From IMG/VR virus record IMGVR_UViG_3300009790_000004, positions 32,001-96,000 of that record: a stretch of 64,000 nt of DNA. One strand, written 5' to 3'. The DNA comes from a virus. Positions 1-64,000 of the stretch are shown here, piece after piece (positions within the stretch are counted from its first letter, which is position 1; the number at the start of each line of letters is the position of its first letter). Both the position numbers and the translations under genes were made by a program. A model generated the notes under the pieces. That model was not told where the DNA came from. It saw only the letters and a list, made by a program, of their open reading frames with translations, and searched no databases.

Positions 1-301
1 TATCCCATAGAAGACCCTCGGATATTGGCCATTGATCTTCTACATTAATAATATTAGCAGATAATAGAACTACCCAGTCATATTTTGGACTCTTGTATAA
101 TACTTCTGCTACTGTATCAGGTCTTTCACCATCTTCTATTACATATTCATTAAAATTCATAGCAAACTGAAATATATCACTTTTCAGTCTTATTCTTTTG
201 AATATATTTTTAACCTCAACATATTGATTCCTCTGTCCACCTTCTTTTAGTGGATTGAGGTATTTAAAGTTAGGTAATAGATTGAAGTAAGCTACTGACA
301 T
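1..301 (-). CDS. gp53: Baseplate wedge protein gp53 (runs off the window edge)
   Basis: Manual translation from ATG at 301: MSVAYFNLLPNFKY...KNIFKR...YVIEDGERPDTVAEVLYKSPKYDWVVLLSANIINVEDQWP, a gp53-type LysM-like motif; directly downstream of gp48. Confidence 0.85.
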   Translation of the reverse strand, partial: MSVAYFNLLPNFKYLNPLKEGGQRNQYVEVKNIFKRIRLKSDIFQFAMNFNEYVIEDGERPDTVAEVLYKSPKYDWVVLLSANIINVEDQWPISEGLLWD

Positions 302-1290
302 TAGAAATCAATGAAATTTTCTTCATAATCTTCTCTATATATTGGCTCTAGTTCTTTAAATGCGAGATCTAATTTCATATGAACAGGAGTACCCATTTGA
401 TCTCCATAGGTTGAATACTGACCAGAACCAGTATAGTTAACTCCTACAGATTCTAAAGCACATATCTTAAATTTATTTAAGAAAGGATGTACACCAGATC
501 CTTTTCTGTAAGAAATCCTGAATACATCAGGACTTTGTAGAAATGCCATATCACCTTTAACTCTTTTGGGTGATGAACGCATTTTTAATTGCATGAACAT
601 TTCTTTAACTACTTTTGCTTCTTTATTATCTCTAGGAGCTATATCCCATCTAAATTGGAAAGGTCTTAAAGATACACTACTGAAAAGAAGTTCTAAGTTT
701 TGGTTTATTATTTGTCCTGATTGCCTTGCCATTATTTGATTGGCATTAATATTACTACCTGCTATTGCGTTTACTACACCAGCAGATGCTTTTGCCCTTA
801 CATAGTTTTGTAAACGAGTAGTATCTGATCCTGCAGCTTGTGCTTGCTTCATTGTATATGATGCACCTTCATCCCAACCAGCACCTATATCTTCAAGCAT
901 ATTACCATTATTGGATATTGCCTTATTTAATCCTGCTTCAACAGCACCTACACCAGCTCCTGTTAATGCATTCATATTTCCACCTTGCCAACCAACATTA
1001 TTCTTTGAACCTATTCCATTAGGCACTGGAAGTATAAAATTTCTTTCTGATTGAGCACCTTTTAGTTTACTAAATGCACCAGCACTACCAGAAAAACTAG
1101 GAGTTCCACCTTCTTTATATTTAATTGCTTCTATTAAAAAATAGTCAGTCTCAGCATCCATAATATCATATGGATATCTAAGTATTCCTGAATTTGCAGC
1201 ATTATTATTTCTGTTTGATCTAGAGGTTAGTCCTCCAACCAAAGCATTCTTGCCAAAATTCAATCCTTTTTTTATTAAACCAAAAGGCAT
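301..1290 (-). CDS. gp48: Baseplate tail-tube cap gp48
   Basis: N-terminal LRYP, then INQNLELLFSSVSLRPFQFRW, HPFLNKFKICAL..VNYT and LAFKELEP; synteny with gp53 and gp4. Confidence 0.8.
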   Translation of the reverse strand: MPFGLIKKGLNFGKNALVGGLTSRSNRNNNAANSGILRYPYDIMDAETDYFLIEAIKYKEGGTPSFSGSAGAFSKLKGAQSERNFILPVPNGIGSKNNVGWQGGNMNALTGAGVGAVEAGLNKAISNNGNMLEDIGAGWDEGASYTMKQAQAAGSDTTRLQNYVRAKASAGVVNAIAGSNINANQIMARQSGQIINQNLELLFSSVSLRPFQFRWDIAPRDNKEAKVVKEMFMQLKMRSSPKRVKGDMAFLQSPDVFRISYRKGSGVHPFLNKFKICALESVGVNYTGSGQYSTYGDQMGTPVHMKLDLAFKELEPIYREDYEENFIDF

Positions 1291-1309
1291 GATTGATACT
1301 ATTTTTACT

Positions 1310-1316
1310 TATTTAT
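1310..1316 (-). promoter_or_regulatory. T4-type late promoter (ATAAATA) for gp48-gp53
   Basis: ATAAATA on the minus strand about 20 nt upstream of the gp48 ATG. Confidence 0.55.
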
Positions 1317-1660
1317 GGTGATAATCTGAATTTTGCATATGGTATAGATCTAGCATCTTGTACTTCTCTAGGAAGAACTACATGCATTTGCCCTAAGACT
1401 TCTTCCCAGGTATAGTTTCTTATCTTACCCCAATGGTAATTGAAGCCTTTAAATCCCCATCTTTGTACCTCTGTACATGCTATCAAAGGAAACTCATCGT
1501 ATCTTATTTGGGGTGTTTTTGCTCTGTATATAAAAGTGTAATAGTTTCCTGCTTCTGGTATTATCTCTTTGTCCGTTAAAGCTTCCATTATTTCCAAGAA
1601 GAGATCGTCTGGTTCTTCCAAACCAGTTAATGAATCTACGACTGGTTGTAGTCTGCTCAT
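1313..1660 (-). CDS. gp2-like DNA end protector (short cyanophage form)
   Basis: YTFIYRAKTP..YDEFPLI....GFKGFNYHW resembles the gp2 core; lies between gp4 and gp48. Confidence 0.55.
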   Translation of the reverse strand: MSRLQPVVDSLTGLEEPDDLFLEIMEALTDKEIIPEAGNYYTFIYRAKTPQIRYDEFPLIACTEVQRWGFKGFNYHWGKIRNYTWEEVLGQMHVVLPREVQDARSIPYAKFRLSP

Positions 1661-2094
1661 ACTCCGAGATGATCCTCAGTCAGGATTTTGAAGGTTAAAC
1701 TTCTATCTTTACACCAATTATTTGCTGCTCCCCATTTTGCTTGGTTTTTAGCATACTCCATCACTTCACGCACATATGATTTAGATCTAGTCTTTTGTTT
1801 CTTAGGTTCAATGCATTGTTTCTTTGGTTTCACTTCAATAATGTATTTTTTAATCTGTCCAGTATTCTCACGAACTCTAATATAAAAGTCTGGAAAGTAC
1901 CTATGAATACGGTTATCTAAAGGACTACGATATGGAATAATAACTTCTTCACTACCCCATTCGAGGATGTTGGGATTCTTATCACAATACTTCATGAATT
2001 TGCGTTCCCACAAACTACGATAAATAATGTTTAGATGGTTCCCCCTATACTTTTCAATATTAGTAGGTCTGAACTTACCTGAATAAGCCATCAT
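1657..2094 (-). CDS. gp4: Head completion nuclease gp4 (TnsA-like PD-(D/E)XK)
   Basis: YSGKFRPTNIEKYRG, YRSLWERKFM, WGSEE, HRYFPDF, IEVKP, NQAKW, ILTEDHL. Confidence 0.9.
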   Translation of the reverse strand: MMAYSGKFRPTNIEKYRGNHLNIIYRSLWERKFMKYCDKNPNILEWGSEEVIIPYRSPLDNRIHRYFPDFYIRVRENTGQIKKYIIEVKPKKQCIEPKKQKTRSKSYVREVMEYAKNQAKWGAANNWCKDRSLTFKILTEDHLGV

Positions 2095-2111
2095 ACTGTA
2101 ACCGCTTTAGG

Positions 2112-2118
2112 TATTTAT
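2112..2118 (-). promoter_or_regulatory. T4-type late promoter (ATAAATA) for the gp4 operon
   Basis: ATAAATA on the minus strand just upstream of gp4. Confidence 0.55.
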
Positions 2119-2119
2119 T

Positions 2120-2920
2120 GTGTCAAGAGATGGATCACCAAGATTAAGAAAGACTTCGGATATCTTACCGTTGTTTACGAAAGTAGCAACTACAGCTCAT
2201 TACGAATTGTCTTTTCCAGCAATGCCTTGGCAGTTGTTGAATTATATTAAGATGGAAAGTGATGATTTAATAGATAATGCATTTGTTTTTAGAGATCTAG
2301 GTTTACTATGTAAGAATGCACAATTACCTGGAACTGCTTATGCTACGGCTCAGATCAATGGTAATTACATGGGCATCAATCAAAAGTATGCTCACACAAG
2401 GATATATACAGATTCATCATTTACTTTCATAGTTGACGATGATTATAAAGTTATTAAATTTTTTGAATTATGGCAAGAATTTATTTCTAGTGGATCAGAT
2501 ACGAATAGAAGTAGAAAGGCATATTACCATAGGATGAAATTTCCTGCAGAGTATAAGATTGATACTATGCATCTACAGAAATTTGATAAGAATCATGGTG
2601 CTAGTGTAGAATATACATTCCTTAGTGCATTTCCTGTCAATATTACTCCTGTTGCAGTCAGTTATGAATCAAGTAGAATTTTAGAAATATCCGTTTCATT
2701 TGCTTATGATAGATATTTCTTTGGTAGTCTTAGACGACAAGATACAAGAAGTAATCAGAACAGTAAAGCAGGACCAAATCCATATCCAGACTCATTCTTA
2801 ACTCATGCTGGTAATTCAACTGGAACACTTAATGAAGTGAATAATGGAGAAGATGTCAATAATAGTAGAGATCAGAATAACAATTCTGATGGTGGTAAGA
2901 AGGATACATCAGAACAGTAA
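2120..2920 (+). CDS. gp54: Baseplate tail-tube initiator gp54 (gp19-like fold)
   Basis: LLCKNAQLPG, FTFIVDDDYKVIKFFELWQEFI, AFPVNI, ISVSFAYDRY; divergent from gp4. Confidence 0.65.
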   Translation: MSRDGSPRLRKTSDILPLFTKVATTAHYELSFPAMPWQLLNYIKMESDDLIDNAFVFRDLGLLCKNAQLPGTAYATAQINGNYMGINQKYAHTRIYTDSSFTFIVDDDYKVIKFFELWQEFISSGSDTNRSRKAYYHRMKFPAEYKIDTMHLQKFDKNHGASVEYTFLSAFPVNITPVAVSYESSRILEISVSFAYDRYFFGSLRRQDTRSNQNSKAGPNPYPDSFLTHAGNSTGTLNEVNNGEDVNNSRDQNNNSDGGKKDTSEQ

Positions 2921-2956
2921 ATATGCTATAATATATAAATCAGTGAATACTAGTAT

Positions 2957-3631
2957 ATGGGATTAGCACAGGATTTGAAGTCGGGGACTAAACAGTCTCA
3001 TTCGGCAGCAGAGAATACTAAGTTTGTTAGTTCATTTCTCAAAGGTGTAGTAAGTAGAGAAGGTTATAGGCAACTTGTTGCTAACTATTACTTCATCTAT
3101 CATGCTATGGAAGTAGAAGTTCTAAGATTGAAAGATGATCCTATTGTGGGACCATTGAACATGAAGGAACTTTATAGACATCGTAGTCTAGCAAAAGACT
3201 GTGAGTATTTTTATGGTAGGGGCTGGGCAAAGAATATCTATCCTACTGATGCATGTCAACAGTATGTTAACCGTATTCGTGAAGTAGCACATGACCAGAC
3301 TGAACTTCTTGTAGGTCACCACTATACTCGTTATCTTGGTGATTTGTCTGGAGGTCAGATCCTTAGAAATATTGCTCAGAATGCTCTTAAGTTAGATGAT
3401 GGTGGTTTAGACTTCTATGAGTTTCCTAATATAGAGAATAAGAAGGAGTTTAAAGATCATTATCGTGCTACACTAAATACACTGCCTGTGTCTGAATCAC
3501 AGGTCTCTGCTATTGTTTCAGAGGCAAACTATGCATTTCGTTTGAATATGTTTATGTTTGATGAGTTGGATGGCAATGCGTTCAAGTCTACAATAGCTTA
3601 CCTATTCGGACTATTTAATAAAAAAGATTGA
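2957..3631 (+). CDS. ho1: Heme oxygenase (auxiliary metabolic gene)
   Basis: LKSGTKQSHSAAEN (proximal His), HHYTRYLGDLSGGQIL, EANYAFRLN; extended -10 TGcTATAAT at 2924-2932. Confidence 0.95.
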   Translation: MGLAQDLKSGTKQSHSAAENTKFVSSFLKGVVSREGYRQLVANYYFIYHAMEVEVLRLKDDPIVGPLNMKELYRHRSLAKDCEYFYGRGWAKNIYPTDACQQYVNRIREVAHDQTELLVGHHYTRYLGDLSGGQILRNIAQNALKLDDGGLDFYEFPNIENKKEFKDHYRATLNTLPVSESQVSAIVSEANYAFRLNMFMFDELDGNAFKSTIAYLFGLFNKKD

Positions 3632-4344
3632 TGCCATTACCTAAAATTGTTACCCCGACCTATACATTGGTCGTTCCTTCTACAGGAAAAAAGATTACAT
3701 ATAGACCTTTCTTAGTCAAAGAAGAAAAAGTTCTTGTTATGGCTATGGAAAGTGATAATATGGATCAAGTTGGTCGAGCTATTAAAGATGTATTAAGTGC
3801 TTGTATTAATACTCGTGGAGTTAGAGTTGAGAAGTTATCTACATTTGATATTGAGTATTTGTTTCTACATATTCGTGGTAAATCTGTTGGAGAAACTATA
3901 GAAGTCATGGCTACTTGTCCTGATGATGGAGAAACAAAGGTTCCAATGACTATTGCTATTGATGATATTGAAATTCAGCAAGATCCAAAGCATGATAAAG
4001 ATATTAAATTGGATGAGAATCTAACACTTAGAATGAGATATCCTTCTCTTACTGAATTTGTTGATCAAAATTTTGGAGATGGTGATAAAGTTACTCAATC
4101 ATTTGATGTTATTGCTAGTTGTATAGATATGATCTTCTCAGATGAAGAAACATGGAATGCAAAAGATCATTCTAAAAAAGAATGGAATGCATTTGTAGAG
4201 ACATTACCGTCTCAATCATTTAAGAGGATAGAGGAATTCTTTAATACAATGCCTAAATTATCGCATAGTGTTACTGTTCAAAATCCTAATACTGGTGTAG
4301 AAAGTCAAGTCATATTGGAGGGACTAGCAAGTTTTTTCACCTAG
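3628..4344 (+). CDS. gp26: Baseplate hub subunit gp26
   Basis: MPLPKIVTPTY, YRPFLVKEEKVL, DIEYLFLHIRGKSVGE, FFNTMPKL, LEGLASFF. Confidence 0.9.
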   Translation: MMPLPKIVTPTYTLVVPSTGKKITYRPFLVKEEKVLVMAMESDNMDQVGRAIKDVLSACINTRGVRVEKLSTFDIEYLFLHIRGKSVGETIEVMATCPDDGETKVPMTIAIDDIEIQQDPKHDKDIKLDENLTLRMRYPSLTEFVDQNFGDGDKVTQSFDVIASCIDMIFSDEETWNAKDHSKKEWNAFVETLPSQSFKRIEEFFNTMPKLSHSVTVQNPNTGVESQVILEGLASFFT

Positions 4345-4346
4345 CG

Positions 4347-4529
4347 ATGTTGCATCAAGATATAGTAGCGTATTATAAAATTAATTTCGCCTTGATGCAG
4401 CATCATAAATATAGCTTGAGTGATATAGAAAATATGATTCCTTGGGAACGAGATATATACATCAGTCTCTTGGAACAATACATTGAAGAAGAGAATCTAA
4501 AGAATCAACAAGCTAATGGTATTAGATGA
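4347..4529 (+). CDS. gp51: Baseplate hub assembly catalyst gp51
   Basis: YYKINFALMQHHKYSLSDIENMIPWERDIY. Confidence 0.9.
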   Translation: MLHQDIVAYYKINFALMQHHKYSLSDIENMIPWERDIYISLLEQYIEEENLKNQQANGIR

Positions 4530-6304
4530 CCATAGACCCTAAGAAAGTATTTCCAAAATCAAGTAGGACAGATGCACAACGATCTGCATCTGAAGCTGGT
4601 GCTGCGACTACGGACAAAGATGGAAAAATAACTGCTAAACAATTTTTAGGTCTTAATAAAAATATTTTTTCTATTAATAGAAATCTTAATGCAATTGCAA
4701 ATTTATTAAAGAAACAAGCAGATAATGAAAAGGCTAGTGATCAAGCAGACGCAAAACAACAACGAGCAGCAGCAGATAAAGATAAAAAATCTGGAATGGA
4801 AGCATTTATTGAAGGTGCTTTAGTTAATACAGTAGTTAAACCTATAGAGAAAGCTAAACAAGTAACTGGAAGTGTTTTTGAAAGATTGTTTAAAGCACTT
4901 GGAGCCATTTTTGGTGGCTATGTTGGAATGAAAGGTCTTAAAGGAATACAGGCTTGGTTGGAAGGAGATAAGAGTATATTAAATCAGTTGGGTAATGATA
5001 TTAAAGCAGTATTAGCTACAGCTGCTGGAGTATTTCTTGCTATTAATGTAGGAATTCCACTTCTTACAGCTAGTATTAGTGCATTGATTGGTTCTCTTGG
5101 TGCTGGTGGAGCTTTTGCTGGTATATTAGGAGCATTGGCTAATCCATATGTATGGTTGGGACTCATAGGTGCATTAACAATTGCTGCAATGGGTACAACA
5201 CTTTTTCTACTGCTTCGAGATATTCATAGTGGTGAGTATGGTGAAAATATGCAGGGTATTGGATCTTATAATCAAATGACGCAAGATGCCATTACTAGAG
5301 TTAGTGAAGTTGGTTTAGATCAATTTAAAAAAGAACAACGACAAAAAATAGAAGCACATCTTGCAAAATATCCTTGGTTATTGGATAAGAATGGTGAGAT
5401 TAGAAATGATTTTGATCCAAAGAGAGCACTTACTAAGGAAGGATCAGTACTTAATGAACTTCTACAAGATCTAAAATACGCCAATGCAGGTGATTGGAAT
5501 AAGTGGGATGCTGGTTTGATGAGTGATAATAATACAAAATTGTTTAATCAGATACCAGCGATGATCGAACAGTTCCAAGGTGAATGGGCTAAGTTCCATG
5601 CATTAGCGAAAGAAATAACATTATTAATGGAAGATAATGCAACTGTTGAAGATTGTCCACCAGCAATACAAAAAAAGATTAAAGCATTGATGGAGACTCA
5701 GCAGGGTCATAAGAATAAGATGATGGTGTATATGGATGGTATTAAAGAATTAAGAAATCAGATGGATAGTGATGGTAAGAATTATTTGGATATGTTCTTA
5801 AGAAGACATAATATGCCTAATTTACTTCAAAGAACTGATTGGTGGGGTAAAGTAGTGCAACCAGGTCCAATTCTTGATGCAGTAGCAGTACAAGAAGGTA
5901 ATCAAGAAGGAACAAGATCATTGGCTATTAATACTTTTGGTAATCTAGGAGCAATGAATGAGGATCTTAAGGAAGATATAGGTAGAATGCCTGAACAAGT
6001 TTCTAGTAGTGATACTTTATCCAGTTCATTTCTTAATTCCAACATTGATTGGAGTGGGTCAGCAACTGCATTTAGTGATACTAAATTTAATTCTGCAGAA
6101 TTATTAACTTCTGGTGCATTCGTTAACGAAGGAAACTTTAGTTTTGTACCAATGTTTGCTGATACTAATCAGGATGGTGTAGTTGATGAGGATGAAACTG
6201 CATCATATATGGAGTCAATTTCAGAGTTACCAAATTTTCCCATAACAGATCTTAGTAATTATTATAGAGATCTGGGTTCAGTTAATTATGGAGCAGTTGA
6301 CTAA
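4526..6304 (+). CDS. Tape-measure / gp29-like helical virion protein
   Basis: Coiled-coil N-terminus and Ala/Gly-rich hydrophobic segment; sits after gp26-gp51. Confidence 0.45.
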   Translation: MTIDPKKVFPKSSRTDAQRSASEAGAATTDKDGKITAKQFLGLNKNIFSINRNLNAIANLLKKQADNEKASDQADAKQQRAAADKDKKSGMEAFIEGALVNTVVKPIEKAKQVTGSVFERLFKALGAIFGGYVGMKGLKGIQAWLEGDKSILNQLGNDIKAVLATAAGVFLAINVGIPLLTASISALIGSLGAGGAFAGILGALANPYVWLGLIGALTIAAMGTTLFLLLRDIHSGEYGENMQGIGSYNQMTQDAITRVSEVGLDQFKKEQRQKIEAHLAKYPWLLDKNGEIRNDFDPKRALTKEGSVLNELLQDLKYANAGDWNKWDAGLMSDNNTKLFNQIPAMIEQFQGEWAKFHALAKEITLLMEDNATVEDCPPAIQKKIKALMETQQGHKNKMMVYMDGIKELRNQMDSDGKNYLDMFLRRHNMPNLLQRTDWWGKVVQPGPILDAVAVQEGNQEGTRSLAINTFGNLGAMNEDLKEDIGRMPEQVSSSDTLSSSFLNSNIDWSGSATAFSDTKFNSAELLTSGAFVNEGNFSFVPMFADTNQDGVVDEDETASYMESISELPNFPITDLSNYYRDLGSVNYGAVD

Positions 6305-7782
6305 TGGCAGGACCAACTAAGTTAGTAGATGCTAAGGAGGCTCTTCAGGTAATTGATTTTGGTTTGCTTTCTATTAGGCAAACTACTCAAGGTATTCGCA
6401 AAGCTTTAGGTAAAGAAGTTCGCAGAGATCAACAAGCAACTCAGAAGAAGCAAGGATTTTTAAGAAGATTATTTGATAATGCTAGGAAGAAAGATGCAGA
6501 GAAATTAGTTGAAGCACAAAAACCAAAGAGTTTTTTAAGTACAGCTTCTGCAAATATTATGAGTGCTGGTAGTAGTTTCTTTGAGAGAATATTAAAAGCT
6601 GCTGGAATATTTTTAGTTGGATATTTGGCTGCTAAACTACCTATAATTATTAAAAAAATTCAGGAAGTTGTTGATTGGGTAAAGAGTGTTGCTGGATTTA
6701 TAAAGCCATTTGTAGATGGTGTGGTGGGTATAAGTCGTACTATTGCAAGCACAGTTGGTGAATGGATAACTGGAATAAAGAAAGATAATGATTGGACTAA
6801 GGATGGAGATGCTGTTCAAGCTAAGATGAAGGAATTGAATGAATCAGTTGAAACTTTAAATAAAGATTGGCTTACATTACAGGACAAAATTAAGCTGGAT
6901 ATAGAGAATGCAGAAAAGGATGGTCGTGAGTCTGTAGAGGGATTGCCTCAAGAGACTCAAGATACAGTTGAAGCAACAGATAATCGATCTTCACAAATAA
7001 TAGATTTACAGGAAAAAAGGGATTCTGGAGAGTTAAGTGATGAACAGTATCTAATTGAAGTGAATAAGATATATGAGCAAAGAGTAGATAATGATACAGA
7101 GGAAATGAGTAATTTTAGTACAAATAAAGAGCAACCTATTGTTGGATCTGGTTTGAGTACACAAGAGAAAATTGCTGCTCTTGAAGTACAATTAAAGGAT
7201 ATGCCAATTGGTAGTCAGCCTTGGCTAACAGGTGAGAGAAGGGGCATAGTAAATCAAATTAAGGAATTGAAGGCAGAGCAGGAGTTAAAACTCACAAAGA
7301 ATAATAATACTGGTAGCAGTACTAATGAGAAGGTTGTTGTTAAAGAGGAGAAGAAAAAAGAATACAGACCGATGACAAAAGAGGATTGGGTGGCATATAG
7401 AAATGATAGAGCGAGGAGATATAATAATAGTAACAATCCAAAGGTTAAAGTAACATTTATAAACATGATTAATAAGGCTAATCGTGAATTAGGTCTACCT
7501 CATATCACCATTCCTTCAAATAAATCTAAAGAATTTCTAGCTCATAAGGTTCCATATATTACTAATGATTTGAAAGTAAATGGAGTATTAAAATCTGATG
7601 CTAATTTAAAATCGGTTACAGGAAAAACTATTGAAATTCCCATTGATACTAGTGAAGTCGCAATAAATAAGGGTAGTAAAACTACTATAGTGAATAATGG
7701 TTCTGATGGTAATGGTGGAACTATTATAATATCTCAGAATCCAATATCACAATTATCTAAGTTTAATAGACACTTTACCTGA
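6304..7782 (+). CDS. Second tape-measure-like helical virion protein
   Basis: Same N-terminal layout as the upstream gene (FFERILKAAGIFLVGY vs VFERLFKALGAIFGGY); coupled stop/start. Confidence 0.4.
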   Translation: MAGPTKLVDAKEALQVIDFGLLSIRQTTQGIRKALGKEVRRDQQATQKKQGFLRRLFDNARKKDAEKLVEAQKPKSFLSTASANIMSAGSSFFERILKAAGIFLVGYLAAKLPIIIKKIQEVVDWVKSVAGFIKPFVDGVVGISRTIASTVGEWITGIKKDNDWTKDGDAVQAKMKELNESVETLNKDWLTLQDKIKLDIENAEKDGRESVEGLPQETQDTVEATDNRSSQIIDLQEKRDSGELSDEQYLIEVNKIYEQRVDNDTEEMSNFSTNKEQPIVGSGLSTQEKIAALEVQLKDMPIGSQPWLTGERRGIVNQIKELKAEQELKLTKNNNTGSSTNEKVVVKEEKKKEYRPMTKEDWVAYRNDRARRYNNSNNPKVKVTFINMINKANRELGLPHITIPSNKSKEFLAHKVPYITNDLKVNGVLKSDANLKSVTGKTIEIPIDTSEVAINKGSKTTIVNNGSDGNGGTIIISQNPISQLSKFNRHFT

Positions 7783-9086
7783 TGGCAATTGCACCAACTG
7801 CTGCTTCTACCTTTGAAGTTTTTGATATAACCTCAGCTGATGGTAGCCAAACCGTTAGTTTAATTGGTGGTATCACTAAATTACAATATTTTGAGACTTT
7901 AATGTCTCCAATGTGTACTGCTATAGTGGATGTGGTTAATACTGGTAATACTATTGATGGTCAAGGATTATATAATGGTTTACCTGTCCGTGGTGGAGAA
8001 AGAGTATACTATAAAGTAAAAACTCCTCTCGAAGCAGAGGGAGAAAAAGAAGAACATCTTGAGAGTGTTTTGTATGTCAATAGAATAACAAATGTTATAT
8101 CAAATAAAGGAGTAGAAACTTTCACTCTTCATCTTGTTGCTAGAGAGGGAATTAGTAATGAGCAAAGTAGAGTAACTCGTAAATTTTATGGAAAGACTAT
8201 AGATCAGAGCGTTACTGAGATTGTTAAATTAGTAGAACCATTAAAACAAACTGAATTTGAAAAGTGTGAAAATATCTATAATTTTATAGGTAATTTGAGG
8301 AAACCATTTACTATTCTATTGTGGTTAGCATCTAAAGCAATTCCTGTAGGAGCAACTAGTAAGAGTGCTGGATTTTTCTTTTGGCAAACTAGAAAAGGAT
8401 TTCATTTTAAATCAGTTGAGCATATGATTAAAGAAGCAGTAGATGGTAAGGATAAATTGCAAAGATATTTTTATTCTCAATCATTAGATCCTTCGTTGGA
8501 GGATGCATTCCAGAATGCTGTAAAGATTCTAACTTATTCAGTTAGAGCAGATACAGATGTTCTTGCTGATTTGAATAAAGGAGTTCATTCTACTTATAGA
8601 ATATTTTTTAATCCAGTTAGTTTTGAGTTTACTCAACCACAAAATTCTGTATTTAAAGAGAAACCAGCATCTCAATTAGGGGTTCCTGAAGAGGAGAGAC
8701 CATTGGTTGCTGATCCTGAAAATATTCCAGGAAATATGATGGCATCAAGGATCATTAGTCAGGTATATGATGTAGGGACATTAGATGTGGGTGTATCAAC
8801 ATCAATTAATTACGATCCTGTTGATAGTGCTTCTCAGGCTATAACAAGATATGGTATGTTGTTTAACACACAATTGAGTTTAACCATACCTACTAATACT
8901 GAATTGGTCGCTGGTGATGCTATAATGTTATACTTCCCTAAGACAACTGATGCCGAACCTGAGATAGATGATAGGATAAGTGGGATATATATTATTAAGG
9001 ATCTCACTCACATATTCCTACCTAATACCTCATACACAGCTGCGGTAGTTGTAAGGGATTCACATGGTCTTAATCCACAATCATAA
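7782..9086 (+). CDS. Baseplate hub protein (gp27-like)
   Basis: GLPVRGGE, AGFFFWQTRKGFHFKSVE, SGIYIIKDLTH; located upstream of gp5. Confidence 0.55.
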   Translation: MAIAPTAASTFEVFDITSADGSQTVSLIGGITKLQYFETLMSPMCTAIVDVVNTGNTIDGQGLYNGLPVRGGERVYYKVKTPLEAEGEKEEHLESVLYVNRITNVISNKGVETFTLHLVAREGISNEQSRVTRKFYGKTIDQSVTEIVKLVEPLKQTEFEKCENIYNFIGNLRKPFTILLWLASKAIPVGATSKSAGFFFWQTRKGFHFKSVEHMIKEAVDGKDKLQRYFYSQSLDPSLEDAFQNAVKILTYSVRADTDVLADLNKGVHSTYRIFFNPVSFEFTQPQNSVFKEKPASQLGVPEEERPLVADPENIPGNMMASRIISQVYDVGTLDVGVSTSINYDPVDSASQAITRYGMLFNTQLSLTIPTNTELVAGDAIMLYFPKTTDAEPEIDDRISGIYIIKDLTHIFLPNTSYTAAVVVRDSHGLNPQS

Positions 9087-9088
9087 CT

Positions 9089-9358
9089 ATGACAACTAAA
9101 GTACCCGATCATGATCTCAATCATGAGGTCTATATAGATCCAAAGGATCATAAAGAGCATGTTAATCATGGTATGATTGAATATACTGAAGAAGATCTTA
9201 AAATGCACAATGATGCATTTCATGATCATGATGAAAATGAAGAGAATGAAGGTGGTGCTAAGATAAATGATTGGCATACCAGACATCAAGATTCAAAACT
9301 TGAAGTCTATTGTGATAATCACCCAGATTCACTCGAATGTAGAGTTTACGACGACTAA
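9089..9358 (+). CDS. cp12: CP12 Calvin-cycle inhibitor
   Basis: C-terminal LEVYCDNHPDSLECRVYDD signature. Confidence 0.9.
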   Translation: MTTKVPDHDLNHEVYIDPKDHKEHVNHGMIEYTEEDLKMHNDAFHDHDENEENEGGAKINDWHTRHQDSKLEVYCDNHPDSLECRVYDD

Positions 9359-11487
9359 TGTTAGATGCTGCTCTGTTCGGTAAAAGTCAATTTTTAGGTA
9401 GAGACGGATTCCGTTGGTGGGTCGGTCAGATACCCCCTATTGCCGCACAAGAGGATCAGACTGCAAAAGGAGAGGGAATAGGAAATAGATATAAAGTTCG
9501 TATTATGGGATATCATCCTTTCAATGAGGATATCCCTAACGAAGATCTTCCATATGCACAAGTTCTACTACCTGTAACTTCAGGTAGTGGTGGAGCTGGT
9601 TTTTCTCAATCAGTTAAACTACAGCAGGGTGATACTGTCTTTGGATTTTTCTTAGATGGTGATAATGCTCAAATTCCATTGATTATTGGTCATTTTGGAA
9701 GAACTTCTCAAGTAAATACTGCTGAATATCAAGCACCATTTTCACCTTTTACTGGAAAGACTGAATGGACACCTACCAATTCTAGAAATCCAGTAGATGA
9801 AACTAACGAGGATAATAAAGAATCAATGACTCCACCAGGAACAGGTGGAGAGAAAAAAGATCAGGTAGGTGTAGGACAAAAGATTATTGTTGCTGATACT
9901 TGTAAGAGTAATCCCATTTCTGAAATGGCGAATACTGTTGAGAATTTAGGACTACGAGTTAAGCAACTGTCTTTAGCTGGTGCTAATTTACAAAATGAGA
10001 TTAGAGCTGCTTCTGACTTAGTTGAGATCCAAGCGAATAAATTCGTTGGGACAATGTTCACTAAACTTTTTGATAAGTTAGAGGATCTTGGTTCTCAAGG
10101 ACTGGATAAATTATATAAAATGGTTTATCGTATAGTCTTTAAGCTTACAAAATCTCGTACTGCTGCACATAGAGCAGGAGTTGCAGCACAAACTGCTATG
10201 GTTCCCCCTACAGCATTTTTGCAGGAATCTATTGGTTGTGTCGCAGCTAAAGTTGTTGAAGGATTGAGTGGTACTATTGAAGATCTACTCAAAGGATTTA
10301 TAGATGAAGGAAGAGATTATGCTGGATGTATGGGTGCTCAGTTTGTTGGAGCATTTTTAAATACGATTACTGATAGTATTGATAACTTAATGTCAGGTCC
10401 GTTATCTTTAGTGGCAAAAATTATCGCCCCAGGATTTAATGTCTCTGACTTTTTATTAAGTGCTGCTGGTAATATTGAGGATATCGCTTCATTCCTTGAT
10501 TGTAATCAGACTAATACTGGTAAGTGTCCATCAGATAAACAATATGTTGTAGGTGGTAGTAGTGAAGAGAAAGGAGATGATCCTTTTGCATATGTTATGA
10601 ATGCAATGAATATATCTAAGGGTGCTGCTGACCTTACTAATGCTTTTGAACAGAAATGGGGTAAGTGGGATATCTTTGGTGATGGTAGTCTATTAGAAGA
10701 TACTGGTAGTGGTACTATTCCTGGTGGTTGTTATGGTGGTAAGAAATCTAATTGTACTGGACCATATATTGAAATATTTGGTGGTGGTGGATCAGGTGGT
10801 ATTGCCAAACCTATTCTTGGTTACTTTGTAGACAACACTCCTGGATTGAGAAAGTTAGTTGGTGGAGTGAAGAGAACAGCAAGTATTATAGGTGCTGAAA
10901 TAAAAGTACCTGGTCGTGGATATCGTTATCCTCCCATAGTTAATTTCAGAGACAAATGTGATATAGGATATGGTGCTGTTGGTCATGCTATTCTTAATGA
11001 AGAAGGTGGTATAAAAGAAATTGTTATGGATTCTATTGGGGAAAATTATCCTGCTATAGTAGATGATGATACAGCAACACCAATAGGAATTACAACTGTT
11101 CATATTGGTGCTGGTGGAACAGGTTATAAACCATCAGATCCTATTGTTATTCCTGGTGTTAGTCCTACTGGTAATGTCTATATTCCTGTACCTGAAACTA
11201 ATGTCACTTGGCCAGATGGAGATCCAGTAGATCCTACTACAGGAATATCTACTTTCGTTACTGGACCTGGATTTGGTAAGACTACACCAATATATCAAAC
11301 TGTTATAGATCCTGATACTGGTACTATAGTTGAGGTTAAGGTTCTAAATATATTGAGGTTTGATGAGACTCTTCCTAATATTATCGTTAAGAGTGATACA
11401 GGAACGGGTGCTATATTAAGACCTGTCTTTGGGGATGTTCCGAAGGCTACTCAGGTTGGTATTATATCCGCAATCGACTGTATCTAA
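9358..11487 (+). CDS. gp5: Baseplate central spike gp5, N-terminal OB domain; no recognisable lysozyme domain
   Basis: GRDGFRWWVGQI, RYKVRIMGYH, LPYAQVLLP, GDTVFGFFLDGDNAQIPLIIG. Confidence 0.85.
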   Translation: MLDAALFGKSQFLGRDGFRWWVGQIPPIAAQEDQTAKGEGIGNRYKVRIMGYHPFNEDIPNEDLPYAQVLLPVTSGSGGAGFSQSVKLQQGDTVFGFFLDGDNAQIPLIIGHFGRTSQVNTAEYQAPFSPFTGKTEWTPTNSRNPVDETNEDNKESMTPPGTGGEKKDQVGVGQKIIVADTCKSNPISEMANTVENLGLRVKQLSLAGANLQNEIRAASDLVEIQANKFVGTMFTKLFDKLEDLGSQGLDKLYKMVYRIVFKLTKSRTAAHRAGVAAQTAMVPPTAFLQESIGCVAAKVVEGLSGTIEDLLKGFIDEGRDYAGCMGAQFVGAFLNTITDSIDNLMSGPLSLVAKIIAPGFNVSDFLLSAAGNIEDIASFLDCNQTNTGKCPSDKQYVVGGSSEEKGDDPFAYVMNAMNISKGAADLTNAFEQKWGKWDIFGDGSLLEDTGSGTIPGGCYGGKKSNCTGPYIEIFGGGGSGGIAKPILGYFVDNTPGLRKLVGGVKRTASIIGAEIKVPGRGYRYPPIVNFRDKCDIGYGAVGHAILNEEGGIKEIVMDSIGENYPAIVDDDTATPIGITTVHIGAGGTGYKPSDPIVIPGVSPTGNVYIPVPETNVTWPDGDPVDPTTGISTFVTGPGFGKTTPIYQTVIDPDTGTIVEVKVLNILRFDETLPNIIVKSDTGTGAILRPVFGDVPKATQVGIISAIDCI

Positions 11488-12491
11488 TGACTGCAAAACA
11501 AAAGAACTATAATAGAAGAGTCATTGACTGTAGAGGTCCACATTTCAGGATTGATAGTGGACATCCTCAGGTAGGACAGTGTGGTGCTGAAGTAGTTAAA
11601 CTCTATGCTACCAATGATAATGAGGATGTATTCTTACTTTCTCATAGTCAAGGTGGGTTATCTAGAATTTCTGCTGATAAAACATTAGAGGTTCGTGTTG
11701 GTGATAGGAATACACCAGGAAAGAATGATCTTAGGATTACTGCTGCTAATGGAAACATCACAGTTAATGCTGATAATGGTTCTATAAATGTAAAAGCGAA
11801 AAATGTCATGGTCAAAGCAGATCAGGATCTTGATCTTAATGCTGGAAGGAATGTTAATATTACTGGTGGATCTGGTAGAATTATGTTGAAGGCAAATACT
11901 GTTGCTGCATCAGGAAAGAGGGGTAATTTAATTCATAAAACTTTTGGACTTAAAATGTTTGCGAGTTCTTATGTTCCTAATAATATTCTTCAGGCAGCAT
12001 TTGGTGCTGATGCTTCAATCAATACATTAACTAAAGGTGCATCTGCATTTTCATCTATGGCTAGTGGTGGATTTGGTGGTTTTATTGCCGACTCTGTATT
12101 ATCTGAGACTGGTCTTGGTGGAGCATTAGGTGGACAACTTTCTGGTGAATTAGGAGGACTATTCTCTCAAGCAACTGATTCAATAGGTGGACTTGAAGGA
12201 AAACTAGGTGGATTAACGGATAAACTAGGTGGATTGGCAGATAAGTTACCATCAAACTTAGATGGTTTGGGTTTATCAAAAGGACAGTTGAGTAACATTA
12301 CTAACAAGTTGGGTAATTTTGATACTAGTAAGTTTAGTGGTGTTCTTGAAGGTGGTTTGGGTGATATAAGTAGTTCGTTGACTTCTGGGTTGGGTGGAAT
12401 TGAAGGAAAACTCGGTGATGTAGTTAGTAAGATAGATACTGATAAGATAACAAATAAGTTAGGTGATCTAACAGATAAACTAGGAGGTTAA
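11487..12491 (+). CDS. gp5 C-terminal-like beta-helix spike protein with a Gly/Leu-rich amphipathic tail
   Basis: ITAANGNITVNADNGSINVKAKNV beta repeats; C-terminal KLGGLTD-type repeats. Confidence 0.5.
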   Translation: MTAKQKNYNRRVIDCRGPHFRIDSGHPQVGQCGAEVVKLYATNDNEDVFLLSHSQGGLSRISADKTLEVRVGDRNTPGKNDLRITAANGNITVNADNGSINVKAKNVMVKADQDLDLNAGRNVNITGGSGRIMLKANTVAASGKRGNLIHKTFGLKMFASSYVPNNILQAAFGADASINTLTKGASAFSSMASGGFGGFIADSVLSETGLGGALGGQLSGELGGLFSQATDSIGGLEGKLGGLTDKLGGLADKLPSNLDGLGLSKGQLSNITNKLGNFDTSKFSGVLEGGLGDISSSLTSGLGGIEGKLGDVVSKIDTDKITNKLGDLTDKLGG

Positions 12492-12493
12492 TC

Positions 12494-12799
12494 ATGACAA
12501 TGACTAAGGCCATGAATGGCCAAGAAAAAACTGTATTTGGTGGATCAGTAGAATTCTCAGACGAGACAAATTTTATTGCTGATACTAAATTCGATGGCAA
12601 TCTTGTTGTTAATGGTAATTTGGATGTAACTGGTAGTGCTACTATAAATGGGGATATGGTTGTGACTGGGGAACTTGAGATACAGGGAGATCTTAAATTA
12701 AAAATCGGTGGTAACACATATACTGTATCTGGAACCAAATTGACAGGAAATCAAGGTAATCTTTTATCGCCATCAGATAGGGTGTTGACACTGAGCTAG
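12494..12799 (+). CDS. Small beta-helical structural protein
   Basis: GNLVVNGNLDVTGSATINGDMVVTGELEIQGDL hexapeptide repeats. Confidence 0.45.
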   Translation: MTMTKAMNGQEKTVFGGSVEFSDETNFIADTKFDGNLVVNGNLDVTGSATINGDMVVTGELEIQGDLKLKIGGNTYTVSGTKLTGNQGNLLSPSDRVLTLS

Positions 12800-12813
12800 T
12801 AGAGTGGTATAAT
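12785..12813 (+). promoter_or_regulatory. Consensus sigma70-type promoter driving the structured RNA and talC
   Basis: TTGACA(12785-90)-17 nt-TATAAT(12808-13). Confidence 0.85.
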
Positions 12814-12818
12814 TTGTT

Positions 12819-13020
12819 TGTTGGGTTGATCGCCCAACATGGGAGTGACTGAATAAACTTGCTGGCATATGGCTAGTTAAGGTGATGCAACAGGCGTGGT
12901 GGCCGCTAGGAGGAGTCTCCTAGAACTAACTTACCAGTTAGGTTGTAGACTGATCGGAAAAATCTACTCAATGTAGCAATGCCCCGATCCTGTTGGTACA
13001 CATAAATCCAACCTCCCCAC
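12819..13020 (+). ncRNA. manA RNA: Probable manA RNA motif
   Basis: ORF-free and GC-enriched; 5' hairpin TGTTGGG/CCCAACA; closing GGGAG...CTCCC; internal stems CTAGGAG/CTCCTAG, CTAACT/AGTTAG, GTTGG/CCAAC, GGCAT/ATGCC; GGGAGTGACTGAATAA...AAGGTGATG...AATCCAACCTCCC matches my recollection of the manA consensus; upstream of a sugar-metabolism gene in a cyanophage. Confidence 0.75.
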
Positions 13021-13041
13021 TCAAATATTTACTGTTGAATC

Positions 13042-13233
13042 ATGAAAGAAGAATTTCTTGAAGAAGTGGTCGTTGATGTACAGTCTCGTCGAGTAGTAGT
13101 CGTCTCCAGTCTTGGAGATAGAAAGGTAGTCGATTGTGATACATTTGACGAGTTTATGGGAGTATTAAACTTTGTTAGGAGTACATTAAGTGAAGGTGAA
13201 ATAAAGTATACTAGCGTTGCTACTGCTGACTAA
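13042..13233 (+). CDS. Conserved hypothetical cyanophage protein
   Basis: 63-aa ORF between the RNA and talC. Confidence 0.6.
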   Translation: MKEEFLEEVVVDVQSRRVVVVSSLGDRKVVDCDTFDEFMGVLNFVRSTLSEGEIKYTSVATAD

Positions 13234-13259
13234 ATACGATGGAACCAACTACATTAGGT

Positions 13260-13913
13260 ATGAAATTATTTTTGGATACTGCGGATACAAGTTTGATTCG
13301 CAAGTATCATTCCACTGGACTCATTGATGGGGTCACAACAAATCCAACTTTAATTCGTAAGAGTGGTAGAGACCCTGAAGAGGTTTACCAAGAGATTAAA
13401 GAAATTGGTATTAGAGATATAAGCATGGAAGTCGTTGGTAATGGCGAAGAAATGCTTGTAGAAGGAAGAAGACTTGCTAGAAAGTTTGGTGATGTGGCAA
13501 CTATTAAAGTTCCATGTACTAGAGGTGGATTAGCAGCATGTAAGATTTTATCTAGTGAAGTTATTAGAGTAAATGTGACATTAATTTTTAATGCTGCACA
13601 AGCATTACTTGCTTCTAAGGCAGGTGCTAAGTATGTGTCACCATTTGTAGGTAGATTGGATGACAATGAGATTAATGGTTTAGATGTTATAGAAGAGATC
13701 CACAAACTCTATGAGGTACAGAAACAATATAATACAGAAATTCTTTCTGCTTCAATTAGAGATGTTAAGAGTGTAGTTTATTCTTTCCTTAATGGTGCTA
13801 ACTTAGTTACTATGCCACCAACAATATTCGATAAGATGTATAATCATGTTCTTACGGACAAAGGATTAGACTTGTTTGATGCTGATTGGAAAGCAGTTAA
13901 GGCTAATGGATAA
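13260..13913 (+). CDS. talC: Transaldolase TalC (start at 13260 or 13239)
   Basis: MKLFLDTAD, GVTTNPTLI, ATIKVP (Schiff-base Lys), VNVTLIF, YVSPFVGRLDD, ASIR, HVLTDKGL. Confidence 0.95.
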   Translation: MKLFLDTADTSLIRKYHSTGLIDGVTTNPTLIRKSGRDPEEVYQEIKEIGIRDISMEVVGNGEEMLVEGRRLARKFGDVATIKVPCTRGGLAACKILSSEVIRVNVTLIFNAAQALLASKAGAKYVSPFVGRLDDNEINGLDVIEEIHKLYEVQKQYNTEILSASIRDVKSVVYSFLNGANLVTMPPTIFDKMYNHVLTDKGLDLFDADWKAVKANG

Positions 13914-14088
13914 AATAAAATCTAATCCTAAAGATAATCCCGAAGATTACTTTACTATCACAGCAGATGGATTTGTTTGGCCACTTCAAAATGGATGTGT
14001 AGGACCAGATGAACCAATATATCATAAAGATGATATAGATTTGATAATGAATAGGATGTATAAAACTGATAATAATGATGGACCCTAA
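13906..14088 (+). CDS. Small hypothetical protein
   Basis: MDKIKSNP... overlaps the talC stop and the next start. Confidence 0.45.
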   Translation: MDKIKSNPKDNPEDYFTITADGFVWPLQNGCVGPDEPIYHKDDIDLIMNRMYKTDNNDGP

Positions 14089-14581
14089 GGTCGTTGACAA
14101 TTTTCTACCCAAGGAAGACCATGAAAGAGTAGTAGATTTACTCCAGAATGTTTTTCCTTGGTTTTATAATGATCTTGTTGTTAGTCCGTTAGATCTTAAA
14201 GATCCTGACAAATATCAAATGGTGAGTCCTATATGGGCAGAGGGAAAATTTCATAATGAAGTTTGTCTTACTCCAGAAATTGCTGATATTTTTGGACCTA
14301 GGTTAAAAGTACAATCTTGGGTTAGAATTAAAGCAAATTTTTCACCAAAGAATACAAGAATTATAGAACAAGATTTGCATCGTGATGGAAGTTTTGGTGA
14401 CTATACTGCTGTCTATTATATTAATGGTTGCAATGGTTATACATACTTCAAGGATGGTTATAAGGTGAAAAGTGTTGCTAATCGTATAGTAATTTTTCCT
14501 AGAGATACTATGCATAGTGGTACTACATCTTCTGACTCTTATAGGCAAGTTATTAACTTTAATTATTACGGCTATGATTAA
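14075..14581 (+). CDS. 2OG-Fe(II) oxygenase-like protein
   Basis: VVDNFLP, HRD (HxD), TAVYYIN..NGYT, NRIVIF, HSG, RQVINFNY. Confidence 0.75.
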   Translation: MMDPKVVDNFLPKEDHERVVDLLQNVFPWFYNDLVVSPLDLKDPDKYQMVSPIWAEGKFHNEVCLTPEIADIFGPRLKVQSWVRIKANFSPKNTRIIEQDLHRDGSFGDYTAVYYINGCNGYTYFKDGYKVKSVANRIVIFPRDTMHSGTTSSDSYRQVINFNYYGYD

Positions 14582-15440
14582 ATTCGGTGGTGCTCAAATT
14601 CCTGTAGGAATTAATATACAATCTAACAAAAAAGAAATTTTAAAAGCAATTGACTGGGCAAAAGAAAATGAAGTTGACCATCTTTTGACACCAGAAGCTG
14701 CTTTATCAGGATGGGATCGTGAGTGGATTACCCATATAGATGAAATTAAAGATGCATTAAAAGAGATAGAAGATGCTCAAAAAGCAGCAGGAATATATTT
14801 ACACTTAGGAACCAATTTTGTAGAACCAGAAGAGAAAGGTATAATCAATAGAAATGAAATCAGACATTATGATTCTGATGGTATACTAAGAGGTGCTACA
14901 TACAAGACTCTTTGCGTTGATATGGAAACTGCTCTTGGCAGAGATCCACAAATAGATTCATTTACTATTATTGATCTTGTTAAAGATGATGAGCAACAAT
15001 GTCTTGGTGCTGGATTGATATGTAATGATATGTGGGGATATGCAGAGGCATCTACTAAACCTATTACTACACTATACAAAGAACTAGGAATACTTGATGT
15101 AATATTACATGCAACTAATGGTGGAAAAACCGATCCAAGTAATCCATCATGGTTAGTATTTGAGAAATGGCATGATGCATATTTAAGAATGGCAGCATGG
15201 AATTGTATGGTTCCTATATTTACTGTTGATGCTTGTACTGATTGGAGATGGGATGGAAATGAGGATGAAGTAGACAAATACACTACATCTAGTGAGAGTG
15301 GATGGATCAATAGCCAGGGATGGCAGACTAAGGTTCCAAGAAGGGGTCGTCAGTATTTTACATATGAATTTGAACCACCAGTTAAGACAAAACTATCTGA
15401 TGTTTATAATGACATAGGTGGTAGGTTGTATAGAAAATAA
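14574..15440 (+). CDS. Carbon-nitrogen hydrolase (nitrilase superfamily)
   Basis: GAQIPV, TPEAALSG (Glu), TYK (Lys), GLICNDMW (Cys) catalytic triad; likely start ATG 14574. Confidence 0.8.
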   Translation: MIKFGGAQIPVGINIQSNKKEILKAIDWAKENEVDHLLTPEAALSGWDREWITHIDEIKDALKEIEDAQKAAGIYLHLGTNFVEPEEKGIINRNEIRHYDSDGILRGATYKTLCVDMETALGRDPQIDSFTIIDLVKDDEQQCLGAGLICNDMWGYAEASTKPITTLYKELGILDVILHATNGGKTDPSNPSWLVFEKWHDAYLRMAAWNCMVPIFTVDACTDWRWDGNEDEVDKYTTSSESGWINSQGWQTKVPRRGRQYFTYEFEPPVKTKLSDVYNDIGGRLYRK

Positions 15441-15487
15441 CATAAGTAAAAATGCTAAATAGAGAGGCCAAGAAGTATCATTCTTAA

Positions 15488-15985
15488 ATGAAAAAACTTA
15501 TACCTTTCCTGATGCTTGCGAGCCTTGGTGCTATTGCTAGTCCAGCAAAGGCAGACCTAACATCTAGATTTACTTCCAGTGTCCAACTGCAAGTCAATGC
15601 TGCTGCAACACAGATGCAGAGAGTAGGTAACTCTTATAGTATCTCTGGTACTAATGTAGACACAACTGATGGTACGACAGCTAACACAGTGTCAGCTGGT
15701 TCCATAGCATCGGGTGTCTATGGTCCTGGTACTATTAGTGCTGTTCAAGACGATCCAGGTGAGGCGTTCAGCTTCTCAACTGCGTTCACTCAAGGAGATG
15801 CTCTGGTAACATCTGCTCCTTCAGTAGGTGCTGTTAGTGCATTAAGTAACCAATTGTCTACTGGGGCTGGAACCGCAGGATCCCTGGCTGGGACTGTGAC
15901 TTCGCAAGGTGCTCTGACCTTAACAGCTGGTGGGGCTGGTACTGTAGCTACGGGTCAGTTTGTATCTGAGCTTCAAATCGACTAG
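15488..15985 (+). CDS. Secreted beta-rich hypothetical protein
   Basis: Signal peptide MKKLIPFLMLASLGAIASPAKA; Ser/Thr/Gly/Ala-rich. Confidence 0.7.
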   Translation: MKKLIPFLMLASLGAIASPAKADLTSRFTSSVQLQVNAAATQMQRVGNSYSISGTNVDTTDGTTANTVSAGSIASGVYGPGTISAVQDDPGEAFSFSTAFTQGDALVTSAPSVGAVSALSNQLSTGAGTAGSLAGTVTSQGALTLTAGGAGTVATGQFVSELQID

Positions 15986-15990
15986 GAGCC

Positions 15991-16458
15991 ATGAAAAGGC
16001 TTATAACTATATTACTATTACTAAGTAGTGCTGGTGCTGCAAGAGCAGTGCCAGTGGTCCCCAATTTTCAGCAGGGCTCAATGACGAGCCATACCGAAAC
16101 TGAATCTACAGTGACGGAAACCATAAATTCCATAGATTATCGTACAGGATGGGAATACTCAGTGACTGGGGTAGGCATCGACAACAATGGCGAGGCTTTG
16201 AATCCCCCAACATCAACCTCAACAGTAACAATCAACCCAACAGTGGGGTCAGGAGAAGGAGCCATAACAGGGGCAGTAACTTCTTCGTTCGATGCTTTAG
16301 ACATGTCAGCAACAAACAACTTCACGATTCACGAACCTGGCGGAGCCTTTCAATTCAGTCAGAGTTATCAAGGACCAGGTATGACCAACCAGACCCTGAT
16401 ACAAAGAGTCACCACCATAAAAAGTGTGACAGACACAACAAGTACATTCACTCAATAA
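15991..16458 (+). CDS. Secreted Thr-rich hypothetical protein
   Basis: Signal peptide MKRLITILLLLSSAGAARA; GGAG ribosome-binding site upstream. Confidence 0.7.
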   Translation: MKRLITILLLLSSAGAARAVPVVPNFQQGSMTSHTETESTVTETINSIDYRTGWEYSVTGVGIDNNGEALNPPTSTSTVTINPTVGSGEGAITGAVTSSFDALDMSATNNFTIHEPGGAFQFSQSYQGPGMTNQTLIQRVTTIKSVTDTTSTFTQ

Positions 16459-17504
16459 GGAAGCTATGTCTACTCCTTGCTCTAAGTGCCAATGCAATCC
16501 CTGCGTATGCGGAAGGGGTAGGAGGAGTTAGTGCTACTGCAAATCCAATCGCCAATAGTTCTGGCTCAGTAACTAACCAGGCAATACAAGTTTTACAAGG
16601 TCCATATGTAACCAACACCTACGGTGGTGGTGTTAGCTGTCAAGGTACGACTCTTAACATGACACCGTATATTCAGTTTGCCGACTCTAGGAAGTGGCCA
16701 TGGGAAGATTACTATAACGAACCACAATATAATCTAACAGATGTAGAAGGAAGGACAGTTAAACAGACAGTAACAGTAAAGAACTATCCTTGGGAGTCAT
16801 GGTACGATGATCGTACTAAGGCAGATGGTAGTAGATGGTTTGAAGATGGAGATGATATACAAATAGAAATAGATGTACCAACTGCTGATGGTGTACCTGA
16901 TATTGTAGGTAGTGGTGGGGAAATGACCCCGACATGGTACAAACCAGTGCGTACTGATATGAGAGCAAACCAGTCCTTTAACATGGGTCTCTCTGCTACT
17001 CTCTCAATACCATTGAATAGAGGTATGCAAAGGAGATGTAAGGAGGCAGCAACAGCACAGATTAATCATCAAATACAGTTGACATCTAATAAGCGACTTG
17101 ATTTTGAAATCGCAAGATTGAAAAATTGTGGTGAGTTAAAAAAAGCTGGAATATTTTTCCACCCTGCATCGCCGTATCATAGTATATGTGCTGATGTTGT
17201 AGTAACTGCACCAGGTGGTCAGATCATGCCACACGAGCATCAGATACCACAACCTAATTGGACGGTTCCTTCTTCAGAGTCTTCTTCTTCTTCCCAAAGT
17301 TCAGAGGTAACATCCCCTTCTTCTCTCGATAACGGTTCGTCATCTGTTCAGACAAATTCGGACGGTGAGGGGTCTGACCAAGCATCGTCTTCACCTTCGT
17401 CATCACTTTCTTCACAATCGGCTTCACAACTTTCAAAAGAAGATCAGCTAGGGGTTTTGCAAGTAGGGCAGATGTCGTTGCCACAGCAGCAATCGATGCC
17501 GTAG
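16455..17504 (+). CDS. Secreted Cys-containing hypothetical protein, probable ATA start (frame open from 16149)
   Basis: Signal-peptide-like IRKLCLLLALSANAIPAYA begins at ATA 16455, overlapping the upstream TAA. Confidence 0.55.
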   Translation: MRKLCLLLALSANAIPAYAEGVGGVSATANPIANSSGSVTNQAIQVLQGPYVTNTYGGGVSCQGTTLNMTPYIQFADSRKWPWEDYYNEPQYNLTDVEGRTVKQTVTVKNYPWESWYDDRTKADGSRWFEDGDDIQIEIDVPTADGVPDIVGSGGEMTPTWYKPVRTDMRANQSFNMGLSATLSIPLNRGMQRRCKEAATAQINHQIQLTSNKRLDFEIARLKNCGELKKAGIFFHPASPYHSICADVVVTAPGGQIMPHEHQIPQPNWTVPSSESSSSSQSSEVTSPSSLDNGSSSVQTNSDGEGSDQASSSPSSSLSSQSASQLSKEDQLGVLQVGQMSLPQQQSMP

Positions 17505-18180
17505 TCGTTACAGTACCTACAGTTGGTAGAAATTGTTCTATTGCTGGAACAGGTTCCCATATTGTTTCGCATATCTTACCGTCAGGAGTCAATTTATATT
17601 CTTTAACTTTTTCTGTACCTGCTTGATTCATATCTCCTATTCTTTTAGCATTTAGTGGAGGACATTCTACATCTTCTGCTGTATCTCCTCCAGTTGGAGG
17701 AGGATCTGGAGTGTCTAGATCAGGAGCTGGTGGTGTACCAGTGTCTACTCCATCTGCTTGTGGTTGTTCTTGAGTAATAGTTTGCCAAGTTAGTTCTCTA
17801 TAATCATAGTCAGGTGGTTCATAGTATGGAGCACCAGCATCACACAATACTACATTTCCTTTGGGGTCATCATTGACCAGCATTTTATTTTTATTTCCTT
17901 CAAACTTAGTATTATTCTCCTTACTTACCTTAACACAACCAGGCATATTAACAATAGGAGTTCCAACTCTTTCAGTAACAGGAACTACTACTGGTATTGC
18001 TTGAGATGGTTCTACTAACCATATGCGAGCATTAGCAATATTATTAACACCAACTCTTTGTATATTTGTATTACCAATTCTTCTAGATCCAATAAATTGG
18101 ATACCAGCATTGTCAACTCGTATCAGGGGAATACCAGTACCGTTAACTTCTACCTTAGGTATATTGTTAATTTCGCTCAT
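17254..18180 (-). CDS. Hypothetical membrane-associated protein with Cys pairs and a Pro-rich linker
   Basis: PIVNMPGCV, hydrophobic TTASIAAVATTSALLAKPL segment, basic tail; overlaps the convergent gene by about 250 bp. Confidence 0.65.
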   Translation of the reverse strand: MSEINNIPKVEVNGTGIPLIRVDNAGIQFIGSRRIGNTNIQRVGVNNIANARIWLVEPSQAIPVVVPVTERVGTPIVNMPGCVKVSKENNTKFEGNKNKMLVNDDPKGNVVLCDAGAPYYEPPDYDYRELTWQTITQEQPQADGVDTGTPPAPDLDTPDPPPTGGDTAEDVECPPLNAKRIGDMNQAGTEKVKEYKLTPDGKICETIWEPVPAIEQFLPTVGTVTTTASIAAVATTSALLAKPLADLLLKVVKPIVKKVMTKVKTMLGQTPHRPNLSEQMTNRYREKKGMLPLNFGKKKKTLKKEPSN

Positions 18181-18433
18181 TTGGTACTACTTGCTTATAA
18201 TTTTTATCAGGGATTTGTAATCCTTTAACAGGACCAGATGATTTTGGCCAAGCATTCACTAATTGTAGATATACTTCTTCTCTAACAACTTTCCTAATTT
18301 TTTCTATTTGAGCATCTTCTCGTTTTTGAGGACCACCAGTTTGCTGGTCAATGACATGGTTACCACCAACTAATGCACCAGTACCAACTACTGCTACTGC
18401 TGTTCCTGTGGATGCTATCTTTTGTAAATCCAT
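18167..18433 (-). CDS. Small membrane-anchored hypothetical protein
   Basis: N-terminal hydrophobic segment; late promoter upstream. Confidence 0.6.
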   Translation of the reverse strand: MDLQKIASTGTAVAVVGTGALVGGNHVIDQQTGGPQKREDAQIEKIRKVVREEVYLQLVNAWPKSSGPVKGLQIPDKNYKQVVPNERN

Positions 18434-18452
18434 CTATTTAGCGTTACCGATG

Positions 18453-18472
18453 TATTTATCGTTGACTAAATA
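18453..18472. promoter_or_regulatory. Back-to-back late promoters
   Basis: ATAAATA on minus (18453-59) and CTAAATA on plus (18466-72) between divergent genes. Confidence 0.5.
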
Positions 18473-18504
18473 ACAGGAGCAAGTACTTTCTTGAACCTGA
18501 AGAG

Positions 18505-21500
18505 ATGCCACTTAATAAGTTAGAGAATTTTATCAAGAATACTGAGGGTAAGATTCTCTATGTAAATCCAAATGATTTGGATGCAACAGACAGTATTACT
18601 AATCAGGGTAATTCCCTGACGAAACCCTTTAGGACTATTCAGAGAGCACTACTAGAGTCTGCTCGGTTCTCCTATCAGACTGGATTCGATAACGATATAA
18701 ACGATAAGACTACTATACTATTATTTCCTGGTGATCACTATGTAGATAACAGACCAGGATTTGCTATTAAGAAAGATCCAAGCGATCCTACAAGGGCAGT
18801 TGGCATATCTCCCTTAGGTTCTCAGACACTTGCTACTGCTGAATTTGGATTAGATTTATCTTCAGAATTTGATCTTACTGTAGAAAATAATATACTTTAT
18901 AGATTCAACTCAGTACATGGTGGAATTATAGTACCTCGTGGTACTTCTATTGTAGGTCTGGACTTAAGAAAGACTAAGGTATATCCTTTATATGTACCTA
19001 ACCCTACAGATGAGGATGTTCCTAATACATCTCTGTTTAGAATAACTGGTAACTGCTATTTCTGGCAGTTCTCTATGTTTGATGGTAAGGGTGATCGTTT
19101 AGTATATACTGATCATCAACAATTTAATGATGATAACAGATCATTCCCAATATTCTCTCACCACAAATTAACATGCTTTGAGTATGCTGATGGTATTAAT
19201 GATGTTAAGGGATATGAGGCTACTGACCTTAGCATGTATTACTATAAGCTAAGTTATGCTTATCAGGAACCAACAGGTCGTGCTGTTACATATGAATGGC
19301 CAGACAATGAAGGAGATTTTGATACAGTTCGTCCAGAGTATGAGATTGTTGGTGCTTTAGGAAGTGATCCTTTAGAAATTGCAAGTATTATCTCTGGTGA
19401 TGGTAACACTGCTACATCTCAAGTTACTGTAACTACTCAGCAACCACATAAGTTGAGTGAAGGTACTCCAATTAAGATTAGTGGAGTTAATGTATCACAA
19501 TATAATATTTCTACTATTGTACAGTCTATTGTAAATGCTACTACATTTACATACACACTATCAACATTCCCTAATAATTTACCAGCTACACCATCTAATA
19601 TTGCCAATGCAGTAGCAACAATTGAATCTGATACTGTTACTGGTGCATCTCCTTATATCTTTAACTGTTCATTGAGATCAGTATATGGTATGCAGGGTAT
19701 GATTTGTGACGGTTCAGTAGCTACTGGTTTCCGTTCAATGGTTGTTGCCCAGTTTACTGGTATCTCACTACAGAAAGATGACAGGGCATTTGTTAAGTAT
19801 AATCCAGAATCGAGATTGTATGAAGGAATTACATATCAAAAAGTTACTGGTGCAGATTTAAGTGCTCAGTCTTCTTCTACTAATGCTGCAACTGTTTATC
19901 ACTTAGATTCTGGTGCAGTTTATAGACAAGGGTGGGAACAAACTCATGTTACTATCAGAGATAATGCTGTTGTACAGATAGTTTCTGTGTTCGCTATTGG
20001 TTATAATGCTCATTTCTTAGGTTTAAGTGGTGCTGACGCATCTATTACTAACTCTAACTCCAACTTCGGACAATTTGCTTTAGTTGGTGATGGATTTAGA
20101 CCTGATGCATTCCCAAGAGATGACCAAGGATATATTACACATATTACTACTCCTCAATCTGTAGATACATCTGCTGCAAAAATTGATAGTGTCAGTTTCT
20201 ATCAGTTAGATGTTGATAAGACTAAACAAGTAGGATTATCAAGTCACTTATACATCTTCTCCTTTGATAAGGAAGATGATCCCCCTCTAAGTTTATCTCA
20301 GGGATTCAGAGTTGGTGCTAGGCACGATGAAAAATTATATGTTTCTATTGGAACAACAGATTATACTGCTAATGTCTTAATGCTTGAGAACAAGCTAGAG
20401 ACTTCTGGTATTAATACTGCTGCTCTTGGTAGCCAAAATGCTGTTAAGAAGAGTAAGGCAACAACACCTAATACATTATTCCAGATGACCGTTGATACTA
20501 TCGGTCTAGTTACTGGTGAAAAGATAAGAATCTTTAGTGATGATGGTGACTTACCTGAGAACATTGAATTTAATAAGATATACTATGCTATTGTAGTATC
20601 TGCTACTAATATTAAGATTGCGTCAACATTCTCCAACGCTATTAATGATGTTCCTATTGAAATATATGGTGGTACTAAACTTAGAGTTGAAAGTAGAGTA
20701 TCTGATAAGGAAAGTAATGATATTGGACATCCTATTCAGTGGGATGCTACGCAAAGTAGGTGGTTTATTCATGTTGACACAAACAATGGAGTATATCCAC
20801 AGATACAATCTAATGCTAATTTGATTGGTGTTACTGGTACAAACATAGCACAAATCAAGAGGTATGAAGATAAGAGATCTATTGAGGATAAACTCTATAA
20901 GATCCGTTATGTTATTCCTAAGGAAGCAACTAACTCAAGAGATCCTGTTGATGGATTCATATTACAGAGTTCTTCATTAGCAGGATATGCTAAGACTTCT
21001 GATCCTTCTGCTACAACTATTACTGTTGGTGATAATAACTTCTCTAGAAATCCTGGATTTATTGCATTTGTTAGTGAGTCCTCTAGTGTAGTAACTGTTA
21101 GAACTGAGCAGAAGCATAATGTAGAAGTTGGTGACATTGTTAGGGTACAGGATGTTAAGGATTCTAATAATACTTCTGGTGCTGATGGTGTAGGATACAA
21201 TGGATTCTTTGAGGTAACTGCTCTTATTGATGCTTATCAATTTGCACATGGAACCACTGATATTAATGGCGTTGAAAGAAACACTGGTACATTTGTAGAT
21301 ACTACTAATAGTAGAAATCTATTCCAACCAAGATTCTCTATCAATGACAATAAGAAGAACTTTAATGTTTATCGTGTTAATGTAGTAGAACCTTATGTTT
21401 CTGGTGCAAATGATGGTGTCTATGTCTTAGATTTATTGAGTTGTGATTATGCACCACCTCAAGAGTTTACTAGTAAGAAGTATAAGCAGAATGTTACTTA

Positions 21501-23751
21501 TCTGTATCCACAACAGGATAGAGATAATATTGTAGAGAATTCTCCTGCTGCTGTATCATTTGCTCGTAGAGAACCATTAGGAAAAGTTGATCTTAATGCT
21601 TTAAGTAATTCTCTAACCAGAGAAACACTTGATAAGTTTAATAAGACATTTAATATTGGTTATGGTATTTCAGCAGTCAGTGAAGTATCTGCTGGTGTAT
21701 GTACGATTACATTTGATAATCAGCATGACTTTAATGGACTTGCTACTCATGAGAATCTAGTAACTAGTGTTGGATATGCTGTAACTACAGAGTATAATAC
21801 TAGGTTACTTAATGGTGGTAATTGGGATGGTGCAACTGCAACTGTAACAGTTGGTGTTGGATCTACTACTATCACTGGATTTGAAGTATTCTCACCTGGA
21901 TCTGGATTCCAAGGTGGTGAGACATTAACTCTTGAAGGATTCTCTGGAGCAAGTATTGGAGTTCCTACATCTGGTATTTCTAATGCTGTTGGTGATGTTG
22001 TTGCTATTACTGGAATTGGAACTACATCTGATGGATTGTTTAGAATAACATCTGTACCTAATAAGAATAGTATTGCTATTGCTGTAACTGCTGGTGATCC
22101 TATTGCTATTGAAGGACAATATCTATTCAGAAGTGGTCCTTCTGTTTCTATTGCTTCTACTCATTTTGATATTACAACTGGTATAACAACTATTACTACA
22201 TCTACTCCTCATGGTTTGAGGAAGGGATCTAAGTTTAGGGTTGTTGATACTAATAGTAATAAGATAGGTGAATATCTAGTATCAACTATTGCAGGAATTA
22301 ATACATTCACTACTACAACTGTTAGTGATATTAATTATGCTGCTGGTCACAAACTATATCAACAGACATATGCTGCACACAATCAATCAGTAGAAATTAG
22401 TGAAGCTATTGGTTCAAGATACCAAAACTTATATGCAGGTGAGACCGCAACACTTAAAGAAGCAGTTACTAACCTTTCTACTACAATTAGGGTTCAAGTT
22501 CCTAATTCTGGTATTGGTACTGATCTAAGATTTAAATTAGGTGAGTACATTGAAATAGACAAGGAGATTGTAAGGGTTTCAGAGCAAGGACTCGTAGGTG
22601 CTGGTAACGACTCTCTTAATGTTATTAGAGGTGTTCTTGGTACATTACCTGCTCCTCATGTTAGTGGTGCATTAATTAGAAAAGTAAATGCTCTCGCTGT
22701 TGAGATGCGTAGACCATCTATTCTTCGTGCATCTGGTCACACATTTGAATATCTTGGTTATGGTCCAGGTAACTATTCAACTGGTTTACCTCAGGTACAA
22801 AACAGAACTCTATCAGATGATGAAGAGTATCTAGCACAGGCACAAGAAAGATCTGCTGGTGTTGTTGTTTATACTGGTTTGAATAACGAGGGTGATTTCT
22901 ACATTGGTAATAAGAGGATCTCTTCTTCCAGTGGTAAAGAAACATCATTTGGTATTCCTATTCCTAGTGTTACTGGTGAGGCAGTATCTACCAACTCTGT
23001 AGTATTTGATGAAGTTATTGTTCGTCAAAGAATCATTGTTGAAGGTGGTCCTCAGCAAAATATATTATCTCAGTTTGATGGTCCTGTAGCATTCTCTAAT
23101 GATGTTAGTTTCACTGATGATATGGTCACAAGTGGTACTGTAGAATTAGGTGGAACTATTGATATTACTGGTACATTCCCTAGCGGTGCTAAGTTGAACT
23201 GTGTTATTGTTGGTGTTGGTACTAATAAATCTGAAATTACTACTGATCCTGCATGTTCATCTGATCTTGTACTTAATGCTGCTCCTGGTTTCTCTGTTGC
23301 TATTGCAACTGATACAAGATATACTGCTGATGTAGTATTTGATAATCAGGTTACATTTAATGGATTTACATCATTCACTCAGAATGTTTACTCAACTGCT
23401 GGATTCGTCACATTCTGTGGTGGTCCTCTACATTGCTGTGATGATATTGTCGCATTCTATGGTCAATCATCTGATGCTACATTAAAAGATAATATTGCTA
23501 CATTAGATAATCCACTTGAAAAAGTAATGCAGATTCGTGGTACTGAGTTTGATTGGAAGGATGGTAATCCTAACTATCAAGGACATGACATTGGAGTTAT
23601 CGCTCAAGATGTCGAATCAGTGTTACCTGATGCAGTATCTACAAAACCAGACGGAACTAAAGGCGTTCATTACAACAAATTAATTCCTCTACTTATTGAA
23701 GCAGTCAAGGATCTTTCCAAACAGGTGGATGATCTGAGCTCAGATAAATAA
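18505..23751 (+). CDS. Large tail fibre/spike protein with C-terminal peptidase S74 intramolecular chaperone
   Basis: N-terminal LYVNPNDLDATD..GNSLTKPFRTIQRAL; C-terminal SDATLKDNI...FDWK...IGVIAQDVE...VHYNKLIPLLIEAVKDL. Confidence 0.8.
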   Translation: MPLNKLENFIKNTEGKILYVNPNDLDATDSITNQGNSLTKPFRTIQRALLESARFSYQTGFDNDINDKTTILLFPGDHYVDNRPGFAIKKDPSDPTRAVGISPLGSQTLATAEFGLDLSSEFDLTVENNILYRFNSVHGGIIVPRGTSIVGLDLRKTKVYPLYVPNPTDEDVPNTSLFRITGNCYFWQFSMFDGKGDRLVYTDHQQFNDDNRSFPIFSHHKLTCFEYADGINDVKGYEATDLSMYYYKLSYAYQEPTGRAVTYEWPDNEGDFDTVRPEYEIVGALGSDPLEIASIISGDGNTATSQVTVTTQQPHKLSEGTPIKISGVNVSQYNISTIVQSIVNATTFTYTLSTFPNNLPATPSNIANAVATIESDTVTGASPYIFNCSLRSVYGMQGMICDGSVATGFRSMVVAQFTGISLQKDDRAFVKYNPESRLYEGITYQKVTGADLSAQSSSTNAATVYHLDSGAVYRQGWEQTHVTIRDNAVVQIVSVFAIGYNAHFLGLSGADASITNSNSNFGQFALVGDGFRPDAFPRDDQGYITHITTPQSVDTSAAKIDSVSFYQLDVDKTKQVGLSSHLYIFSFDKEDDPPLSLSQGFRVGARHDEKLYVSIGTTDYTANVLMLENKLETSGINTAALGSQNAVKKSKATTPNTLFQMTVDTIGLVTGEKIRIFSDDGDLPENIEFNKIYYAIVVSATNIKIASTFSNAINDVPIEIYGGTKLRVESRVSDKESNDIGHPIQWDATQSRWFIHVDTNNGVYPQIQSNANLIGVTGTNIAQIKRYEDKRSIEDKLYKIRYVIPKEATNSRDPVDGFILQSSSLAGYAKTSDPSATTITVGDNNFSRNPGFIAFVSESSSVVTVRTEQKHNVEVGDIVRVQDVKDSNNTSGADGVGYNGFFEVTALIDAYQFAHGTTDINGVERNTGTFVDTTNSRNLFQPRFSINDNKKNFNVYRVNVVEPYVSGANDGVYVLDLLSCDYAPPQEFTSKKYKQNVTYLYPQQDRDNIVENSPAAVSFARREPLGKVDLNALSNSLTRETLDKFNKTFNIGYGISAVSEVSAGVCTITFDNQHDFNGLATHENLVTSVGYAVTTEYNTRLLNGGNWDGATATVTVGVGSTTITGFEVFSPGSGFQGGETLTLEGFSGASIGVPTSGISNAVGDVVAITGIGTTSDGLFRITSVPNKNSIAIAVTAGDPIAIEGQYLFRSGPSVSIASTHFDITTGITTITTSTPHGLRKGSKFRVVDTNSNKIGEYLVSTIAGINTFTTTTVSDINYAAGHKLYQQTYAAHNQSVEISEAIGSRYQNLYAGETATLKEAVTNLSTTIRVQVPNSGIGTDLRFKLGEYIEIDKEIVRVSEQGLVGAGNDSLNVIRGVLGTLPAPHVSGALIRKVNALAVEMRRPSILRASGHTFEYLGYGPGNYSTGLPQVQNRTLSDDEEYLAQAQERSAGVVVYTGLNNEGDFYIGNKRISSSSGKETSFGIPIPSVTGEAVSTNSVVFDEVIVRQRIIVEGGPQQNILSQFDGPVAFSNDVSFTDDMVTSGTVELGGTIDITGTFPSGAKLNCVIVGVGTNKSEITTDPACSSDLVLNAAPGFSVAIATDTRYTADVVFDNQVTFNGFTSFTQNVYSTAGFVTFCGGPLHCCDDIVAFYGQSSDATLKDNIATLDNPLEKVMQIRGTEFDWKDGNPNYQGHDIGVIAQDVESVLPDAVSTKPDGTKGVHYNKLIPLLIEAVKDLSKQVDDLSSDK
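23744..23750 (+). promoter_or_regulatory. Late promoter ATAAATA
   Basis: About 27 nt upstream of the 23778 start. Confidence 0.5.
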
Positions 23752-23777
23752 TAAAAAGGTCTCCTTAGCATAAGATA

Positions 23778-26579
23778 ATGCCTACCAATTATAAGACTAT
23801 CATTAACTTTAGAGATGGTATCCAGGTCGATGCCAATGATCTGATCTCTAACAATGGACTGGTAGGTATCGGGACCACCATTCCAAGACAAGAACTTGAT
23901 GTCCGAGGATCAATGATCGTTGAAGATCAAACTGATCTCAGACATTTGAATGTTGTTGGACAATCTACATTTTATGGTAATGTTAATCTTGGTGTTGGAT
24001 ACTCGGTAGGTATAGGAACTACAATTCCTGAAGCAACATTCCAAGTTGGTGTAGGAACTACAGGATTTACGGTTGATTCTAATGGTAATGTAACTGCTGT
24101 ATTATTCACTGGTTCTGGTGCTAATTTAACTGATCTTCCTACTGCTGTATGGAGTAATCCTGATCCTGGTGTTGGTAGTACGATTAATGCTTTCAGACCT
24201 GTTGGAATTTACACTACATTACCTCAAGCAGACTTTACTGTTGGTGATGTAATTGCATTTGATGCTATTAGTGGTGTAGGTACATTTGAACAAGTATCTG
24301 CTAAGAAATTGAACCTGACTGGTAATGCCATGCAGGGTAATATTGATATGGTTGGATCTATTGTAGGTCTTCAATCAATTACTAATGCTAGTGGTATATG
24401 TCAATTTGCTGGTGTTGGTTCGTTTAATGGATTAAATGTTGCATCTGGTGTTATAACTGCAACTGCTGATCGTATGGTAATTAAAGGAGATAGTAAGACT
24501 ATTGACTTTAATCAAGATTTTGTAAATGCTGATAAGAGAGTTGGTGTAAGATTTATTGAGACTTCTACTGGTTCAGGTATTGATGATAAGGTTGTTAGTC
24601 AGATATTATATAATGGTGGAGTAACTGGTACTGGTGGTACTGAGAGTGGACAGATAGAAATATGGGGTGATAATGGTACTGATAATGTTCCCAGAGTAAT
24701 AATAACAAGGGAAGCAAATGTAGGTATTGGTACATCAAGATCAAGAGGATTTAATTTAGATGTAGTTGGAACTGGTACAGTCACAGGTACTCTTGGTGCT
24801 GCTGGTGGATTCCTTGGTAATCTAGTTGGTGATATTGATGGAGTTGCTACAGTAGCAGCAGGATTAACGAACAGTCCAGATATTACGATAGATGAGTTAA
24901 ATTCTCTTGGTATTAATAGTATATTCATTAGAAATACTGGTGTATCTACATTTGGTGGAGAACTTAAGGTAGGTAATTTCCTTGGTGTTGGTGATACTAC
25001 ATCTACTCTTAATAAGGGTATGGGTGTTATTGGTGGTGCTGATTTCTCAGGTGGTGGTTCATTTGGTGGTGACTTAACAGTTCAAGGAGATTTATCTATT
25101 GGTGGTACATTTGGTGGATCTGTAAGTATTCAGGATGTTACTGCTGGTGAGATTATTGCTACAGGTATTATTTCAGGTACTACATCATCTAGTGCTGTAC
25201 TACATGATACAACAATAACAGGTAATGTAACTCAGGTAGCAGGTAAGAATTTCGCAGTTGGTCAGAATCTTGCCATTGGTGGAACAACTACATTTGGACC
25301 TCAAATAAACTTTGGTGATGCAACTACTGTAGTATCTGCTGCTGGAACACTTAATGCTAATTTGAGTGGTATTATTACAACGACTAAGATTGATGTTGGT
25401 GATATTACTATTACTGGTGACTTATCATATACTGGTGGAAGTATAGCAACATTTGGACAGATATTATTAGATGGTCCTGCTGGATTTGTATCTTGCAAAT
25501 CTCTTGACGCATCTACAGGTATTATTAGTTGTACAGGATTAGACGCTAGAACTGGTCAGATTACTGGTGGTGGAATGAACCTAACAGGTCCAACCACATC
25601 AAATAACTACTTTAGATCAACTGCTGGTGTATCATCATTCTTTGATGTTGATATAACTGGAGGTACTAATAGTAATCTTAGGTTAACAAGACTAGGATTC
25701 AATACTGCTTTATCTGATCTAGGTATTACTGAAGGTATTGCTCTCTGGGATAATGCTGAGATATTTGTTAAGGATTCTCCTGCTGGTGGTATTGGAATTG
25801 GAACTACAGCAGGTAAGAGATCTACTAATGTTGGATTATATGTTGGATATGGAAGAGATGCTTCAGGTAACTTTATCAATGGAGAAGCAGTATTTGAAGG
25901 TGGTGTAGGTATTGGTACTAAGGTTGGATGTGATAATGGCAACCAATTAGAAATATACAAAGAGACTACATTCCATTCATGGCATACAGGTCTAGGTGGT
26001 ACTGATGCTGGTCCTGCTCGTATTGGAATTGAGACTAACAGACCACGCACAACTCTTGACTTAGGATTTGTTACTAGTGGATTCTTGAGACTACCATCAT
26101 ATTACAATGGTGATCCTGGATCTACAATGCCAAGTACCACACTTGAAGATCGTGGTTGTATATTCTATGATACAAATAGCAATACACTTCAGGTTCGTGA
26201 GAATAATGGTAATTGGGTTGGACTTGCAACTGTATTATCATTCATTAATGATCCAGGAATATATGTTGAGGAACTTGGATTCTTGGGTGGTGTGCTAACT
26301 GACTCTACACGATCTAATGCTGAAGCAAATGTACATAATATTATTCAACCTTGGGATGAAGTAGGTAACCAGTCAATTGGTTGGGGTACTGCTCATATGT
26401 GGTACAACAAAGATTATAATAAGCACCAGTATAAGACTAATCAAGGAAGTAATAACTCCTACTATAGATCATATGTTTCTACAGGAACATCTGCTATAGA
26501 TATTGAACTAGATAGTGGTGGAACTAAAGTTTATATTACTGTTCCTGGAATCGGTTCATGTACATTTACTCTCGTTTGA
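23778..26579 (+). CDS. Tail fibre protein
   Basis: Repeated VGIGTT motifs; Gly/Thr-rich beta repeats. Confidence 0.75.
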   Translation: MPTNYKTIINFRDGIQVDANDLISNNGLVGIGTTIPRQELDVRGSMIVEDQTDLRHLNVVGQSTFYGNVNLGVGYSVGIGTTIPEATFQVGVGTTGFTVDSNGNVTAVLFTGSGANLTDLPTAVWSNPDPGVGSTINAFRPVGIYTTLPQADFTVGDVIAFDAISGVGTFEQVSAKKLNLTGNAMQGNIDMVGSIVGLQSITNASGICQFAGVGSFNGLNVASGVITATADRMVIKGDSKTIDFNQDFVNADKRVGVRFIETSTGSGIDDKVVSQILYNGGVTGTGGTESGQIEIWGDNGTDNVPRVIITREANVGIGTSRSRGFNLDVVGTGTVTGTLGAAGGFLGNLVGDIDGVATVAAGLTNSPDITIDELNSLGINSIFIRNTGVSTFGGELKVGNFLGVGDTTSTLNKGMGVIGGADFSGGGSFGGDLTVQGDLSIGGTFGGSVSIQDVTAGEIIATGIISGTTSSSAVLHDTTITGNVTQVAGKNFAVGQNLAIGGTTTFGPQINFGDATTVVSAAGTLNANLSGIITTTKIDVGDITITGDLSYTGGSIATFGQILLDGPAGFVSCKSLDASTGIISCTGLDARTGQITGGGMNLTGPTTSNNYFRSTAGVSSFFDVDITGGTNSNLRLTRLGFNTALSDLGITEGIALWDNAEIFVKDSPAGGIGIGTTAGKRSTNVGLYVGYGRDASGNFINGEAVFEGGVGIGTKVGCDNGNQLEIYKETTFHSWHTGLGGTDAGPARIGIETNRPRTTLDLGFVTSGFLRLPSYYNGDPGSTMPSTTLEDRGCIFYDTNSNTLQVRENNGNWVGLATVLSFINDPGIYVEELGFLGGVLTDSTRSNAEANVHNIIQPWDEVGNQSIGWGTAHMWYNKDYNKHQYKTNQGSNNSYYRSYVSTGTSAIDIELDSGGTKVYITVPGIGSCTFTLV

Positions 26580-26585
26580 TAGACA

Positions 26586-28292
26586 ATGGCAGCAAATAAT
26601 TGGAGCAAGACAACTCAACAGTTATTAACTGGTACACCAGGCACACAGATTTCATTTGGTGAGATTCGTGCTGCTATAGGTGATACTAGCAAACCTCTGT
26701 CTGCTTCTGAATTACATAGACAGACGGATCTTGATGCACCATATGATTTTAGTCAAGGTAAATACCCATCATCAACACCAACTCCACATTTACCTTATGT
26801 TTTAGATTCTACTGAAAATGCTAATGTTCCTACTAGTGGTGCAATAACACCACAAGATGTTAGAGGGGTTATTAAAGAATATGTTATTGAACAGGATGCG
26901 ATGTCAGAGGAGGAGAATTTTAATGTTACTTCTCTTAGTAGTCCTACAACTCCTAGCGTTAATGCTAATTGGAACTCAAATTTAAATAAGAATATAACAA
27001 AGTATCTTAAGATCAAGGGTAGACTTGTTAGTAATTCAATATCAACTCCTGCTGGTACTGCTGATGCACCATCGTCTAACTTAAATGTATATGTAAAAAA
27101 TGCTCCTGCATCTTATGGTGTATATGGTGCTGGTGGTGCTATCAATCAACCAGGCGGACATGCTCTTTCTATTAGTCAACCAGCAGGTCCAGCAATTAGG
27201 AAAGTATTTGTAGAGTGTGAAGGGTCAGATGCTAGGATATATGGCGGTGGAGGAGGTGGTAAGCATGGTGTTGATGGATCGGATGGTTCGCCTGGTAGTG
27301 GAGCAACATCGGGGTCTCCTGGGTCTCCTGGCGGTGGTGGATCAAACGGTAGTCCTGGATCCAATGGATCATCAGGATCTGGTGGAGGCAATGGTTCGCC
27401 TGGATCTCCTGGATCATGGGGATCTCCTGGTATGCAGAGGAGTACATTCCAGCAAAGACAGACTGTACAGAACAGAACAACTAATCAGAGTAGACGAACT
27501 CGTCGTAAGAGATATGGTGGTTGGCCCCGTAGTCGTCGTGGAGGTAAGCAAGAGAGACTATCAACACAAGCAACAAGTAGTGGACAATCAAGAACAACAT
27601 CACAATATAAAGTAGCATGTTTCGGTGGATCTGGTGGTTCAGGTGGTAGCGGTGGATCAGGAGGATCTGGCGGTGGCGGTGGATCAGGAGGATCTGGTGG
27701 ATCAGGTGGTGGAGGAGGTTCAGGAGGATCTGGTGGTCCTGGTGGATACTCTGGAACTGGTGGAGTAAAAGGATATGCTGGTGTTGCTGCTCCTGGTCGT
27801 GGTTGGAATTATAAAACTGGTAACATAGCAGGAACATCTGGAACTCCAGGAACCCCAGGCACTCCTGGCGGTGGTGGTGGACCTGGCACACCTGGAACTC
27901 CTGGAGGTGGAGGACAACCTGGAACTCCAGGCACTCCTGGAGGTGGAGGAGGATCTGGTGGTTCTGGAACTCCTGGAACTCCTGGCGGTTCAGCGAGTTG
28001 TGGTGCAGCATCGCCTGGAACTCCTGGCACACCTGGAACTCCTGGAGGTGGTGGATCAAGTGGATCTGATGGGCAACCTGGGCAACCTGGCGGTGGTGGA
28101 TCTCCTGGAACACCTGGAACTCCAGGTAATGCAGGAACTCCTGGGCAACCTGGCGGACCTGGGCAACCTGGCGGACCTGGCGGTGACTGGGGTGAAGCAG
28201 GTGGTAACAGTGGTGGTGCTGCTGGTCGTGCAGTTAGTGGTAGTAAATATCAAGTCATACCAAACAACGGAGATATTAAGATCATCTACTAA
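26586..28292 (+). CDS. Gly-rich fibre-tip/adhesin-like protein (collagen-like or polyglycine-II)
   Basis: IYGGGGGG followed by long G-X-X repeats (GTPGTPG, GSGGSGG) and GGDWG...GGAAG; follows the fibre genes. Confidence 0.7.
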   Translation: MAANNWSKTTQQLLTGTPGTQISFGEIRAAIGDTSKPLSASELHRQTDLDAPYDFSQGKYPSSTPTPHLPYVLDSTENANVPTSGAITPQDVRGVIKEYVIEQDAMSEEENFNVTSLSSPTTPSVNANWNSNLNKNITKYLKIKGRLVSNSISTPAGTADAPSSNLNVYVKNAPASYGVYGAGGAINQPGGHALSISQPAGPAIRKVFVECEGSDARIYGGGGGGKHGVDGSDGSPGSGATSGSPGSPGGGGSNGSPGSNGSSGSGGGNGSPGSPGSWGSPGMQRSTFQQRQTVQNRTTNQSRRTRRKRYGGWPRSRRGGKQERLSTQATSSGQSRTTSQYKVACFGGSGGSGGSGGSGGSGGGGGSGGSGGSGGGGGSGGSGGPGGYSGTGGVKGYAGVAAPGRGWNYKTGNIAGTSGTPGTPGTPGGGGGPGTPGTPGGGGQPGTPGTPGGGGGSGGSGTPGTPGGSASCGAASPGTPGTPGTPGGGGSSGSDGQPGQPGGGGSPGTPGTPGNAGTPGQPGGPGQPGGPGGDWGEAGGNSGGAAGRAVSGSKYQVIPNNGDIKIIY

Positions 28293-28300
28293 ATTTCGTT

Positions 28301-28900
28301 ATGTCAATTTATTCTTTGAGTCCTTCTCCTAATTTTCATGGAGAGACAACATATCAGACATGGGAAGATGGATTCACCTCAGATGAATGTGATCGTATCA
28401 TTAAATATGGTGAATCTCTTAATCCAAGACCTGCTACTGTTGGTAATGATAGTGATACCAATGTAGTTGATAATATTCGTACATCTAAAACTTCTTGGAT
28501 AGACTGTAATAATGACACAAAATGGTTGTATGAGCGTCTAGGTAATATACTAAGAGTAGTTAATGGTATGTTCTGGAAGTTTGATATCCGTGGATTTCAT
28601 GAACATATACAATATACTGTGTATGAAGGAGATTCTAAAGGATTTTATAGGTGGCATGTAGATAATAATATGCAGTCTGATGTACCACCAAGAAAGTTGA
28701 GTATGACTGTACAATTATCTGATCCTAGTGACTATACTGGTGGAGAATTGCAATTACATAGTGGTGAAGTACAAACAGCAGTAAATAATAGAGGACATAT
28801 TATATTATTTCCTAGCTATGTTCTACATAGGGTACAACCTGTCACTTCTGGTATACGCAGAAGTTTGGTAGTCTGGGCAAATGGTCCTGGATTCAAGTGA
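28301..28900 (+). CDS. 2OG-Fe(II) hydroxylase (PKHD / prolyl-4-hydroxylase-like)
   Basis: IRTS, QYTVY, WHVD (HxD), RKLSMTVQLSDPSDYTGGEL, FPSYVLHRVQPVTSGIRRSLVVW. Confidence 0.85.
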   Translation: MSIYSLSPSPNFHGETTYQTWEDGFTSDECDRIIKYGESLNPRPATVGNDSDTNVVDNIRTSKTSWIDCNNDTKWLYERLGNILRVVNGMFWKFDIRGFHEHIQYTVYEGDSKGFYRWHVDNNMQSDVPPRKLSMTVQLSDPSDYTGGELQLHSGEVQTAVNNRGHIILFPSYVLHRVQPVTSGIRRSLVVWANGPGFK

Positions 28901-28902
28901 CA

Positions 28903-28957
28903 GACAGTGAAATAAGTGTCCATTCCACCCCATTCTGAGGTCAAGATCGTGTATAAT
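28903..28957 (+). promoter_or_regulatory. Palindrome + -10 cassette, copy 1 (predicted leaderless transcript)
   Basis: GACAGT-gaaata-AGTGTC (28903-20), 31 nt, TATAAT (28952-57), ATG at 28964. Confidence 0.7.
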
Positions 28958-28963
28958 AGAAGT

Positions 28964-30127
28964 ATGAAGAACACACATCTTGAGCATCTTGAAGACGACA
29001 TCCTCAACAGTGGTGCTGTTGGTGGATTTAATGTAGTTTCGGTACTTCGCTCATTTGGTAACATGTTGACAGGCACTCAGTCTGAACTAAGTGTTACAAC
29101 TAAATGGGATGGAGCACCTGCTATAGTATGTGGTACTGATCCTGTAACTGGTAGGTTCTTTGTTGGTACTAAATCTGTATTCAATAAGGTCACACCTAAA
29201 GTATGTTATGATGATGTTGATGTTGATCGTTTCTATCAAGCAGAGATACTTCGTAGGAAATTAAAGGATTGTCTTAAATATCTCTCACAATTAAACATTA
29301 AAGGTATTATTCAGGGAGACTTACTTTTCTCTTCAGGTGATAAGAAATATGCTAAGATTGGTGGACATAGAGTTATTACTTTCAATCCTAATACTATTAC
29401 ATATGCTGTTTCATGTAAATCTGCTCAAGGAATTGCAGTAGAAAAAGCACAAATTGGTATTGTATTTCATACAGTATATGAGGGAAATACTATACAATCT
29501 TGTAAGGCAGTATATAAAGCACCTCTATTTGTAGGAACTGAAGATATATTCATTCCTAACGCTAATTATAATGATGCTAAGGGTATTAGTCGCTTCAATA
29601 ATACTGAGAGAATGAAGTATGTTGCTACTATTAATCGTGCTGAAGGATCACTTAAGAGAGCATCAAAGTTTCTTGATATTATGCACCGTCAAGGACAATC
29701 TAGGTTCTTAATGCCATTATTATTCAAGCAATTCTTTAACACAACAATTCGTAATGGTAAGAGTATTCTTAACACTAGGAGAACAGTTGCACAATTTGCT
29801 AAATTCTATTCTGATAAGTTAGATGCAGAAATTAATAAGAAAACAAGTGTTAAAGGTAAAGAAAGATATGAACAAATGAAAGCAGAAGGACTCAACTTTA
29901 TTATTAAGTATGAGAATGAGATATACTTTACTTTCGCATCATATATTTCTATTCGTGATGCTAAGAGAATGGTAATTAAACAGTTAAATAAGGTTGGTCA
30001 AATCAGAACATATATAGGTTGCACACCAACAACTCCTGAAGGATATGTTGTTTCAACTAACAACTATGCAATGAAGTTTGTTGATGATGAATTTAGAAAA
30101 GCGAACATTCTCTTTGGCATACAATGA
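28964..30127 (+). CDS. Conserved T4-like cyanophage protein with ligase-type nucleotidyltransferase motifs
   Basis: MKNTHLEHLED start; TTKWDGAP (motif I KxDG), IIQGDLLF, PEGYVV, MKFVD. Confidence 0.6.
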   Translation: MKNTHLEHLEDDILNSGAVGGFNVVSVLRSFGNMLTGTQSELSVTTKWDGAPAIVCGTDPVTGRFFVGTKSVFNKVTPKVCYDDVDVDRFYQAEILRRKLKDCLKYLSQLNIKGIIQGDLLFSSGDKKYAKIGGHRVITFNPNTITYAVSCKSAQGIAVEKAQIGIVFHTVYEGNTIQSCKAVYKAPLFVGTEDIFIPNANYNDAKGISRFNNTERMKYVATINRAEGSLKRASKFLDIMHRQGQSRFLMPLLFKQFFNTTIRNGKSILNTRRTVAQFAKFYSDKLDAEINKKTSVKGKERYEQMKAEGLNFIIKYENEIYFTFASYISIRDAKRMVIKQLNKVGQIRTYIGCTPTTPEGYVVSTNNYAMKFVDDEFRKANILFGIQ

Positions 30128-31431
30128 AAAAGATTGCTGTAATTGGTGCTGGTGTTATTGGTATTAATTCTGTCTTACAATTGATAGAAGAAAGAACTAA
30201 ATCAGATGCAGAGAATGAATGTAAAATAGTATGGATATATGATACTTCAATAGATATATTTGGTATCGGAGAATCAACAACTCCATCATTATCAGGACAA
30301 ATTGCAAGTCCACCTTCATACTTAAGATATGATTCTAAAGATTACTTTGATGCTACGATTAAGTTTGGAAATAGATTTATAGGATGGGGTAAAAATGGTG
30401 GAGATTTTACTAGATATTTTCCAATGTCTCGTGCTGCTATACATTTTGATACGAGATTGTTCAGTAGTTTCTTCATTGAGCATTTAAATAGTGAGACTTG
30501 TTATAACTTTGAAGCAAGAGATACTAAGATAAAATCAATAATATTTGATGAAGATCCTATTGGTGGACATTGTTTTGGTGTTCATATTGATGGAGAATCT
30601 TATGATTTTGTATTAGATTGTAGTGGTGGTAAATCATTAGTTAATGATGATTATTATTTTGATTCACCATTTGATACATGTAATACTGTCCTTGCTACTA
30701 GACTACCAGAACCAGCAGATTGGGGTTATACATTAACACAAACCACTCGAAATGGTTGGATGTTTGGTATTCCATTACAGTCAAGAAGAACCTACGGTTA
30801 TGCTTACAATTCAAGTGTTACTTCAGAAGAAGAAGCACAACAAGAGTTTAGAAGTTTAGTTCCACAAGAAGGATATCAGTATAAGAAATTAACATGGAAA
30901 CCACGATTCTCTAACTATGTTTTACACCATAGTGGTAGATATGCTCGTAATGGTAATGCACTAGGATTTCTTGATCCATTAGAAGCATTAGCGGGAATGT
31001 ATTATGATAAGGTAACAGATAAGACTGCAAAATATGCTCTTGGCGATACATACAATAGTATAGATCTCATCAATAGTATTAACAATTGGTATTATCAGGA
31101 GATTGTTGGTGATTGGTTATTAAATTCTGCATGGATGTATCATTTTGGATCTGAACATGACACACCATTTTGGCAACAAGTCTCAAAAAATGCTAAAGAT
31201 ATATTAAACAATAAGGAGATAAATCCTTGTCGATTAATAAGTGATGAACAGACATTTACAGATGATTTGTTTAATATTATTGGTGACAATCCTGAAATGA
31301 AAAAGTTATTTGTACATGATCTTCTTGATGTTGAGTTTACTTTCGATTTCTGTCGAGATTATTATAATTTTATATCATTTACTACTGGTATGGGTGCTGA
31401 GTATGCTAACAAATTTCCAACATTTACCTAA
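30124..31431 (+). CDS. Flavin-dependent halogenase-like protein (tryptophan halogenase family)
   Basis: VIGAGVIG, GIGESTTP, HFD, DCSG, GWMFGIPL, GFLDPLEA, TPFW. Confidence 0.8.
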   Translation: MKKIAVIGAGVIGINSVLQLIEERTKSDAENECKIVWIYDTSIDIFGIGESTTPSLSGQIASPPSYLRYDSKDYFDATIKFGNRFIGWGKNGGDFTRYFPMSRAAIHFDTRLFSSFFIEHLNSETCYNFEARDTKIKSIIFDEDPIGGHCFGVHIDGESYDFVLDCSGGKSLVNDDYYFDSPFDTCNTVLATRLPEPADWGYTLTQTTRNGWMFGIPLQSRRTYGYAYNSSVTSEEEAQQEFRSLVPQEGYQYKKLTWKPRFSNYVLHHSGRYARNGNALGFLDPLEALAGMYYDKVTDKTAKYALGDTYNSIDLINSINNWYYQEIVGDWLLNSAWMYHFGSEHDTPFWQQVSKNAKDILNNKEINPCRLISDEQTFTDDLFNIIGDNPEMKKLFVHDLLDVEFTFDFCRDYYNFISFTTGMGAEYANKFPTFT

Positions 31432-31454
31432 ATATTCTTACTTAAATTATAACT

Positions 31455-32840
31455 ATGACTAGAAAGATTGCTATTATTGGTGGTGGTGCTGATGCAATAT
31501 CAGCAGTAATAAATTGTGTATCTAATAGAGATACAATTGATAGTGTATATCAAGATGATGAAATAGTTTGGATCAGAGATTGTAGTCATGTTATTGATAA
31601 CAATTGCATACAAGTTGAGTCTGAATGGACAGAAATAGTAGGAGAAAATACAACATTAAATACTATTCATTTCTCACAATTACTAGATGGTAAACAGAAA
31701 TGGGGTAAGAAGTTTATTGGATTTGGTAATAATACTCCTCACAATTTCATGGTAATGTATGAACCAACACATGTAGGTTGGCATTTAGATGAGAAGAAAC
31801 TTGTTGAATTGTTCTGGAATAATTATACTAACACTGCAAGAAATGTTAGACTAATTGATGCTAATGTACCTAATATTGATGTCACTGATGATTATGTTAA
31901 AGTCCTTGATGAACAATATGATTTTGTAATTGACTGCACTAGAGGTTCAATTTGGGATCATAATTCTTATAGTCAAGCATTATATAATCCAACAAATGCA
32001 ACACTAAGTATTACTGTAGAGAAAGAAGCAGAGTTTAATTATACTGCTCATATTGCTGCAAAGAATGGTTATATAACTGGTATTCCTACTAAAGATAGAC
32101 AAACATGGATATATTCATACGATAAAGATATAACAACTAAGGAAGATGCTACACATGATTTTAATCAATATTGTGAGGTTAGTAACTATGGGTTGCTAAA
32201 ATTCAATGAATATGATAAACTGTTATCAGATTATTGTATTCACTCTAACAACAGATATGCTAGATGTGGTCGTGCTTTAGGATTTAATGATGAATTAAAC
32301 AACTTTAAGAATTATCTTGAAGGTGATATTGCGGAAGCAATAGCAATATATTTATTTGAAGATCCAGAGAGACAACAAACAGAATATCAGAGATTAGATG
32401 TTGAAGAAAGATATGATGATGGCAAAACAGATTATGCTTCATCACTTGGATTTTATCTACAGTTCGGTTCACAACACAAGACAAAATTCTGGGAACAAAC
32501 TAGAATAAATGCTTGTCATACTTTGGAGAACAGAAAATACTTTGATATATCTGAGAATCTTATACAACATGATTATCTTAAAATGAATGAACTTATTCCA
32601 TTACATGAGAATATTCGTTTAGATTATTTTAGGAGATTAGCAGAAGATGAACAGCGTATGAGGCAAAAGATGACTGCAAACTCTGATGAACCTTACAGAT
32701 TGTTAGGTAGTTATCAGATATTTACAGAGACTATTAATGGATTAGGTGCTCCATATGCACATAAATTTCCATTAATGACTGAACTTATCCCACCAAAAGA
32801 ACCATTTGGAGAGATTAATTTAGACCCTATTATATTATGA
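31455..32840 (+). CDS. Divergent second halogenase-like flavoprotein
   Basis: IIGGGADA, DFVIDCT, GYITGIP, GRALGF, FGSQHKTKFW; key motifs degenerate. Confidence 0.65.
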   Translation: MTRKIAIIGGGADAISAVINCVSNRDTIDSVYQDDEIVWIRDCSHVIDNNCIQVESEWTEIVGENTTLNTIHFSQLLDGKQKWGKKFIGFGNNTPHNFMVMYEPTHVGWHLDEKKLVELFWNNYTNTARNVRLIDANVPNIDVTDDYVKVLDEQYDFVIDCTRGSIWDHNSYSQALYNPTNATLSITVEKEAEFNYTAHIAAKNGYITGIPTKDRQTWIYSYDKDITTKEDATHDFNQYCEVSNYGLLKFNEYDKLLSDYCIHSNNRYARCGRALGFNDELNNFKNYLEGDIAEAIAIYLFEDPERQQTEYQRLDVEERYDDGKTDYASSLGFYLQFGSQHKTKFWEQTRINACHTLENRKYFDISENLIQHDYLKMNELIPLHENIRLDYFRRLAEDEQRMRQKMTANSDEPYRLLGSYQIFTETINGLGAPYAHKFPLMTELIPPKEPFGEINLDPIIL

Positions 32841-33175
32841 CTCCCGATAGACATGATTTTCCTATTATAGGAGATTTCTATACTAAAGCAGAAGTGGATC
32901 AAATGATTGCTGATGCACTGGCAGAAGCAAGAGCAATAGATGAAGAATCTATGCGTAAACATAACAGAACTGCAACTATTATTAGTATGATATTAGGGTT
33001 TATATGTTTAGCATTATTTGTAGATGGATTGTTAAGAATATTAGGTATTATTCCACCATTTATGGATTTAGATGTTAATGTTATTGATGATATTATAGAT
33101 AAGGTGGAGAGTGATATTATGCCACTCGTTCAAGATACAGCAACAAAAGCACAACGGTACATTCCAGGAAGATGA
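32837..33175 (+). CDS. Hypothetical membrane protein
   Basis: One hydrophobic segment; coupled start. Confidence 0.6.
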   Translation: MTPDRHDFPIIGDFYTKAEVDQMIADALAEARAIDEESMRKHNRTATIISMILGFICLALFVDGLLRILGIIPPFMDLDVNVIDDIIDKVESDIMPLVQDTATKAQRYIPGR

Positions 33176-33456
33176 CTTTTCTAATCGCTATTATGTCATT
33201 CGCAAACTTTGTATTCTATCCTTTAGTGGTAGGTTCAATTATTGCTGTTATTATCGAACAGATATTGAGAGCAAGAGGTGATGATGATAACCCACAAGAT
33301 GTGAGAAATGTAGTCATATCAATGGGTATCAGGAAATATCTTATTAGACAAGCATGGTTATTTAATATAATATGGTTTGTTGGTTATTTTATTCTTATGT
33401 TTACAATAGGTAGACAAGGACAACAACCAATGCCTGATCTTATTTGGCAAGGATAA
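33172..33456 (+). CDS. Hypothetical membrane protein (two TM segments)
   Basis: Two hydrophobic segments; ATGA overlap. Confidence 0.6.
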   Translation: MTFLIAIMSFANFVFYPLVVGSIIAVIIEQILRARGDDDNPQDVRNVVISMGIRKYLIRQAWLFNIIWFVGYFILMFTIGRQGQQPMPDLIWQG

Positions 33457-33608
33457 TGATTTTAGTTATTATAATAGTATCATTATTACTCTTATTAGTT
33501 GTTGGTGGACTTTACCTTACATTTGGTAGTGGTAGTAAACAATTAAGAGATCCTATTGATGAACATGCTAAAATGCACGAGTTAGGTATAGCACATAAAC
33601 ATGATTAA
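33456..33608 (+). CDS. psbN: PsbN-like photosystem assembly protein (absent from the ORF track)
   Basis: MILVIIIVSLLLLLVVGGLYLTFGSGSKQLRDPIDEHAKMHELGIAHKHD: TM helix plus the Y..FG..S..LRDP..EH PsbN motif. Confidence 0.8.
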   Translation: MILVIIIVSLLLLLVVGGLYLTFGSGSKQLRDPIDEHAKMHELGIAHKHD

Positions 33609-33729
33609 CTTATCTCCTGATTCATTAAGAATACTCGCTATAATGATATTAGGGTTAATATGGTTTTATTTGGTTATAGAACAAATTGCAGTTAATTCAA
33701 CTCAGAAAGATGACAATGAACCCAGATAA
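33601..33729 (+). CDS. Small single-TM protein
   Basis: MINLSPDSLRILAIMILGLIWFYLVIEQIAVNSTQKDDNEPR. Confidence 0.45.
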   Translation: MINLSPDSLRILAIMILGLIWFYLVIEQIAVNSTQKDDNEPR

Positions 33730-33931
33730 TATTCCATTAAGGAATACATCACAAGAATTTGAATATGAGAAAATATCAAGAGAAATAGATCGTTGTAATG
33801 ATGTGAAAGAATTGCAGACAATGTGTAAGTTTTTAGTTAAATTAGAGATGAAAACTAGAGAGAATTATAGTATTATGATTGCTGATACTCTTGACGCAAT
33901 GAATTTAGATCTACCACAGGACACTTTATAA
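33710..33931 (+). CDS. Small helical cyanophage protein (weak NblA-like resemblance)
   Basis: MTMNPDNIPLRNTSQEFEYEKISREID...CKFLVKL. Confidence 0.45.
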   Translation: MTMNPDNIPLRNTSQEFEYEKISREIDRCNDVKELQTMCKFLVKLEMKTRENYSIMIADTLDAMNLDLPQDTL

Positions 33932-33937
33932 ACTGTC
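33920..33937. promoter_or_regulatory. Palindrome, copy 2
   Basis: GACACT-ttataa-ACTGTC; TATAAT at 33990-95. Confidence 0.55.
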
Positions 33938-34024
33938 TGTTTTATGTAAAGAGTTGTTACAATACCATTTCTTGTCAACCATTGTCCTTTATAATATGGG
34001 AGTACAAGCGAATTTTAACTACCT

Positions 34025-34471
34025 ATGCCAACTGCATCTACAGCGAAAACAACAACAACTCGCAAAAGACGCACACGCAAAACTACCACTCCAAAATCAA
34101 CTGCTAAGGTTATTAAGGAGATTCAAGCAGTTTTAGATGCACCAACACCTAAATCTCTTGATAAGGTACAACCAACAGTTAAAAAGACACCTGTAAAGAG
34201 AACTCCTAAAGCAAAAGTTTCCACTCCTAAATATCAGCAACCTGTTGAGATTAAGAAAGTGACTGAAACTAAAGCAACTAAAGTTCGTCCTGCTAAACCA
34301 AATCTAACCATTGCAGATTACACTGCTGATATTAAAGTTAGATGGGAAATTCATCAGTGGGAAACACAAGAACTTTGGAATGATGTAGTTAAAGGTTATA
34401 ACAATGCTAAACCATTTGTTATTAAATCTGTTGATTATGTCAAGGAGTCCTACAACAGAGCATTTAACTAG
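34025..34471 (+). CDS. Basic Lys/Thr/Pro-rich protein, possibly nucleic-acid binding
   Basis: TTTTRKRRTRKTTTPK..., low-complexity basic N-terminus. Confidence 0.6.
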   Translation: MPTASTAKTTTTRKRRTRKTTTPKSTAKVIKEIQAVLDAPTPKSLDKVQPTVKKTPVKRTPKAKVSTPKYQQPVEIKKVTETKATKVRPAKPNLTIADYTADIKVRWEIHQWETQELWNDVVKGYNNAKPFVIKSVDYVKESYNRAFN

Positions 34472-34527
34472 ACCAGTTAACAAAGTGTCACCCAACCCCT
34501 TCACAGGGGTTTTTTTATTGCTATAAT
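34472..34527 (+). promoter_or_regulatory. Palindrome + terminator + -10 cassette, copy 3, driving the structured RNA
   Basis: ACCAGT-taacaa-AGTGTC (34472-89), 32 nt, TGcTATAAT (34522-27). Confidence 0.75.
34494..34516 (+). terminator. Rho-independent terminator
   Basis: AACCCCT-tcac-AGGGGTT followed by a T run. Confidence 0.8.
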
Positions 34528-34533
34528 AAGAAT

Positions 34534-34746
34534 GTTGAGGGATATGTGGTTCCTATGCCCGAAAACTCACCTGACGGTAACTGATTCGCTCATCCGCAGT
34601 AATTGAGTTAGTAGGGGTTCAGGTGTAAGCGATTCCCATAGGGTAAATTTGGGCATAGTAGGTGAAACCTCTGTTGATGCCCCACTCCCTCAACTGCTGC
34701 ATGTCCCTTTGGTGGTTTCAGACATGGAGGCGATAGGAAACCACCA
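34534..34746 (+). ncRNA. Unclassified structured RNA (multibranch domain plus 3' H-type pseudoknot)
   Basis: GTTGAGGGA/TCCCTCAAC, CTATGCCC/GGGCATAG, CACCTGA/TCAGGTG; interleaved CATGTC/GACATG and TGGTGGTTTC/GAAACCACCA; 5' end lies 7 nt after the -10 box. Confidence 0.75.
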
Positions 34747-34767
34747 CAATATTGTACACAATTCCAC

Positions 34768-35472
34768 ATGAATTCCACACTCGCTGGCAAAAAAGCAAAA
34801 GCAGATGGACACAAATATGAGGTGGATTGTGTTGCAATGTTAAATAAACTCTTCGGTGGCGATCATGCTACTGATGGGAGACCACAGACTAAAGTAGATG
34901 TATATGATAAGGAAGGAGTTAACACTTATTCAGTCAAAAATGTATCAAAAAACCACACTCAAGTGGCATTATTGTCCAGTCAAAAGTTTATAGATCATTT
35001 CAATCTTACTGATTCTGGATGTGAACGATTCATCAATATGTTCTTTGGATATTATAACAAAGAACTACAATCTATTGTTGAAAGTAAGCATCCAGAATTG
35101 TCTCTAAGTGATGCTGAGATAAGACAAAATAGGGTCTATAAGAATAACATATCAGATAGTATTATAGATGAGTTCTTAACATTTATGAACTCAAATAAGA
35201 TAGAGATATTTGATATTATTGTGAGGCGAGGGTTCAATGGTGATGCAGTTAATCATATAATATGGAGGAATAAAATAACAACTTCTGTTAATATTATAGA
35301 TGTTGAATCCCTTGCTTCATTGGTAGAAAATGGTATTTGGAAAATAAATAATACTACATTAGAGTTTAGAACTGCTGATAACATTAAACTATTTCATTTA
35401 CAAATGAAAGGAAGTGGCAAGAAATATAATAGTGGTTATCATGGTATGATGTTTCACATGTATTGGAGTTAA
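34768..35472 (+). CDS. HinP1I/MspI-like type II restriction endonuclease homolog (no methyltransferase in the window)
   Basis: LAGKKAKADGHKYE, TKVDV, YSVKN..KNHTQV, FDIIVRRG, HLQMKGSG, MMFHM follow, in order, the HinP1I motifs as I recall them (GSKTAKDGFKNE, KSDI, IQVK..GFNQI, DILRGRG, IQRKGG, LQFKI). Confidence 0.7.
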   Translation: MNSTLAGKKAKADGHKYEVDCVAMLNKLFGGDHATDGRPQTKVDVYDKEGVNTYSVKNVSKNHTQVALLSSQKFIDHFNLTDSGCERFINMFFGYYNKELQSIVESKHPELSLSDAEIRQNRVYKNNISDSIIDEFLTFMNSNKIEIFDIIVRRGFNGDAVNHIIWRNKITTSVNIIDVESLASLVENGIWKINNTTLEFRTADNIKLFHLQMKGSGKKYNSGYHGMMFHMYWS

Positions 35473-35752
35473 TTAATGCTAACAACTACTAATACTGATT
35501 ATCACTCTGAGTATTGGATTATGAATCAACATATACATCCAAATGCTAGACTAGATAATAAAGAAGACATTAAATCTATAGATAATAATATTAGTAACCC
35601 AAACCGTAATTTATTAATTAAGTATGTCAATTAAGGGTACACACGACATTTATCACGAAGAAATAGAGATATGGAAGAGTAGATTTTACTCTCTATATCA
35701 TTGGGTAGAGCAACAAGAATTTAGCGAAGAGTTCCCATTATCTGAGGTAGTG

Positions 35753-35808
35753 GACACTCAAGAAACTGTCTATACATCATCAAAATACAAATAACATAAT
35801 GCTATACT
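35753..35808 (+). promoter_or_regulatory. Palindrome + -10 cassette, copy 4
   Basis: GACACT-caagaa-ACTGTC (35753-70), 32 nt, TGcTATACT (35803-08). Confidence 0.7.
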
Positions 35809-35831
35809 GACTATATGGTCAGGAAAACAAT

Positions 35832-37103
35832 TTGATTAAACTTCGGTCTCATCAGTCTCGTGCTTTAGACAAACTAAAGTCAAGAGATAAGGGTTGTGTC
35901 TATGTTCCTACTGGTGGTGGCAAGACTATCATCATGTTAGAGGATTTAGTACAACGATTACAGAGTGCTCATTCACCACAAACAGTGGTAATCGTAGCAC
36001 CTAGAATATTACTTGCTGGTCAATTATGTTCTGAATTCTTAGAATATATTGATGGCAATTCTGATTTCGATTATGATAACAACTATAACATATTACATGT
36101 TCATAGTGGTGAAACTGTTTACGATTCATCTACTAAATCAGATTATATAAGAGAATGGGTGATAGATAGAAACTTTCTAATTCAACATTCAATTATATTT
36201 TCCACTTATCATTCTTTGGGTAGAATTGTTGACTCTGAAATAGATGTTGATGTATTATATTGTGATGAAGCACATAACGCAACACAAAAACATCATTTTG
36301 TGGGAGTTGCTGCTACATCAACAAATGCAACTAACAGTTATTTCTTTACAGCAACACCCAAATATACTAGAGGTGGATGTAATCGTGGCATGAACAATGT
36401 TGATGTGTTTGGTAATACTTTAATTAGTGTACCTGCACCTGAACTTGTTAACAATGGGAGTATAATACCACCCAAATTAGTAGTACATGAAACTGAACAT
36501 GTACGCACTAAGTATAACGCACATGATGTAGATCGTGAGATGGTATTAGAAATCATTGATGATTTACAAGAAGAAGAATCAGCAAAAGTGTTAGTTGCTG
36601 CCCCTAATACTAAAGTATTATGGAATATGCTATCACAAACTGATATTTTGCATATTTTAAAATGTAAGGGGTATGATATACTTCATATCACATCTAAGCA
36701 TGGTGCATATATTAATAGAAAGAAAGTTGGTAGGGATAAATTCTTTCAAACTCTAACAGATTGGGGTAAGGATGATGATAAAAAGTTTATCGTATTTCAT
36801 TACTCAATATTATCTGAAGGGATCAATGTTCCAGGATTAACTCATACTATTCTATTAAGAAATCTACCTGTTATTGAAATGGCACAGACAATAGGTAGAG
36901 TTATTCGCCTACATAAAGATGACGCAAAAGATATTGCCAACGGTAATATTGCTGCTGGTAATTATCAATTATATCGTAAATCTCATGGAGTCGTAACTGT
37001 GCCATTATGCGGTAAAGCATCTCTGGCAACTAGGAATAGACTACAAAAGATAATTGAATTAATCTTTGAAGATGGTCTCCCTGCTCACTCATTCGCATAT
37101 TAA
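35832..37103 (+). CDS. SF2 DEAH helicase (type III restriction res-subunit-like)
   Basis: PTGGGKT, DEAH, TAT, LSEGINVP, QTIGRVIR. Confidence 0.9.
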   Translation: MIKLRSHQSRALDKLKSRDKGCVYVPTGGGKTIIMLEDLVQRLQSAHSPQTVVIVAPRILLAGQLCSEFLEYIDGNSDFDYDNNYNILHVHSGETVYDSSTKSDYIREWVIDRNFLIQHSIIFSTYHSLGRIVDSEIDVDVLYCDEAHNATQKHHFVGVAATSTNATNSYFFTATPKYTRGGCNRGMNNVDVFGNTLISVPAPELVNNGSIIPPKLVVHETEHVRTKYNAHDVDREMVLEIIDDLQEEESAKVLVAAPNTKVLWNMLSQTDILHILKCKGYDILHITSKHGAYINRKKVGRDKFFQTLTDWGKDDDKKFIVFHYSILSEGINVPGLTHTILLRNLPVIEMAQTIGRVIRLHKDDAKDIANGNIAAGNYQLYRKSHGVVTVPLCGKASLATRNRLQKIIELIFEDGLPAHSFAY

Positions 37104-37105
37104 CA

Positions 37106-37267
37106 ATGGCAAAGTATTTACACACAATTTATTATAAGAATAACGGTGGTTCTACATTAGAATCTACTATTATTGCTGAAACACCAGATGATGCTAAATC
37201 ATCATTTATTGCAAGCAATCCAAATGCTTCAATAGACAAAATCCTAACAACTGTACCTGCTAAGTAA
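37106..37267 (+). CDS. Small early protein (53 aa)
   Basis: MAKYLHTIYYKNNGGSTLESTIIAETPDDAKSSF...; manual translation. Confidence 0.5.
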   Translation: MAKYLHTIYYKNNGGSTLESTIIAETPDDAKSSFIASNPNASIDKILTTVPAK

Positions 37268-37271
37268 CATC

Positions 37272-37427
37272 ATGTTTTTTGAAATTCGCAAACAAGAAGT
37301 AGTATTTTATCACCCTAATCATGGATTACAAAGTGTTATTGTAAACTCTAATAATCCTGATGGTGCTAAACAATTAATACTAGAACAGTATGGCAATGTT
37401 GACATCAAGAGGGTGAATTCCCTCTAG
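37272..37427 (+). CDS. Small early protein (51 aa), possibly related to the upstream ORF
   Basis: ...QSVIVNSNNPDGAKQLILEQYGNVDIKRV; shares the S.I....PD.AK pattern. Confidence 0.5.
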   Translation: MFFEIRKQEVVFYHPNHGLQSVIVNSNNPDGAKQLILEQYGNVDIKRVNSL

Positions 37428-37436
37428 GAGGATAAC

Positions 37437-37634
37437 ATGAATGTACCAAATTGGCAACACCACAGTAAAAAAGAACAGAAAAGGACTTTAAGACCACAGG
37501 CACTAAGAAGTGCCAAGGCAAGAGTCAAACAGTTTAAGAAGTGTCACATGACCCCTTACAAAAACACTTGTAAGGGGTTATACTATGTAAGTACACAACA
37601 AAAGGTGATTAATGCCAAACACTCCACCCATTGA
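37437..37634 (+). CDS. Small basic cyanophage protein
   Basis: MNVPNWQHHSKKEQKRTLRPQALR; AGGAGG ribosome-binding site. Confidence 0.55.
   Translation: MNVPNWQHHSKKEQKRTLRPQALRSAKARVKQFKKCHMTPYKNTCKGLYYVSTQQKVINAKHSTH
37528..37584 (+). promoter_or_regulatory. Palindrome + hairpin + -10 cassette, copy 5
   Basis: AACAGT-ttaaga-AGTGTC (37528-45), hairpin ACCCCTTACA/TGTAAGGGGT, TATACT (37579-84). Confidence 0.7.
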
Positions 37635-37986
37635 GTTAGATCAACGAGGTGTTAGAACTGCCCCAACTGATGTCAAAGCACAACAAGCGGATGTTCTTAA
37701 TTATACCAAGTTTCTAACACAAATACTTGAGCAACATTACATTCAACAGTATCCAAATTCAGGCAACAAGTTAACATTTACTATTGAAACTGGTAGAAGA
37801 TATTTAAAGATAATTCAAGACAATTCAGTACACGCATTTGTTGATAAAACTACAGGTGATGTATACAAACCAGCAGGTTGGAAATCACCAGCAAAGATAG
37901 TAAGATATAATTTATTAGATGAACAATCACGCATTAAGTGTTATCAATGTGCTGATTGGGCAGGTGGTTATCTATATTTAAGATAG
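37612..37986 (+). CDS. Conserved phage hypothetical protein
   Basis: GRRYLKII..SVHAFVD..TGDVYKPAGWKSPAK..RYNL...ADWAGGYLY. Confidence 0.7.
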   Translation: MPNTPPIELDQRGVRTAPTDVKAQQADVLNYTKFLTQILEQHYIQQYPNSGNKLTFTIETGRRYLKIIQDNSVHAFVDKTTGDVYKPAGWKSPAKIVRYNLLDEQSRIKCYQCADWAGGYLYLR

Positions 37987-37998
37987 GGGGATTATAAT

Positions 37999-38184
37999 AT
38001 GTCAGCATTTAATCAACTTGATTTGTTATCAGATTGTTTAGAAGATTTCTGCACTAAGTACAACTTAGAGTTTATGAGTGCAGATGATATTTTATACGGT
38101 GATTCTGATGGTAAATTAACAAGTTACCAGAGAGATTGGTTGAGAAACTATATCTCAGTCTGGGACACTATTGTAAACCTATGA
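37999..38184 (+). CDS. Small acidic early protein
   Basis: ORF track; GGGG ribosome-binding site. Confidence 0.55.
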   Translation: MSAFNQLDLLSDCLEDFCTKYNLEFMSADDILYGDSDGKLTSYQRDWLRNYISVWDTIVNL

Positions 38185-38194
38185 GGATTTAATC

Positions 38195-38422
38195 ATGTAT
38201 CAAAGTGAATTTTTTGGAAGACATTTCTGGGTTGATGATGATTTAGAGTTGAAATCTGCACCGTCATATATTGATGGTACTGCTGATTTTGAACTCGAAG
38301 ATTATGTTTCAAACTGGGAAGATTGGGAGGGAGTTAATGTTAGTTTACTCTTAGACATTTACAAGTGTGAAATATTAAATAAGAAAGATTATTCAGGTTC
38401 ATTATCACACAAAGGAGCGTAA
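38195..38422 (+). CDS. Small acidic early protein
   Basis: ORF track; GAGG ribosome-binding site. Confidence 0.55.
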   Translation: MYQSEFFGRHFWVDDDLELKSAPSYIDGTADFELEDYVSNWEDWEGVNVSLLLDIYKCEILNKKDYSGSLSHKGA

Positions 38423-38428
38423 CTAACA

Positions 38429-38647
38429 ATGAACGGACTCAAATCAACACCAGCACAGTTACAAAGAAGGAAGGAAGTTGTTAGAGATTTGTATGAAATA
38501 GTGAAGGAAGAATTTGAGGAGTATAAACTTAGAGATGAGAATGATTCACTCTTAGGTTATATTTTAGATGAATACATTTACAAATGTACTGAACTCGAAA
38601 TTAATGAACTTGAGGACATTATTGTTAATCATTATGGGATAGATTAA
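38429..38647 (+). CDS. Small acidic early protein
   Basis: ORF track; AGGAG ribosome-binding site. Confidence 0.55.
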   Translation: MNGLKSTPAQLQRRKEVVRDLYEIVKEEFEEYKLRDENDSLLGYILDEYIYKCTELEINELEDIIVNHYGID

Positions 38648-38835
38648 TGGCACTAAAAGTATGTAAAGACCTTAGAAAATTGATGAAAAAGTATAATTAC
38701 AAACTCGAAAGAGTCGGTAAACATTATACTTGGCATGGTCAAAATGGTGCTATAATAGTAACATCTAAGACTCCAGGAAAAGCACGATATTTAAAAGAAA
38801 TAGAGTGCAACATTCGCAAACAAATCAATGACTAA
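38647..38835 (+). CDS. HicA-like protein (dsRBD fold)
   Basis: LRKLMKKYNYKLERVGKHYTWHGQNGAIIVTSKTP matches the HicA R..GxH pattern. Confidence 0.5.
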   Translation: MALKVCKDLRKLMKKYNYKLERVGKHYTWHGQNGAIIVTSKTPGKARYLKEIECNIRKQIND

Positions 38836-38989
38836 TGTGAACAAATACACTCGTGCTGGTGTTAATGGGAAGCAAATAGTTTGCCCACTATGTAACAACG
38901 AAGCACGAGTATTTCACTTCTCTTGGAGTGCATTAACCTGCCAAACTTGCAGGTCTTCAGTAAACAAAACATCATGGAGATTAGCATGA
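38828..38989 (+). CDS. Small zinc-ribbon protein (absent from the ORF track)
   Basis: YTRAG..GKQIVCPLC....VFHFSWSALTCQTC. Confidence 0.65.
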   Translation: MTNVNKYTRAGVNGKQIVCPLCNNEARVFHFSWSALTCQTCRSSVNKTSWRLA

Positions 38990-39225
38990 CTATCTATCAA
39001 CAATCAGCAAATCCTAATGCCACTAATAGTGAATTAGATGCGAAAGTTATCATAGAACATGATAACGAAGTAGGACACATGACCTACCTTGATTTACTAA
39101 CAGAATTACAATCTTTAGATGAAGATGTACTGTTAGAACCAGTTACAGTTTATGATAGTCTAGATCAGGTATTTCTGCCAGTTGGTAGAATAATTAGTAA
39201 CAAATCTACATATTTGGAGGTATAG
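38986..39225 (+). CDS. Small hypothetical protein
   Basis: Likely start MTIYQQSANPN via an ATGA overlap. Confidence 0.5.
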   Translation: MTIYQQSANPNATNSELDAKVIIEHDNEVGHMTYLDLLTELQSLDEDVLLEPVTVYDSLDQVFLPVGRIISNKSTYLEV

Positions 39226-39226
39226 T

Positions 39227-39286
39227 GACAGTTACACAAGTTGCACACAATAGGATGACAAATAGCATGTTTTCAATTATTATAAT
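39227..39286 (+). promoter_or_regulatory. Palindrome + -10 cassette, copy 6
   Basis: gtGACAGT-tacaca-AGTTGCac (39227-44); TATTATAAT at 39278-86. Confidence 0.6.
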
Positions 39287-39301
39287 AGAGGTTAAATAGT
39301 T

Positions 39302-39487
39302 ATGTCGTTTCTTTCATCTCAAACTCAAATGTCTAATGACACTTTAAGATCACAATTTGTCGAAATAAATCATCATCAAGCAGACTTATTGCTTTGGTGT
39401 TATGAACAAATGGCAATAGACTTGAGTGATAACGAAATGGCAGAATTGCAACCATTAATTACACAATTGGAGGAAATTGCCAACTAA
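39302..39487 (+). CDS. Small hypothetical protein
   Basis: ORF track; downstream of cassette 6. Confidence 0.5.
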   Translation: MSFLSSQTQMSNDTLRSQFVEINHHQADLLLWCYEQMAIDLSDNEMAELQPLITQLEEIAN

Positions 39488-39563
39488 TGACATCATTTAT
39501 TGTATGGGTATGTATCAGCATACTTTTATACATTGCAATCAAAAACTTTGGAGGTTATGGTAG

Positions 39564-39839
39564 ATGACTCAACTCAATTCTTCTCAGAAAGATGAACTAA
39601 TTGAACAATATGTTGACCTCTTAGTTGATAGTATGAGCATGAAAGATTTAATCTCTTATGTATCAGAAGATCTAACTAATTTCTGTGAGAAACTAACAGA
39701 TAGTGAATTAAAAGATGAAATTAGTTTAACACTAGATGATGAAATATATGATGAGTTAGTTGATAATGTAACCTCAGAGATTACCGTTGTTAATTATAAT
39801 TCAGTACATGACCAAATTCACAAGGAGGCAGTCACTTGA
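39564..39839 (+). CDS. Small, highly acidic helical protein
   Basis: D/E-rich; GGAGG ribosome-binding site. Confidence 0.6.
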   Translation: MTQLNSSQKDELIEQYVDLLVDSMSMKDLISYVSEDLTNFCEKLTDSELKDEISLTLDDEIYDELVDNVTSEITVVNYNSVHDQIHKEAVT

Positions 39840-39887
39840 CAAACTGGCACAAGATCGCTTGATTTTTGCCCTATTCTGTGTCATACT
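39831..39887 (+). promoter_or_regulatory. Palindrome + promoter cassette, copy 7 (predicted leaderless transcript)
   Basis: GTCACT-tgacaa-ACTGGC (39831-48); TTGATT-17-CATACT (39882-87); ATG at 39894. Confidence 0.65.
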
Positions 39888-39893
39888 ATAGGT

Positions 39894-40208
39894 ATGAATA
39901 ATTCAATTACTAAATCTCTTTTTTCACAGTCCATCAACCTATGTGACGATTACCTAGGTTTTGAGTGGTCTTTAGGTGTCCGCACCTCTATGTTTGACTC
40001 TTACCGTAGATCAAACGATCTAGATCCAAATCTAGCAATCTATCACTACGGTGGCGATACTTTCAAAGTTCGTACTATGATTTATGACGATTCAAAAGGT
40101 TGTATCGTTGGAGATCAGGTTGATCTCGGTTCTTTTGATAACATTTATGATGCACAAGATTGTGCTGAAGATTATCTAAAAGATCTACTATTAGACCTCG
40201 GAGTTTAA
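39894..40208 (+). CDS. Hypothetical early protein
   Basis: ORF track. Confidence 0.6.
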   Translation: MNNSITKSLFSQSINLCDDYLGFEWSLGVRTSMFDSYRRSNDLDPNLAIYHYGGDTFKVRTMIYDDSKGCIVGDQVDLGSFDNIYDAQDCAEDYLKDLLLDLGV

Positions 40209-40210
40209 CA

Positions 40211-40339
40211 ATGAGCACTCTACATCATGAATCAATTCTTGAAACTTTGTTTGAAGAAGTACTCGAAGAGTTTCCAACATTTAGTGAGGAACAATGCGAG
40301 ACTATTGCTAAACGAAGATTTGAAGATATGTGTCAATAA
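40211..40339 (+). CDS. Small acidic protein (42 aa)
   Basis: MSTLHHESILETLFEEVLEEFPTFSEEQCETIAKRRFEDMCQ. Confidence 0.55.
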   Translation: MSTLHHESILETLFEEVLEEFPTFSEEQCETIAKRRFEDMCQ

Positions 40340-40408
40340 TTGATACAAACTCTTAGTCCTTAAGTATGACTCTAAACTGCTTAAAATGCCAAATCCTAAT
40401 TAACACAA

Positions 40409-40525
40409 ATGACTCTACAATCTGTTCCTTTCGCTAACATTGACATTGAATCATTCTTTTATGATTGTAAAACAGGCAACGAAGTCTTAGCAGTATTGCA
40501 AGAACTCGTTGAGAGTGCAGAGTAA
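40409..40525 (+). CDS. Small acidic protein (38 aa)
   Basis: MTLQSVPFANIDIESFFYDCKTGNEVLAVLQELVESAE. Confidence 0.45.
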   Translation: MTLQSVPFANIDIESFFYDCKTGNEVLAVLQELVESAE

Positions 40526-40526
40526 G

Positions 40527-40585
40527 ACCAGTCAACAAAGTGTCACATCAAACCCCCATTAGGGGGTTTTTTCATGTATTATAAT
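40527..40585 (+). promoter_or_regulatory. Palindrome + terminator + -10 cassette, copy 8
   Basis: ACCAGT-caacaa-AGTGTC (40527-44), terminator hairpin, TATTATAAT at 40577-85; near-copy of cassette 3. Confidence 0.75.
40550..40572 (+). terminator. Rho-independent terminator
   Basis: AAACCCCC-atta-GGGGGTTT followed by a T run. Confidence 0.8.
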
Positions 40586-40607
40586 AGAGTAGTCAACCAA
40601 ACAACCT

Positions 40608-40955
40608 ATGAGAAAACTTGAAAAGCAAATGAATTTCGCTCTTTCCAACAAGTCAAACTGGGCAGGATCTAACACTTCAGTTAGTTACAACGAAAACACA
40701 AATTGCTCTTCTGTTTATCTACATGGTCATCAAATTGCTACTCTAGATCATAACACAAATGCTGTCAAATTGTCATCATGTGGTTATGAAACAGTAACGA
40801 CAAAATCACGACTAAATGCTATTTTAGACGAGGTTAAGTACGGTTGCAGAGTATTTCAAAAGAAATTTGAGTGGTTCGTTAGTTATAACGGACAAACTGA
40901 AGATTTCGTTGATGGTATGATCTTAGTAGATGCAGATTCTCTACAAATTGCATAA
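40608..40955 (+). CDS. Conserved phage hypothetical protein
   Basis: VYLHGHQIA...GYETVTTKSRLNA...VFQKKFEWFV. Confidence 0.7.
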   Translation: MRKLEKQMNFALSNKSNWAGSNTSVSYNENTNCSSVYLHGHQIATLDHNTNAVKLSSCGYETVTTKSRLNAILDEVKYGCRVFQKKFEWFVSYNGQTEDFVDGMILVDADSLQIA

Positions 40956-40964
40956 AACTACAAT

Positions 40965-40995
40965 ACGATTACACCTCAAAAGTGTAATCGTTTTT
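40965..40995 (+). terminator. Rho-independent terminator
   Basis: ACGATTACAC-ctcaaaa-GTGTAATCGT followed by TTTT, just after the 40955 stop. Confidence 0.7.
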
Positions 40996-41168
40996 ATTAT
41001 GATTTCACTCTCTATGTTATTTTCTTTCTTTTCCAATCATGCAGACAAATTCTCAACAAGTGCCACCCCCAAACAAACACAAAGGGAGACCACTTTCAGA
41101 GATAAAATGAATACTTATTCATCTAATCTGTATCAAGAACTATTCACTTATCAGGAGAACTTCCCACT

Positions 41169-41396
41169 ATGAACAAACAATTAATGGCACAATTAGAAAG
41201 AGACATTGCATATTGCATTGATATTCTCGAACTAACTAACAATCAAATTGGTGATTTGCTTCGTGCTTGTGAAGAGTTAGGAGGCATATCTGTAGAGTAT
41301 TTCTGTGAAGAATTCATCTTTGAATGTGAAGATAAAGATGAACTTAACAGACTACATGATGATGACTATTTAACAATTAACTGGGGGTTATCCTAA
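41169..41396 (+). CDS. Small acidic protein
   Basis: ORF track; AGGAG ribosome-binding site. Confidence 0.55.
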   Translation: MNKQLMAQLERDIAYCIDILELTNNQIGDLLRACEELGGISVEYFCEEFIFECEDKDELNRLHDDDYLTINWGLS

Positions 41397-41635
41397 TGGT
41401 TTATGTGTTATTTTGGTCTTACAATGTGTTCGCTTGGTTAACAATGATCTACCTACAATCAACCAAGACAAAACAACAACCTATTATGGAGATTAAATGA
41501 TGTTCGTTGTATTCAAATCACCAGTATTCTTCACTAAAAGTTATAATGAAGCATGTCAAATTGCCGATGCTCATTATCAACAAACTGGTGAAATCGTGGC
41601 AGTTGAAAATGTAAACCAAGAAGGAGGATTTTATT

Positions 41636-41875
41636 ATGGAAATAACAAGTAAGGACGGCAATATGGTCGTTGATTTCTATCCTGTTAAAACATGGGATAA
41701 CAAATTGATAAGCAATCGTATGCTTAAAGTATTATCATTCAGAGGTGATAAGCAGAAGAAAATGTTAATATCTCGTGATGAGTTTTATTATCAAGTAAGA
41801 GAGTATATTAAGGACTGTGGTTATAAAGTAACCTCAGAGTATATGCCCGCCCAATTTATCACACAGGAGGACTAA
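41636..41875 (+). CDS. Small hypothetical protein
   Basis: AGGAGG ribosome-binding site. Confidence 0.6.
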   Translation: MEITSKDGNMVVDFYPVKTWDNKLISNRMLKVLSFRGDKQKKMLISRDEFYYQVREYIKDCGYKVTSEYMPAQFITQED

Positions 41876-41877
41876 TC

Positions 41878-42192
41878 ATGCCAAGAAAGAGTACAAAACT
41901 GTCTATTGCTAAGTTGCAAGAAGGCATCACAATGTTCAATGGAGTTAGTGCTATTTTAGAGGTCGTATTTGACAACAATTTCAATCAATATTCAGTGGTT
42001 AATTTCATCACTAAATATGAAGATGAGTTGGGAATATCACTCATAGAAGATAAAGAATATACAGAACAATTTGACGGTTGGTTGTTACATTGTGAAGCAA
42101 GTTCAAGAAAGGAAATTACAAGAATATGTGGTATAATAGAGGAGGATATTGATATTGAGGAGTGTAATGTAGTAAGAGTAAGTAACAACTAA
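41878..42192 (+). CDS. Small hypothetical protein
   Basis: GGAGG ribosome-binding site. Confidence 0.55.
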   Translation: MPRKSTKLSIAKLQEGITMFNGVSAILEVVFDNNFNQYSVVNFITKYEDELGISLIEDKEYTEQFDGWLLHCEASSRKEITRICGIIEEDIDIEECNVVRVSNN

Positions 42193-42229
42193 TCATGAGC
42201 GATTTCGCCCCTAAAAATAACACAATCTA

Positions 42230-42442
42230 ATGGACAATCAACTCTACAATGTACAACTTAGTCATGCACAGTTGTCATTACTTAAGGTGCTAATCATCAA
42301 TTATAAGAGTGCATGGACAAAAGATAATGCAACTCTTCCTTCACACATAGTGGATTTATTAGACTCTACTGATTATCAATTACAATGCAACAATTCACAC
42401 GAGGTCAAAGAGTCAAACTCCCCGACAATCTCGAAGGAATAG
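42230..42442 (+). CDS. Small hypothetical protein
   Basis: ORF track. Confidence 0.4.
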   Translation: MDNQLYNVQLSHAQLSLLKVLIINYKSAWTKDNATLPSHIVDLLDSTDYQLQCNNSHEVKESNSPTISKE

Positions 42443-42642
42443 TTGAATTTATCTGTGACGATTACATCACAGTTTGTATTAGTCTAAGAAAGAATGATTG
42501 CCCCCATTCTTTACATGAATTCACTAAATGTTGTCTCTTAGTTTATCCTAAAGAGCAAGAACAGTTAGTGTTAGTTAGTGACGAAATTACATACGCTGAT
42601 ATGTACAAAGCACAAGAGAATAGGTACAGTGATATACAATAA
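42385..42642 (+). CDS. Small SH3/KOW-like protein
   Basis: FTRGQRVKL....GIVEFICDDYITVC. Confidence 0.55.
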   Translation: MQQFTRGQRVKLPDNLEGIVEFICDDYITVCISLRKNDCPHSLHEFTKCCLLVYPKEQEQLVLVSDEITYADMYKAQENRYSDIQ

Positions 42643-42840
42643 CCTAAGTGCTAATTACACCTCTCTGGATGTCATATAAGGGGCATACATGAGGGGTTAG
42701 TTAGTGTATGCGGAAAGTTATTAAATACCTTTATAAATGTATATCTGTGTTTTATTCTTCGAGTGATAAATGTTATTAACTGTGTGATTACTATGTGTTA
42801 ATTAGCGTTATAAATGTGCGGAGTAAGTGTCACCTAAGCG

Positions 42841-42869
42841 AGCGTAACATGGAGTCGAGTTATTGTCAA
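42841..42869 (-). promoter_or_regulatory. Leftward sigma70-type promoter reading into non-coding DNA
   Basis: Minus strand TTGACA-17 nt-(TGt)TACGCT. Confidence 0.6.
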
Positions 42870-42921
42870 CATACAGGTCACAATATCCTGACAGTTCTTA
42901 TAAACAATTCAGAGGCAATCA

Positions 42922-42950
42922 TTGACACCTGACTATCATCATGCTATAAT
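42922..42950 (+). promoter_or_regulatory. Consensus sigma70-type promoter
   Basis: TTGACA-17 nt-(TGc)TATAAT. Confidence 0.85.
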
Positions 42951-42981
42951 ACAGATAATAACACTGAAGGACTGCAATCAC

Positions 42982-43152
42982 ATGTCAGATTCTTATCATC
43001 ATGGTATGGAAGATTGGCACTGCTCGATGATACATAGCGAGCACACAGTTACTAACAACAATTATGATGAATATGATGACCTTGATTGTTACTCACGCCC
43101 AGATAGATTAGAGGCACTATGTAACAAGCATTATGCATATTACACTCACTAA
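42982..43152 (+). CDS. Small His/Asp-rich ORF
   Basis: MSDSYHHGMEDWHCSMIH..., downstream of the 42922 promoter with AAGGA upstream. Confidence 0.4.
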   Translation: MSDSYHHGMEDWHCSMIHSEHTVTNNNYDEYDDLDCYSRPDRLEALCNKHYAYYTH

Positions 43153-43321
43153 TTAACACTAATTGACAGTATGTTCGCCCTTATGTTATATCGTGGTGTG
43201 GCGTGATGCGGTTTAAATCGAAGGAACCTTTGTAAGCTATAAACGACCCAGATCGACCTTGCTATATCTCTCTAGAAAAAAAATATCCAATATATAAAAA
43301 CGACACACAGGTTTCGTTTGA

Positions 43322-43498
43322 GTGAAAAAAAATACCCATAATATAAAAGTTGCTATTAGGTTCGACCCTGTAGAAGATAAACTTGTCTTAGATTTGCCTG
43401 AGAGCATATGCAACGACCTTGATTGGTATGAGGGTAGTACTATAACTATGTCCGTAGAGAGTGATGGTGTATTCCTCGAAGAAAAAGATGAGGATTGA
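43322..43498 (+). CDS. AbrB/MazE-like swapped-hairpin protein (absent from the ORF track)
   Basis: GTG start; LVLDLPESICNDLDWYEGSTITMSVESDGVFL fits the AbrB LP......L.W..G..I pattern. Confidence 0.6.
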   Translation: MKKNTHNIKVAIRFDPVEDKLVLDLPESICNDLDWYEGSTITMSVESDGVFLEEKDED

Positions 43499-43523
43499 CT
43501 ATCATACATAATACTGTTATAAT
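43495..43523 (+). promoter_or_regulatory. Sigma70-type promoter
   Basis: TTGACT-17 nt-(TGt)TATAAT, upstream of 43545. Confidence 0.8.
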
Positions 43524-43544
43524 AACTGAAGTACATTAATCATT

Positions 43545-44300
43545 ATGGCTAAAGGATTTACTGTAAAGGCGAAAACGCCGAAAAAGTCTGCTGAACCCGA
43601 ATGGGACTATGACGCAGCATGGGAGATGTTAAAAGGAAAGGCAATTGTATTCTGTATGCCTGGTCGTGGATGTTCCTTTCAGTTCTTAAAGAGTTTCGTA
43701 CAACTCTGTTTTGATTTGGTACAACATGGTGCAAGTATTCAGATATCGCAAGATTACTCTAGTATGGTTAACTTTGCTAGATGTAAGTGTCTTGGGGCAA
43801 ATGTATTAAGGGGACCAGAGCAAGTACCCTGGGACGGTAAGTTAAACTACGACTACCAACTATGGATTGATAGTGATATCGTCTATGGAACAGAGAAGTT
43901 CTTACAACTTGTTCTTATGGACAAGGATATTGCTGCTGGTTGGTACATGACAGAAGATGGTCGTACTACTAGTGTTGCTCATTGGTTAGATGAAGGCGAC
44001 TTCCGTAATAATGGTGGAGTCATGAATCACGAAACTGGTGAGACAATGACTAAGCGTAAGAAGCCATTTACTGTAGACTACACAGGTTTCGGATGGACAT
44101 TAATTAAGAAGGGTGTATTTGAACATCCAGAGATGAAGTATCCTTGGTTCGCTCCTAAGATGCAAGTCTTTGAATCAGGTGATGTTCAGGATATGTGTGG
44201 AGAAGATGTGAGTTTCTGTCTCGATGCTATAGAAGCAGGATTCGAGATATGGTGCGATCCTCGTGTCAGGGTTGGTCACGAGAAGATGAGAGTCATCTAA
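43545..44300 (+). CDS. GT-A fold glycosyltransferase-like protein
   Basis: VNFARC, LWIDSD (DxD), YTGFGWTLIKKGVFE, GEDVSFC, DPRVRVGHEK. Confidence 0.8.
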   Translation: MAKGFTVKAKTPKKSAEPEWDYDAAWEMLKGKAIVFCMPGRGCSFQFLKSFVQLCFDLVQHGASIQISQDYSSMVNFARCKCLGANVLRGPEQVPWDGKLNYDYQLWIDSDIVYGTEKFLQLVLMDKDIAAGWYMTEDGRTTSVAHWLDEGDFRNNGGVMNHETGETMTKRKKPFTVDYTGFGWTLIKKGVFEHPEMKYPWFAPKMQVFESGDVQDMCGEDVSFCLDAIEAGFEIWCDPRVRVGHEKMRVI

Positions 44301-44468
44301 ATGTCAAAGACAGTTTACACAATCTATATCAAGGGCGTTGAGAAACACACCGATATAAGTGAAACTGTATTTTTGGATCTAATGGGGGATTATGCTCAGG
44401 ATTTCTATGAGTGTGGTTCCCCAGATCCGTCTACAATATCATACACTATGAAGGAGCTCAATGGCTAA
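44301..44468 (+). CDS. Small hypothetical protein (55 aa)
   Basis: MSKTVYTIYIKGVEKH...AQDFYECGSPDP; manual translation. Confidence 0.55.
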   Translation: MSKTVYTIYIKGVEKHTDISETVFLDLMGDYAQDFYECGSPDPSTISYTMKELNG

Positions 44469-44604
44469 AGTATACACATCATTGTCTGGTAGTTTTATTG
44501 AATCTAAACCCAAAAAGACTCGACAAGGACAAGGAAAGAACTCAAAATTTTCTAGCACCGCCCGAAACGCTGCTCGGAAACAGTATAAGGGGCAGGGCAA
44601 ATGA
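44461..44604 (+). CDS. Small basic protein (47 aa)
   Basis: PKKTRQGQGKNSK...RKQYKGQGK; AAGGAG ribosome-binding site. Confidence 0.6.
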   Translation: MAKVYTSLSGSFIESKPKKTRQGQGKNSKFSSTARNAARKQYKGQGK

Positions 44605-44882
44605 GTCGTAAATTAGAGTTAATTAGTGACAACACTAAATGGGAAGACTATGCTCTCTCTGCATTAGACGATGCTATCTTTGATGTGATCAATTCGGAAG
44701 CATCTGAATACGACATATACAATACTATAATGAATAGTATTAGAGATAGGGGTAGGTATCATGAAGGTGCTTCTAATAGATGTCAAAAAGTACTTGATAT
44801 GCTAGAAGGAGAGCCTTTTAAAAGTGATCCGATAGCGGGAAAAGTGGATATGGGTGGACCTTATAATGACGAGTCTGCTTAA
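44601..44882 (+). CDS. Hypothetical protein
   Basis: ATGA-coupled ORF. Confidence 0.55.
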   Translation: MSRKLELISDNTKWEDYALSALDDAIFDVINSEASEYDIYNTIMNSIRDRGRYHEGASNRCQKVLDMLEGEPFKSDPIAGKVDMGGPYNDESA

Positions 44883-44887
44883 TCGGG

Positions 44888-44895
44888 TATAAATA
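44888..44895 (+). promoter_or_regulatory. T4 late promoter TATAAATA for gp25-gp6
   Basis: Exact consensus about 23 nt upstream of gp25. Confidence 0.8.
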
Positions 44896-44918
44896 ATCTC
44901 GATACCTAGAGCCAATGT

Positions 44919-45317
44919 ATGGCTGAGTCAAATTCCAAGGCATTTAAAGATATAGATCTTTCTTTTTTGCCACACCCTGTTTCTGGAGATGTGAGAGTCC
45001 TTAAAAATGAGGATGCGATAAAGAGAGCTGTAAGGAATTTGATTCAGACCATAGGTGGCGAAAGACCATTCTCGTCTAATCTTGGTACAGATGTGACTAG
45101 ATCACTATTTGATTTTGTTGATTATGGTACTGCAAGTGTCATAACTCAGCAAATTTTTGATGTTTTAAAGGGGTTTGAAGGTCGGATTGATAATACTGCA
45201 GTGAAGGTTGAACCTAGACCCAACGATAACACATTTGAAGTGTTTATTACATACGATATTATAGGTCAAGACTTCCCAAGTCAAGAATTTGACTTTATGT
45301 TGGAATCATCTAGGTAA
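44919..45317 (+). CDS. gp25: Baseplate wedge subunit gp25
   Basis: FKDIDLSF..HPVSGD, AIKRAVRNLIQTIGGERPF, FEGRI. Confidence 0.9.
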   Translation: MAESNSKAFKDIDLSFLPHPVSGDVRVLKNEDAIKRAVRNLIQTIGGERPFSSNLGTDVTRSLFDFVDYGTASVITQQIFDVLKGFEGRIDNTAVKVEPRPNDNTFEVFITYDIIGQDFPSQEFDFMLESSR

Positions 45318-45322
45318 TAAGA

Positions 45323-47242
45323 ATGCCATTCACCAAATTTACTAATTTAAATTTTAATGAAATCAAGGAATCTGTTAAAGATTACCTAAGAGCTAACTCT
45401 GATTTCAAAGATTATGACTTTGAAGGGTCGAATATGTCGATTATTGTCGATATATTAGCGTATAATTCGTATATAACGGCGTTTAATACCAATATGGTTG
45501 CTAATGAGTCCTTTCTGGATTCAGCGACACTCCGAGAGAATGTAGTTTCTTTAGCAAGGAATATAGGATATGTACCCAGATCACGAAAATGTGCTCAAGC
45601 AGTAGTTAATTTTGATTATAAATTCACTGGAAATAGTAATACGGTCACTTTAAAGCAAGGTTTAGCGTTAGTTGGTGCTGTAAATAATACAAGTTATGTT
45701 TTTTCTGTCCCAGAAGATGTAACTGTTAATAGTCCTTTAGATGCTGGAGGCATAAGTGGAAATAATTCACCTAGAACAGCATCATTTTCTGGTTTAAATG
45801 TCTATCAAGGTACACTTTTAACTAAAAAGTTTACTGTAAATGGTAGTTCTGACCAAAGATTCGTTCTTGAGAACTCATTTGTCGATTTAGACACTCTCAG
45901 AGTTACTGTTAAGAAGTCTGGATCCTCTGCAGGACTAGCATTTTCAAGAATTGATAATATTATTGATGTAACTTCTGTATCAAATGTGTATTTGGTACAA
46001 GAAGTCAAGAATGAGACCTATGAATTGCTCTTTGGAGATGGTCTTTTTGGTAAAAAACTCGAACTTGGCGATGAAATTAGTATATCTTACATAGTAACAG
46101 ATGGAAAAGAGGGAAATGAAGGAAAATTCTTCAGTTTTTCGGGAAATATTGTAGATGATGCTGGAAATTCTCTTTCATCGACCAGTCTTGTTCAAATAAC
46201 TGCTACTCAAACCGCTAGGAATGGGTCGGATATTGAACAAATTGACTCTATTCGGTATTTTGCCCCTAGAATGTACTCCGCACAGAACAGGGCGGTTACA
46301 CCTAGGGATTATGAGGCTATTATACAGTCTGTTTATCCAAATACGGAGTCCGTTTCCGTAGTTGGTGGTGAGGAATTGGATCCACCTGAATTTGGAACGG
46401 TTGTTTTAAGCATAAAACCTAAAAATGGTACATTTCTATCTGACTTTACCAAGCAGAACATCCTAAATGATCTTAAACAGTATGCAATTGCAGGTATTAA
46501 CCAAAGAATTGAAGATTTAAAGATTCTATATGTAGAATTAGACAGTTATGTCTATTACAATAACAGTATTATTGATGATAAAGACCAACTTAAGGCAGAA
46601 GTTACTACTTCTCTTACAGAGTATGGAAAATCTGCTAATTTGAATGCATTTGGGGGTAGATTTAAGTATTCTGAGAGTCAAAGAATCGTTGATGAGACAG
46701 ATCCTGCAATTACTTCCAATATTACACGAGTTACTATTCGCAGAGACCTAAAAGCACTCTTAAATCAGTCGGCTCAGTATGAATTATGCTTTGGTAACCA
46801 ATTTAACATCAAAACTGGTGGTGGAACCATTAAATCTACTGGATTTAGCATTACAGATATTGATGGTGAGGTATATTTAACAGATATACCGAGAGGGGAT
46901 GGTCGATATGGTGATATTGCCATATTTAAACCTGCTGCTTCTGCTGAAGATGATGCAGTTGTTGTTGTTAAGTCTGCAGGTACTGTAGATTATACAAAAG
47001 GTGAAGTTTTGCTCAATACTGTTAATATATCATCAACAGTTAAGACAAATGATGTAGTTGAAATACAAGCATACCCCGAATCTAATGATATTATCGGATT
47101 AAAGGACATTTACCTAAGTTTAGACATGTCAAATACTACGATAAATATCGTCAGAGACACTATATCTTCTGGTCAGCAAATCTCTGGCATAGGATATAAA
47201 GTCACCTCTAGTTACTCTAACGGATCGCTAATTAGACAGTAG
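45323..47242 (+). CDS. gp6: Baseplate wedge subunit gp6
   Basis: LNFNEIKESVKDYL, DYDFEGSN, ESFLDSATLRENVVSLARNIGYVPRS, QNRAVTPRDYE. Confidence 0.92.
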   Translation: MPFTKFTNLNFNEIKESVKDYLRANSDFKDYDFEGSNMSIIVDILAYNSYITAFNTNMVANESFLDSATLRENVVSLARNIGYVPRSRKCAQAVVNFDYKFTGNSNTVTLKQGLALVGAVNNTSYVFSVPEDVTVNSPLDAGGISGNNSPRTASFSGLNVYQGTLLTKKFTVNGSSDQRFVLENSFVDLDTLRVTVKKSGSSAGLAFSRIDNIIDVTSVSNVYLVQEVKNETYELLFGDGLFGKKLELGDEISISYIVTDGKEGNEGKFFSFSGNIVDDAGNSLSSTSLVQITATQTARNGSDIEQIDSIRYFAPRMYSAQNRAVTPRDYEAIIQSVYPNTESVSVVGGEELDPPEFGTVVLSIKPKNGTFLSDFTKQNILNDLKQYAIAGINQRIEDLKILYVELDSYVYYNNSIIDDKDQLKAEVTTSLTEYGKSANLNAFGGRFKYSESQRIVDETDPAITSNITRVTIRRDLKALLNQSAQYELCFGNQFNIKTGGGTIKSTGFSITDIDGEVYLTDIPRGDGRYGDIAIFKPAASAEDDAVVVVKSAGTVDYTKGEVLLNTVNISSTVKTNDVVEIQAYPESNDIIGLKDIYLSLDMSNTTINIVRDTISSGQQISGIGYKVTSSYSNGSLIRQ

Positions 47243-47243
47243 A

Positions 47244-50200
47244 ATGATCGAAACATATTCTCCCTTAAGTCCTAGGGTAAAAACTTATCAGGTCGTTAGC
47301 GAACTAATACCTGAATTTGCCAAATCAGAGAATCCTCTGTTTTCCAAATTCTTAGAGCAGTATTATATTTCTCAAGACTTCCAAGGTGGACCTGCAGATA
47401 TTGCGGAGAATATTGATGCGTATATTAAGGTAGATAATTTAACTACTGATGTAATAAGAGGTACAACTACTCTTGTTGGTACTATTTCATCAACAGATAC
47501 TACTATAACTGTTGATAGTACTGATGGATATCCACAAAAACACGGTCTTTTTAAGATTGATGATGAAATTTGCGGATATACTGGTTTAACCACTAATAGT
47601 TTTACTGGTGTTTGGCGTGGTTTTAGTGGAATTTCCACATTTACCAAACAAAATGATCCTTCTGCCCTAGTATGGGAACAAACTGTTGCAGGAGTTCATA
47701 CAACTGGTGCAAATGTAGTTAATTTAAGTTCTTTATTCTTAAAAGAATTTTATAAGAACTTGAAAGCGATGTATACTCCAGGATTAGAAGGAGTAACGCT
47801 TTCACCCCAATTAGATGTTAATAATTTCATAAAAGAAGCAAGAAGTCTATATGAAGCAAAAGGAACTCGTGCATCCTTTAAGATTCTCTTTAAAGCACTG
47901 TTTGGAGTTGACCCAAAGATCAACGATCTTGAGAAATACCTAATTAAACCATCTTTTGCCAATTATTTGCGTAGAAGAACGGTTTCTGTGCAATTAATAT
48001 CGGGTGATCCCTCGAAATTAGTTGGTCAGACACTTTTTCAGGATAACGATCCAACAAACCCTCAATTTAACGAAGCTTCTGGTCCTATTTCTGAAGTATC
48101 CAATATTAGAGAAGATTATTATAAACTTTCGCTATTTACAGGATTTGAAGAACGAGGTTTGACTGATGGTACTTTCATAGTACCTGGACGAAGTAATAAT
48201 GTTGGAAAAATTGGAATTGGTGCGTCTGTTATCACTGTAGACTCTACAATTGGTTTTTCTAGCATTGGTAATATTAAAGTTGGTGAAATTGGAACATCAT
48301 TTTACCAAACATTCACTTATGGATCCAAAAGTATCAATCAATTCTTTGATGTTACTCCTTCAGTAAGTATTGAAATTCCAAGTAACAGTACAGTATCTAC
48401 TTTTAATGTTGTTCATGGTTTTGAGGACGGAGATTCTAGCAAAAAGGTAGAAATGCGTCTAACTGGCGTACTTTCTGATTTTATCACTAGTAGATCTCTC
48501 CGTAACCTTAAATCTACTTCAGATATTAAGGTTAAGAACTTAGGAAGGTATATTTCCAACCCTAACATCAATAAGACTTATGATGAGGTCTTTTTCAATA
48601 GTTGGATCTACAATACATCCTCTAGATATCAAATATCAAATTGGGGTGGATCTAATTTCACTCTTGTTGGTAATATTGAGAAAAGTAGTCTTAAAACTGG
48701 TGATAGAATTGAAATTTTGCGTAGAAATAGTGAAGTTGTTGTTGCACCTTCGCTAATTGTTGCATCAATCAACGCAAGTGCTAAATCTATTAGTTTAGAT
48801 GGTACTATTCCTACTCTTGATATAAGTTTAGATTATGATATCCGAAGACTGCAAGATAAAGTAAAATCATCAATTGTACCAGTTAAAGGTGGACAAGATC
48901 AGTTATTAACTGATATTAATAACGCATATATTGTTGATGAGTCTAAATCTGAATCAGGAAAGAGGGAAGCGTATGTTGCTTCTAGTTCTCTTCCCAGTTA
49001 TACTATTAAAGCAGATAGAATACATGCAGTTTTAAATAATCCTTCTCTTGGTGGGGGAAACTGGGATGGATATAATAGCGTAGAGAACAAATATAGTATT
49101 ATTTCTTTTGCAACTGATGTTCCATTTGAAACTGGAGATGAAGTAATATATGCTCCAGATCCAGGAACTGAGGTTATTGGTGGATTATCTTCACCAAGTT
49201 ATTTTGTAGAAGTTCTAGGTAGTCCTAATCAGATTAAATTATACGCATCTCGCTCATTTATTAAAGCAAATCTACCAACTTACTTCACTGCTCCATCTAC
49301 AACTGTAGGTAGACACGATTTTATTCTTGCAACTCAAGGAACTAGAAATATCTTCCCTGCAAGACCAATAAAGAGGTTTATTCTAGAGCAACAACTTAAG
49401 AGTGGTAAAGAAGGTCAAACTACCTCTGAAGTTACCGTAGATGGCAATACTGCAATGCTTATTAATGGTATTGAGGTATTAAACTATAAAGGTGCTGATC
49501 AGATATTCTATGGACCTGTAGATAACTTAAATGTTATCAATAGTGGTATATTATATGATGTTCAAGCAGCTCCAAACATTACTATTACTGATGCTGCGGT
49601 AAGTGTTGCAAATACTGCTGGAGCAGTTCCAGTTTTAAGTGGAATTGTATCGAGTATTGTTATCGATCCATCTGATTATGACCTTGATAAAGTCATTAGT
49701 GTTGAGATATATGGTGGTAATGGAAGTGGTGCTGTAGGTAGAGCACTAATTGAAGAACGATTTAGACAAGTATATTTTAATGGTATTAGTACTAATCTCG
49801 GTGGAGATGTTAGTGCAACTTACAATACATTCAATTTAGATAAAGATCATAATTTCTTAACTGGAGATAGGATAGTATACAATAATAATGGTGGATCTAA
49901 TATTGGTATTGCTACAACTGGATCTTCTTCTGATTCATTAACATTATTCAGTGGTCAGGATTATTATATAAATGTTTGGAATTCTAAGGTCTTTTCTCTT
50001 CATAATAGGAAGAGTGATGCAGTTATTGGTATTAATACAATATTAATTGATGAAAATGCTGCTCAATCTAATGCAGGTCTTCATATTTTCCGTACTTTTG
50101 ATAAAAACCGCACAATTAGTAGAGTTGCTGTAGAAGAAGTCGGATCAAATTACTCAAATAGAAATTTATTTGTTAAATCTGTCGGAATTAATACTTTTAA

Positions 50201-53200
50201 TGATTCTATTGAATTTATTAATCATGGATTGACCGATGGAGATGTATTGGAGTATGATAATAATGTAAATCCGATCATAACAGGTCTTAGTACAACAAAA
50301 CAGTATCAAGTACTAAAGATAGACAAAGATAAGTTCAGACTTGCGGAAGCAGGAAATAAAGGTGATCGTGAACCGACTGAAACCAATTATATCAATCGTC
50401 AAAATATATTTTTAGATTCTACTGGTATTGGTACAGGATATCATCATTTCAAATATCCACCAATCGTATGTAAGGTTAAAGTATTAACTAAAGATCAGCA
50501 AGAACGAGAACTTACTGCAACTCCAGTTGTTAGGGGTAACATTAAAGAGATTTTAATGTATGAGCAGGGTGCAAACTACGGATCTACAATTTTAAACTTC
50601 CCAAATCCACCAATTATCAATATTCCTTTTGGTAGATTGGGGCAAATTGGTCTTATTATCTCAAATGGAACAATTACTGATGCTTATGTTGCTAATGGAG
50701 GAAGTGGTTATGTAGGACCACCTGATCTTAATGTAGTTAGTGCAGCAACAACATCGACTGGTGCAATTTTAAGATCTATTGTTAATGATGCTGGAAAGAT
50801 TACGGATGTGAAGGTCATATCTGGTGGTGTTGGATACGCAGATACTAATACTAGTGTTAATGTCGTACCTGTTGGTTCTGAGTTTAGGGCAGAAGCGTCT
50901 GTAAGAGCTCTTACTGTTAATAAGGCGTATCGCTTAGATCAGTCCGAAATGGACTATCTACAACCCATTGGGGATGGTTTAGCGGTTAATGTTGTTGGAT
51001 ATGGTAATTCTGTTAGGTCATTCTTTGGAGATGATGGATCTGGACATTCTCCTATAATTGGATGGGCATATGACGGAAATCCCGTATATGGACCTTATGG
51101 ATTAGTTGATACCAACAATATTCAGTCTAATGTCAAGAAAATGGAGTCCAGCTATGAAATTTCAGCTGCAAGTATTGAAAATAGACCTCCATCATCACAA
51201 TTCCCTTATGGATACTTTATAGATGATTATGTTTACACTGGAAATGGTGATTTAGATGAGCATAATGGTAGATACACTAAAACTCCTGATTTTCCTCAAG
51301 GAGTGTATGGTTATTTCGCTACTGTAGATCTTTTAAATGATCCTCAGTTCCCATTCTTCATTGGTAACACTTATAGATCTCAAGCTATTGAAGAAAATAC
51401 TGTTAAGGGTCAATTAATTGATCAAACTAATTTTGATTTTGCTGGATCTTCTCTTGTAAGAAATACGCAACCTTATGGTTTATTTGGTGATGGTGTTTCT
51501 TATGATTATGTTTTCCAACCATATAACACTAATAACCAAGTCTCAAACCCAAGTAATTTACTAGAGGGTTCTATAGAAAGCATTAATATTTTAACTGGTG
51601 GATCTGGTTATAGTATTGGTGATAAATTAATCTTTGATGAAACTGGTACTAATGGTGTTGGTGTAGATGCGGAAGTTCAGCAGCTTTATGGAGAACCAAT
51701 TGATAATATCACTAGTTCTGTAACTACATTATCAGATCTTCCTATCAAACATACGAGACAGGGTGTTGTTTTTAAATCATCTCCGTATCATGAATTTACT
51801 GGGTCAGATACAGTAAGAATTACTGGTATTTCCACTTACATCAAGGGATTGGATGGATTCCATAAAATTGCTGTTGCATCTTATGGATCATCATTAAGAG
51901 ACAATGGATATACTGGTATTATTACAGATCTAAAGGTTGAATTTGTTCCACCTAATATTGCTGTAGGGGATTCTATTGGTATTGGTACAGAGACTGCTCG
52001 TATTCTTAGTTTCTACCCTAATGAGAAAATTGTTAGAATTGAAAGATATGCTGGATTTACCACTGCTGCAACAGGAGCTGCGGTCACATTCTTTACTAGT
52101 GAATTTACAGTTCCTCTAGAAGTAAATCCTTTTGAATCTAAGTTCCAAAATTTAATATACTTTAACCCCAAAGAAGCAGTTGGTGTAGGAACTACAGTTG
52201 GAATTTCTACTAGTGTAAATGTATCTCTTAATGGAGTTACTAAAGAGAGATCAATTCTTGCACAGTCTATACATTTACCTAATCATGGTTTCTTAGATAA
52301 TGATAAGGTTACTTTTGATAAGCGAGGTAATACTGATCTATTTGTTACTGATTCTATAAGTCCGTATACTGCTCCAAGTGCTTTGAGTGGTGATTATTAT
52401 GTTATTAATAAAACAGCAGATACTATTGGTCTTAAAACTAATACAAGTGGTCCAGATTTATTCTTTACTACAACAGGTGCTGATAAAGCGAATTATTCGT
52501 TTGTTTCAAATTATAGGCAAGAATCTGCTACCGTTAGAAGAAGTCAAGTAACAGTTCAGACAACCAAGAATCATGGATTGGAAGAAAATGATAGATTTAA
52601 TCTAATAGTTAATACTGGATTGACAACTGGTATTGGTACTTCTACAAGAGCTACTGTTAAACTTATTGATGGATATACAATTATCAATCCTCTTGAGATA
52701 CCTACAAGCGGAGTTAATAGCACAACTAGCATAATCACTATACAGGATCATGCTCTAGAGACAGGATTTAAGGTTCTGCTCTATGGTGCTGGTGGAGATT
52801 CGTCTAAACTTCCTGGTGGATTAGAACAGAGACCATATTTCGTCTATAAAATTGATGATGACACATTCCAGTTATGTAACACTGATAAACAGTTAAAAAC
52901 AAATCCACCAGAAATTGTCGGATTTAATTCTACAGGATTTAGTGGACAAACTATTAATCCTATAAATCCACCAGTTTCAGTATTCCGTAATAATAATATT
53001 ATATTTGACCTCAATGATACCAGTCTTTCTGGAGCAAATCTCAAATTCTTCTATGATAAGAATACTTTCAACGAATATGTTGGAACAGGACTTACATCAA
53101 ATCTAGAAGTTGTTGGTTTTGGTACTGTTGGTGTTGGAACCACCAATCCTGCTGATATGGCATATAAGCAGATTAATTATAGCGAAAATCTTAAAAATAC

Positions 53201-56200
53201 TCTGTATTATGCTATAGAAAAGGGTGGATACATCACAACTAGTGAAACTGATGTATTATACGGAAATCAGATAAAATATACAAATAGTGGATATAATGGA
53301 AAGCAATATATTGCTACTGGGGTTGCTGGAACATCATTTACTGCTAATATTGTTGCGGAACCAGAAAAATCTCGATATACGCAATCTGATTGCGAGGATT
53401 TGTATTATACCCATATAGGTGTTGCAGCAACTGGTGGTGTATCAAAAATCAAGATTAATAATGCTGGATTTGGATATAAGAAGCTTCCTGCAGTAACTTC
53501 TATAGGATCTAGTGGTATTAGTGCGGAATTAGAGTTATTTGGGAATAATGTCAACCTATTGGAGGATGTTAGTGTTCCTACAGATGTTTATGGTTATCCT
53601 GCAGATAATACATTAAAACCAGATGCATTCTTGCCTAGGATTCTTCAAATTAAAAATGCAAGTAAGGTTCTCTCTGCAAGTGTAACTTTTGGTGGAAAAT
53701 CATACCTTAATGCACCATCTCTTGCTGTATATGATAAAACAACTGGAGAAATAGTTAATAACGGTCTTCTTACTGCGGAATTAAGTGATTCTGCTGTGAA
53801 TAAGGTTAATGTTGTTGTTGAACCTAGAGGATTAACAGGTAACGATTATGGTATTGCTCCTTTAAGAAATAGTAACGGAATTAGTGTTATTGAAGCATTT
53901 TCTGATGTAGGAATTCTTACATGTAAGATTACTACTCCTATTCTTGGATATGATACAGAACCCTTCACTGCTGGCGATATTGTTTATCTTGAGGGTATAG
54001 AATTTACTGCTGGATCTGGAGATGGATTCAACTCTGGTGATTATAAATTTGTTGACTTTGAAATTGCTGATTATAATAGTGCAACTAATCCAAGAGAAGT
54101 CACATTCGCTTATACTGGATTATCTACTAATCCTGGAATTGGAGCAACTGTTGTTCCTGGATTTGGTCAGATTGTAAAATCTGGTGATCTTGCAAGATTT
54201 AGTGCATTAAAGTCATTCTCTGAATTTAGAATCAATGAACCATTAAGAAGAAACAGTGATTTATATACAGATTTGGTAATGACTGATCTTGATACCAATA
54301 CTGGTATTATGGTTGTTAGTGGATCTCTAAACCTTGAAATTGATGATCAATTAACAGGAACTAATAGTGGTGATGTATGCGAAGTACAGGCTATAACAGA
54401 ATTTGATGGATATTTTGATATTTCATCTACAATTGATACTAATGTAGGTTGGTCTGATAATATTGGACTAATTGGTGATAATAATCAATTCCTACCAGAT
54501 AATGATTATTATCAAAATATGTCTTATGCTATAGAAAGTGAAAAGACATATGCGGATTTAATAACTTATGTTAATGATATAGTACACCCTGCAGGATTTA
54601 AAAACTTTGCAAATACTCAGATTTTAACAAAAGGTGATGCTGGAGAATCATTTGTTCCTGCTGCTGATGCTGGTGGATTGGTTCTTGATTTTGTTAGTGA
54701 TCCACTTAGAATTGACGCTATCTACAATTATGATATTTCTAGAGATGCCAATTCTGCAAATAATCTTTCTAAATTCTTAGAATTGAAGCAGACAAGACTT
54801 GCTGACTTTATTCTATGTAAGACTAATAGAGTTCTTTTGCATGATGATATTAGTCCTCAATTCATTAGTAATGAATCTAATGATTTGAGTGATAGTAGAG
54901 TTATTGCTGCTACTCTTGCTGGTAGATATTTCTCTAGGTATCTTGTACAAACAATACATGATGCACAGGATCCACTTAAAAATCATTATCAGATGAATGA
55001 GTTGATTCTGATCACATCTGGTGGTGATACCTATTTGGTTCAGAAGAGTGCTCTTAACAATACAAACCAAGTTGGTTTAGCTACTGGATACGGAGAATTC
55101 TTTGCTCAGTATAATGTTAATAATGGTCAAACTCAGGTAAGAATCAAACCTTACGAACCATTTGATACCAATTATGATATTAAAGCAATGCAGCAAGGTT
55201 TTGCTGATGCTACTGGTACTGGTCAAACATCATTGGGTAATGCAGAAGTTAGAAGTGTTAATATTAGTGTAGGAACTGCTACAACTACTCAAATTGTTGG
55301 ATTTAATACAGCCAATTTAGCTGGTTCTCATGGGCATATTGCTGTTATTAATAAATCTGAAAACAAAGTTGATTATCATGAGTTGATATTACAGCATGAT
55401 GGCACTGACACATATATGACCGAAGTTGCCTCTTTCAATAATAGGCAAAGTCTTGGAGGAATATCTTCTCCACAATTTATGGGAACATTTACTTCCGAGA
55501 TTGATAGTGGAGTAGTTAAACTCAATTATATTCATAGCGAATCACAGAGTATTGATCTTAGATGTAAGTTTATGTCCTTCAATCCTGTTGGATATGGAAC
55601 TACTTCTGTTAAGCACTTTAATATTCCATTTACTCCAGAAGGATCAGAAAGAAGTGGAAGAATTATTGTAGGATCTTCTGCAACAACAGGAATTGCTACT
55701 ATATGCGGAATCACTTCATTTACCGATTTATCATTTAAATCTACAGTTTCTGTATCTTATGGAAATACTCAAACATTCCATCAGATTTATGTTTTATCTG
55801 ATCCACATAAAGTAGATACATTCTTATCTCAAGGGCCTATTGCTGCTGTTGGAACTACCACGGGTGTTGGTTCATTTGGTGCTGAATTTAGTGGTAAGAA
55901 TGTTAATTTAGAGTTTTATCCAGATCCAGGAGTAACGGGTATTGTTAGTATCTTCTCTTATAGTGAAGTAATTTACAAACAAAATGATCCTAATGGACTT
56001 CTTGTTGGTATTGGTTCATTTGACTACGGACAAGTATTTGAGAATGTAACCCAAAATACTTATCTGGGTATAAACAATAGAAATATTAGAAAATTTGGAT
56101 TAAAGTATCAAAATACTCCAATTTATCAAAGAGCATTTAACCCTGAGAATGCTAATGAGATTGATAAAGGAACGGGACTTATTACATTAAAGCACTTCTT

Positions 56201-59200
56201 CTCTAATACAGAAAAAGTATCATATCTCCCAGATTCTAATATTGTTGGACTTGCTGCTAGTTCTCTAGAGTATAGTACTGGATACGGATCTACTGTACTT
56301 CCATCTACCTGTTATATTGTTAAATCTAATAATAATCAGTTCTATATCTCAACATCAATTACTGATGCTAGAGTAGGAAAGGCGGTTACTTTTGCAAGTG
56401 GAGTTGGTCAAGGTAATCTTCATAAGTTTACGATGGATAAGAGAGACTCTAAATCCATTATTGCTCTTAACGGATTGGTACAAAAACCACTTTCTCACAC
56501 ATCTATTACATATGATTTAGATGTTGCCGTTAATGGTTTTGTTACTTGTTTTGCTTTAAGTGGTTTAAGCACAATTACTTCTGGAGATTTATTAAAAATT
56601 GATGATGAGTATAGTATCGTTCAAACAGTTGGTTTTGGTAGTACCACTACTGGACCTATTACTGGTATTGGAACTTGGAGTCTTGTTGAAGTAGAAAGAG
56701 GAACAGTAGGTAGTTCCGCAACAGTACACTCTGCTGGATCAACTGCAAGGATCTATAGAGGTGCTTTCAATATAGTTGATAGTGACATATATTTCACAAA
56801 TGCTCCTCTTGGTGGTGACTTGGGTATGATTGACCCAGGCAACCTACCTTATCCTAGAGCATCATTTGGTGGAAGAACTTATTTAAGACAAGATTATTCA
56901 ACTAACCAAATATTTGATGACAACTCAGATGGTTTTGATGGTTTAGAAAATATATTCCCACTAACATCTACAGGTGTTGCTGTAACTGGTATTGGTTCAA
57001 CTGGTGGTAATGGAGTTCTGTTTATTAACAGTATGTTCCAAGCACCATTTGGTGAGAACAACGAAGGTGTTGCAAACTTCAAGATTATTGAGCAAAGTCT
57101 TGGTGGTATTGCTAGTGTTAACTATACAGGTATTACTTCGTTTGGATATACAGATTTAATAATTGATGTGGATGATGTCAACCAGAACCAATTGCCTAGA
57201 GGTGGAATTATTGTTTCTGTTGCTTCTACTCCAGGACAAGGATATGCTCCATTTAAGGGTGCTAAGGTTCATGTAACCACTGGTGCAGCTGGTGCTATTA
57301 CTGGTATTACTGGTATATCAACAACAGACGACTTCATAAATGTAGAAAGTGCTATTTACGATACTAGAACTGGATTTGTAACGGTATCTACCGCACAGAA
57401 TCATAGATTGGGTGTTGAAGATTTTGCTAAGTTGGTTGGTTTAGAATTTACATGTAATGGATATCAGCATACTTATATTTCTGATGCTGGTGCAGACTCT
57501 GCTTTAGAAGTAGGTGGTAATTATCCACACCAATGGGTAACAAGTTCATCAAACTCTGTTGAATTTGGTGGAAGTTATGCACATCAATGGGTAAGTGCTA
57601 ATAGTAATGCAGTTAATGTACAGAGTGGTTCTCAATCAGGAACACAGAAGTCACCTAGCAGTGGAACATACGATCCTGCTACTGGAGTATTGTCATTGAC
57701 ATTTGGTGGCAATCATAATATGTCTACAAGTGATACTATTACACTTGATAACAATTCATTATTCTTCAAGTGTGCTAGAGACAATTATGCAACTACTCAT
57801 TCATATCCTCGGTCTGGATCCGATTATATCTCTGGAATAACAACTGCTGTTACAGTAACTTCAACAACTTCATTTACAATTAATGTCGGCACAACACCTT
57901 TACAGTACTTTACTCCTACTGCTGGTGATTATAATGGTGCTACTGGTAATCTTACATTAACTATTGGATCTGCTGGTGTTGCTGCTGCTGTAGCAAATAA
58001 TCTTAAGGTTGGTATTATCACAAGTTCTTTAACCTTTAGATGTGCTAGAGATGGATATGCTACAGATCATGTATATCCTCGTACAACTGACCCAATTAAT
58101 AACACTGTAGTGACCATTGGATCGACTACAGCAACTACAATTACACTTCCCGTTGGAATATCCACTAATGTTCGTTATGGCGTTTATAGTGCTGACTACA
58201 GTGGAGCAACAGGAATTATAAGAATTAGTACAGGAAGTTCTGCTTCTCAGGATGCAAATCAACCATTCGCTGTTGGCGATCTTGTTGGTATCGGAACGAA
58301 TACTCTTAAGTTTACATGTGCTAAGGACAATCACGCAACTATTCATACATATCCACGCTCATCAGATCCTGCACACAATGTAATGTTGTCTGTTGCATCA
58401 ACATCTCAAACTGAATTTACAGTTGATGTTGGTAAATCTGGTCTTGGTTATGGTAACACTATTGGTATAACATCATTTGTTTATGACCATATCAGTGGCA
58501 TTGCAACAGTACTTACTGTAACCCCTCACGGTTTCTCTGATCCAAGTATGGTCGGTATTGCAACTAATGCATTGACATTTACTTGCGAAATGGATGGATA
58601 TAAGTCCAACCATTTATATCCAAGATCATCTGATCCTATAAACAATAAGTTCTTAGAAATACGCAATGTAACTAGAGACGAATTTGATGTTAATGTTGGA
58701 ATATCAACTCAAGTAACATATACACCCACAAATGCTGTATATGATCCTATTGCTGGCATCATGACGATGACTGTTGGATCTCACAACATTATGTCGGGTA
58801 CTAATATTAAGATTGCTCAAGAATCACTTAACTTTAAGTGTGCTATGGATGGTCTTTCTACCACTAAGTCCTATCCTAGAGTAACTGATCCATATTTTGA
58901 TACTGCTATTTCTGTTGCATCAACTACTGCAACAGGCATTGCAATAACTGTAGGAACATCACCTACTGTTAATTACAGCATTACTACTGCAACTTACACT
59001 CCATCTACGGGTATTGTAACTGCTACGATTGGTCAACATGCACTTAAAGATGGAACTTCTATTAAGTTAAAAGACGGATCTTTAATCTTTAGATGTGCAA
59101 CAGATGGTTATGCATCTACTTCAACATATCCTAGAAGCACTATTGACACTCAAACCATTAATGGTGCTACTTATGATGCCAATGTAGGTATCATGACAGT

Positions 59201-62200
59201 CACAGTAATTCCTGGTGGTCGTTTAATACATGATGGAGACTTTGTAAGATTTGATAACGACTCTATTAGATTTACTTGTGATATGGATGGTGGAACATCT
59301 ACTAAGTCTTATCCAAGATCTACTGATCCTTATAGTGGTAAGTGGATGCCTATTACAGGTATTGGAACTACTAGTTTTGCAGTTCAAGTAGGTAAGTCAC
59401 CCATACAACCTTTTGGTATCACCAGTGCGATCTATGACCCCACTGCTGGTATTGTGACAGTTACTATACCTGATCATACTTTAATGACTGGTACTAGCAT
59501 AAGATTGTCACCTGAATCATTTGCATTTAGATGTGGTCTTGATACTTATCAAAGTGTACACAGATATCCTAGAGCAACTGATACTGTTGGTTACAATACT
59601 GCAGTTTCAATTGCTTCTACTACTGCAAGCACTATTTCATTCCAGATACTTCCAAGTCAACCATCAAGTAATGTATCAACTCATCATCATGTACCTAATG
59701 ATAAGTTAAGTCCAATTGGTGCAAGTTATGATCCTGTTGTTGGTATCATGACTGTTACAGCTAACAATCATGGACTTTCAAATGGTGATTATGTCAAGTT
59801 TGATGATGGATCAGTTAGCTTTACATGTACTAGAGATAATAATAAGTCTGTTCATGCATATCCTAGAACAAAGGATCCTTATCACAATAACTGGATTAAA
59901 GTTTCTAATGTGACTACAAATACATTCAGAGTGAATGGTATGAGGTCATATGACAACGCCACACATACTTTTGTATCTGGTGTATCGGATAGTATTACAA
60001 GATCTGTAATCGTCAGTGGTGGTGCGTATAATCACACCTTCGCTAGTGCTGGTGTGGGTAGTATGGATCAGAAGCGTGATAGAACTTATGATCAACCAGT
60101 TAAGATTACTGCTGGATATACAGCAGATACTATTGAAAATGCTGATTATAATCCTGTAACGGGTAATATGACTGTTACAGCAACTGGTCATGGAATGATG
60201 AATGGTGATTATGTATTATTTGAAAATAATTCTATTGCTCTTAAGTGTTCACAAGATAATTACGCTACTGTTCACACATATCCAAGAGCATCAGATCCAG
60301 TTAGCGGTGATTGGGTAGCAATTGGTAGCACAACTCTAAACACATTCGTAGTTGATGTTGGTAAGACAGCATCTGGTGATGTATACGCTCATAGTTTTGT
60401 AAGTGCAGCAACAAGTGCTATTGAATTTGGTGGAGATTATCCACATCTATTTGTAAGTGCAAGTGAAGGTGCAGTAAATGTTAAGAGTGGTGCATCAAAT
60501 GGACAAGAATTAACTCCTAATGCAGTTTCTTATGTTGCTTCTACTGGTGTTCTAACTCTAGGTTTTGCTACTTATCATGGAATGACAACTGGGGATACTA
60601 TTACACTTGATGATGACTCCTTGACTATGACATGTGCTAGGGATAATCATGGTAGTAATCATACATATCCTCGTTCAACTGATCCTATCAGTGGTGTAAC
60701 AACTGGTATTACTACTACATCAACAACACAGTTTACTCTTAATGTTGGTATTTCCACCCTAACTTGGGCAAATATTACTGGTGCAACTTATAACGGCACT
60801 ACAGGTGATATGACCTTAACTATTGGATCTGCTGCTGTTGCCGTTGCCGTAGCAAATAATCTTAAGGTTGGTATTGTCACTGATTCTATTACAATGACTT
60901 GTGATAGAGATGGTAATACTGCTCAGAAGACATATCCTCGTTTAACAGATCCTATCCACAGAAAAGTGGTATCTATTGGATCTACTGCTAATACTACAAT
61001 TACTCTTAATGTTGGTAAGTCCAATTCAGGTGATCAGTATACTCATCAGTTTGCTGGTGCAGTAGCAAATTCTCTTAGAAAACAGAATGGAACAATTACA
61101 TTCCAAGCAGGAATTGCAACTGATACTAGTGAGCATCGTTTTGATATTATGGGTGGTCATCAAGCATTAAATGCAGTCATTAGTGGTGGAAATTATGCTC
61201 ATACTTTCGTAAGTGCAGAAAGTGGTGCTGTTAAGACTGGTGGTGGATTCAACCATCGTTTTGTTAGTGGTATTGCTAGTGCTTTATATGTTGATGCTTG
61301 GTCTGGTGCTGCTCTAACTGTATCAAATGCAGTATACAATCCCGAAACTGGAATTGTAAGATTTACTGCTAAGGATCATGGATTAGTTACTCCAGAGAAT
61401 TTCAAATTTGAAGGTATTGGTGTTACATGTGCATATGGAGCTAAGACATATCCAAGTGGAGTTCAAGGTTATCATTATACAGTTAGATCAGTAGGAAATA
61501 CTACATCATTTACCACATTCGTTGGATTCTCTACTGTACAGCATGATTACACTGGTGGTGGATCAGTACAGGTTGGAGTTACTAGTAACAAATTCCCAAG
61601 TTTTGACGAAGCATATCCTGTTGCAGGAATTATTTCTGATAGATCATTTAAGGTGAATGTTGGACCTAACACTATTACACATTCTTATGTTAGTGGTGGT
61701 CAAGTTGCTCAATGGCATCCACTTACATATGGTTCTGGGTATCAAACTGGACTAGGAACTATTGGTATTGCAGTATCTTCTCCAACTGGAGGAGTAGGTG
61801 CTCAAATTAATGCAGTTGTTGGTGCTGGTGGATCTTTAATATTCAGCATTGGTGCTGGTGGAACTGGATATACTGGTGAATATGATTGTGTTCATGCTCC
61901 AGAACCAGATGGTGAGAATATGCCTATTCGTGGTTTATACAGAATAGGTGGTGGAACAGAAACTGGTGTGGGTTGTTCTATTAGTGTTCAAATTGCAGGT
62001 GTTTCCACTTCTACTGGTATTGGATCAACTTTAGCAGAAGTAACAGAATGGGAATTCACTAAGAAAGGTTATGGATTTAAGCGTGGTGATAAATTTACTG
62101 TTGCTGGTCTATCAACAGATCCTAATGCGGGTGATAATTATAAGGACTTTGAAATTGAAGTTATAGAAGTATTCACTGATCAAGTTGCTTCTTGGCAGTT

Positions 62201-63521
62201 TGGTAATATTGATTATCTTGATAATATCAAACCAAATCAAACTGGAAATCAGAAGAGATTCCCACTTTATTATCAATCTCAGTTAGTCAGTTTTGAAATT
62301 GATAGAAACGATCAAGATTCAAGAGAAATTGATCTCTCAACTGTTTTATTAGTATTCATCAACGGAGTAGTCCAAGAACCAAATAAAAATTATATCTTTA
62401 CTGGTGGTTCTGTTATAGAATTCTCTAGTGCTCCAACTGTAAATGATAATGTTGTTATTTTCTTCTATAGAGGAACAATAGGACAAGATAGTTACATTTA
62501 CGACATTAATGAAACTATCAAGGTTGGTGATACTTTAAGATTAGATAAGAGTGCTGAAATGCAACTCAACAAGGTTGTTAAAGATCAGTCAAACTTTGCT
62601 CAGATCGAAAATAGAATTATTAAGAGGATTGATAGTGCTGCTACTGTTGAAACTCCATTCTATCAAGGTCCAGGTATTAGTAATGATAACTACAAACCAC
62701 TTACTTGGACTAAGCAGAAGAAGGATCTATTTGTTGATGGTTCCTTAGTTTCTAAGGCAAGAGATTCATTTGAAGCTCAAATCAATCCATTAGGTCATAT
62801 TATTGGTGTTCTTACAACAACTGATAACTATGTCTTTGTTGACACTGTTGGTAACTTTAGAGATACTGATAATCAATTAGCAGAATCATTTGGATTACTT
62901 GCTATTGCTCCTGTTGGATTTGGTACAACAGCAGCTCCTGGAGTCAATTATGAAAATATATCTGGTGTTGAACCATTAGTTGCTGATGTTCAAGGATACA
63001 TAGGTGTGGTTACTGGTATAGGAACCACTGCTGGTATAGGAACAGATCTAGCAATTGAACTCCTAATTGATAACCAAGATTATGTTAATAGTGGAGGAGA
63101 TGCTACTGGATTGTCAACCAACTATCCATTCAGATTATATGGAACGGGCATCAATACGGTAGGAACTGCTATAACAAGTATTGATTCACATGATACTGAT
63201 ATAGTTTCTATCAGTACACATTATGGAGATAATATTTACTATGCGAGTGCAATTAGTTTCCGTAATAATGGTCGTCAGGGCATCATTACAGCAAACATAG
63301 CATCTTACTCAGATACCAGTGACATGGTTGGGGTAGGATCAACCGCATTCGCTTACGCTCACTTCACTTGGGGAAGATTTGGAAATGTCAGCAGAGCAGC
63401 TGCTCCAATCAGTCTTGATGTTAAGGGACTGTCTTATGACAACGAACTTAGCAATTTCCCTCTAGTTTTACGAAGGGGTGTCGGGCATAGAGGAACAGGA
63501 GCTCTGCCTAAACTTCTATAA
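47244..63521 (+). CDS. gp7: Giant gp7-like baseplate wedge initiator with fibre-like insertions (5425 aa)
   Basis: Between gp6 and gp8; LIPEFAKSENPLFSKFLEQYY, LYEAKGTRASFKILFKALFG, DNDYYQNMSYAI..HPAGFKNF. Confidence 0.75.
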   Translation: MIETYSPLSPRVKTYQVVSELIPEFAKSENPLFSKFLEQYYISQDFQGGPADIAENIDAYIKVDNLTTDVIRGTTTLVGTISSTDTTITVDSTDGYPQKHGLFKIDDEICGYTGLTTNSFTGVWRGFSGISTFTKQNDPSALVWEQTVAGVHTTGANVVNLSSLFLKEFYKNLKAMYTPGLEGVTLSPQLDVNNFIKEARSLYEAKGTRASFKILFKALFGVDPKINDLEKYLIKPSFANYLRRRTVSVQLISGDPSKLVGQTLFQDNDPTNPQFNEASGPISEVSNIREDYYKLSLFTGFEERGLTDGTFIVPGRSNNVGKIGIGASVITVDSTIGFSSIGNIKVGEIGTSFYQTFTYGSKSINQFFDVTPSVSIEIPSNSTVSTFNVVHGFEDGDSSKKVEMRLTGVLSDFITSRSLRNLKSTSDIKVKNLGRYISNPNINKTYDEVFFNSWIYNTSSRYQISNWGGSNFTLVGNIEKSSLKTGDRIEILRRNSEVVVAPSLIVASINASAKSISLDGTIPTLDISLDYDIRRLQDKVKSSIVPVKGGQDQLLTDINNAYIVDESKSESGKREAYVASSSLPSYTIKADRIHAVLNNPSLGGGNWDGYNSVENKYSIISFATDVPFETGDEVIYAPDPGTEVIGGLSSPSYFVEVLGSPNQIKLYASRSFIKANLPTYFTAPSTTVGRHDFILATQGTRNIFPARPIKRFILEQQLKSGKEGQTTSEVTVDGNTAMLINGIEVLNYKGADQIFYGPVDNLNVINSGILYDVQAAPNITITDAAVSVANTAGAVPVLSGIVSSIVIDPSDYDLDKVISVEIYGGNGSGAVGRALIEERFRQVYFNGISTNLGGDVSATYNTFNLDKDHNFLTGDRIVYNNNGGSNIGIATTGSSSDSLTLFSGQDYYINVWNSKVFSLHNRKSDAVIGINTILIDENAAQSNAGLHIFRTFDKNRTISRVAVEEVGSNYSNRNLFVKSVGINTFNDSIEFINHGLTDGDVLEYDNNVNPIITGLSTTKQYQVLKIDKDKFRLAEAGNKGDREPTETNYINRQNIFLDSTGIGTGYHHFKYPPIVCKVKVLTKDQQERELTATPVVRGNIKEILMYEQGANYGSTILNFPNPPIINIPFGRLGQIGLIISNGTITDAYVANGGSGYVGPPDLNVVSAATTSTGAILRSIVNDAGKITDVKVISGGVGYADTNTSVNVVPVGSEFRAEASVRALTVNKAYRLDQSEMDYLQPIGDGLAVNVVGYGNSVRSFFGDDGSGHSPIIGWAYDGNPVYGPYGLVDTNNIQSNVKKMESSYEISAASIENRPPSSQFPYGYFIDDYVYTGNGDLDEHNGRYTKTPDFPQGVYGYFATVDLLNDPQFPFFIGNTYRSQAIEENTVKGQLIDQTNFDFAGSSLVRNTQPYGLFGDGVSYDYVFQPYNTNNQVSNPSNLLEGSIESINILTGGSGYSIGDKLIFDETGTNGVGVDAEVQQLYGEPIDNITSSVTTLSDLPIKHTRQGVVFKSSPYHEFTGSDTVRITGISTYIKGLDGFHKIAVASYGSSLRDNGYTGIITDLKVEFVPPNIAVGDSIGIGTETARILSFYPNEKIVRIERYAGFTTAATGAAVTFFTSEFTVPLEVNPFESKFQNLIYFNPKEAVGVGTTVGISTSVNVSLNGVTKERSILAQSIHLPNHGFLDNDKVTFDKRGNTDLFVTDSISPYTAPSALSGDYYVINKTADTIGLKTNTSGPDLFFTTTGADKANYSFVSNYRQESATVRRSQVTVQTTKNHGLEENDRFNLIVNTGLTTGIGTSTRATVKLIDGYTIINPLEIPTSGVNSTTSIITIQDHALETGFKVLLYGAGGDSSKLPGGLEQRPYFVYKIDDDTFQLCNTDKQLKTNPPEIVGFNSTGFSGQTINPINPPVSVFRNNNIIFDLNDTSLSGANLKFFYDKNTFNEYVGTGLTSNLEVVGFGTVGVGTTNPADMAYKQINYSENLKNTLYYAIEKGGYITTSETDVLYGNQIKYTNSGYNGKQYIATGVAGTSFTANIVAEPEKSRYTQSDCEDLYYTHIGVAATGGVSKIKINNAGFGYKKLPAVTSIGSSGISAELELFGNNVNLLEDVSVPTDVYGYPADNTLKPDAFLPRILQIKNASKVLSASVTFGGKSYLNAPSLAVYDKTTGEIVNNGLLTAELSDSAVNKVNVVVEPRGLTGNDYGIAPLRNSNGISVIEAFSDVGILTCKITTPILGYDTEPFTAGDIVYLEGIEFTAGSGDGFNSGDYKFVDFEIADYNSATNPREVTFAYTGLSTNPGIGATVVPGFGQIVKSGDLARFSALKSFSEFRINEPLRRNSDLYTDLVMTDLDTNTGIMVVSGSLNLEIDDQLTGTNSGDVCEVQAITEFDGYFDISSTIDTNVGWSDNIGLIGDNNQFLPDNDYYQNMSYAIESEKTYADLITYVNDIVHPAGFKNFANTQILTKGDAGESFVPAADAGGLVLDFVSDPLRIDAIYNYDISRDANSANNLSKFLELKQTRLADFILCKTNRVLLHDDISPQFISNESNDLSDSRVIAATLAGRYFSRYLVQTIHDAQDPLKNHYQMNELILITSGGDTYLVQKSALNNTNQVGLATGYGEFFAQYNVNNGQTQVRIKPYEPFDTNYDIKAMQQGFADATGTGQTSLGNAEVRSVNISVGTATTTQIVGFNTANLAGSHGHIAVINKSENKVDYHELILQHDGTDTYMTEVASFNNRQSLGGISSPQFMGTFTSEIDSGVVKLNYIHSESQSIDLRCKFMSFNPVGYGTTSVKHFNIPFTPEGSERSGRIIVGSSATTGIATICGITSFTDLSFKSTVSVSYGNTQTFHQIYVLSDPHKVDTFLSQGPIAAVGTTTGVGSFGAEFSGKNVNLEFYPDPGVTGIVSIFSYSEVIYKQNDPNGLLVGIGSFDYGQVFENVTQNTYLGINNRNIRKFGLKYQNTPIYQRAFNPENANEIDKGTGLITLKHFFSNTEKVSYLPDSNIVGLAASSLEYSTGYGSTVLPSTCYIVKSNNNQFYISTSITDARVGKAVTFASGVGQGNLHKFTMDKRDSKSIIALNGLVQKPLSHTSITYDLDVAVNGFVTCFALSGLSTITSGDLLKIDDEYSIVQTVGFGSTTTGPITGIGTWSLVEVERGTVGSSATVHSAGSTARIYRGAFNIVDSDIYFTNAPLGGDLGMIDPGNLPYPRASFGGRTYLRQDYSTNQIFDDNSDGFDGLENIFPLTSTGVAVTGIGSTGGNGVLFINSMFQAPFGENNEGVANFKIIEQSLGGIASVNYTGITSFGYTDLIIDVDDVNQNQLPRGGIIVSVASTPGQGYAPFKGAKVHVTTGAAGAITGITGISTTDDFINVESAIYDTRTGFVTVSTAQNHRLGVEDFAKLVGLEFTCNGYQHTYISDAGADSALEVGGNYPHQWVTSSSNSVEFGGSYAHQWVSANSNAVNVQSGSQSGTQKSPSSGTYDPATGVLSLTFGGNHNMSTSDTITLDNNSLFFKCARDNYATTHSYPRSGSDYISGITTAVTVTSTTSFTINVGTTPLQYFTPTAGDYNGATGNLTLTIGSAGVAAAVANNLKVGIITSSLTFRCARDGYATDHVYPRTTDPINNTVVTIGSTTATTITLPVGISTNVRYGVYSADYSGATGIIRISTGSSASQDANQPFAVGDLVGIGTNTLKFTCAKDNHATIHTYPRSSDPAHNVMLSVASTSQTEFTVDVGKSGLGYGNTIGITSFVYDHISGIATVLTVTPHGFSDPSMVGIATNALTFTCEMDGYKSNHLYPRSSDPINNKFLEIRNVTRDEFDVNVGISTQVTYTPTNAVYDPIAGIMTMTVGSHNIMSGTNIKIAQESLNFKCAMDGLSTTKSYPRVTDPYFDTAISVASTTATGIAITVGTSPTVNYSITTATYTPSTGIVTATIGQHALKDGTSIKLKDGSLIFRCATDGYASTSTYPRSTIDTQTINGATYDANVGIMTVTVIPGGRLIHDGDFVRFDNDSIRFTCDMDGGTSTKSYPRSTDPYSGKWMPITGIGTTSFAVQVGKSPIQPFGITSAIYDPTAGIVTVTIPDHTLMTGTSIRLSPESFAFRCGLDTYQSVHRYPRATDTVGYNTAVSIASTTASTISFQILPSQPSSNVSTHHHVPNDKLSPIGASYDPVVGIMTVTANNHGLSNGDYVKFDDGSVSFTCTRDNNKSVHAYPRTKDPYHNNWIKVSNVTTNTFRVNGMRSYDNATHTFVSGVSDSITRSVIVSGGAYNHTFASAGVGSMDQKRDRTYDQPVKITAGYTADTIENADYNPVTGNMTVTATGHGMMNGDYVLFENNSIALKCSQDNYATVHTYPRASDPVSGDWVAIGSTTLNTFVVDVGKTASGDVYAHSFVSAATSAIEFGGDYPHLFVSASEGAVNVKSGASNGQELTPNAVSYVASTGVLTLGFATYHGMTTGDTITLDDDSLTMTCARDNHGSNHTYPRSTDPISGVTTGITTTSTTQFTLNVGISTLTWANITGATYNGTTGDMTLTIGSAAVAVAVANNLKVGIVTDSITMTCDRDGNTAQKTYPRLTDPIHRKVVSIGSTANTTITLNVGKSNSGDQYTHQFAGAVANSLRKQNGTITFQAGIATDTSEHRFDIMGGHQALNAVISGGNYAHTFVSAESGAVKTGGGFNHRFVSGIASALYVDAWSGAALTVSNAVYNPETGIVRFTAKDHGLVTPENFKFEGIGVTCAYGAKTYPSGVQGYHYTVRSVGNTTSFTTFVGFSTVQHDYTGGGSVQVGVTSNKFPSFDEAYPVAGIISDRSFKVNVGPNTITHSYVSGGQVAQWHPLTYGSGYQTGLGTIGIAVSSPTGGVGAQINAVVGAGGSLIFSIGAGGTGYTGEYDCVHAPEPDGENMPIRGLYRIGGGTETGVGCSISVQIAGVSTSTGIGSTLAEVTEWEFTKKGYGFKRGDKFTVAGLSTDPNAGDNYKDFEIEVIEVFTDQVASWQFGNIDYLDNIKPNQTGNQKRFPLYYQSQLVSFEIDRNDQDSREIDLSTVLLVFINGVVQEPNKNYIFTGGSVIEFSSAPTVNDNVVIFFYRGTIGQDSYIYDINETIKVGDTLRLDKSAEMQLNKVVKDQSNFAQIENRIIKRIDSAATVETPFYQGPGISNDNYKPLTWTKQKKDLFVDGSLVSKARDSFEAQINPLGHIIGVLTTTDNYVFVDTVGNFRDTDNQLAESFGLLAIAPVGFGTTAAPGVNYENISGVEPLVADVQGYIGVVTGIGTTAGIGTDLAIELLIDNQDYVNSGGDATGLSTNYPFRLYGTGINTVGTAITSIDSHDTDIVSISTHYGDNIYYASAISFRNNGRQGIITANIASYSDTSDMVGVGSTAFAYAHFTWGRFGNVSRAAAPISLDVKGLSYDNELSNFPLVLRRGVGHRGTGALPKLL
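57440..61460 (+). repeat. Intragenic array of ~85-aa domains bearing F-x-C-x-x-D...(H/K)-x-YPR-x-x-DP (12 clear, 2 degenerate)
   Basis: Counted from the translation; a 27-nt exact DNA repeat at 57990-58016 and 60849-60875. Confidence 0.85.
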
Positions 63522-63524
63522 ATA
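63517..63524 (+). promoter_or_regulatory. T4 late promoter TATAAATA for gp8
   Basis: Exact consensus overlapping the gp7 stop. Confidence 0.8.
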
Positions 63525-63557
63525 CAAAAAAGTTAGACCTTTAGTTCTACAGATGTA

Positions 63558-64000
63558 ATGGCTGCAATTATCACAGACCAATTTAGGATCATTAATGCTA
63601 ATAATTTCGTTGATTCGGTGATTAGCGGAAATAATTCCTATTATACTTTTTTAGGTCTGGCCAATCCAACAGAAACTGGATATGGGCGAACAAGTACTTG
63701 GAACAGTACTACGGTTCAGCCACCATCCCCCACAGATAGTATTAGTTACATAAACCATGTATACGATACTATGTTGTTTGGAAGAAAAGTTCTTCCTGGA
63801 GATGTTCGTAGATTAGTCCGAAAGGTTCAATGGACAAAAGGTACATCATATGACATGTACCGTCATGATTATGATGTGAATAATAGGTCACTAGTTTCTA
63901 ACTCTAGTAGACTGTATTCTGCAAACTATTATGTAATCAATAAAGACTTTAGGGTTTATATTTGTATTGACAATGGATCTGCTGGTATTACATCTACAGC
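63558..64000 (+). CDS. gp8: Baseplate wedge subunit gp8 (runs off the window edge)
   Basis: MAAIITDQFRIINANNF...YTFLG...W..GTSYDMYRHDY...ANYYVINKDFRVYICIDNG. Confidence 0.88.
   Translation, partial: MAAIITDQFRIINANNFVDSVISGNNSYYTFLGLANPTETGYGRTSTWNSTTVQPPSPTDSISYINHVYDTMLFGRKVLPGDVRRLVRKVQWTKGTSYDMYRHDYDVNNRSLVSNSSRLYSANYYVINKDFRVYICIDNGSAGITST

What the first reader, a model, noticed from the sequence alone, without database searches (positions are those of the whole stretch)
1..64000. Apparent absence of ACGT, CCGG, GCGC and CGCG across 64 kb while TCGA is common
Seen (manual scan of CpG contexts, so a few sites could have been missed): I found no ACGT, CCGG, GCGC or CGCG. Non-palindromic neighbours (ACGA, ACGG, ACGC, TCGT, GCGT, CCGT, GCGG, TCGG, CCGA) and the palindromes TCGA, GGCC, AGCT, GATC and GTAC occur repeatedly. 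Even the Pro-Gly, Ser-Gly and Thr-Gly rich genes appear never to use CCG-GGN or NCC-GGN. Knowledge: HinP1I cuts GCGC, MspI cuts CCGG and HpyCH4IV/MaeII cut ACGT. Inference: the phage may carry a methylase-free nuclease aimed at host or competitor DNA and be immune because it lacks the site. Avoidance of host restriction systems is the alternative explanation.
Basis: partly seen in the sequence, partly recalled or inferred. Interest (0 to 1): 0.75.

Follow-up and report, generated by a model that had tools for sequence, protein, structure and literature searches.

The report
Cyanophage purged of its own nuclease's site
This marine T4-like cyanophage has none of the words ACGT, CCGG, GCGC or CGCG; the loss of ACGT goes with a methylase-free restriction enzyme the phage carries, so the phage probably cuts foreign DNA while having nothing of its own to cut, whereas the other three losses also occur in relatives without that gene.

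Summary
ACGT, CCGG, GCGC and CGCG are the only 4-mers with zero copies, both in the 64-kb window and in the whole 109.8-kb contig. Synonymous-codon shuffles expect 157, 50, 32 and 21 copies.

- **The gene.** Gene 34768-35472 encodes a HinP1I/MspI-fold type IIP restriction endonuclease. No methyltransferase was found in the contig.
- **ACGT tracks the gene.** In 65 loci with a solitary copy, ACGT occurs 5 times against 3567 expected. In 17 cyanophages or loci without the gene it occurs 2435 times against 4618 expected. No other 4-mer discriminates the two groups.
- **One clean genome.** A 93%-complete 180-kb carrier lacks ACGT alone.
- **The methylase contrast.** Where the homologue is followed by an N6/N4 methyltransferase, which happens in two separate clades, ACGT is usually present.
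- **Reading.** The enzyme most likely cuts ACGT in host or rival-phage DNA, and the phage is immune because it has no site.
- **The other three words.** CCGG, GCGC and CGCG are also absent from relatives lacking the gene (P-SSM2, P-SSM7, P-SSM4, S-PM2), so their cause is separate and unresolved.

Earlier follow-ups in this scan reached the same ACGT reading on other genomes. I found no paper describing it.

The parts
1..64000 (.). Sequence with no ACGT, CCGG, GCGC or CGCG. The same holds for the full 109.8-kb contig, of which the window is 32001-96000.
   Evidence: Exact counts and Markov expectations; synonymous-codon shuffles and codon-context counts.
34768..35472 (+). Solitary HinP1I/MspI-fold type IIP restriction endonuclease (234 aa, P0001); inferred specificity ACGT.
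   Evidence: No Pfam hit. A profile of 32 homologues hits only R.HinP1I in the PDB, E 0.0075, aligning S55-x-K57 to the catalytic Q81-x-K83. The AlphaFold2 model has pLDDT 90. Its best folds are HinP1I 2fkc (E 3e-10, TM 0.68), HhaI and MspI. Invariant residues include E18, D44, S55, K57 and Q65. dN/dS is 0.14 against orthologues. Presence of the gene tracks ACGT loss.
34500..34527 (+). Promoter-like site (TTCACA, 16-nt spacer, TG-TATAAT; 11 of 12 matches) about 240 nt upstream of the nuclease start, overlapping a terminator-like hairpin of the preceding unit.
   Evidence: Consensus scan. The leader at 34534-34767 matches no Rfam family.
35473..35831 (.). Intergenic gap between the nuclease and the UvsW-type helicase gene (35832-37103). 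In S-CAM22, Sf-CH1b, S-RIM12 and eleven uncultured loci a 240-aa N6/N4 DNA methyltransferase gene directly follows the nuclease homologue; no methyltransferase follows it here.
   Evidence: tblastn with the S-CAM22 methyltransferase finds nothing in the contig. PF01555 and PF00145 are absent from the contig. The helicase is identified by Pfam.

Best explanation
Two separate things are superimposed.

(1) ACGT. The phage encodes a solitary, methylase-free, HinP1I/MspI-fold 4-base cutter. Its recognition site is most likely ACGT, plausibly cut A^CGT like its N^CGN relatives. It sits behind a strong promoter-like site among small genes next to uvsW. It would cut any unmethylated ACGT-bearing DNA in the infected cell, meaning the host chromosome and/or co-infecting phages. 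The phage has no methylase, so its only protection is to contain no ACGT. Selection has therefore removed every copy through synonymous codon choice.

(2) CCGG, GCGC and CGCG. Their absence is not caused by this gene. It is a wider trait of T4-like cyanophages: CCGG is missing from almost all Kyanoviridae tested, and GCGC and CGCG from the low-GC Prochlorococcus-type phages. It reflects selection by some other site-specific cutter, either host restriction or an unidentified phage nuclease.

Shown: the counts, the fold, the absence of a methylase in the contig, and the association across phages. Inferred: the specificity, the cleavage activity and the target.
For: Fold and active site.

Association with the gene:
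- Of 68 loci with a solitary homologue, 62 have zero ACGT; of 14 loci with an adjacent methyltransferase, 3 do (Fisher p = 2.5e-7).
- A scan of all 136 4-mer classes finds ACGT the only discriminator. Carriers have 5 observed against 3567 expected (61 of 65 loci zero). Non-carriers have 2435 against 4618 (0 of 17 zero). The observed/expected ratio between the groups is 0.003, and the next word is 0.61.
- G003 is a 179,846-bp genome, 93% complete, with a solitary nuclease and neither PF01555 nor PF00145. ACGT is its only zero 4-mer (0 against 267), while CCGG, GCGC and CGCG occur 128, 75 and 65 times.

Methylase contrast: two independent methylase-plus versus methylase-minus splits appear on the nuclease tree. 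S-CAM22, S-RIM12 and Sf-CH1b have the methylase and have ACGT, while their sister group L072-74 has neither. A methylase-bearing clade is also nested inside the solitary clade.

Controls without the gene: ten cultured myoviruses, two Prochlorococcus podoviruses and four uncultured uvsW loci keep ACGT near the CpG-adjusted expectation. Sf-CH11 lacks the gene and has 147 ACGT per 60 kb. Sf-CH1b has the nuclease-methylase pair and has 11. Both were isolated on Synechococcus WH8102, so that host does not select against ACGT.

Recognition residues: in the HinP1I alignment the inner C:G contact Q93 is kept as invariant Q65. The outer-G contact K96 is replaced by invariant L68 (residue roles from PMC7026639).

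Purifying selection: dN/dS 0.14.

Part 2: CCGG, GCGC and CGCG are zero in phages lacking the gene.
Against: No biochemistry: the specificity, and even the activity, are inferred from correlation and fold.

Exceptions to the pattern:
- The divergent solitary clade L075/L076 keeps ACGT (14 and 118 copies). It may have another specificity or a distant methylase.
- L060, L061 and L064 have the methylase yet zero ACGT.
- Four solitary loci have 1-2 ACGT.

Limits of the comparison:
- All close relatives of this phage (uvsW at least 68% identical) carry the gene, or are too short to tell. Within that clade, gene presence and phylogeny are confounded.
- The contig is only 51% complete, so a methylase elsewhere in this genome cannot be excluded, though with zero sites it would have nothing to protect.
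- Host genomes were not examined.
- The protein fails Pfam's R-HINP1I model.
Confidence: 0.7

Rival explanations
1. All four words, ACGT included, are missing because the host or hosts carry restriction systems for them. The phage nuclease is unrelated to the pattern; it may be a captured host gene, or it may have another target.
For: Palindrome avoidance through host restriction is the standard explanation for phages. CCGG, GCGC and CGCG loss is independent of the gene. Three phages isolated on Prochlorococcus NATL1A, from different genera and families, share GCGC and CGCG depletion: P-SSM2 0 and 0, P-SSM7 0 and 0, podovirus NATL1A-7 3 and 2.
Against: For ACGT, non-carriers on the same host genera, and on the same strain (Sf-CH11 against Sf-CH1b on WH8102), keep ACGT, as do Prochlorococcus podoviruses. 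ACGT is the only word separating carriers from non-carriers. Presence or absence of the linked methylase predicts ACGT presence in two independent clades. A conserved solitary nuclease under purifying selection has no role in this scenario.
Confidence: 0.1
2. CCGG, GCGC and CGCG are also enforced by phage-encoded, methylase-free nucleases. These would lie in the missing half of this genome or be unrecognisable by sequence. On this view the first reader's idea is right for all four words but involves several enzymes.
For: By analogy with ACGT. CCGG is zero across whole genomes of phages from very different hosts (S-PM2 196 kb, Syn1 191 kb, P-SSM4 178 kb). That fits a phage-intrinsic cause better than strain-specific host systems. 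The contig is 51% complete. Earlier scan notes, unchecked here, report similar lone cutters for CATG and TTAA in other cyanophages.
Against: No second restriction-type gene was recognised among about 40 annotated proteins of the contig. The only other nuclease found is a weak PD-(D/E)XK superfamily (PDDEXK_1) match beside phoH. Three candidates from gene-content comparison do not track CCGG: DUF7717, DUF4385 and a 116-aa S-PM2 ORF. Podovirus NATL2A-133 also has zero CCGG, which fits a host-side cutter.
Confidence: 0.2
3. The nuclease is real, but ACGT absence and gene presence are linked only by common descent. One ACGT-poor ancestral lineage happened to carry the gene, and the enzyme's true site is something else, or it depends on DNA modification.
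For: The closest relatives all carry the gene. Specificity is untested. The divergent solitary clade L075/L076 tolerates ACGT.
Against: Carriers span 27-81% nuclease identity, 32-43% GC and CpG observed/expected ratios of 0.2-0.9, yet all have zero ACGT. Neutral drift would restore sites quickly, since 20-77 are expected per 20 kb. Gain of the methylase coincides with ACGT presence twice. Removal of ACGT in every flanking context points to a 4-bp target.
Confidence: 0.07
4. Mutational origin: cytosine methylation at CpG followed by deamination eroded the sites, without selection by any nuclease.
For: CpG observed/expected is 0.39 with TG and CA in excess at 1.22. Aligned ACGT sites of Sf-CH11 appear mostly as ATGT or ACAT in Sf-CH1b.
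Against: Non-palindromic NCGN words are all present, 26 to 267 copies each in the contig. Exact zeros for just the palindromes require selection. No C5 methyltransferase was found in the contig or in relatives.
Confidence: 0.03

Closest known systems
R.HinP1I (G^CGC; PDB 1YNM, 2FKC), R.MspI (C^CGG; 1SA3) and R.HhaI (6UKE): monomeric PD-(D/E)XK type IIP enzymes
   Same: Best and only significant structural matches, and the only PDB sequence hit. Similar size. An N-terminal helix carries an invariant Glu, followed by D-Xn-(Q/S)-X-K. The Gln that reads the inner C:G pair in HinP1I is kept. All are 4-bp cutters built around a central CG.
   Different: 15-16% identity and no match to Pfam R-HINP1I. 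The outer-base contact K96 is replaced by Leu. The inferred site is ACGT, not GCGC or CCGG. The gene is phage-borne and here has no partner methyltransferase.
PacI of Pseudomonas alcaligenes: a solitary restriction enzyme whose own genome lacks the site (cited in Ershova et al. 2012, PMC3488263)
   Same: Self-protection by absence of the recognition site instead of methylation.
   Different: PacI has an 8-bp AT-only site (own knowledge), which would in any case be rare. Here a 4-bp word expected about 130-630 times per genome has been actively removed from phage genomes of 110-180 kb, repeatedly, across many lineages.
Virus-encoded restriction-modification systems used offensively: chlorovirus R-M against host DNA, and the Marseilleviridae GATC R-M against rival viruses (Jeudy et al., bioRxiv 10.1101/2019.12.21.884833)
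   Same: A virus-borne type II nuclease aimed at non-self DNA inside the infected cell.
   Different: Those viruses methylate their own DNA. Most cyanophage carriers have dropped the methylase and rely on a site-free genome. The cyanophages with the methylase (S-CAM22, S-RIM12, Sf-CH1b) resemble the giant-virus arrangement.
Restriction-site (short palindrome) avoidance in virulent phages, for example GATC-free staphylococcal phage K (own knowledge)
   Same: Complete loss of short palindromes through synonymous codon choice. This remains the working description for CCGG, GCGC and CGCG here.
   Different: For ACGT the selecting nuclease appears to be the phage's own, not the host's.
Phage T4 host-DNA degradation by EndoII and EndoIV, with self-protection by hydroxymethylcytosine (own knowledge)
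   Same: A T4-like phage that must distinguish its own DNA from host DNA while destroying the latter.
   Different: T4 marks its own DNA chemically. This phage would mark itself by the absence of a word.

Membership tests
HinP1I/MspI-type monomeric type IIP restriction endonucleases | Three-dimensional fold of HinP1I/MspI | tested here: met
   AlphaFold2 model with pLDDT 90. Foldseek: 2fkc E 3e-10, TM 0.68; 1ynm 7.6e-9; 6uke 2e-4; 1sa3 4.7e-4; next hit E > 0.01.
HinP1I/MspI-type monomeric type IIP restriction endonucleases | PD-(D/E)XK catalytic motif (S)D-Xn-(Q/N/E)-X-K plus an N-terminal acidic residue | tested here: met
   E18, D44, S55 and K57 are invariant in 32 homologues. S55-x-K57 aligns to HinP1I Q81-x-K83. 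Ser replaces Gln. The spacer is 10 residues, against 18 in HinP1I (own knowledge) and 11 in HhaI (PMC7026639).
HinP1I/MspI-type monomeric type IIP restriction endonucleases | Sequence-family membership (Pfam PF11463 R-HINP1I) | tested here: not met
   No Pfam family at E <= 0.01. The relationship shows only with a profile (E 0.0075), by fold, and in the language-model atlas, where an R-HINP1I cluster ranks 18th at 0.94.
HinP1I/MspI-type monomeric type IIP restriction endonucleases | Sequence-specific double-strand cleavage at a 4-bp palindrome | not testable with these tools
   Inferred from ACGT loss in every flanking context in carriers.
Type II restriction-modification system | Cognate methyltransferase encoded with the nuclease | tested here: not met
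   No PF01555, no PF00145 and no homologue of the S-CAM22 methylase in the 109.8-kb contig. None in the 93%-complete carrier G003. The feature is met in distant homologues: S-CAM22, Sf-CH1b, S-RIM12, and L060-62, 64-68, 70, 71 and 78.
Solitary restriction enzyme protected by a site-free genome (PacI type) | No methylase, and zero recognition sites in the carrier's own genome | tested here: met
   Zero ACGT in 109,782 bp here and in 179,846 bp of G003. The identity of the site with the enzyme's target is inferred.
Host-driven restriction-site avoidance | Phages of the same host share the avoidance whether or not they carry the nuclease | tested here: not met
   This is the result for ACGT. Sf-CH11 (147 per 60 kb) and Sf-CH1b (11) were both isolated on WH8102. 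S-PM2, P-SSM2, P-SSM4, P-SSM7, P-HM1 and two podoviruses keep ACGT.
Host-driven restriction-site avoidance | The avoided word matches a restriction enzyme of the host and tracks the host strain (for CCGG, GCGC, CGCG) | tested here: inconclusive
   NATL1A phages of three lineages are depleted in GCGC and CGCG. However, podovirus NATL2A-133 keeps GCGC (30 against 74 expected) while NATL2A myoviruses have none. Host genomes could not be fetched.

The most novel reading that the evidence does not exclude
Methylase-free 4-base cutters could be a general weapon of marine T4-like cyanophages against the host chromosome and, above all, against co-infecting phages. The widespread multi-palindrome purge in this family (CCGG nearly universal; GCGC, CGCG, TCGA, AGCT and GGCC variable) would then be driven largely by warfare between phages rather than by host restriction. 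'Being free of the word' would replace DNA modification as the self-mark that lets a T4-like phage without modified cytosine destroy foreign DNA.
Probability: 0.2. Interest if true: 0.85.

Novelty: new variant of a known kind. Interest (0 to 1): 0.7.

Why it matters
T4 tells its own DNA from host DNA by chemical modification. How T4-like cyanophages do so is not settled; I found no cytosine or N6/N4 methylase in this contig. These are among the most abundant viruses in the ocean.

A lone restriction enzyme paired with a genome cleared of its site offers a simple and testable answer. The enzyme can shred the host chromosome for nucleotides, or eliminate rival phages, which typically carry 300-400 ACGT sites per genome.

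The result also shows that palindrome avoidance in a phage need not report on host restriction systems. That matters for host prediction and for reading phage genome signatures.

Finally, it points to a probable new ACGT-specific enzyme lineage related to HinP1I and MspI, and a matching methylase, which may be of practical use.

Tried and rejected
- **DUF7717 (window 37612-37986) as a CCGG-linked gene.** It is present in G000 and G005 and absent from the CCGG-containing G003 and G004. But it is also present in S-SKS1, which has 174 CCGG, and absent from the CCGG-free P-RSM1 and S-RIM12. Rejected.
- **Gene-content contrast.** I looked for S-PM2 ORFs shared with P-SSM4 and Syn1 but missing from G003 and S-SKS1. 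It gave DUF4385 and a 116-aa ORF. Both are missing from several CCGG-free complete genomes. Rejected.
- **A second restriction-type gene in the contig.** Pfam and PHROG scans of about 40 proteins found only a weak PD-(D/E)XK superfamily (PDDEXK_1) match at contig 28809-29486.
- **Host genomes.** The genome-contig scan with the heme oxygenase returned only a gammaproteobacterial MAG. A psbA search was uninformative for host assignment. Host ACGT, CCGG and GCGC content and host restriction genes were therefore not examined.
- **Sf-CH11 against Sf-CH1b as a close pair.** They align over only 7 kb at about 70% identity, so they are not a tight contrast.
- **Literature.** Searches on cyanophage with CCGG, palindrome avoidance, or HpaII/MspI, and on solitary restriction enzymes, found no description of this phenomenon in cyanophages.
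- **Rfam on the nuclease leader.** No family matched.
- **Ungapped dN/dS to more distant orthologues.** Discarded as misaligned.
Full report
**What the DNA is.** The window is bases 32001-96000 of a 109,782-bp IMG/VR viral contig that CheckV rates 51% complete. It is a T4-like cyanomyovirus. It carries psbA, heme oxygenase, transaldolase, purM/N/C, thyX, phoH, gp32, baseplate and tail genes, a UvsW-type helicase and a 5425-aa ORF. Its helicase is at most 57% identical to those of cultured cyanophages.

**The observation.**
- ACGT, CCGG, GCGC and CGCG are the only 4-mers with zero copies in the window, against maximal-order Markov expectations of 68, 20, 21 and 9.
- The same four are zero in the whole contig, against 129, 33, 36 and 16.
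- Shuffling synonymous codons within 74 genes gives 157 +/- 11, 50 +/- 6, 32 +/- 5.5 and 21 +/- 4 copies. No shuffle gave fewer than 125, 34, 20 and 12.
- The removal is visible at codon level. NAC never precedes GTN (0 of 401, against 23% NAC elsewhere). ACG never precedes a T (0 of 480). CGT never follows a codon ending in A (0 of 290). NCC never precedes GGN (0 of 746).
TCGA, AGCT and GGCC are present but depleted two- to three-fold. CpG overall has an observed/expected ratio of 0.39.

**The nuclease.** The 234-aa product of 34768-35472 has no Pfam match but more than 100 homologues in marine metagenomes.
- A profile of 32 homologues hits a single PDB sequence, R.HinP1I (E 0.0075). It places S55-x-K57 on the catalytic Q81-x-K83.
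- The AlphaFold2 model has pLDDT 90. It matches HinP1I (E 3e-10, TM 0.68), HhaI endonuclease and MspI, and nothing else at E < 0.01.
- E18, D44, S55 and K57 are invariant. dN/dS against two orthologues is 0.14.
- In the same alignment, invariant Q65 falls on HinP1I Q93, which reads the inner C:G pair. Invariant L68 falls on K96, which reads the outer G (residue roles from PMC7026639). This fits an enzyme that still reads a central CG but a different outer base pair.
- A strong promoter-like site lies about 240 nt upstream.
- No methyltransferase follows the gene, and none (PF00145, PF01555) is in the contig.

**Which word goes with the gene.** I fetched 78 viral loci encoding homologues and counted 4-mers.
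- Almost every locus lacks ACGT: 0 against 20-77 expected per locus, across GC of 32-43% and CpG observed/expected of 0.2-0.9.
- CCGG, GCGC and CGCG are zero only in the low-GC subset and near expectation in many others.
- The clearest case is G003, a 179,846-bp, 93%-complete genome with a solitary copy. ACGT is its only missing 4-mer (0 against 267), while CCGG, GCGC and CGCG occur 128, 75 and 65 times. It encodes neither class of methylase.

**Controls without the gene.**
- Ten cultured myoviruses lack the gene by profile search, which rang correctly on positive controls. They carry 19-169 ACGT per 60 kb. S-PM2, P-SSM4 and Syn1 carry 309, 372 and 405 per genome.
- Two Prochlorococcus podoviruses and four uncultured uvsW loci without the gene also keep ACGT.
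- An unbiased scan of all 136 strand-symmetric 4-mer classes singles out ACGT. Solitary carriers have 5 observed against 3567 expected. Non-carriers have 2435 against 4618. The observed/expected ratio between groups is 0.003, and the next word is 0.61.

**A natural experiment.**
- In S-CAM22, S-RIM12, Sf-CH1b and eleven uncultured loci, the nuclease homologue is immediately followed by a 240-aa PF01555 (N6/N4, SPPY-motif) methyltransferase. In the two annotated records, S-CAM22 and Sf-CH1b, its start overlaps the nuclease stop.
- That methylase is 66-90% identical between the two nuclease clades, which are themselves only about 25% identical.
- On the nuclease tree these methylase-bearing forms fall in two separate places. 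In both, the methylase-bearing phages mostly contain ACGT while their methylase-free sisters have none.
- Overall, 62 of 68 methylase-free loci have zero ACGT, against 3 of 14 methylase-linked loci (Fisher p = 2.5e-7).
- Sf-CH11 (no gene, 147 ACGT per 60 kb) and Sf-CH1b (nuclease plus methylase, 11) were both isolated on Synechococcus WH8102. That host does not itself select against ACGT.

**Exceptions.**
- A divergent solitary clade (L075/L076, 24-25% identity) keeps ACGT.
- Three methylase-bearing loci have none.
- Four solitary loci have one or two.
- All phages whose helicase is at least 68% identical to this one carry the gene or are too short to tell. Within that clade, gene presence and ancestry are confounded.

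**Reading.** The simplest account is that the enzyme cuts ACGT. Removal in every flanking context means a 4-bp site. A phage that keeps the nuclease without the methylase can survive only with no ACGT. The precedent for protection by site absence is PacI (Ershova et al. 2012, PMC3488263). Here, however, the word is one expected hundreds of times and was actively purged. What the enzyme is for is inferred. It could degrade the host chromosome or exclude rival phages, as proposed for Marseilleviridae R-M systems.

**The other three words.**
- CCGG is absent from every Kyanoviridae genome I sampled that lacks the nuclease.
- GCGC is also absent from P-SSM2, P-SSM7, P-SSM4, P-SSM3 and P-HM1, and CGCG from P-SSM2 and P-SSM7.
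- This contig's pattern (all three zero) matches the two myoviruses isolated on Prochlorococcus NATL1A. A NATL1A podovirus is also poor in GCGC and CGCG (3 and 2, against 67 expected). This hints at a host-side cutter.
- The NATL2A podovirus keeps GCGC, so the picture is not clean.
- I looked for a phage gene tracking CCGG loss. DUF7717, DUF4385 and a 116-aa ORF all fail.
- The cause remains open: host restriction, or unidentified phage nucleases, possibly in the missing half of the genome.

**Prior work.** Earlier follow-ups in this scan reached the same ACGT conclusion for this nuclease family on other genomes (e1-5875374, e1-5994386). They also noted family-wide CCGG loss (e1-5357620, e1-5812362). 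I re-derived both here from my own counts. Literature searches found no published description.

Noticed in passing
Cultured relatives: P-TIM68 (L110-L112), ACG-2014d (L087-L089): P-TIM68 has a CpG observed/expected ratio of only 0.11 and 1 TCGA per 60 kb (178 expected). ACG-2014d has 0 TCGA per 60 kb (215 expected). These are further word-specific purges in cyanomyoviruses, with no cause identified.
   Followed up: no
window 1-64000 and loci L001-L059: AGCT and GGCC are strongly depleted here (AGCT 115 against 366, GGCC 17 against 40, in codon shuffles). They are nearly absent from many relatives; L001 has AGCT 4 against 66 and GGCC 1 against 20. TGTG is the most under-represented 4-mer in the window (111 against 250) and is unexplained.
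   Followed up: partly
L075, L076 (contig G002), L077: A divergent clade of the nuclease family keeps the catalytic motifs and has no adjacent methylase. It nevertheless sits in genomes with many ACGT (118 per 60 kb in G002). No 4-mer is absent there, and TCGA is the most depleted palindrome (44 against 209). It probably has another specificity or another means of protection.
   Followed up: partly
L169 (9 kb) and L177 (5.4 kb): Two short contigs have a helicase 69-74% identical to this phage's. No nuclease gene lies in the 2.5-3.6 kb upstream. ACGT is 2 against 24 expected and 0 against 13 expected. The gene may lie further off, or it may have been lost recently.
   Followed up: no
window 34534-34767: A leader of about 230 nt lies between the promoter-like site and the nuclease start codon. 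It matches no Rfam family at E <= 1.
   Followed up: partly
window 47244-63521: A single 5425-aa ORF directly follows the gp6-like baseplate gene. It is 63-71% identical over 3400-4300 residues in three related contigs, and a 2444-aa ORF lies just beyond the window.
   Followed up: no
contig 28809-29486 (just upstream of the window; L134:12809-13486): A 225-aa protein beside phoH gives a weak match to the PD-(D/E)XK nuclease superfamily (PDDEXK_1, E 1.3e-5). It is conserved in G003, G004 and G005 at 69-90% identity. It is the only other nuclease-like gene recognised in the contig.
   Followed up: no
window 2957-3631: The phage heme oxygenase's only confirmed hit in the species-representative genome collection was a Gammaproteobacteria MAG at 50% identity, not a cyanobacterium. 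This is probably a limit of the pattern-based scan.
   Followed up: no

Follow-up and report, generated by a model that had tools for sequence, protein, structure and literature searches.

An uncatalogued structured RNA of P-SSM2-like marine cyanomyoviruses

Two RNA motifs, manA (RF01745) and wcaG (RF01761), have been described in T4-like cyanophages (Weinberg et al., 2010, PMC2864571), and the mobile regulatory cassettes of T4-type phages are known as PeSL (Arbiol et al., 2010, PMC2839356). Here we analyzed a structured RNA encoded on the plus strand at positions 34534-34694 of the window, the whole 64,000-nucleotide stretch of viral DNA under study. Like manA and wcaG, it is a large multi-stem RNA with strong covariation that occurs almost only in marine metagenomes and cyanomyoviruses and is likely located in 5' leaders. 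However, manA and wcaG precede coherent metabolic or photosynthesis genes, while the present RNA precedes early open reading frames (ORFs) of at least 30 unrelated families. It also has no sequence or structure match to either motif even at E-values up to 10, and one of its stems can take up inserts as long as 251 nt. As in PeSL, a terminator stem-loop is combined with a predicted strong sigma-70-like early promoter (34494-34527) in a hyperplastic region of shuffled cassettes. PeSLs as described, in contrast, consist of promoter and stem-loop without a conserved folded RNA of 115-400 nt past the +1, and they are numerous per genome, whereas the RNA motif occurs about once.

The RNA also resembles riboswitch aptamers in general, for example those of three-way-junction classes (purine, TPP), in its P1 of free sequence, its invariant junction, its variable peripheral stem and its predicted location in a 5' leader after a promoter, but no conserved terminator/anti-terminator, no platform sequestering the ribosome-binding site and no coherent gene set were seen for it. 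Folded RNAs just past early phage promoters are further known from phage HK022, whose put RNAs are cis-acting antitermination elements of about 70 nt, composed of two simple stem-loops, that act on the transcribing complex whatever genes follow. The present RNA shares this position with the put RNAs, but not their sequence.

Distribution and novelty of the RNA

The RNA was found in at least 120 IMG/VR cyanomyovirus contigs, in the phages P-SSM2 and P-SSM5 and in five single-cell viral records; the copy at AY939844.2, positions 56691-56827, is that of a cultured phage. Five records were searched over their whole length, two of them complete genomes, and each contained a single copy. When genomes from 185,579 species of bacteria and archaea were screened for a 21-mer from the core, it was found in none.

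No match was obtained at the gathering threshold with the 4227 models of Rfam 15, which include manA, wcaG, glnA, ribozymes, HEARO/omega RNA and tmRNA. When E-values up to 10 were allowed, chance matches alone appeared (RMST_2, 16 bits; DicF, 12 bits), and nothing was found in Rfam for 12 related loci. The sole Rfam match in the window at the gathering threshold was manA at 12819-13022, and ARAGORN detected neither a tRNA nor a tmRNA. A full-text literature search for the invariant strands of the RNA returned nothing relevant; the 12-mer GTAAATTTGGGC was met in three unrelated adenovirus papers alone. One candidate identity was the Ocean-VI motif, which is not in Rfam and is described as present in no sequenced organism (Weinberg et al., 2010, PMC2864571). 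Given this description and the absence of the invariant 12-mer from the 200 searchable supplementary files of the alignments published there, the RNA is probably not Ocean-VI.

On these comparisons, the region 34534-34694 is a member of an uncatalogued, phage-only structured RNA family of P-SSM2-like marine cyanomyoviruses. The family is abundant in ocean viromes, missing from Rfam and restricted to phages that infect Earth's most numerous photosynthetic cells. Since it occurs in the cultured phages P-SSM2 and P-SSM5, it can be studied at the bench.

Structure of the RNA core and its pseudoknot

The GC content of the RNA region is 0.47-0.49, compared with 0.28-0.36 in its flanks. The minimum free energy fold of the single sequence was not significant on its own (z = -1.8) and includes a CACCTGA/TCAGGTG helix that is not conserved; the case for an RNA structure is therefore a comparative one. 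In an alignment of 33 sequences, 95.1% of the cells of 32 base pairs could pair, and 22 of the 32 pairs showed changes on both sides, compared with 4 to 9 in slid controls. None of 500 shuffles reached the observed covariation score. G-U pairs were frequent on the plus strand only, which identifies the plus strand as the RNA strand. Together with compensatory changes in six helices, this strand-specific use of G-U pairs indicates selection on an RNA fold. We conclude that, by the covariation of its homologues, the region 34534-34694 is a strongly conserved three-way-junction RNA that is truly folded.

The core is closed by helix P1, formed by GTTGAGGGA (34534-34542) and TCCCTCAAC (34686-34694), in which nine of nine pairs change on both sides and which is wholly replaced at one locus (L067, GATCTGAA/TTCAGATC). 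It is continued by P1b, in which GTGG (34546-34549) pairs with CCAC (34682-34685); P1b changes from GU/AC to AC/GU and is 99% paired. The 3' strands of P1b and P1 (34682-34694) mark the end of the core motif. P2 consists of CCTATG (34552-34557) and CATAGG (34637-34642). It was paired in 100% of cells in the 33-sequence alignment, and among 117 parsed copies it occurred in eight different Watson-Crick versions and one mismatched copy. P3 (34558-34616) follows directly, with CCC (34558-34560) and GGG (34614-34616) closing a 53-nt insert hairpin specific to the window (34561-34613). Across the family this insert ranges from 12 to 251 nt and contains recurring modules as building blocks. P4 (34652-34681) pairs GGCAT (34652-34656) with ATGCC (34677-34681) and bears the hairpin P4b, whose tip GGTGAAACC (34661-34669) is invariant. 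Covariation was observed in both of these helices, the fifth and sixth of the alignment, with GGGC/GCCC replaced by GGAC/GTCC and GGTC/GACC and with A-U replaced by G-C at alignment columns 96 and 106. P4 covaries only with the downstream ATGCC(C) strand, and the alternative ATGCCC pairing is not conserved, so that a conformational switch between two ATGCCC copies was rejected.

The strands between the helices hardly vary. The junction strand GTTCAGGTGTAAGCGATTCC (34617-34636), the strand GTAAATTTGG and the P4b tip are the invariant strands of the family, the spacer GTAAATTTG between P2 and P4 (34643-34651) is likewise invariant, and about 50 junction and loop bases showed no variation. In the case of GTTCAGGTGTAAGCGATTCC the invariance is partly by construction, since the 21-mer search word covers its positions 2-20 and copies were collected by exact match; variants retrieved by the covariance model instead of the 21-mer differed in one base and no more, with the third base alone varying (U, A or G). 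A micropeptide reading of ATGTGGTTC was rejected, as variants such as ATACGGTTC and TAACGGTTC have no ATG.

The covariance model built from these data, R1, has 136 positions and matches the window at 34526-34703 over its full length (117.5 bits, E = 3e-33). With its P1/P1b, P2-P3 and P4 junction and its invariant strands, the window copy belongs to the new cyanophage RNA family, for which a corrected secondary structure and a model are now at hand. The correction concerns the interior of the fold. The initial annotation had proposed the 9-bp closing helix with its GTGG/CCAC extension, a pseudoknot, a GC content above that of the flanks and the lack of any match to catalogued RNAs, all of which agree with our results, and the covariation among homologues that it had put forward as a check was found. 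Its inner helix CTATGCCC/GGGCATAG and its CCC-ata-GGG hairpin, on the other hand, are displaced by the covarying P2 and P4, and its CACCTGA/TCAGGTG stem would join the window-specific insert to an invariant junction strand, a pairing that most family members are unable to form. The proposed structured RNA of about 215 nt is real as a structured RNA, but not as a single unit, as it consists of two modules, the 161-nt core and an optional pseudoknot of 49 nt.

This second module is an H-type pseudoknot at 34697-34745 with the order A-B-A'-B', in which stem A is formed by CTGCATGTC (34697-34705) and GACATGGAG (34721-34729) and stem B by GGTGGTTTC (34711-34719) and GAAACCACC (34737-34745). Of its cells, 95.6% were paired, compared with 30-53% in slid controls, and changes on both sides were observed in 8 of the 18 pairs (6 of 9 in stem A, 2 of 9 in stem B), so that both stems are supported by covariation. 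The pseudoknot accompanies 30 of 113 motif copies and once stands alone (L014), and it may serve as an optional accessory module.

The same data bear on the idea that the conserved stretch is an element of DNA only, a PeSL-like homology patch for the recombination of early cassettes whose RNA fold is incidental. The hyperplastic early region beside a PeSL-type promoter and stem-loop (Arbiol et al., 2010, PMC2839356), the shuffling of flanking genes among loci and a core of about 40 nt that is near-identical between divergent phages would all fit such a patch. However, varying helices combined with fixed loops are the reverse of what a homology patch predicts, and neither the compensatory changes in six helices nor the strand-specific G-U pairs are expected from it, which makes this idea highly improbable.

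Promoter, transcript ends and possible function

A stem-loop at 34494-34511 followed by a T-run (AACCCCTTCACAGGGGTT plus T-run, 34494-34518) is the putative terminator of the upstream gene and supplies the stem-loop in a cassette of PeSL type. Inside the terminator loop lies the -35 hexamer TTCACA (34500-34505), 16 nt ahead of the -10 hexamer (34522-34527) of an extended -10 box, TGcTATAAT (34519-34527). This TTCACA-16-TGcTATAAT arrangement was the top promoter match in 33000-38500 (11 of 12 positions, with TG), and by consensus match the stem-loop with T-run and TTCACA-16-TATAAT (34500-34527) constitute a PeSL cassette. From the promoter consensus and the family pattern, the +1 is predicted at about 34534, the first base of P1: among the 104 distinct 5' flanks that the family offers, 40 had TGnTAnnnT, 37 of these at the same 9-nt spacing. 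No terminator was called between the promoter and the ATG of the following gene at 34768, so the RNA most likely runs on into the early gene cassette behind it. The upstream terminator, the promoter with its +1 and the lack of a terminator ahead of this ATG are all as originally annotated.

What follows the RNA differs widely among its homologues. At 106 loci the first same-strand ORF belonged to at least 30 unrelated families, and no conserved partner protein was found beside the RNA: even the four families most often seen among the downstream ORFs were each present in only 6 to 25 of 126 loci. The next same-strand ORF begins at a median of about 40 nt past P1, most commonly after 22-28 nt and within a range of 1 to 306 nt, and the gap may contain other folded modules.

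Based on these observations, we favor, with a probability of roughly 50%, the reading that the RNA is an independent domain heading the early transcript and acting in cis whatever genes follow. The PeSL-type early promoter would start the transcript at the first base of P1. The closing helix P1/P1b opens into the three-way junction of P2-P3 and P4, with P3 tolerating any insert. Transcription would read through into whichever early cassette is next. The invariant junction may form a pocket that binds a single conserved partner, be it a small molecule or a protein of the host or the phage, and the domain could thereby set the elongation, stability or translation of its own early transcript in cis, independently of the downstream genes. 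About one-third of the copies, however, are located behind other RNA modules and not at a promoter, so a function strictly tied to the 5' end is not general.

A bolder version, which we offer as speculation and rate as rather unlikely, is that the RNA is the sensor of a new riboswitch class, or represents a new class of ribozyme or nuclease-resistant RNA, that is exclusive to phages and gates or protects the first transcripts of P-SSM2-like cyanophages depending on the state that an infected Prochlorococcus cell is in, with P3 as a docking site at which other small RNA modules are inserted and carried along. Structured RNAs that combine clean covariation with dozens of unchanging bases at their junctions have often turned out to be riboswitches, ribozymes or protein-binding RNAs. 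The anatomy is aptamer-like. The genes downstream represent at least 30 families, and no conserved expression platform was found after P1. The lack of such a platform, together with the variable gap between P1 and the ORF, argues against classical riboswitch control of the ribosome-binding site.

Instead of acting in cis, the RNA may be a gene for a trans-acting RNA, cut from or terminated out of the early leader. It would then accumulate in stable form as a small RNA and would bind and modulate a protein of the host or the phage (e.g., a nuclease, polymerase or ribosome), its place before genes being incidental. We regard this as possible, though on balance improbable. Gene-like conservation and a single copy per genome, as seen in each of the five records searched whole, fit it equally well, and about 50 invariant unpaired bases, freely varying helices and large inserts in one stem also speak for it. 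RNase P RNA and tmRNA likewise have invariant unpaired bases, variable helices and insert-tolerant stems. In addition, the motif is free of context: some copies immediately follow a promoter, and others have further folded modules before or after them. Inspection by eye revealed a T-run right behind P1 in roughly one-fifth of the copies and, in some, behind stem B of the pseudoknot, so the RNA of those copies could end there. Most copies, however, have no terminator-like tail and reach an ORF within 22-40 nt.

A catalytic or nuclease-blocking RNA was also considered, either as a ribozyme whose self-cleavage would part the RNA modules or trim the 5' end, or as a compact knot-like fold that shields early mRNA by stalling RNase J, a host 5'-to-3' exonuclease, or by blocking RNase E. 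This role would suit a compact three-way junction that is rich in invariant bases and, in some copies, followed by a pseudoknot. It would also suit an RNA that lies at the predicted 5' end of early transcripts or close to it, has its first base paired in P1 and functions no matter which gene comes next or how far away that gene starts. Host RNase E is moreover upregulated in phage-infected Prochlorococcus (PMC2518516). No Rfam ribozyme was resembled even at E-values up to 10, however, and a single copy per genome is hard to reconcile with a shield that many early promoters would need. We consider this explanation doubtful.

The neighbouring nuclease and helicase genes

The gene that follows the RNA in the window (34768-35472, plus strand) encodes a restriction endonuclease of 234 amino acids with a HinP1I/MspI fold. 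Its structure model (pLDDT 91) matches HinP1I (2fkc_A) at a TM-score of 0.72 (E = 1.4e-10), and E18, D44, S55 and K57 are invariant in 31 nuclease sequences. With their roles read off the alignment by eye, these residues (E18, D44, S55-x-K57) resemble the PD-(D/E)XK-type active site known for enzymes of this family. Fold and E...D...(Q/S)-x-K residues together place the predicted enzyme among the HinP1I/MspI-like type IIP nucleases. It is similar in fold to R.HinP1I (PDB 2FKC, 1YNM), R.MspI (1SA3) and R.HhaI (6UKE), at 11-15% identity. Searches of the 110-kb record for methyltransferases from three common families found none, and PADLOC gave no match for the nuclease. The word ACGT is absent from all 44 loci with a homologue at least 53% identical (0 observed, 786 expected); the word that the carriers lack is neither GCGC nor CCGG. 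This absence suggests that the phage probably spares itself by avoiding its presumed target, so that restraint by an RNA would be unneeded. The gene thus illustrates how a phage restriction enzyme without a methylase may be made safe by a genome that lacks the presumed target ACGT.

The initial annotation had proposed a candidate unit of RNA and nuclease, in which the RNA would guide or scaffold the enzyme, serve as an antitoxin or, as a cis-switch, restrain a toxic DNase. In the window, 22 nt that contain no terminator separate the end of the RNA from the nuclease ATG, a version of the RNA lies directly upstream of a nuclease relative at two other loci only (L072, 26% identity; L185, 53%), and the RNA is present within 10 kb in 9 of 78 nuclease loci. 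The link nevertheless fails on the at least 30 unrelated downstream families, an outcome that the initial annotation itself had named as refuting it. In the proposed check of co-occurrence, a relative of the nuclease lay within 1 kb downstream of the RNA in 1 of 95 loci. At eight of the nine shared loci the order is reversed, the nuclease gene coming first and the RNA 0.6-2.7 kb behind it, and most nuclease genes have no such RNA, being preceded by a bare promoter or abutting coding sequence. A guide or scaffold is also at odds with the self-sufficient type IIP fold. Type IIP enzymes of the HinP1I/MspI kind read DNA unaided. An RNA-guided nuclease system (omega RNA/IscB-TnpB, CRISPR) would need obligate co-occurrence, which fails here, and a variable guide segment without structure, whereas what varies in this RNA is an insert that is internal and structured. 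An antitoxin of type III (ToxI-like) is opposed by the DNase fold of the neighbour and by the lack of tandem repeats in 34300-35000, and the missing ACGT of every close-homologue locus offers a simpler way of self-protection. Largely refuted by these comparisons, the joint unit now appears most improbable, and the fallback, an independent phage RNA that merely sits upstream, is borne out by the varied downstream genes. Decoupling the RNA from the nuclease averts the false lead of an RNA-guided or RNA-restrained DNase.

Comparison of the loci shows instead that the nuclease belongs to a mobile restriction-enzyme cassette located between the RNA and a helicase gene, which elsewhere often comes right after the RNA, and that its adjacency to the RNA reflects cassette shuffling and not a functional pair. 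In the window, the helicase gene begins 1138 nt downstream of the RNA, past the nuclease cassette, which consists of the nuclease and two small ORFs. A search upstream of the helicase gene in two Synechococcus phages, ACG-2014d and Sf-CH11, did not reveal the motif, which shows that the RNA does not lead helicase genes in general. Among 60 loci, the helicase gene was located within 2.5 kb downstream of the motif in 23, and in eight loci its start lay 20-80 nt past the motif.

A conserved phage RNA upstream of the nuclease gene

The window belongs to a 110-kb fragment of an uncultured T4-like cyanophage that is about 51% complete. A search of the window against Rfam detected a full-length manA RNA (RF01745, 155 bits) at 12819-13022 on the + strand, and gave no match to any Rfam family, tRNA or tmRNA in the stretch flagged by the initial annotation, in agreement with its statement that no known family could be recognized. 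At the upstream end of this stretch, a terminator hairpin (34494-34511, +) followed by a T-run is overlapped by the promoter TTCACA-16-TGcTATAAT (-10 box 34522-27, +), a match to the sigma-70-type consensus. Both elements had been noted from the sequence, and the promoter was the top sigma-70-type candidate in a scan of the surrounding 5.5 kb. Hyperplastic regions of T4-type phages have been described with the same promoter-plus-stem-loop (PeSL) layout (PMC2839356). Downstream, no ORF of note was found by ORF scan between about 34534 and 34746, and the GC-richness reported for this region was reproduced (0.47-0.49 vs. 0.28-0.36 in the flanks). Early promoters of this kind are preceded, about 30 nt 5' of their -10 box, by a word that takes the form AACTGTCAC, AAGTGTCAC or AACTGGCAC, at 34472-34492 in the window and in the upstream flanks of many loci; a similar AAAGTGTCC occurs about 10 nt before the outer helix in 23 copies of the RNA with no -10 box in between.

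Since the single-sequence fold of the window is unremarkable (z = -1.8), the case for an RNA rests on its relatives. The central 90 nt were matched by blastn in P-SSM2, P-SSM5 and single-cell viral records, the P-SSM2 copy being located within the 367-nt gap between PSSM2_070 and PSSM2_071. An invariant 21-mer, GGTTCAGGTGTAAGCGATTCC, is present in at least 120 IMG/VR contigs; a screen of genomes from 185,579 bacterial and archaeal species gave no occurrence. In total, 127 copies were parsed and helix P2 (CCTATG with CATAGG in the window) was recovered in 117 of them, with eight distinct fully complementary versions and one mismatched copy. An alignment of 33 short-insert copies was then made, and the secondary structure was derived from its covarying positions. 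Standard pairs fill 95.1% of the cells of this alignment vs. 29-56% with slid partners, 22 of the 32 pairs are altered on both sides (4-9 with slid partners), and the covariation score was equalled by none of 500 shuffles. In one locus (L067), helix P1 is swapped wholesale, GATCTGAA pairing with TTCAGATC. G-U pairs, which would be A-C mismatches on the opposite strand, are frequent in P1, indicating that the + strand is the RNA strand. A covariance model built from this alignment scores the window copy at 117.5 bits. Five records were searched over their full length with this model, P-SSM2 and a 202-kb virus record among them as complete genomes, and each yielded a single copy. Our results show that the motif folds as an autonomous domain and is under strong selection, restricted to phages at about one copy per genome. 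The only exception seen is IMGVR_UViG_3300006332_000008 (L028), a contig that carries two copies separated by about 900 nt.

The RNA is a three-way junction on the + strand. Its outer helices P1 (34534-42 with 34686-94) and P1b (34546-49 with 34682-85), both supported by covariation, are the outer helix and GTGG/CCAC extension drawn in the initial annotation. P2 (34552-57 with 34637-42), likewise supported by covariation, is followed by P3 (34558-60 with 34614-16), which closes a 53-nt insert. The junction strand at 34617-36 is invariant except for one base, and copies without the exact 21-mer still differ by just one base in that strand. A second junction strand (34643-51) is invariant, and P4 (34652-56 with 34677-81) bears a hairpin with the never-varying tip GGTGAAACC. 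Three of the inner pairings proposed previously did not hold: the bases of the CTATGCCC/GGGCATAG helix and the CCC-ata-GGG hairpin belong to P2, P3 and P4, while CACCTGA/TCAGGTG joins a window-specific insert to the invariant junction strand, so that most relatives are unable to form it. Across the family, the P3 insert ranges from 12 to 251 nt and is made of recurring small folded modules, which in other loci also flank the motif on one side or the other. Such modules (GTGGTATGACTTAGTACC...CATACCAC; GCAAGGATCTATGGTTGTCTC...GTAAGTC; AAGAAGCAGAGACATGA...) were seen at L001:2590-2680, L011, L013, L023 and many other loci, in some of them within P3 and elsewhere 5' or 3' of the motif, and none matches Rfam.

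The pseudoknot postulated 3' of the main fold was borne out as an H-type pseudoknot of 49 nt with two 9-bp stems (34697-34745, +). Pairing holds in 95.6% of the cells across 23 distinct copies, and both partners have changed in 8 of the 18 pairs, vs. 0-3 in slid controls. It accompanies 30 of 113 motif copies and is a module separate from the motif: 30 of its 31 copies lie directly 3' of the motif, and the remaining one (locus L014) occurs by itself downstream of a promoter.

The family has no counterpart in Rfam 15, its invariant strands occur in no relevant paper in a full-text literature search, and those Weinberg 2010 alignments that could be searched do not contain the invariant 12-mer. 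Like manA and wcaG, the motif is an orphan structured RNA of cyanomyoviruses, and it is a new family of this kind.

Gene neighbours of the RNA

The initial annotation had proposed that the RNA and the nuclease encoded next to it are a candidate unit, and had stated that homologues upstream of unrelated genes would speak against this link. By that criterion the link is refuted by the gene neighbourhoods. The ORF that comes first on the same strand 3' of the motif, examined in 106 loci, belongs to at least 30 unrelated families, at a median gap of about 40 nt (most commonly 22-28 nt). A relative of the 234-aa nuclease was found within 1 kb downstream of the motif in only one of 95 loci (L072, 26% identity), and 2.3-2.8 kb upstream of it in three loci. 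Conversely, just 9 of the 78 viral loci encoding the nuclease family hold the RNA within 10 kb, and in eight of these nine it lies 0.6-2.7 kb downstream of the nuclease. Most nuclease genes are preceded by a bare TATAAT promoter or an abutting gene.

The remaining shared locus, L185, has a variant motif copy directly upstream of the nuclease relative (L185:9820-9972), with GGTGCAGG instead of GGTTCAGG and a C-G pair in P2 replaced by a compensating G-C. At the corresponding place in another locus (L179, about 150 nt upstream of position 10001), a different, smaller leader is found, closed by GGGAGG/CCTCTCCC and containing a GGG-UAAGCGA-CCC hairpin; the loop word UAAGCGA also occurs in the motif's invariant strand.

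The commonest longer-range neighbour of the RNA, a downstream anchor gene, is an SF2 helicase (ResIII plus Helicase_C; 35832-37103 in the window) conserved in 420 cyanophage records. Its start lies within 2.5 kb downstream of the RNA in 23 of 60 loci; in eight loci the distance from P1 to this start is 20-80 nt. In the window, the nuclease and two small ORFs separate the two, which looks like a cassette insertion. A universal link between RNA and helicase is ruled out by P-SSM2, where there is no helicase within 10 kb of the RNA, and by Synechococcus phages that carry the helicase without the RNA.

The nuclease and the absence of ACGT

The nuclease (34768-35472, +) belongs to a family of at least 118 members with no Pfam domain. 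Its AlphaFold model (pLDDT 91) has a predicted fold like that of the restriction endonuclease HinP1I (TM 0.72, E 1.4e-10), the next matches being MspI and HhaI. The family alignment shows no variation at E18, D44 and S55-x-K57, residues that, as assigned by eye, resemble the known active site of HinP1I/MspI-type enzymes. No C5, N6/N4 or Dam-type methyltransferase was detectable in the 110-kb record, which covers about half a genome.

CCGG, CGCG and GCGC are absent from this record, including the window (0 vs. 20, 9 and 21 expected in 1-64000). They are also strongly depleted in related cyanophage contigs with or without the nuclease gene (7/177, 33/139 and 33/248, respectively), probably reflecting avoidance of host restriction systems. 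ACGT is likewise absent from the record (0 vs. 129 expected), although it is not generally depleted (1078 observed vs. 1339 expected in 722 kb of motif loci) and stands at 0.8 of expectation in motif loci without the nuclease gene. It is missing only where the nuclease gene is present: 44 loci with a homologue at least 53% identical contain none (786 expected), regardless of whether CCGG or GCGC is kept. The simplest reading is that the nuclease would cut ACGT and that the phage is safe by offering no site, in which case an RNA antitoxin or switch would be unnecessary.

Possible mode of action of the RNA

A -10 box at fixed spacing was found in at least 54 of 104 distinct 5' flanks, the rest of the copies lying behind other RNA modules. 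Judged from these sequences, the motif would usually begin at +1 of an early promoter, and a terminator appears usually to be missing before the next ORF. We suggest that the invariant junction serves as the binding site for a single conserved partner and that the domain would act in cis on the early transcript that begins with the motif. The motif resembles riboswitch aptamers in its free-sequence P1, fixed junction bases and variable stem; however, it has no conserved expression platform, its spacing to the ORF varies and the downstream genes are unrelated. An effect on the whole transcript (elongation, stability) therefore seems more likely than control of a ribosome-binding site. Action in cis has a serious competitor in a trans-acting RNA gene, because the motif is single-copy, its conservation is gene-like, and T-runs follow P1 in roughly a fifth of the copies. 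The motif may also be a ribozyme or a nuclease-blocking fold.
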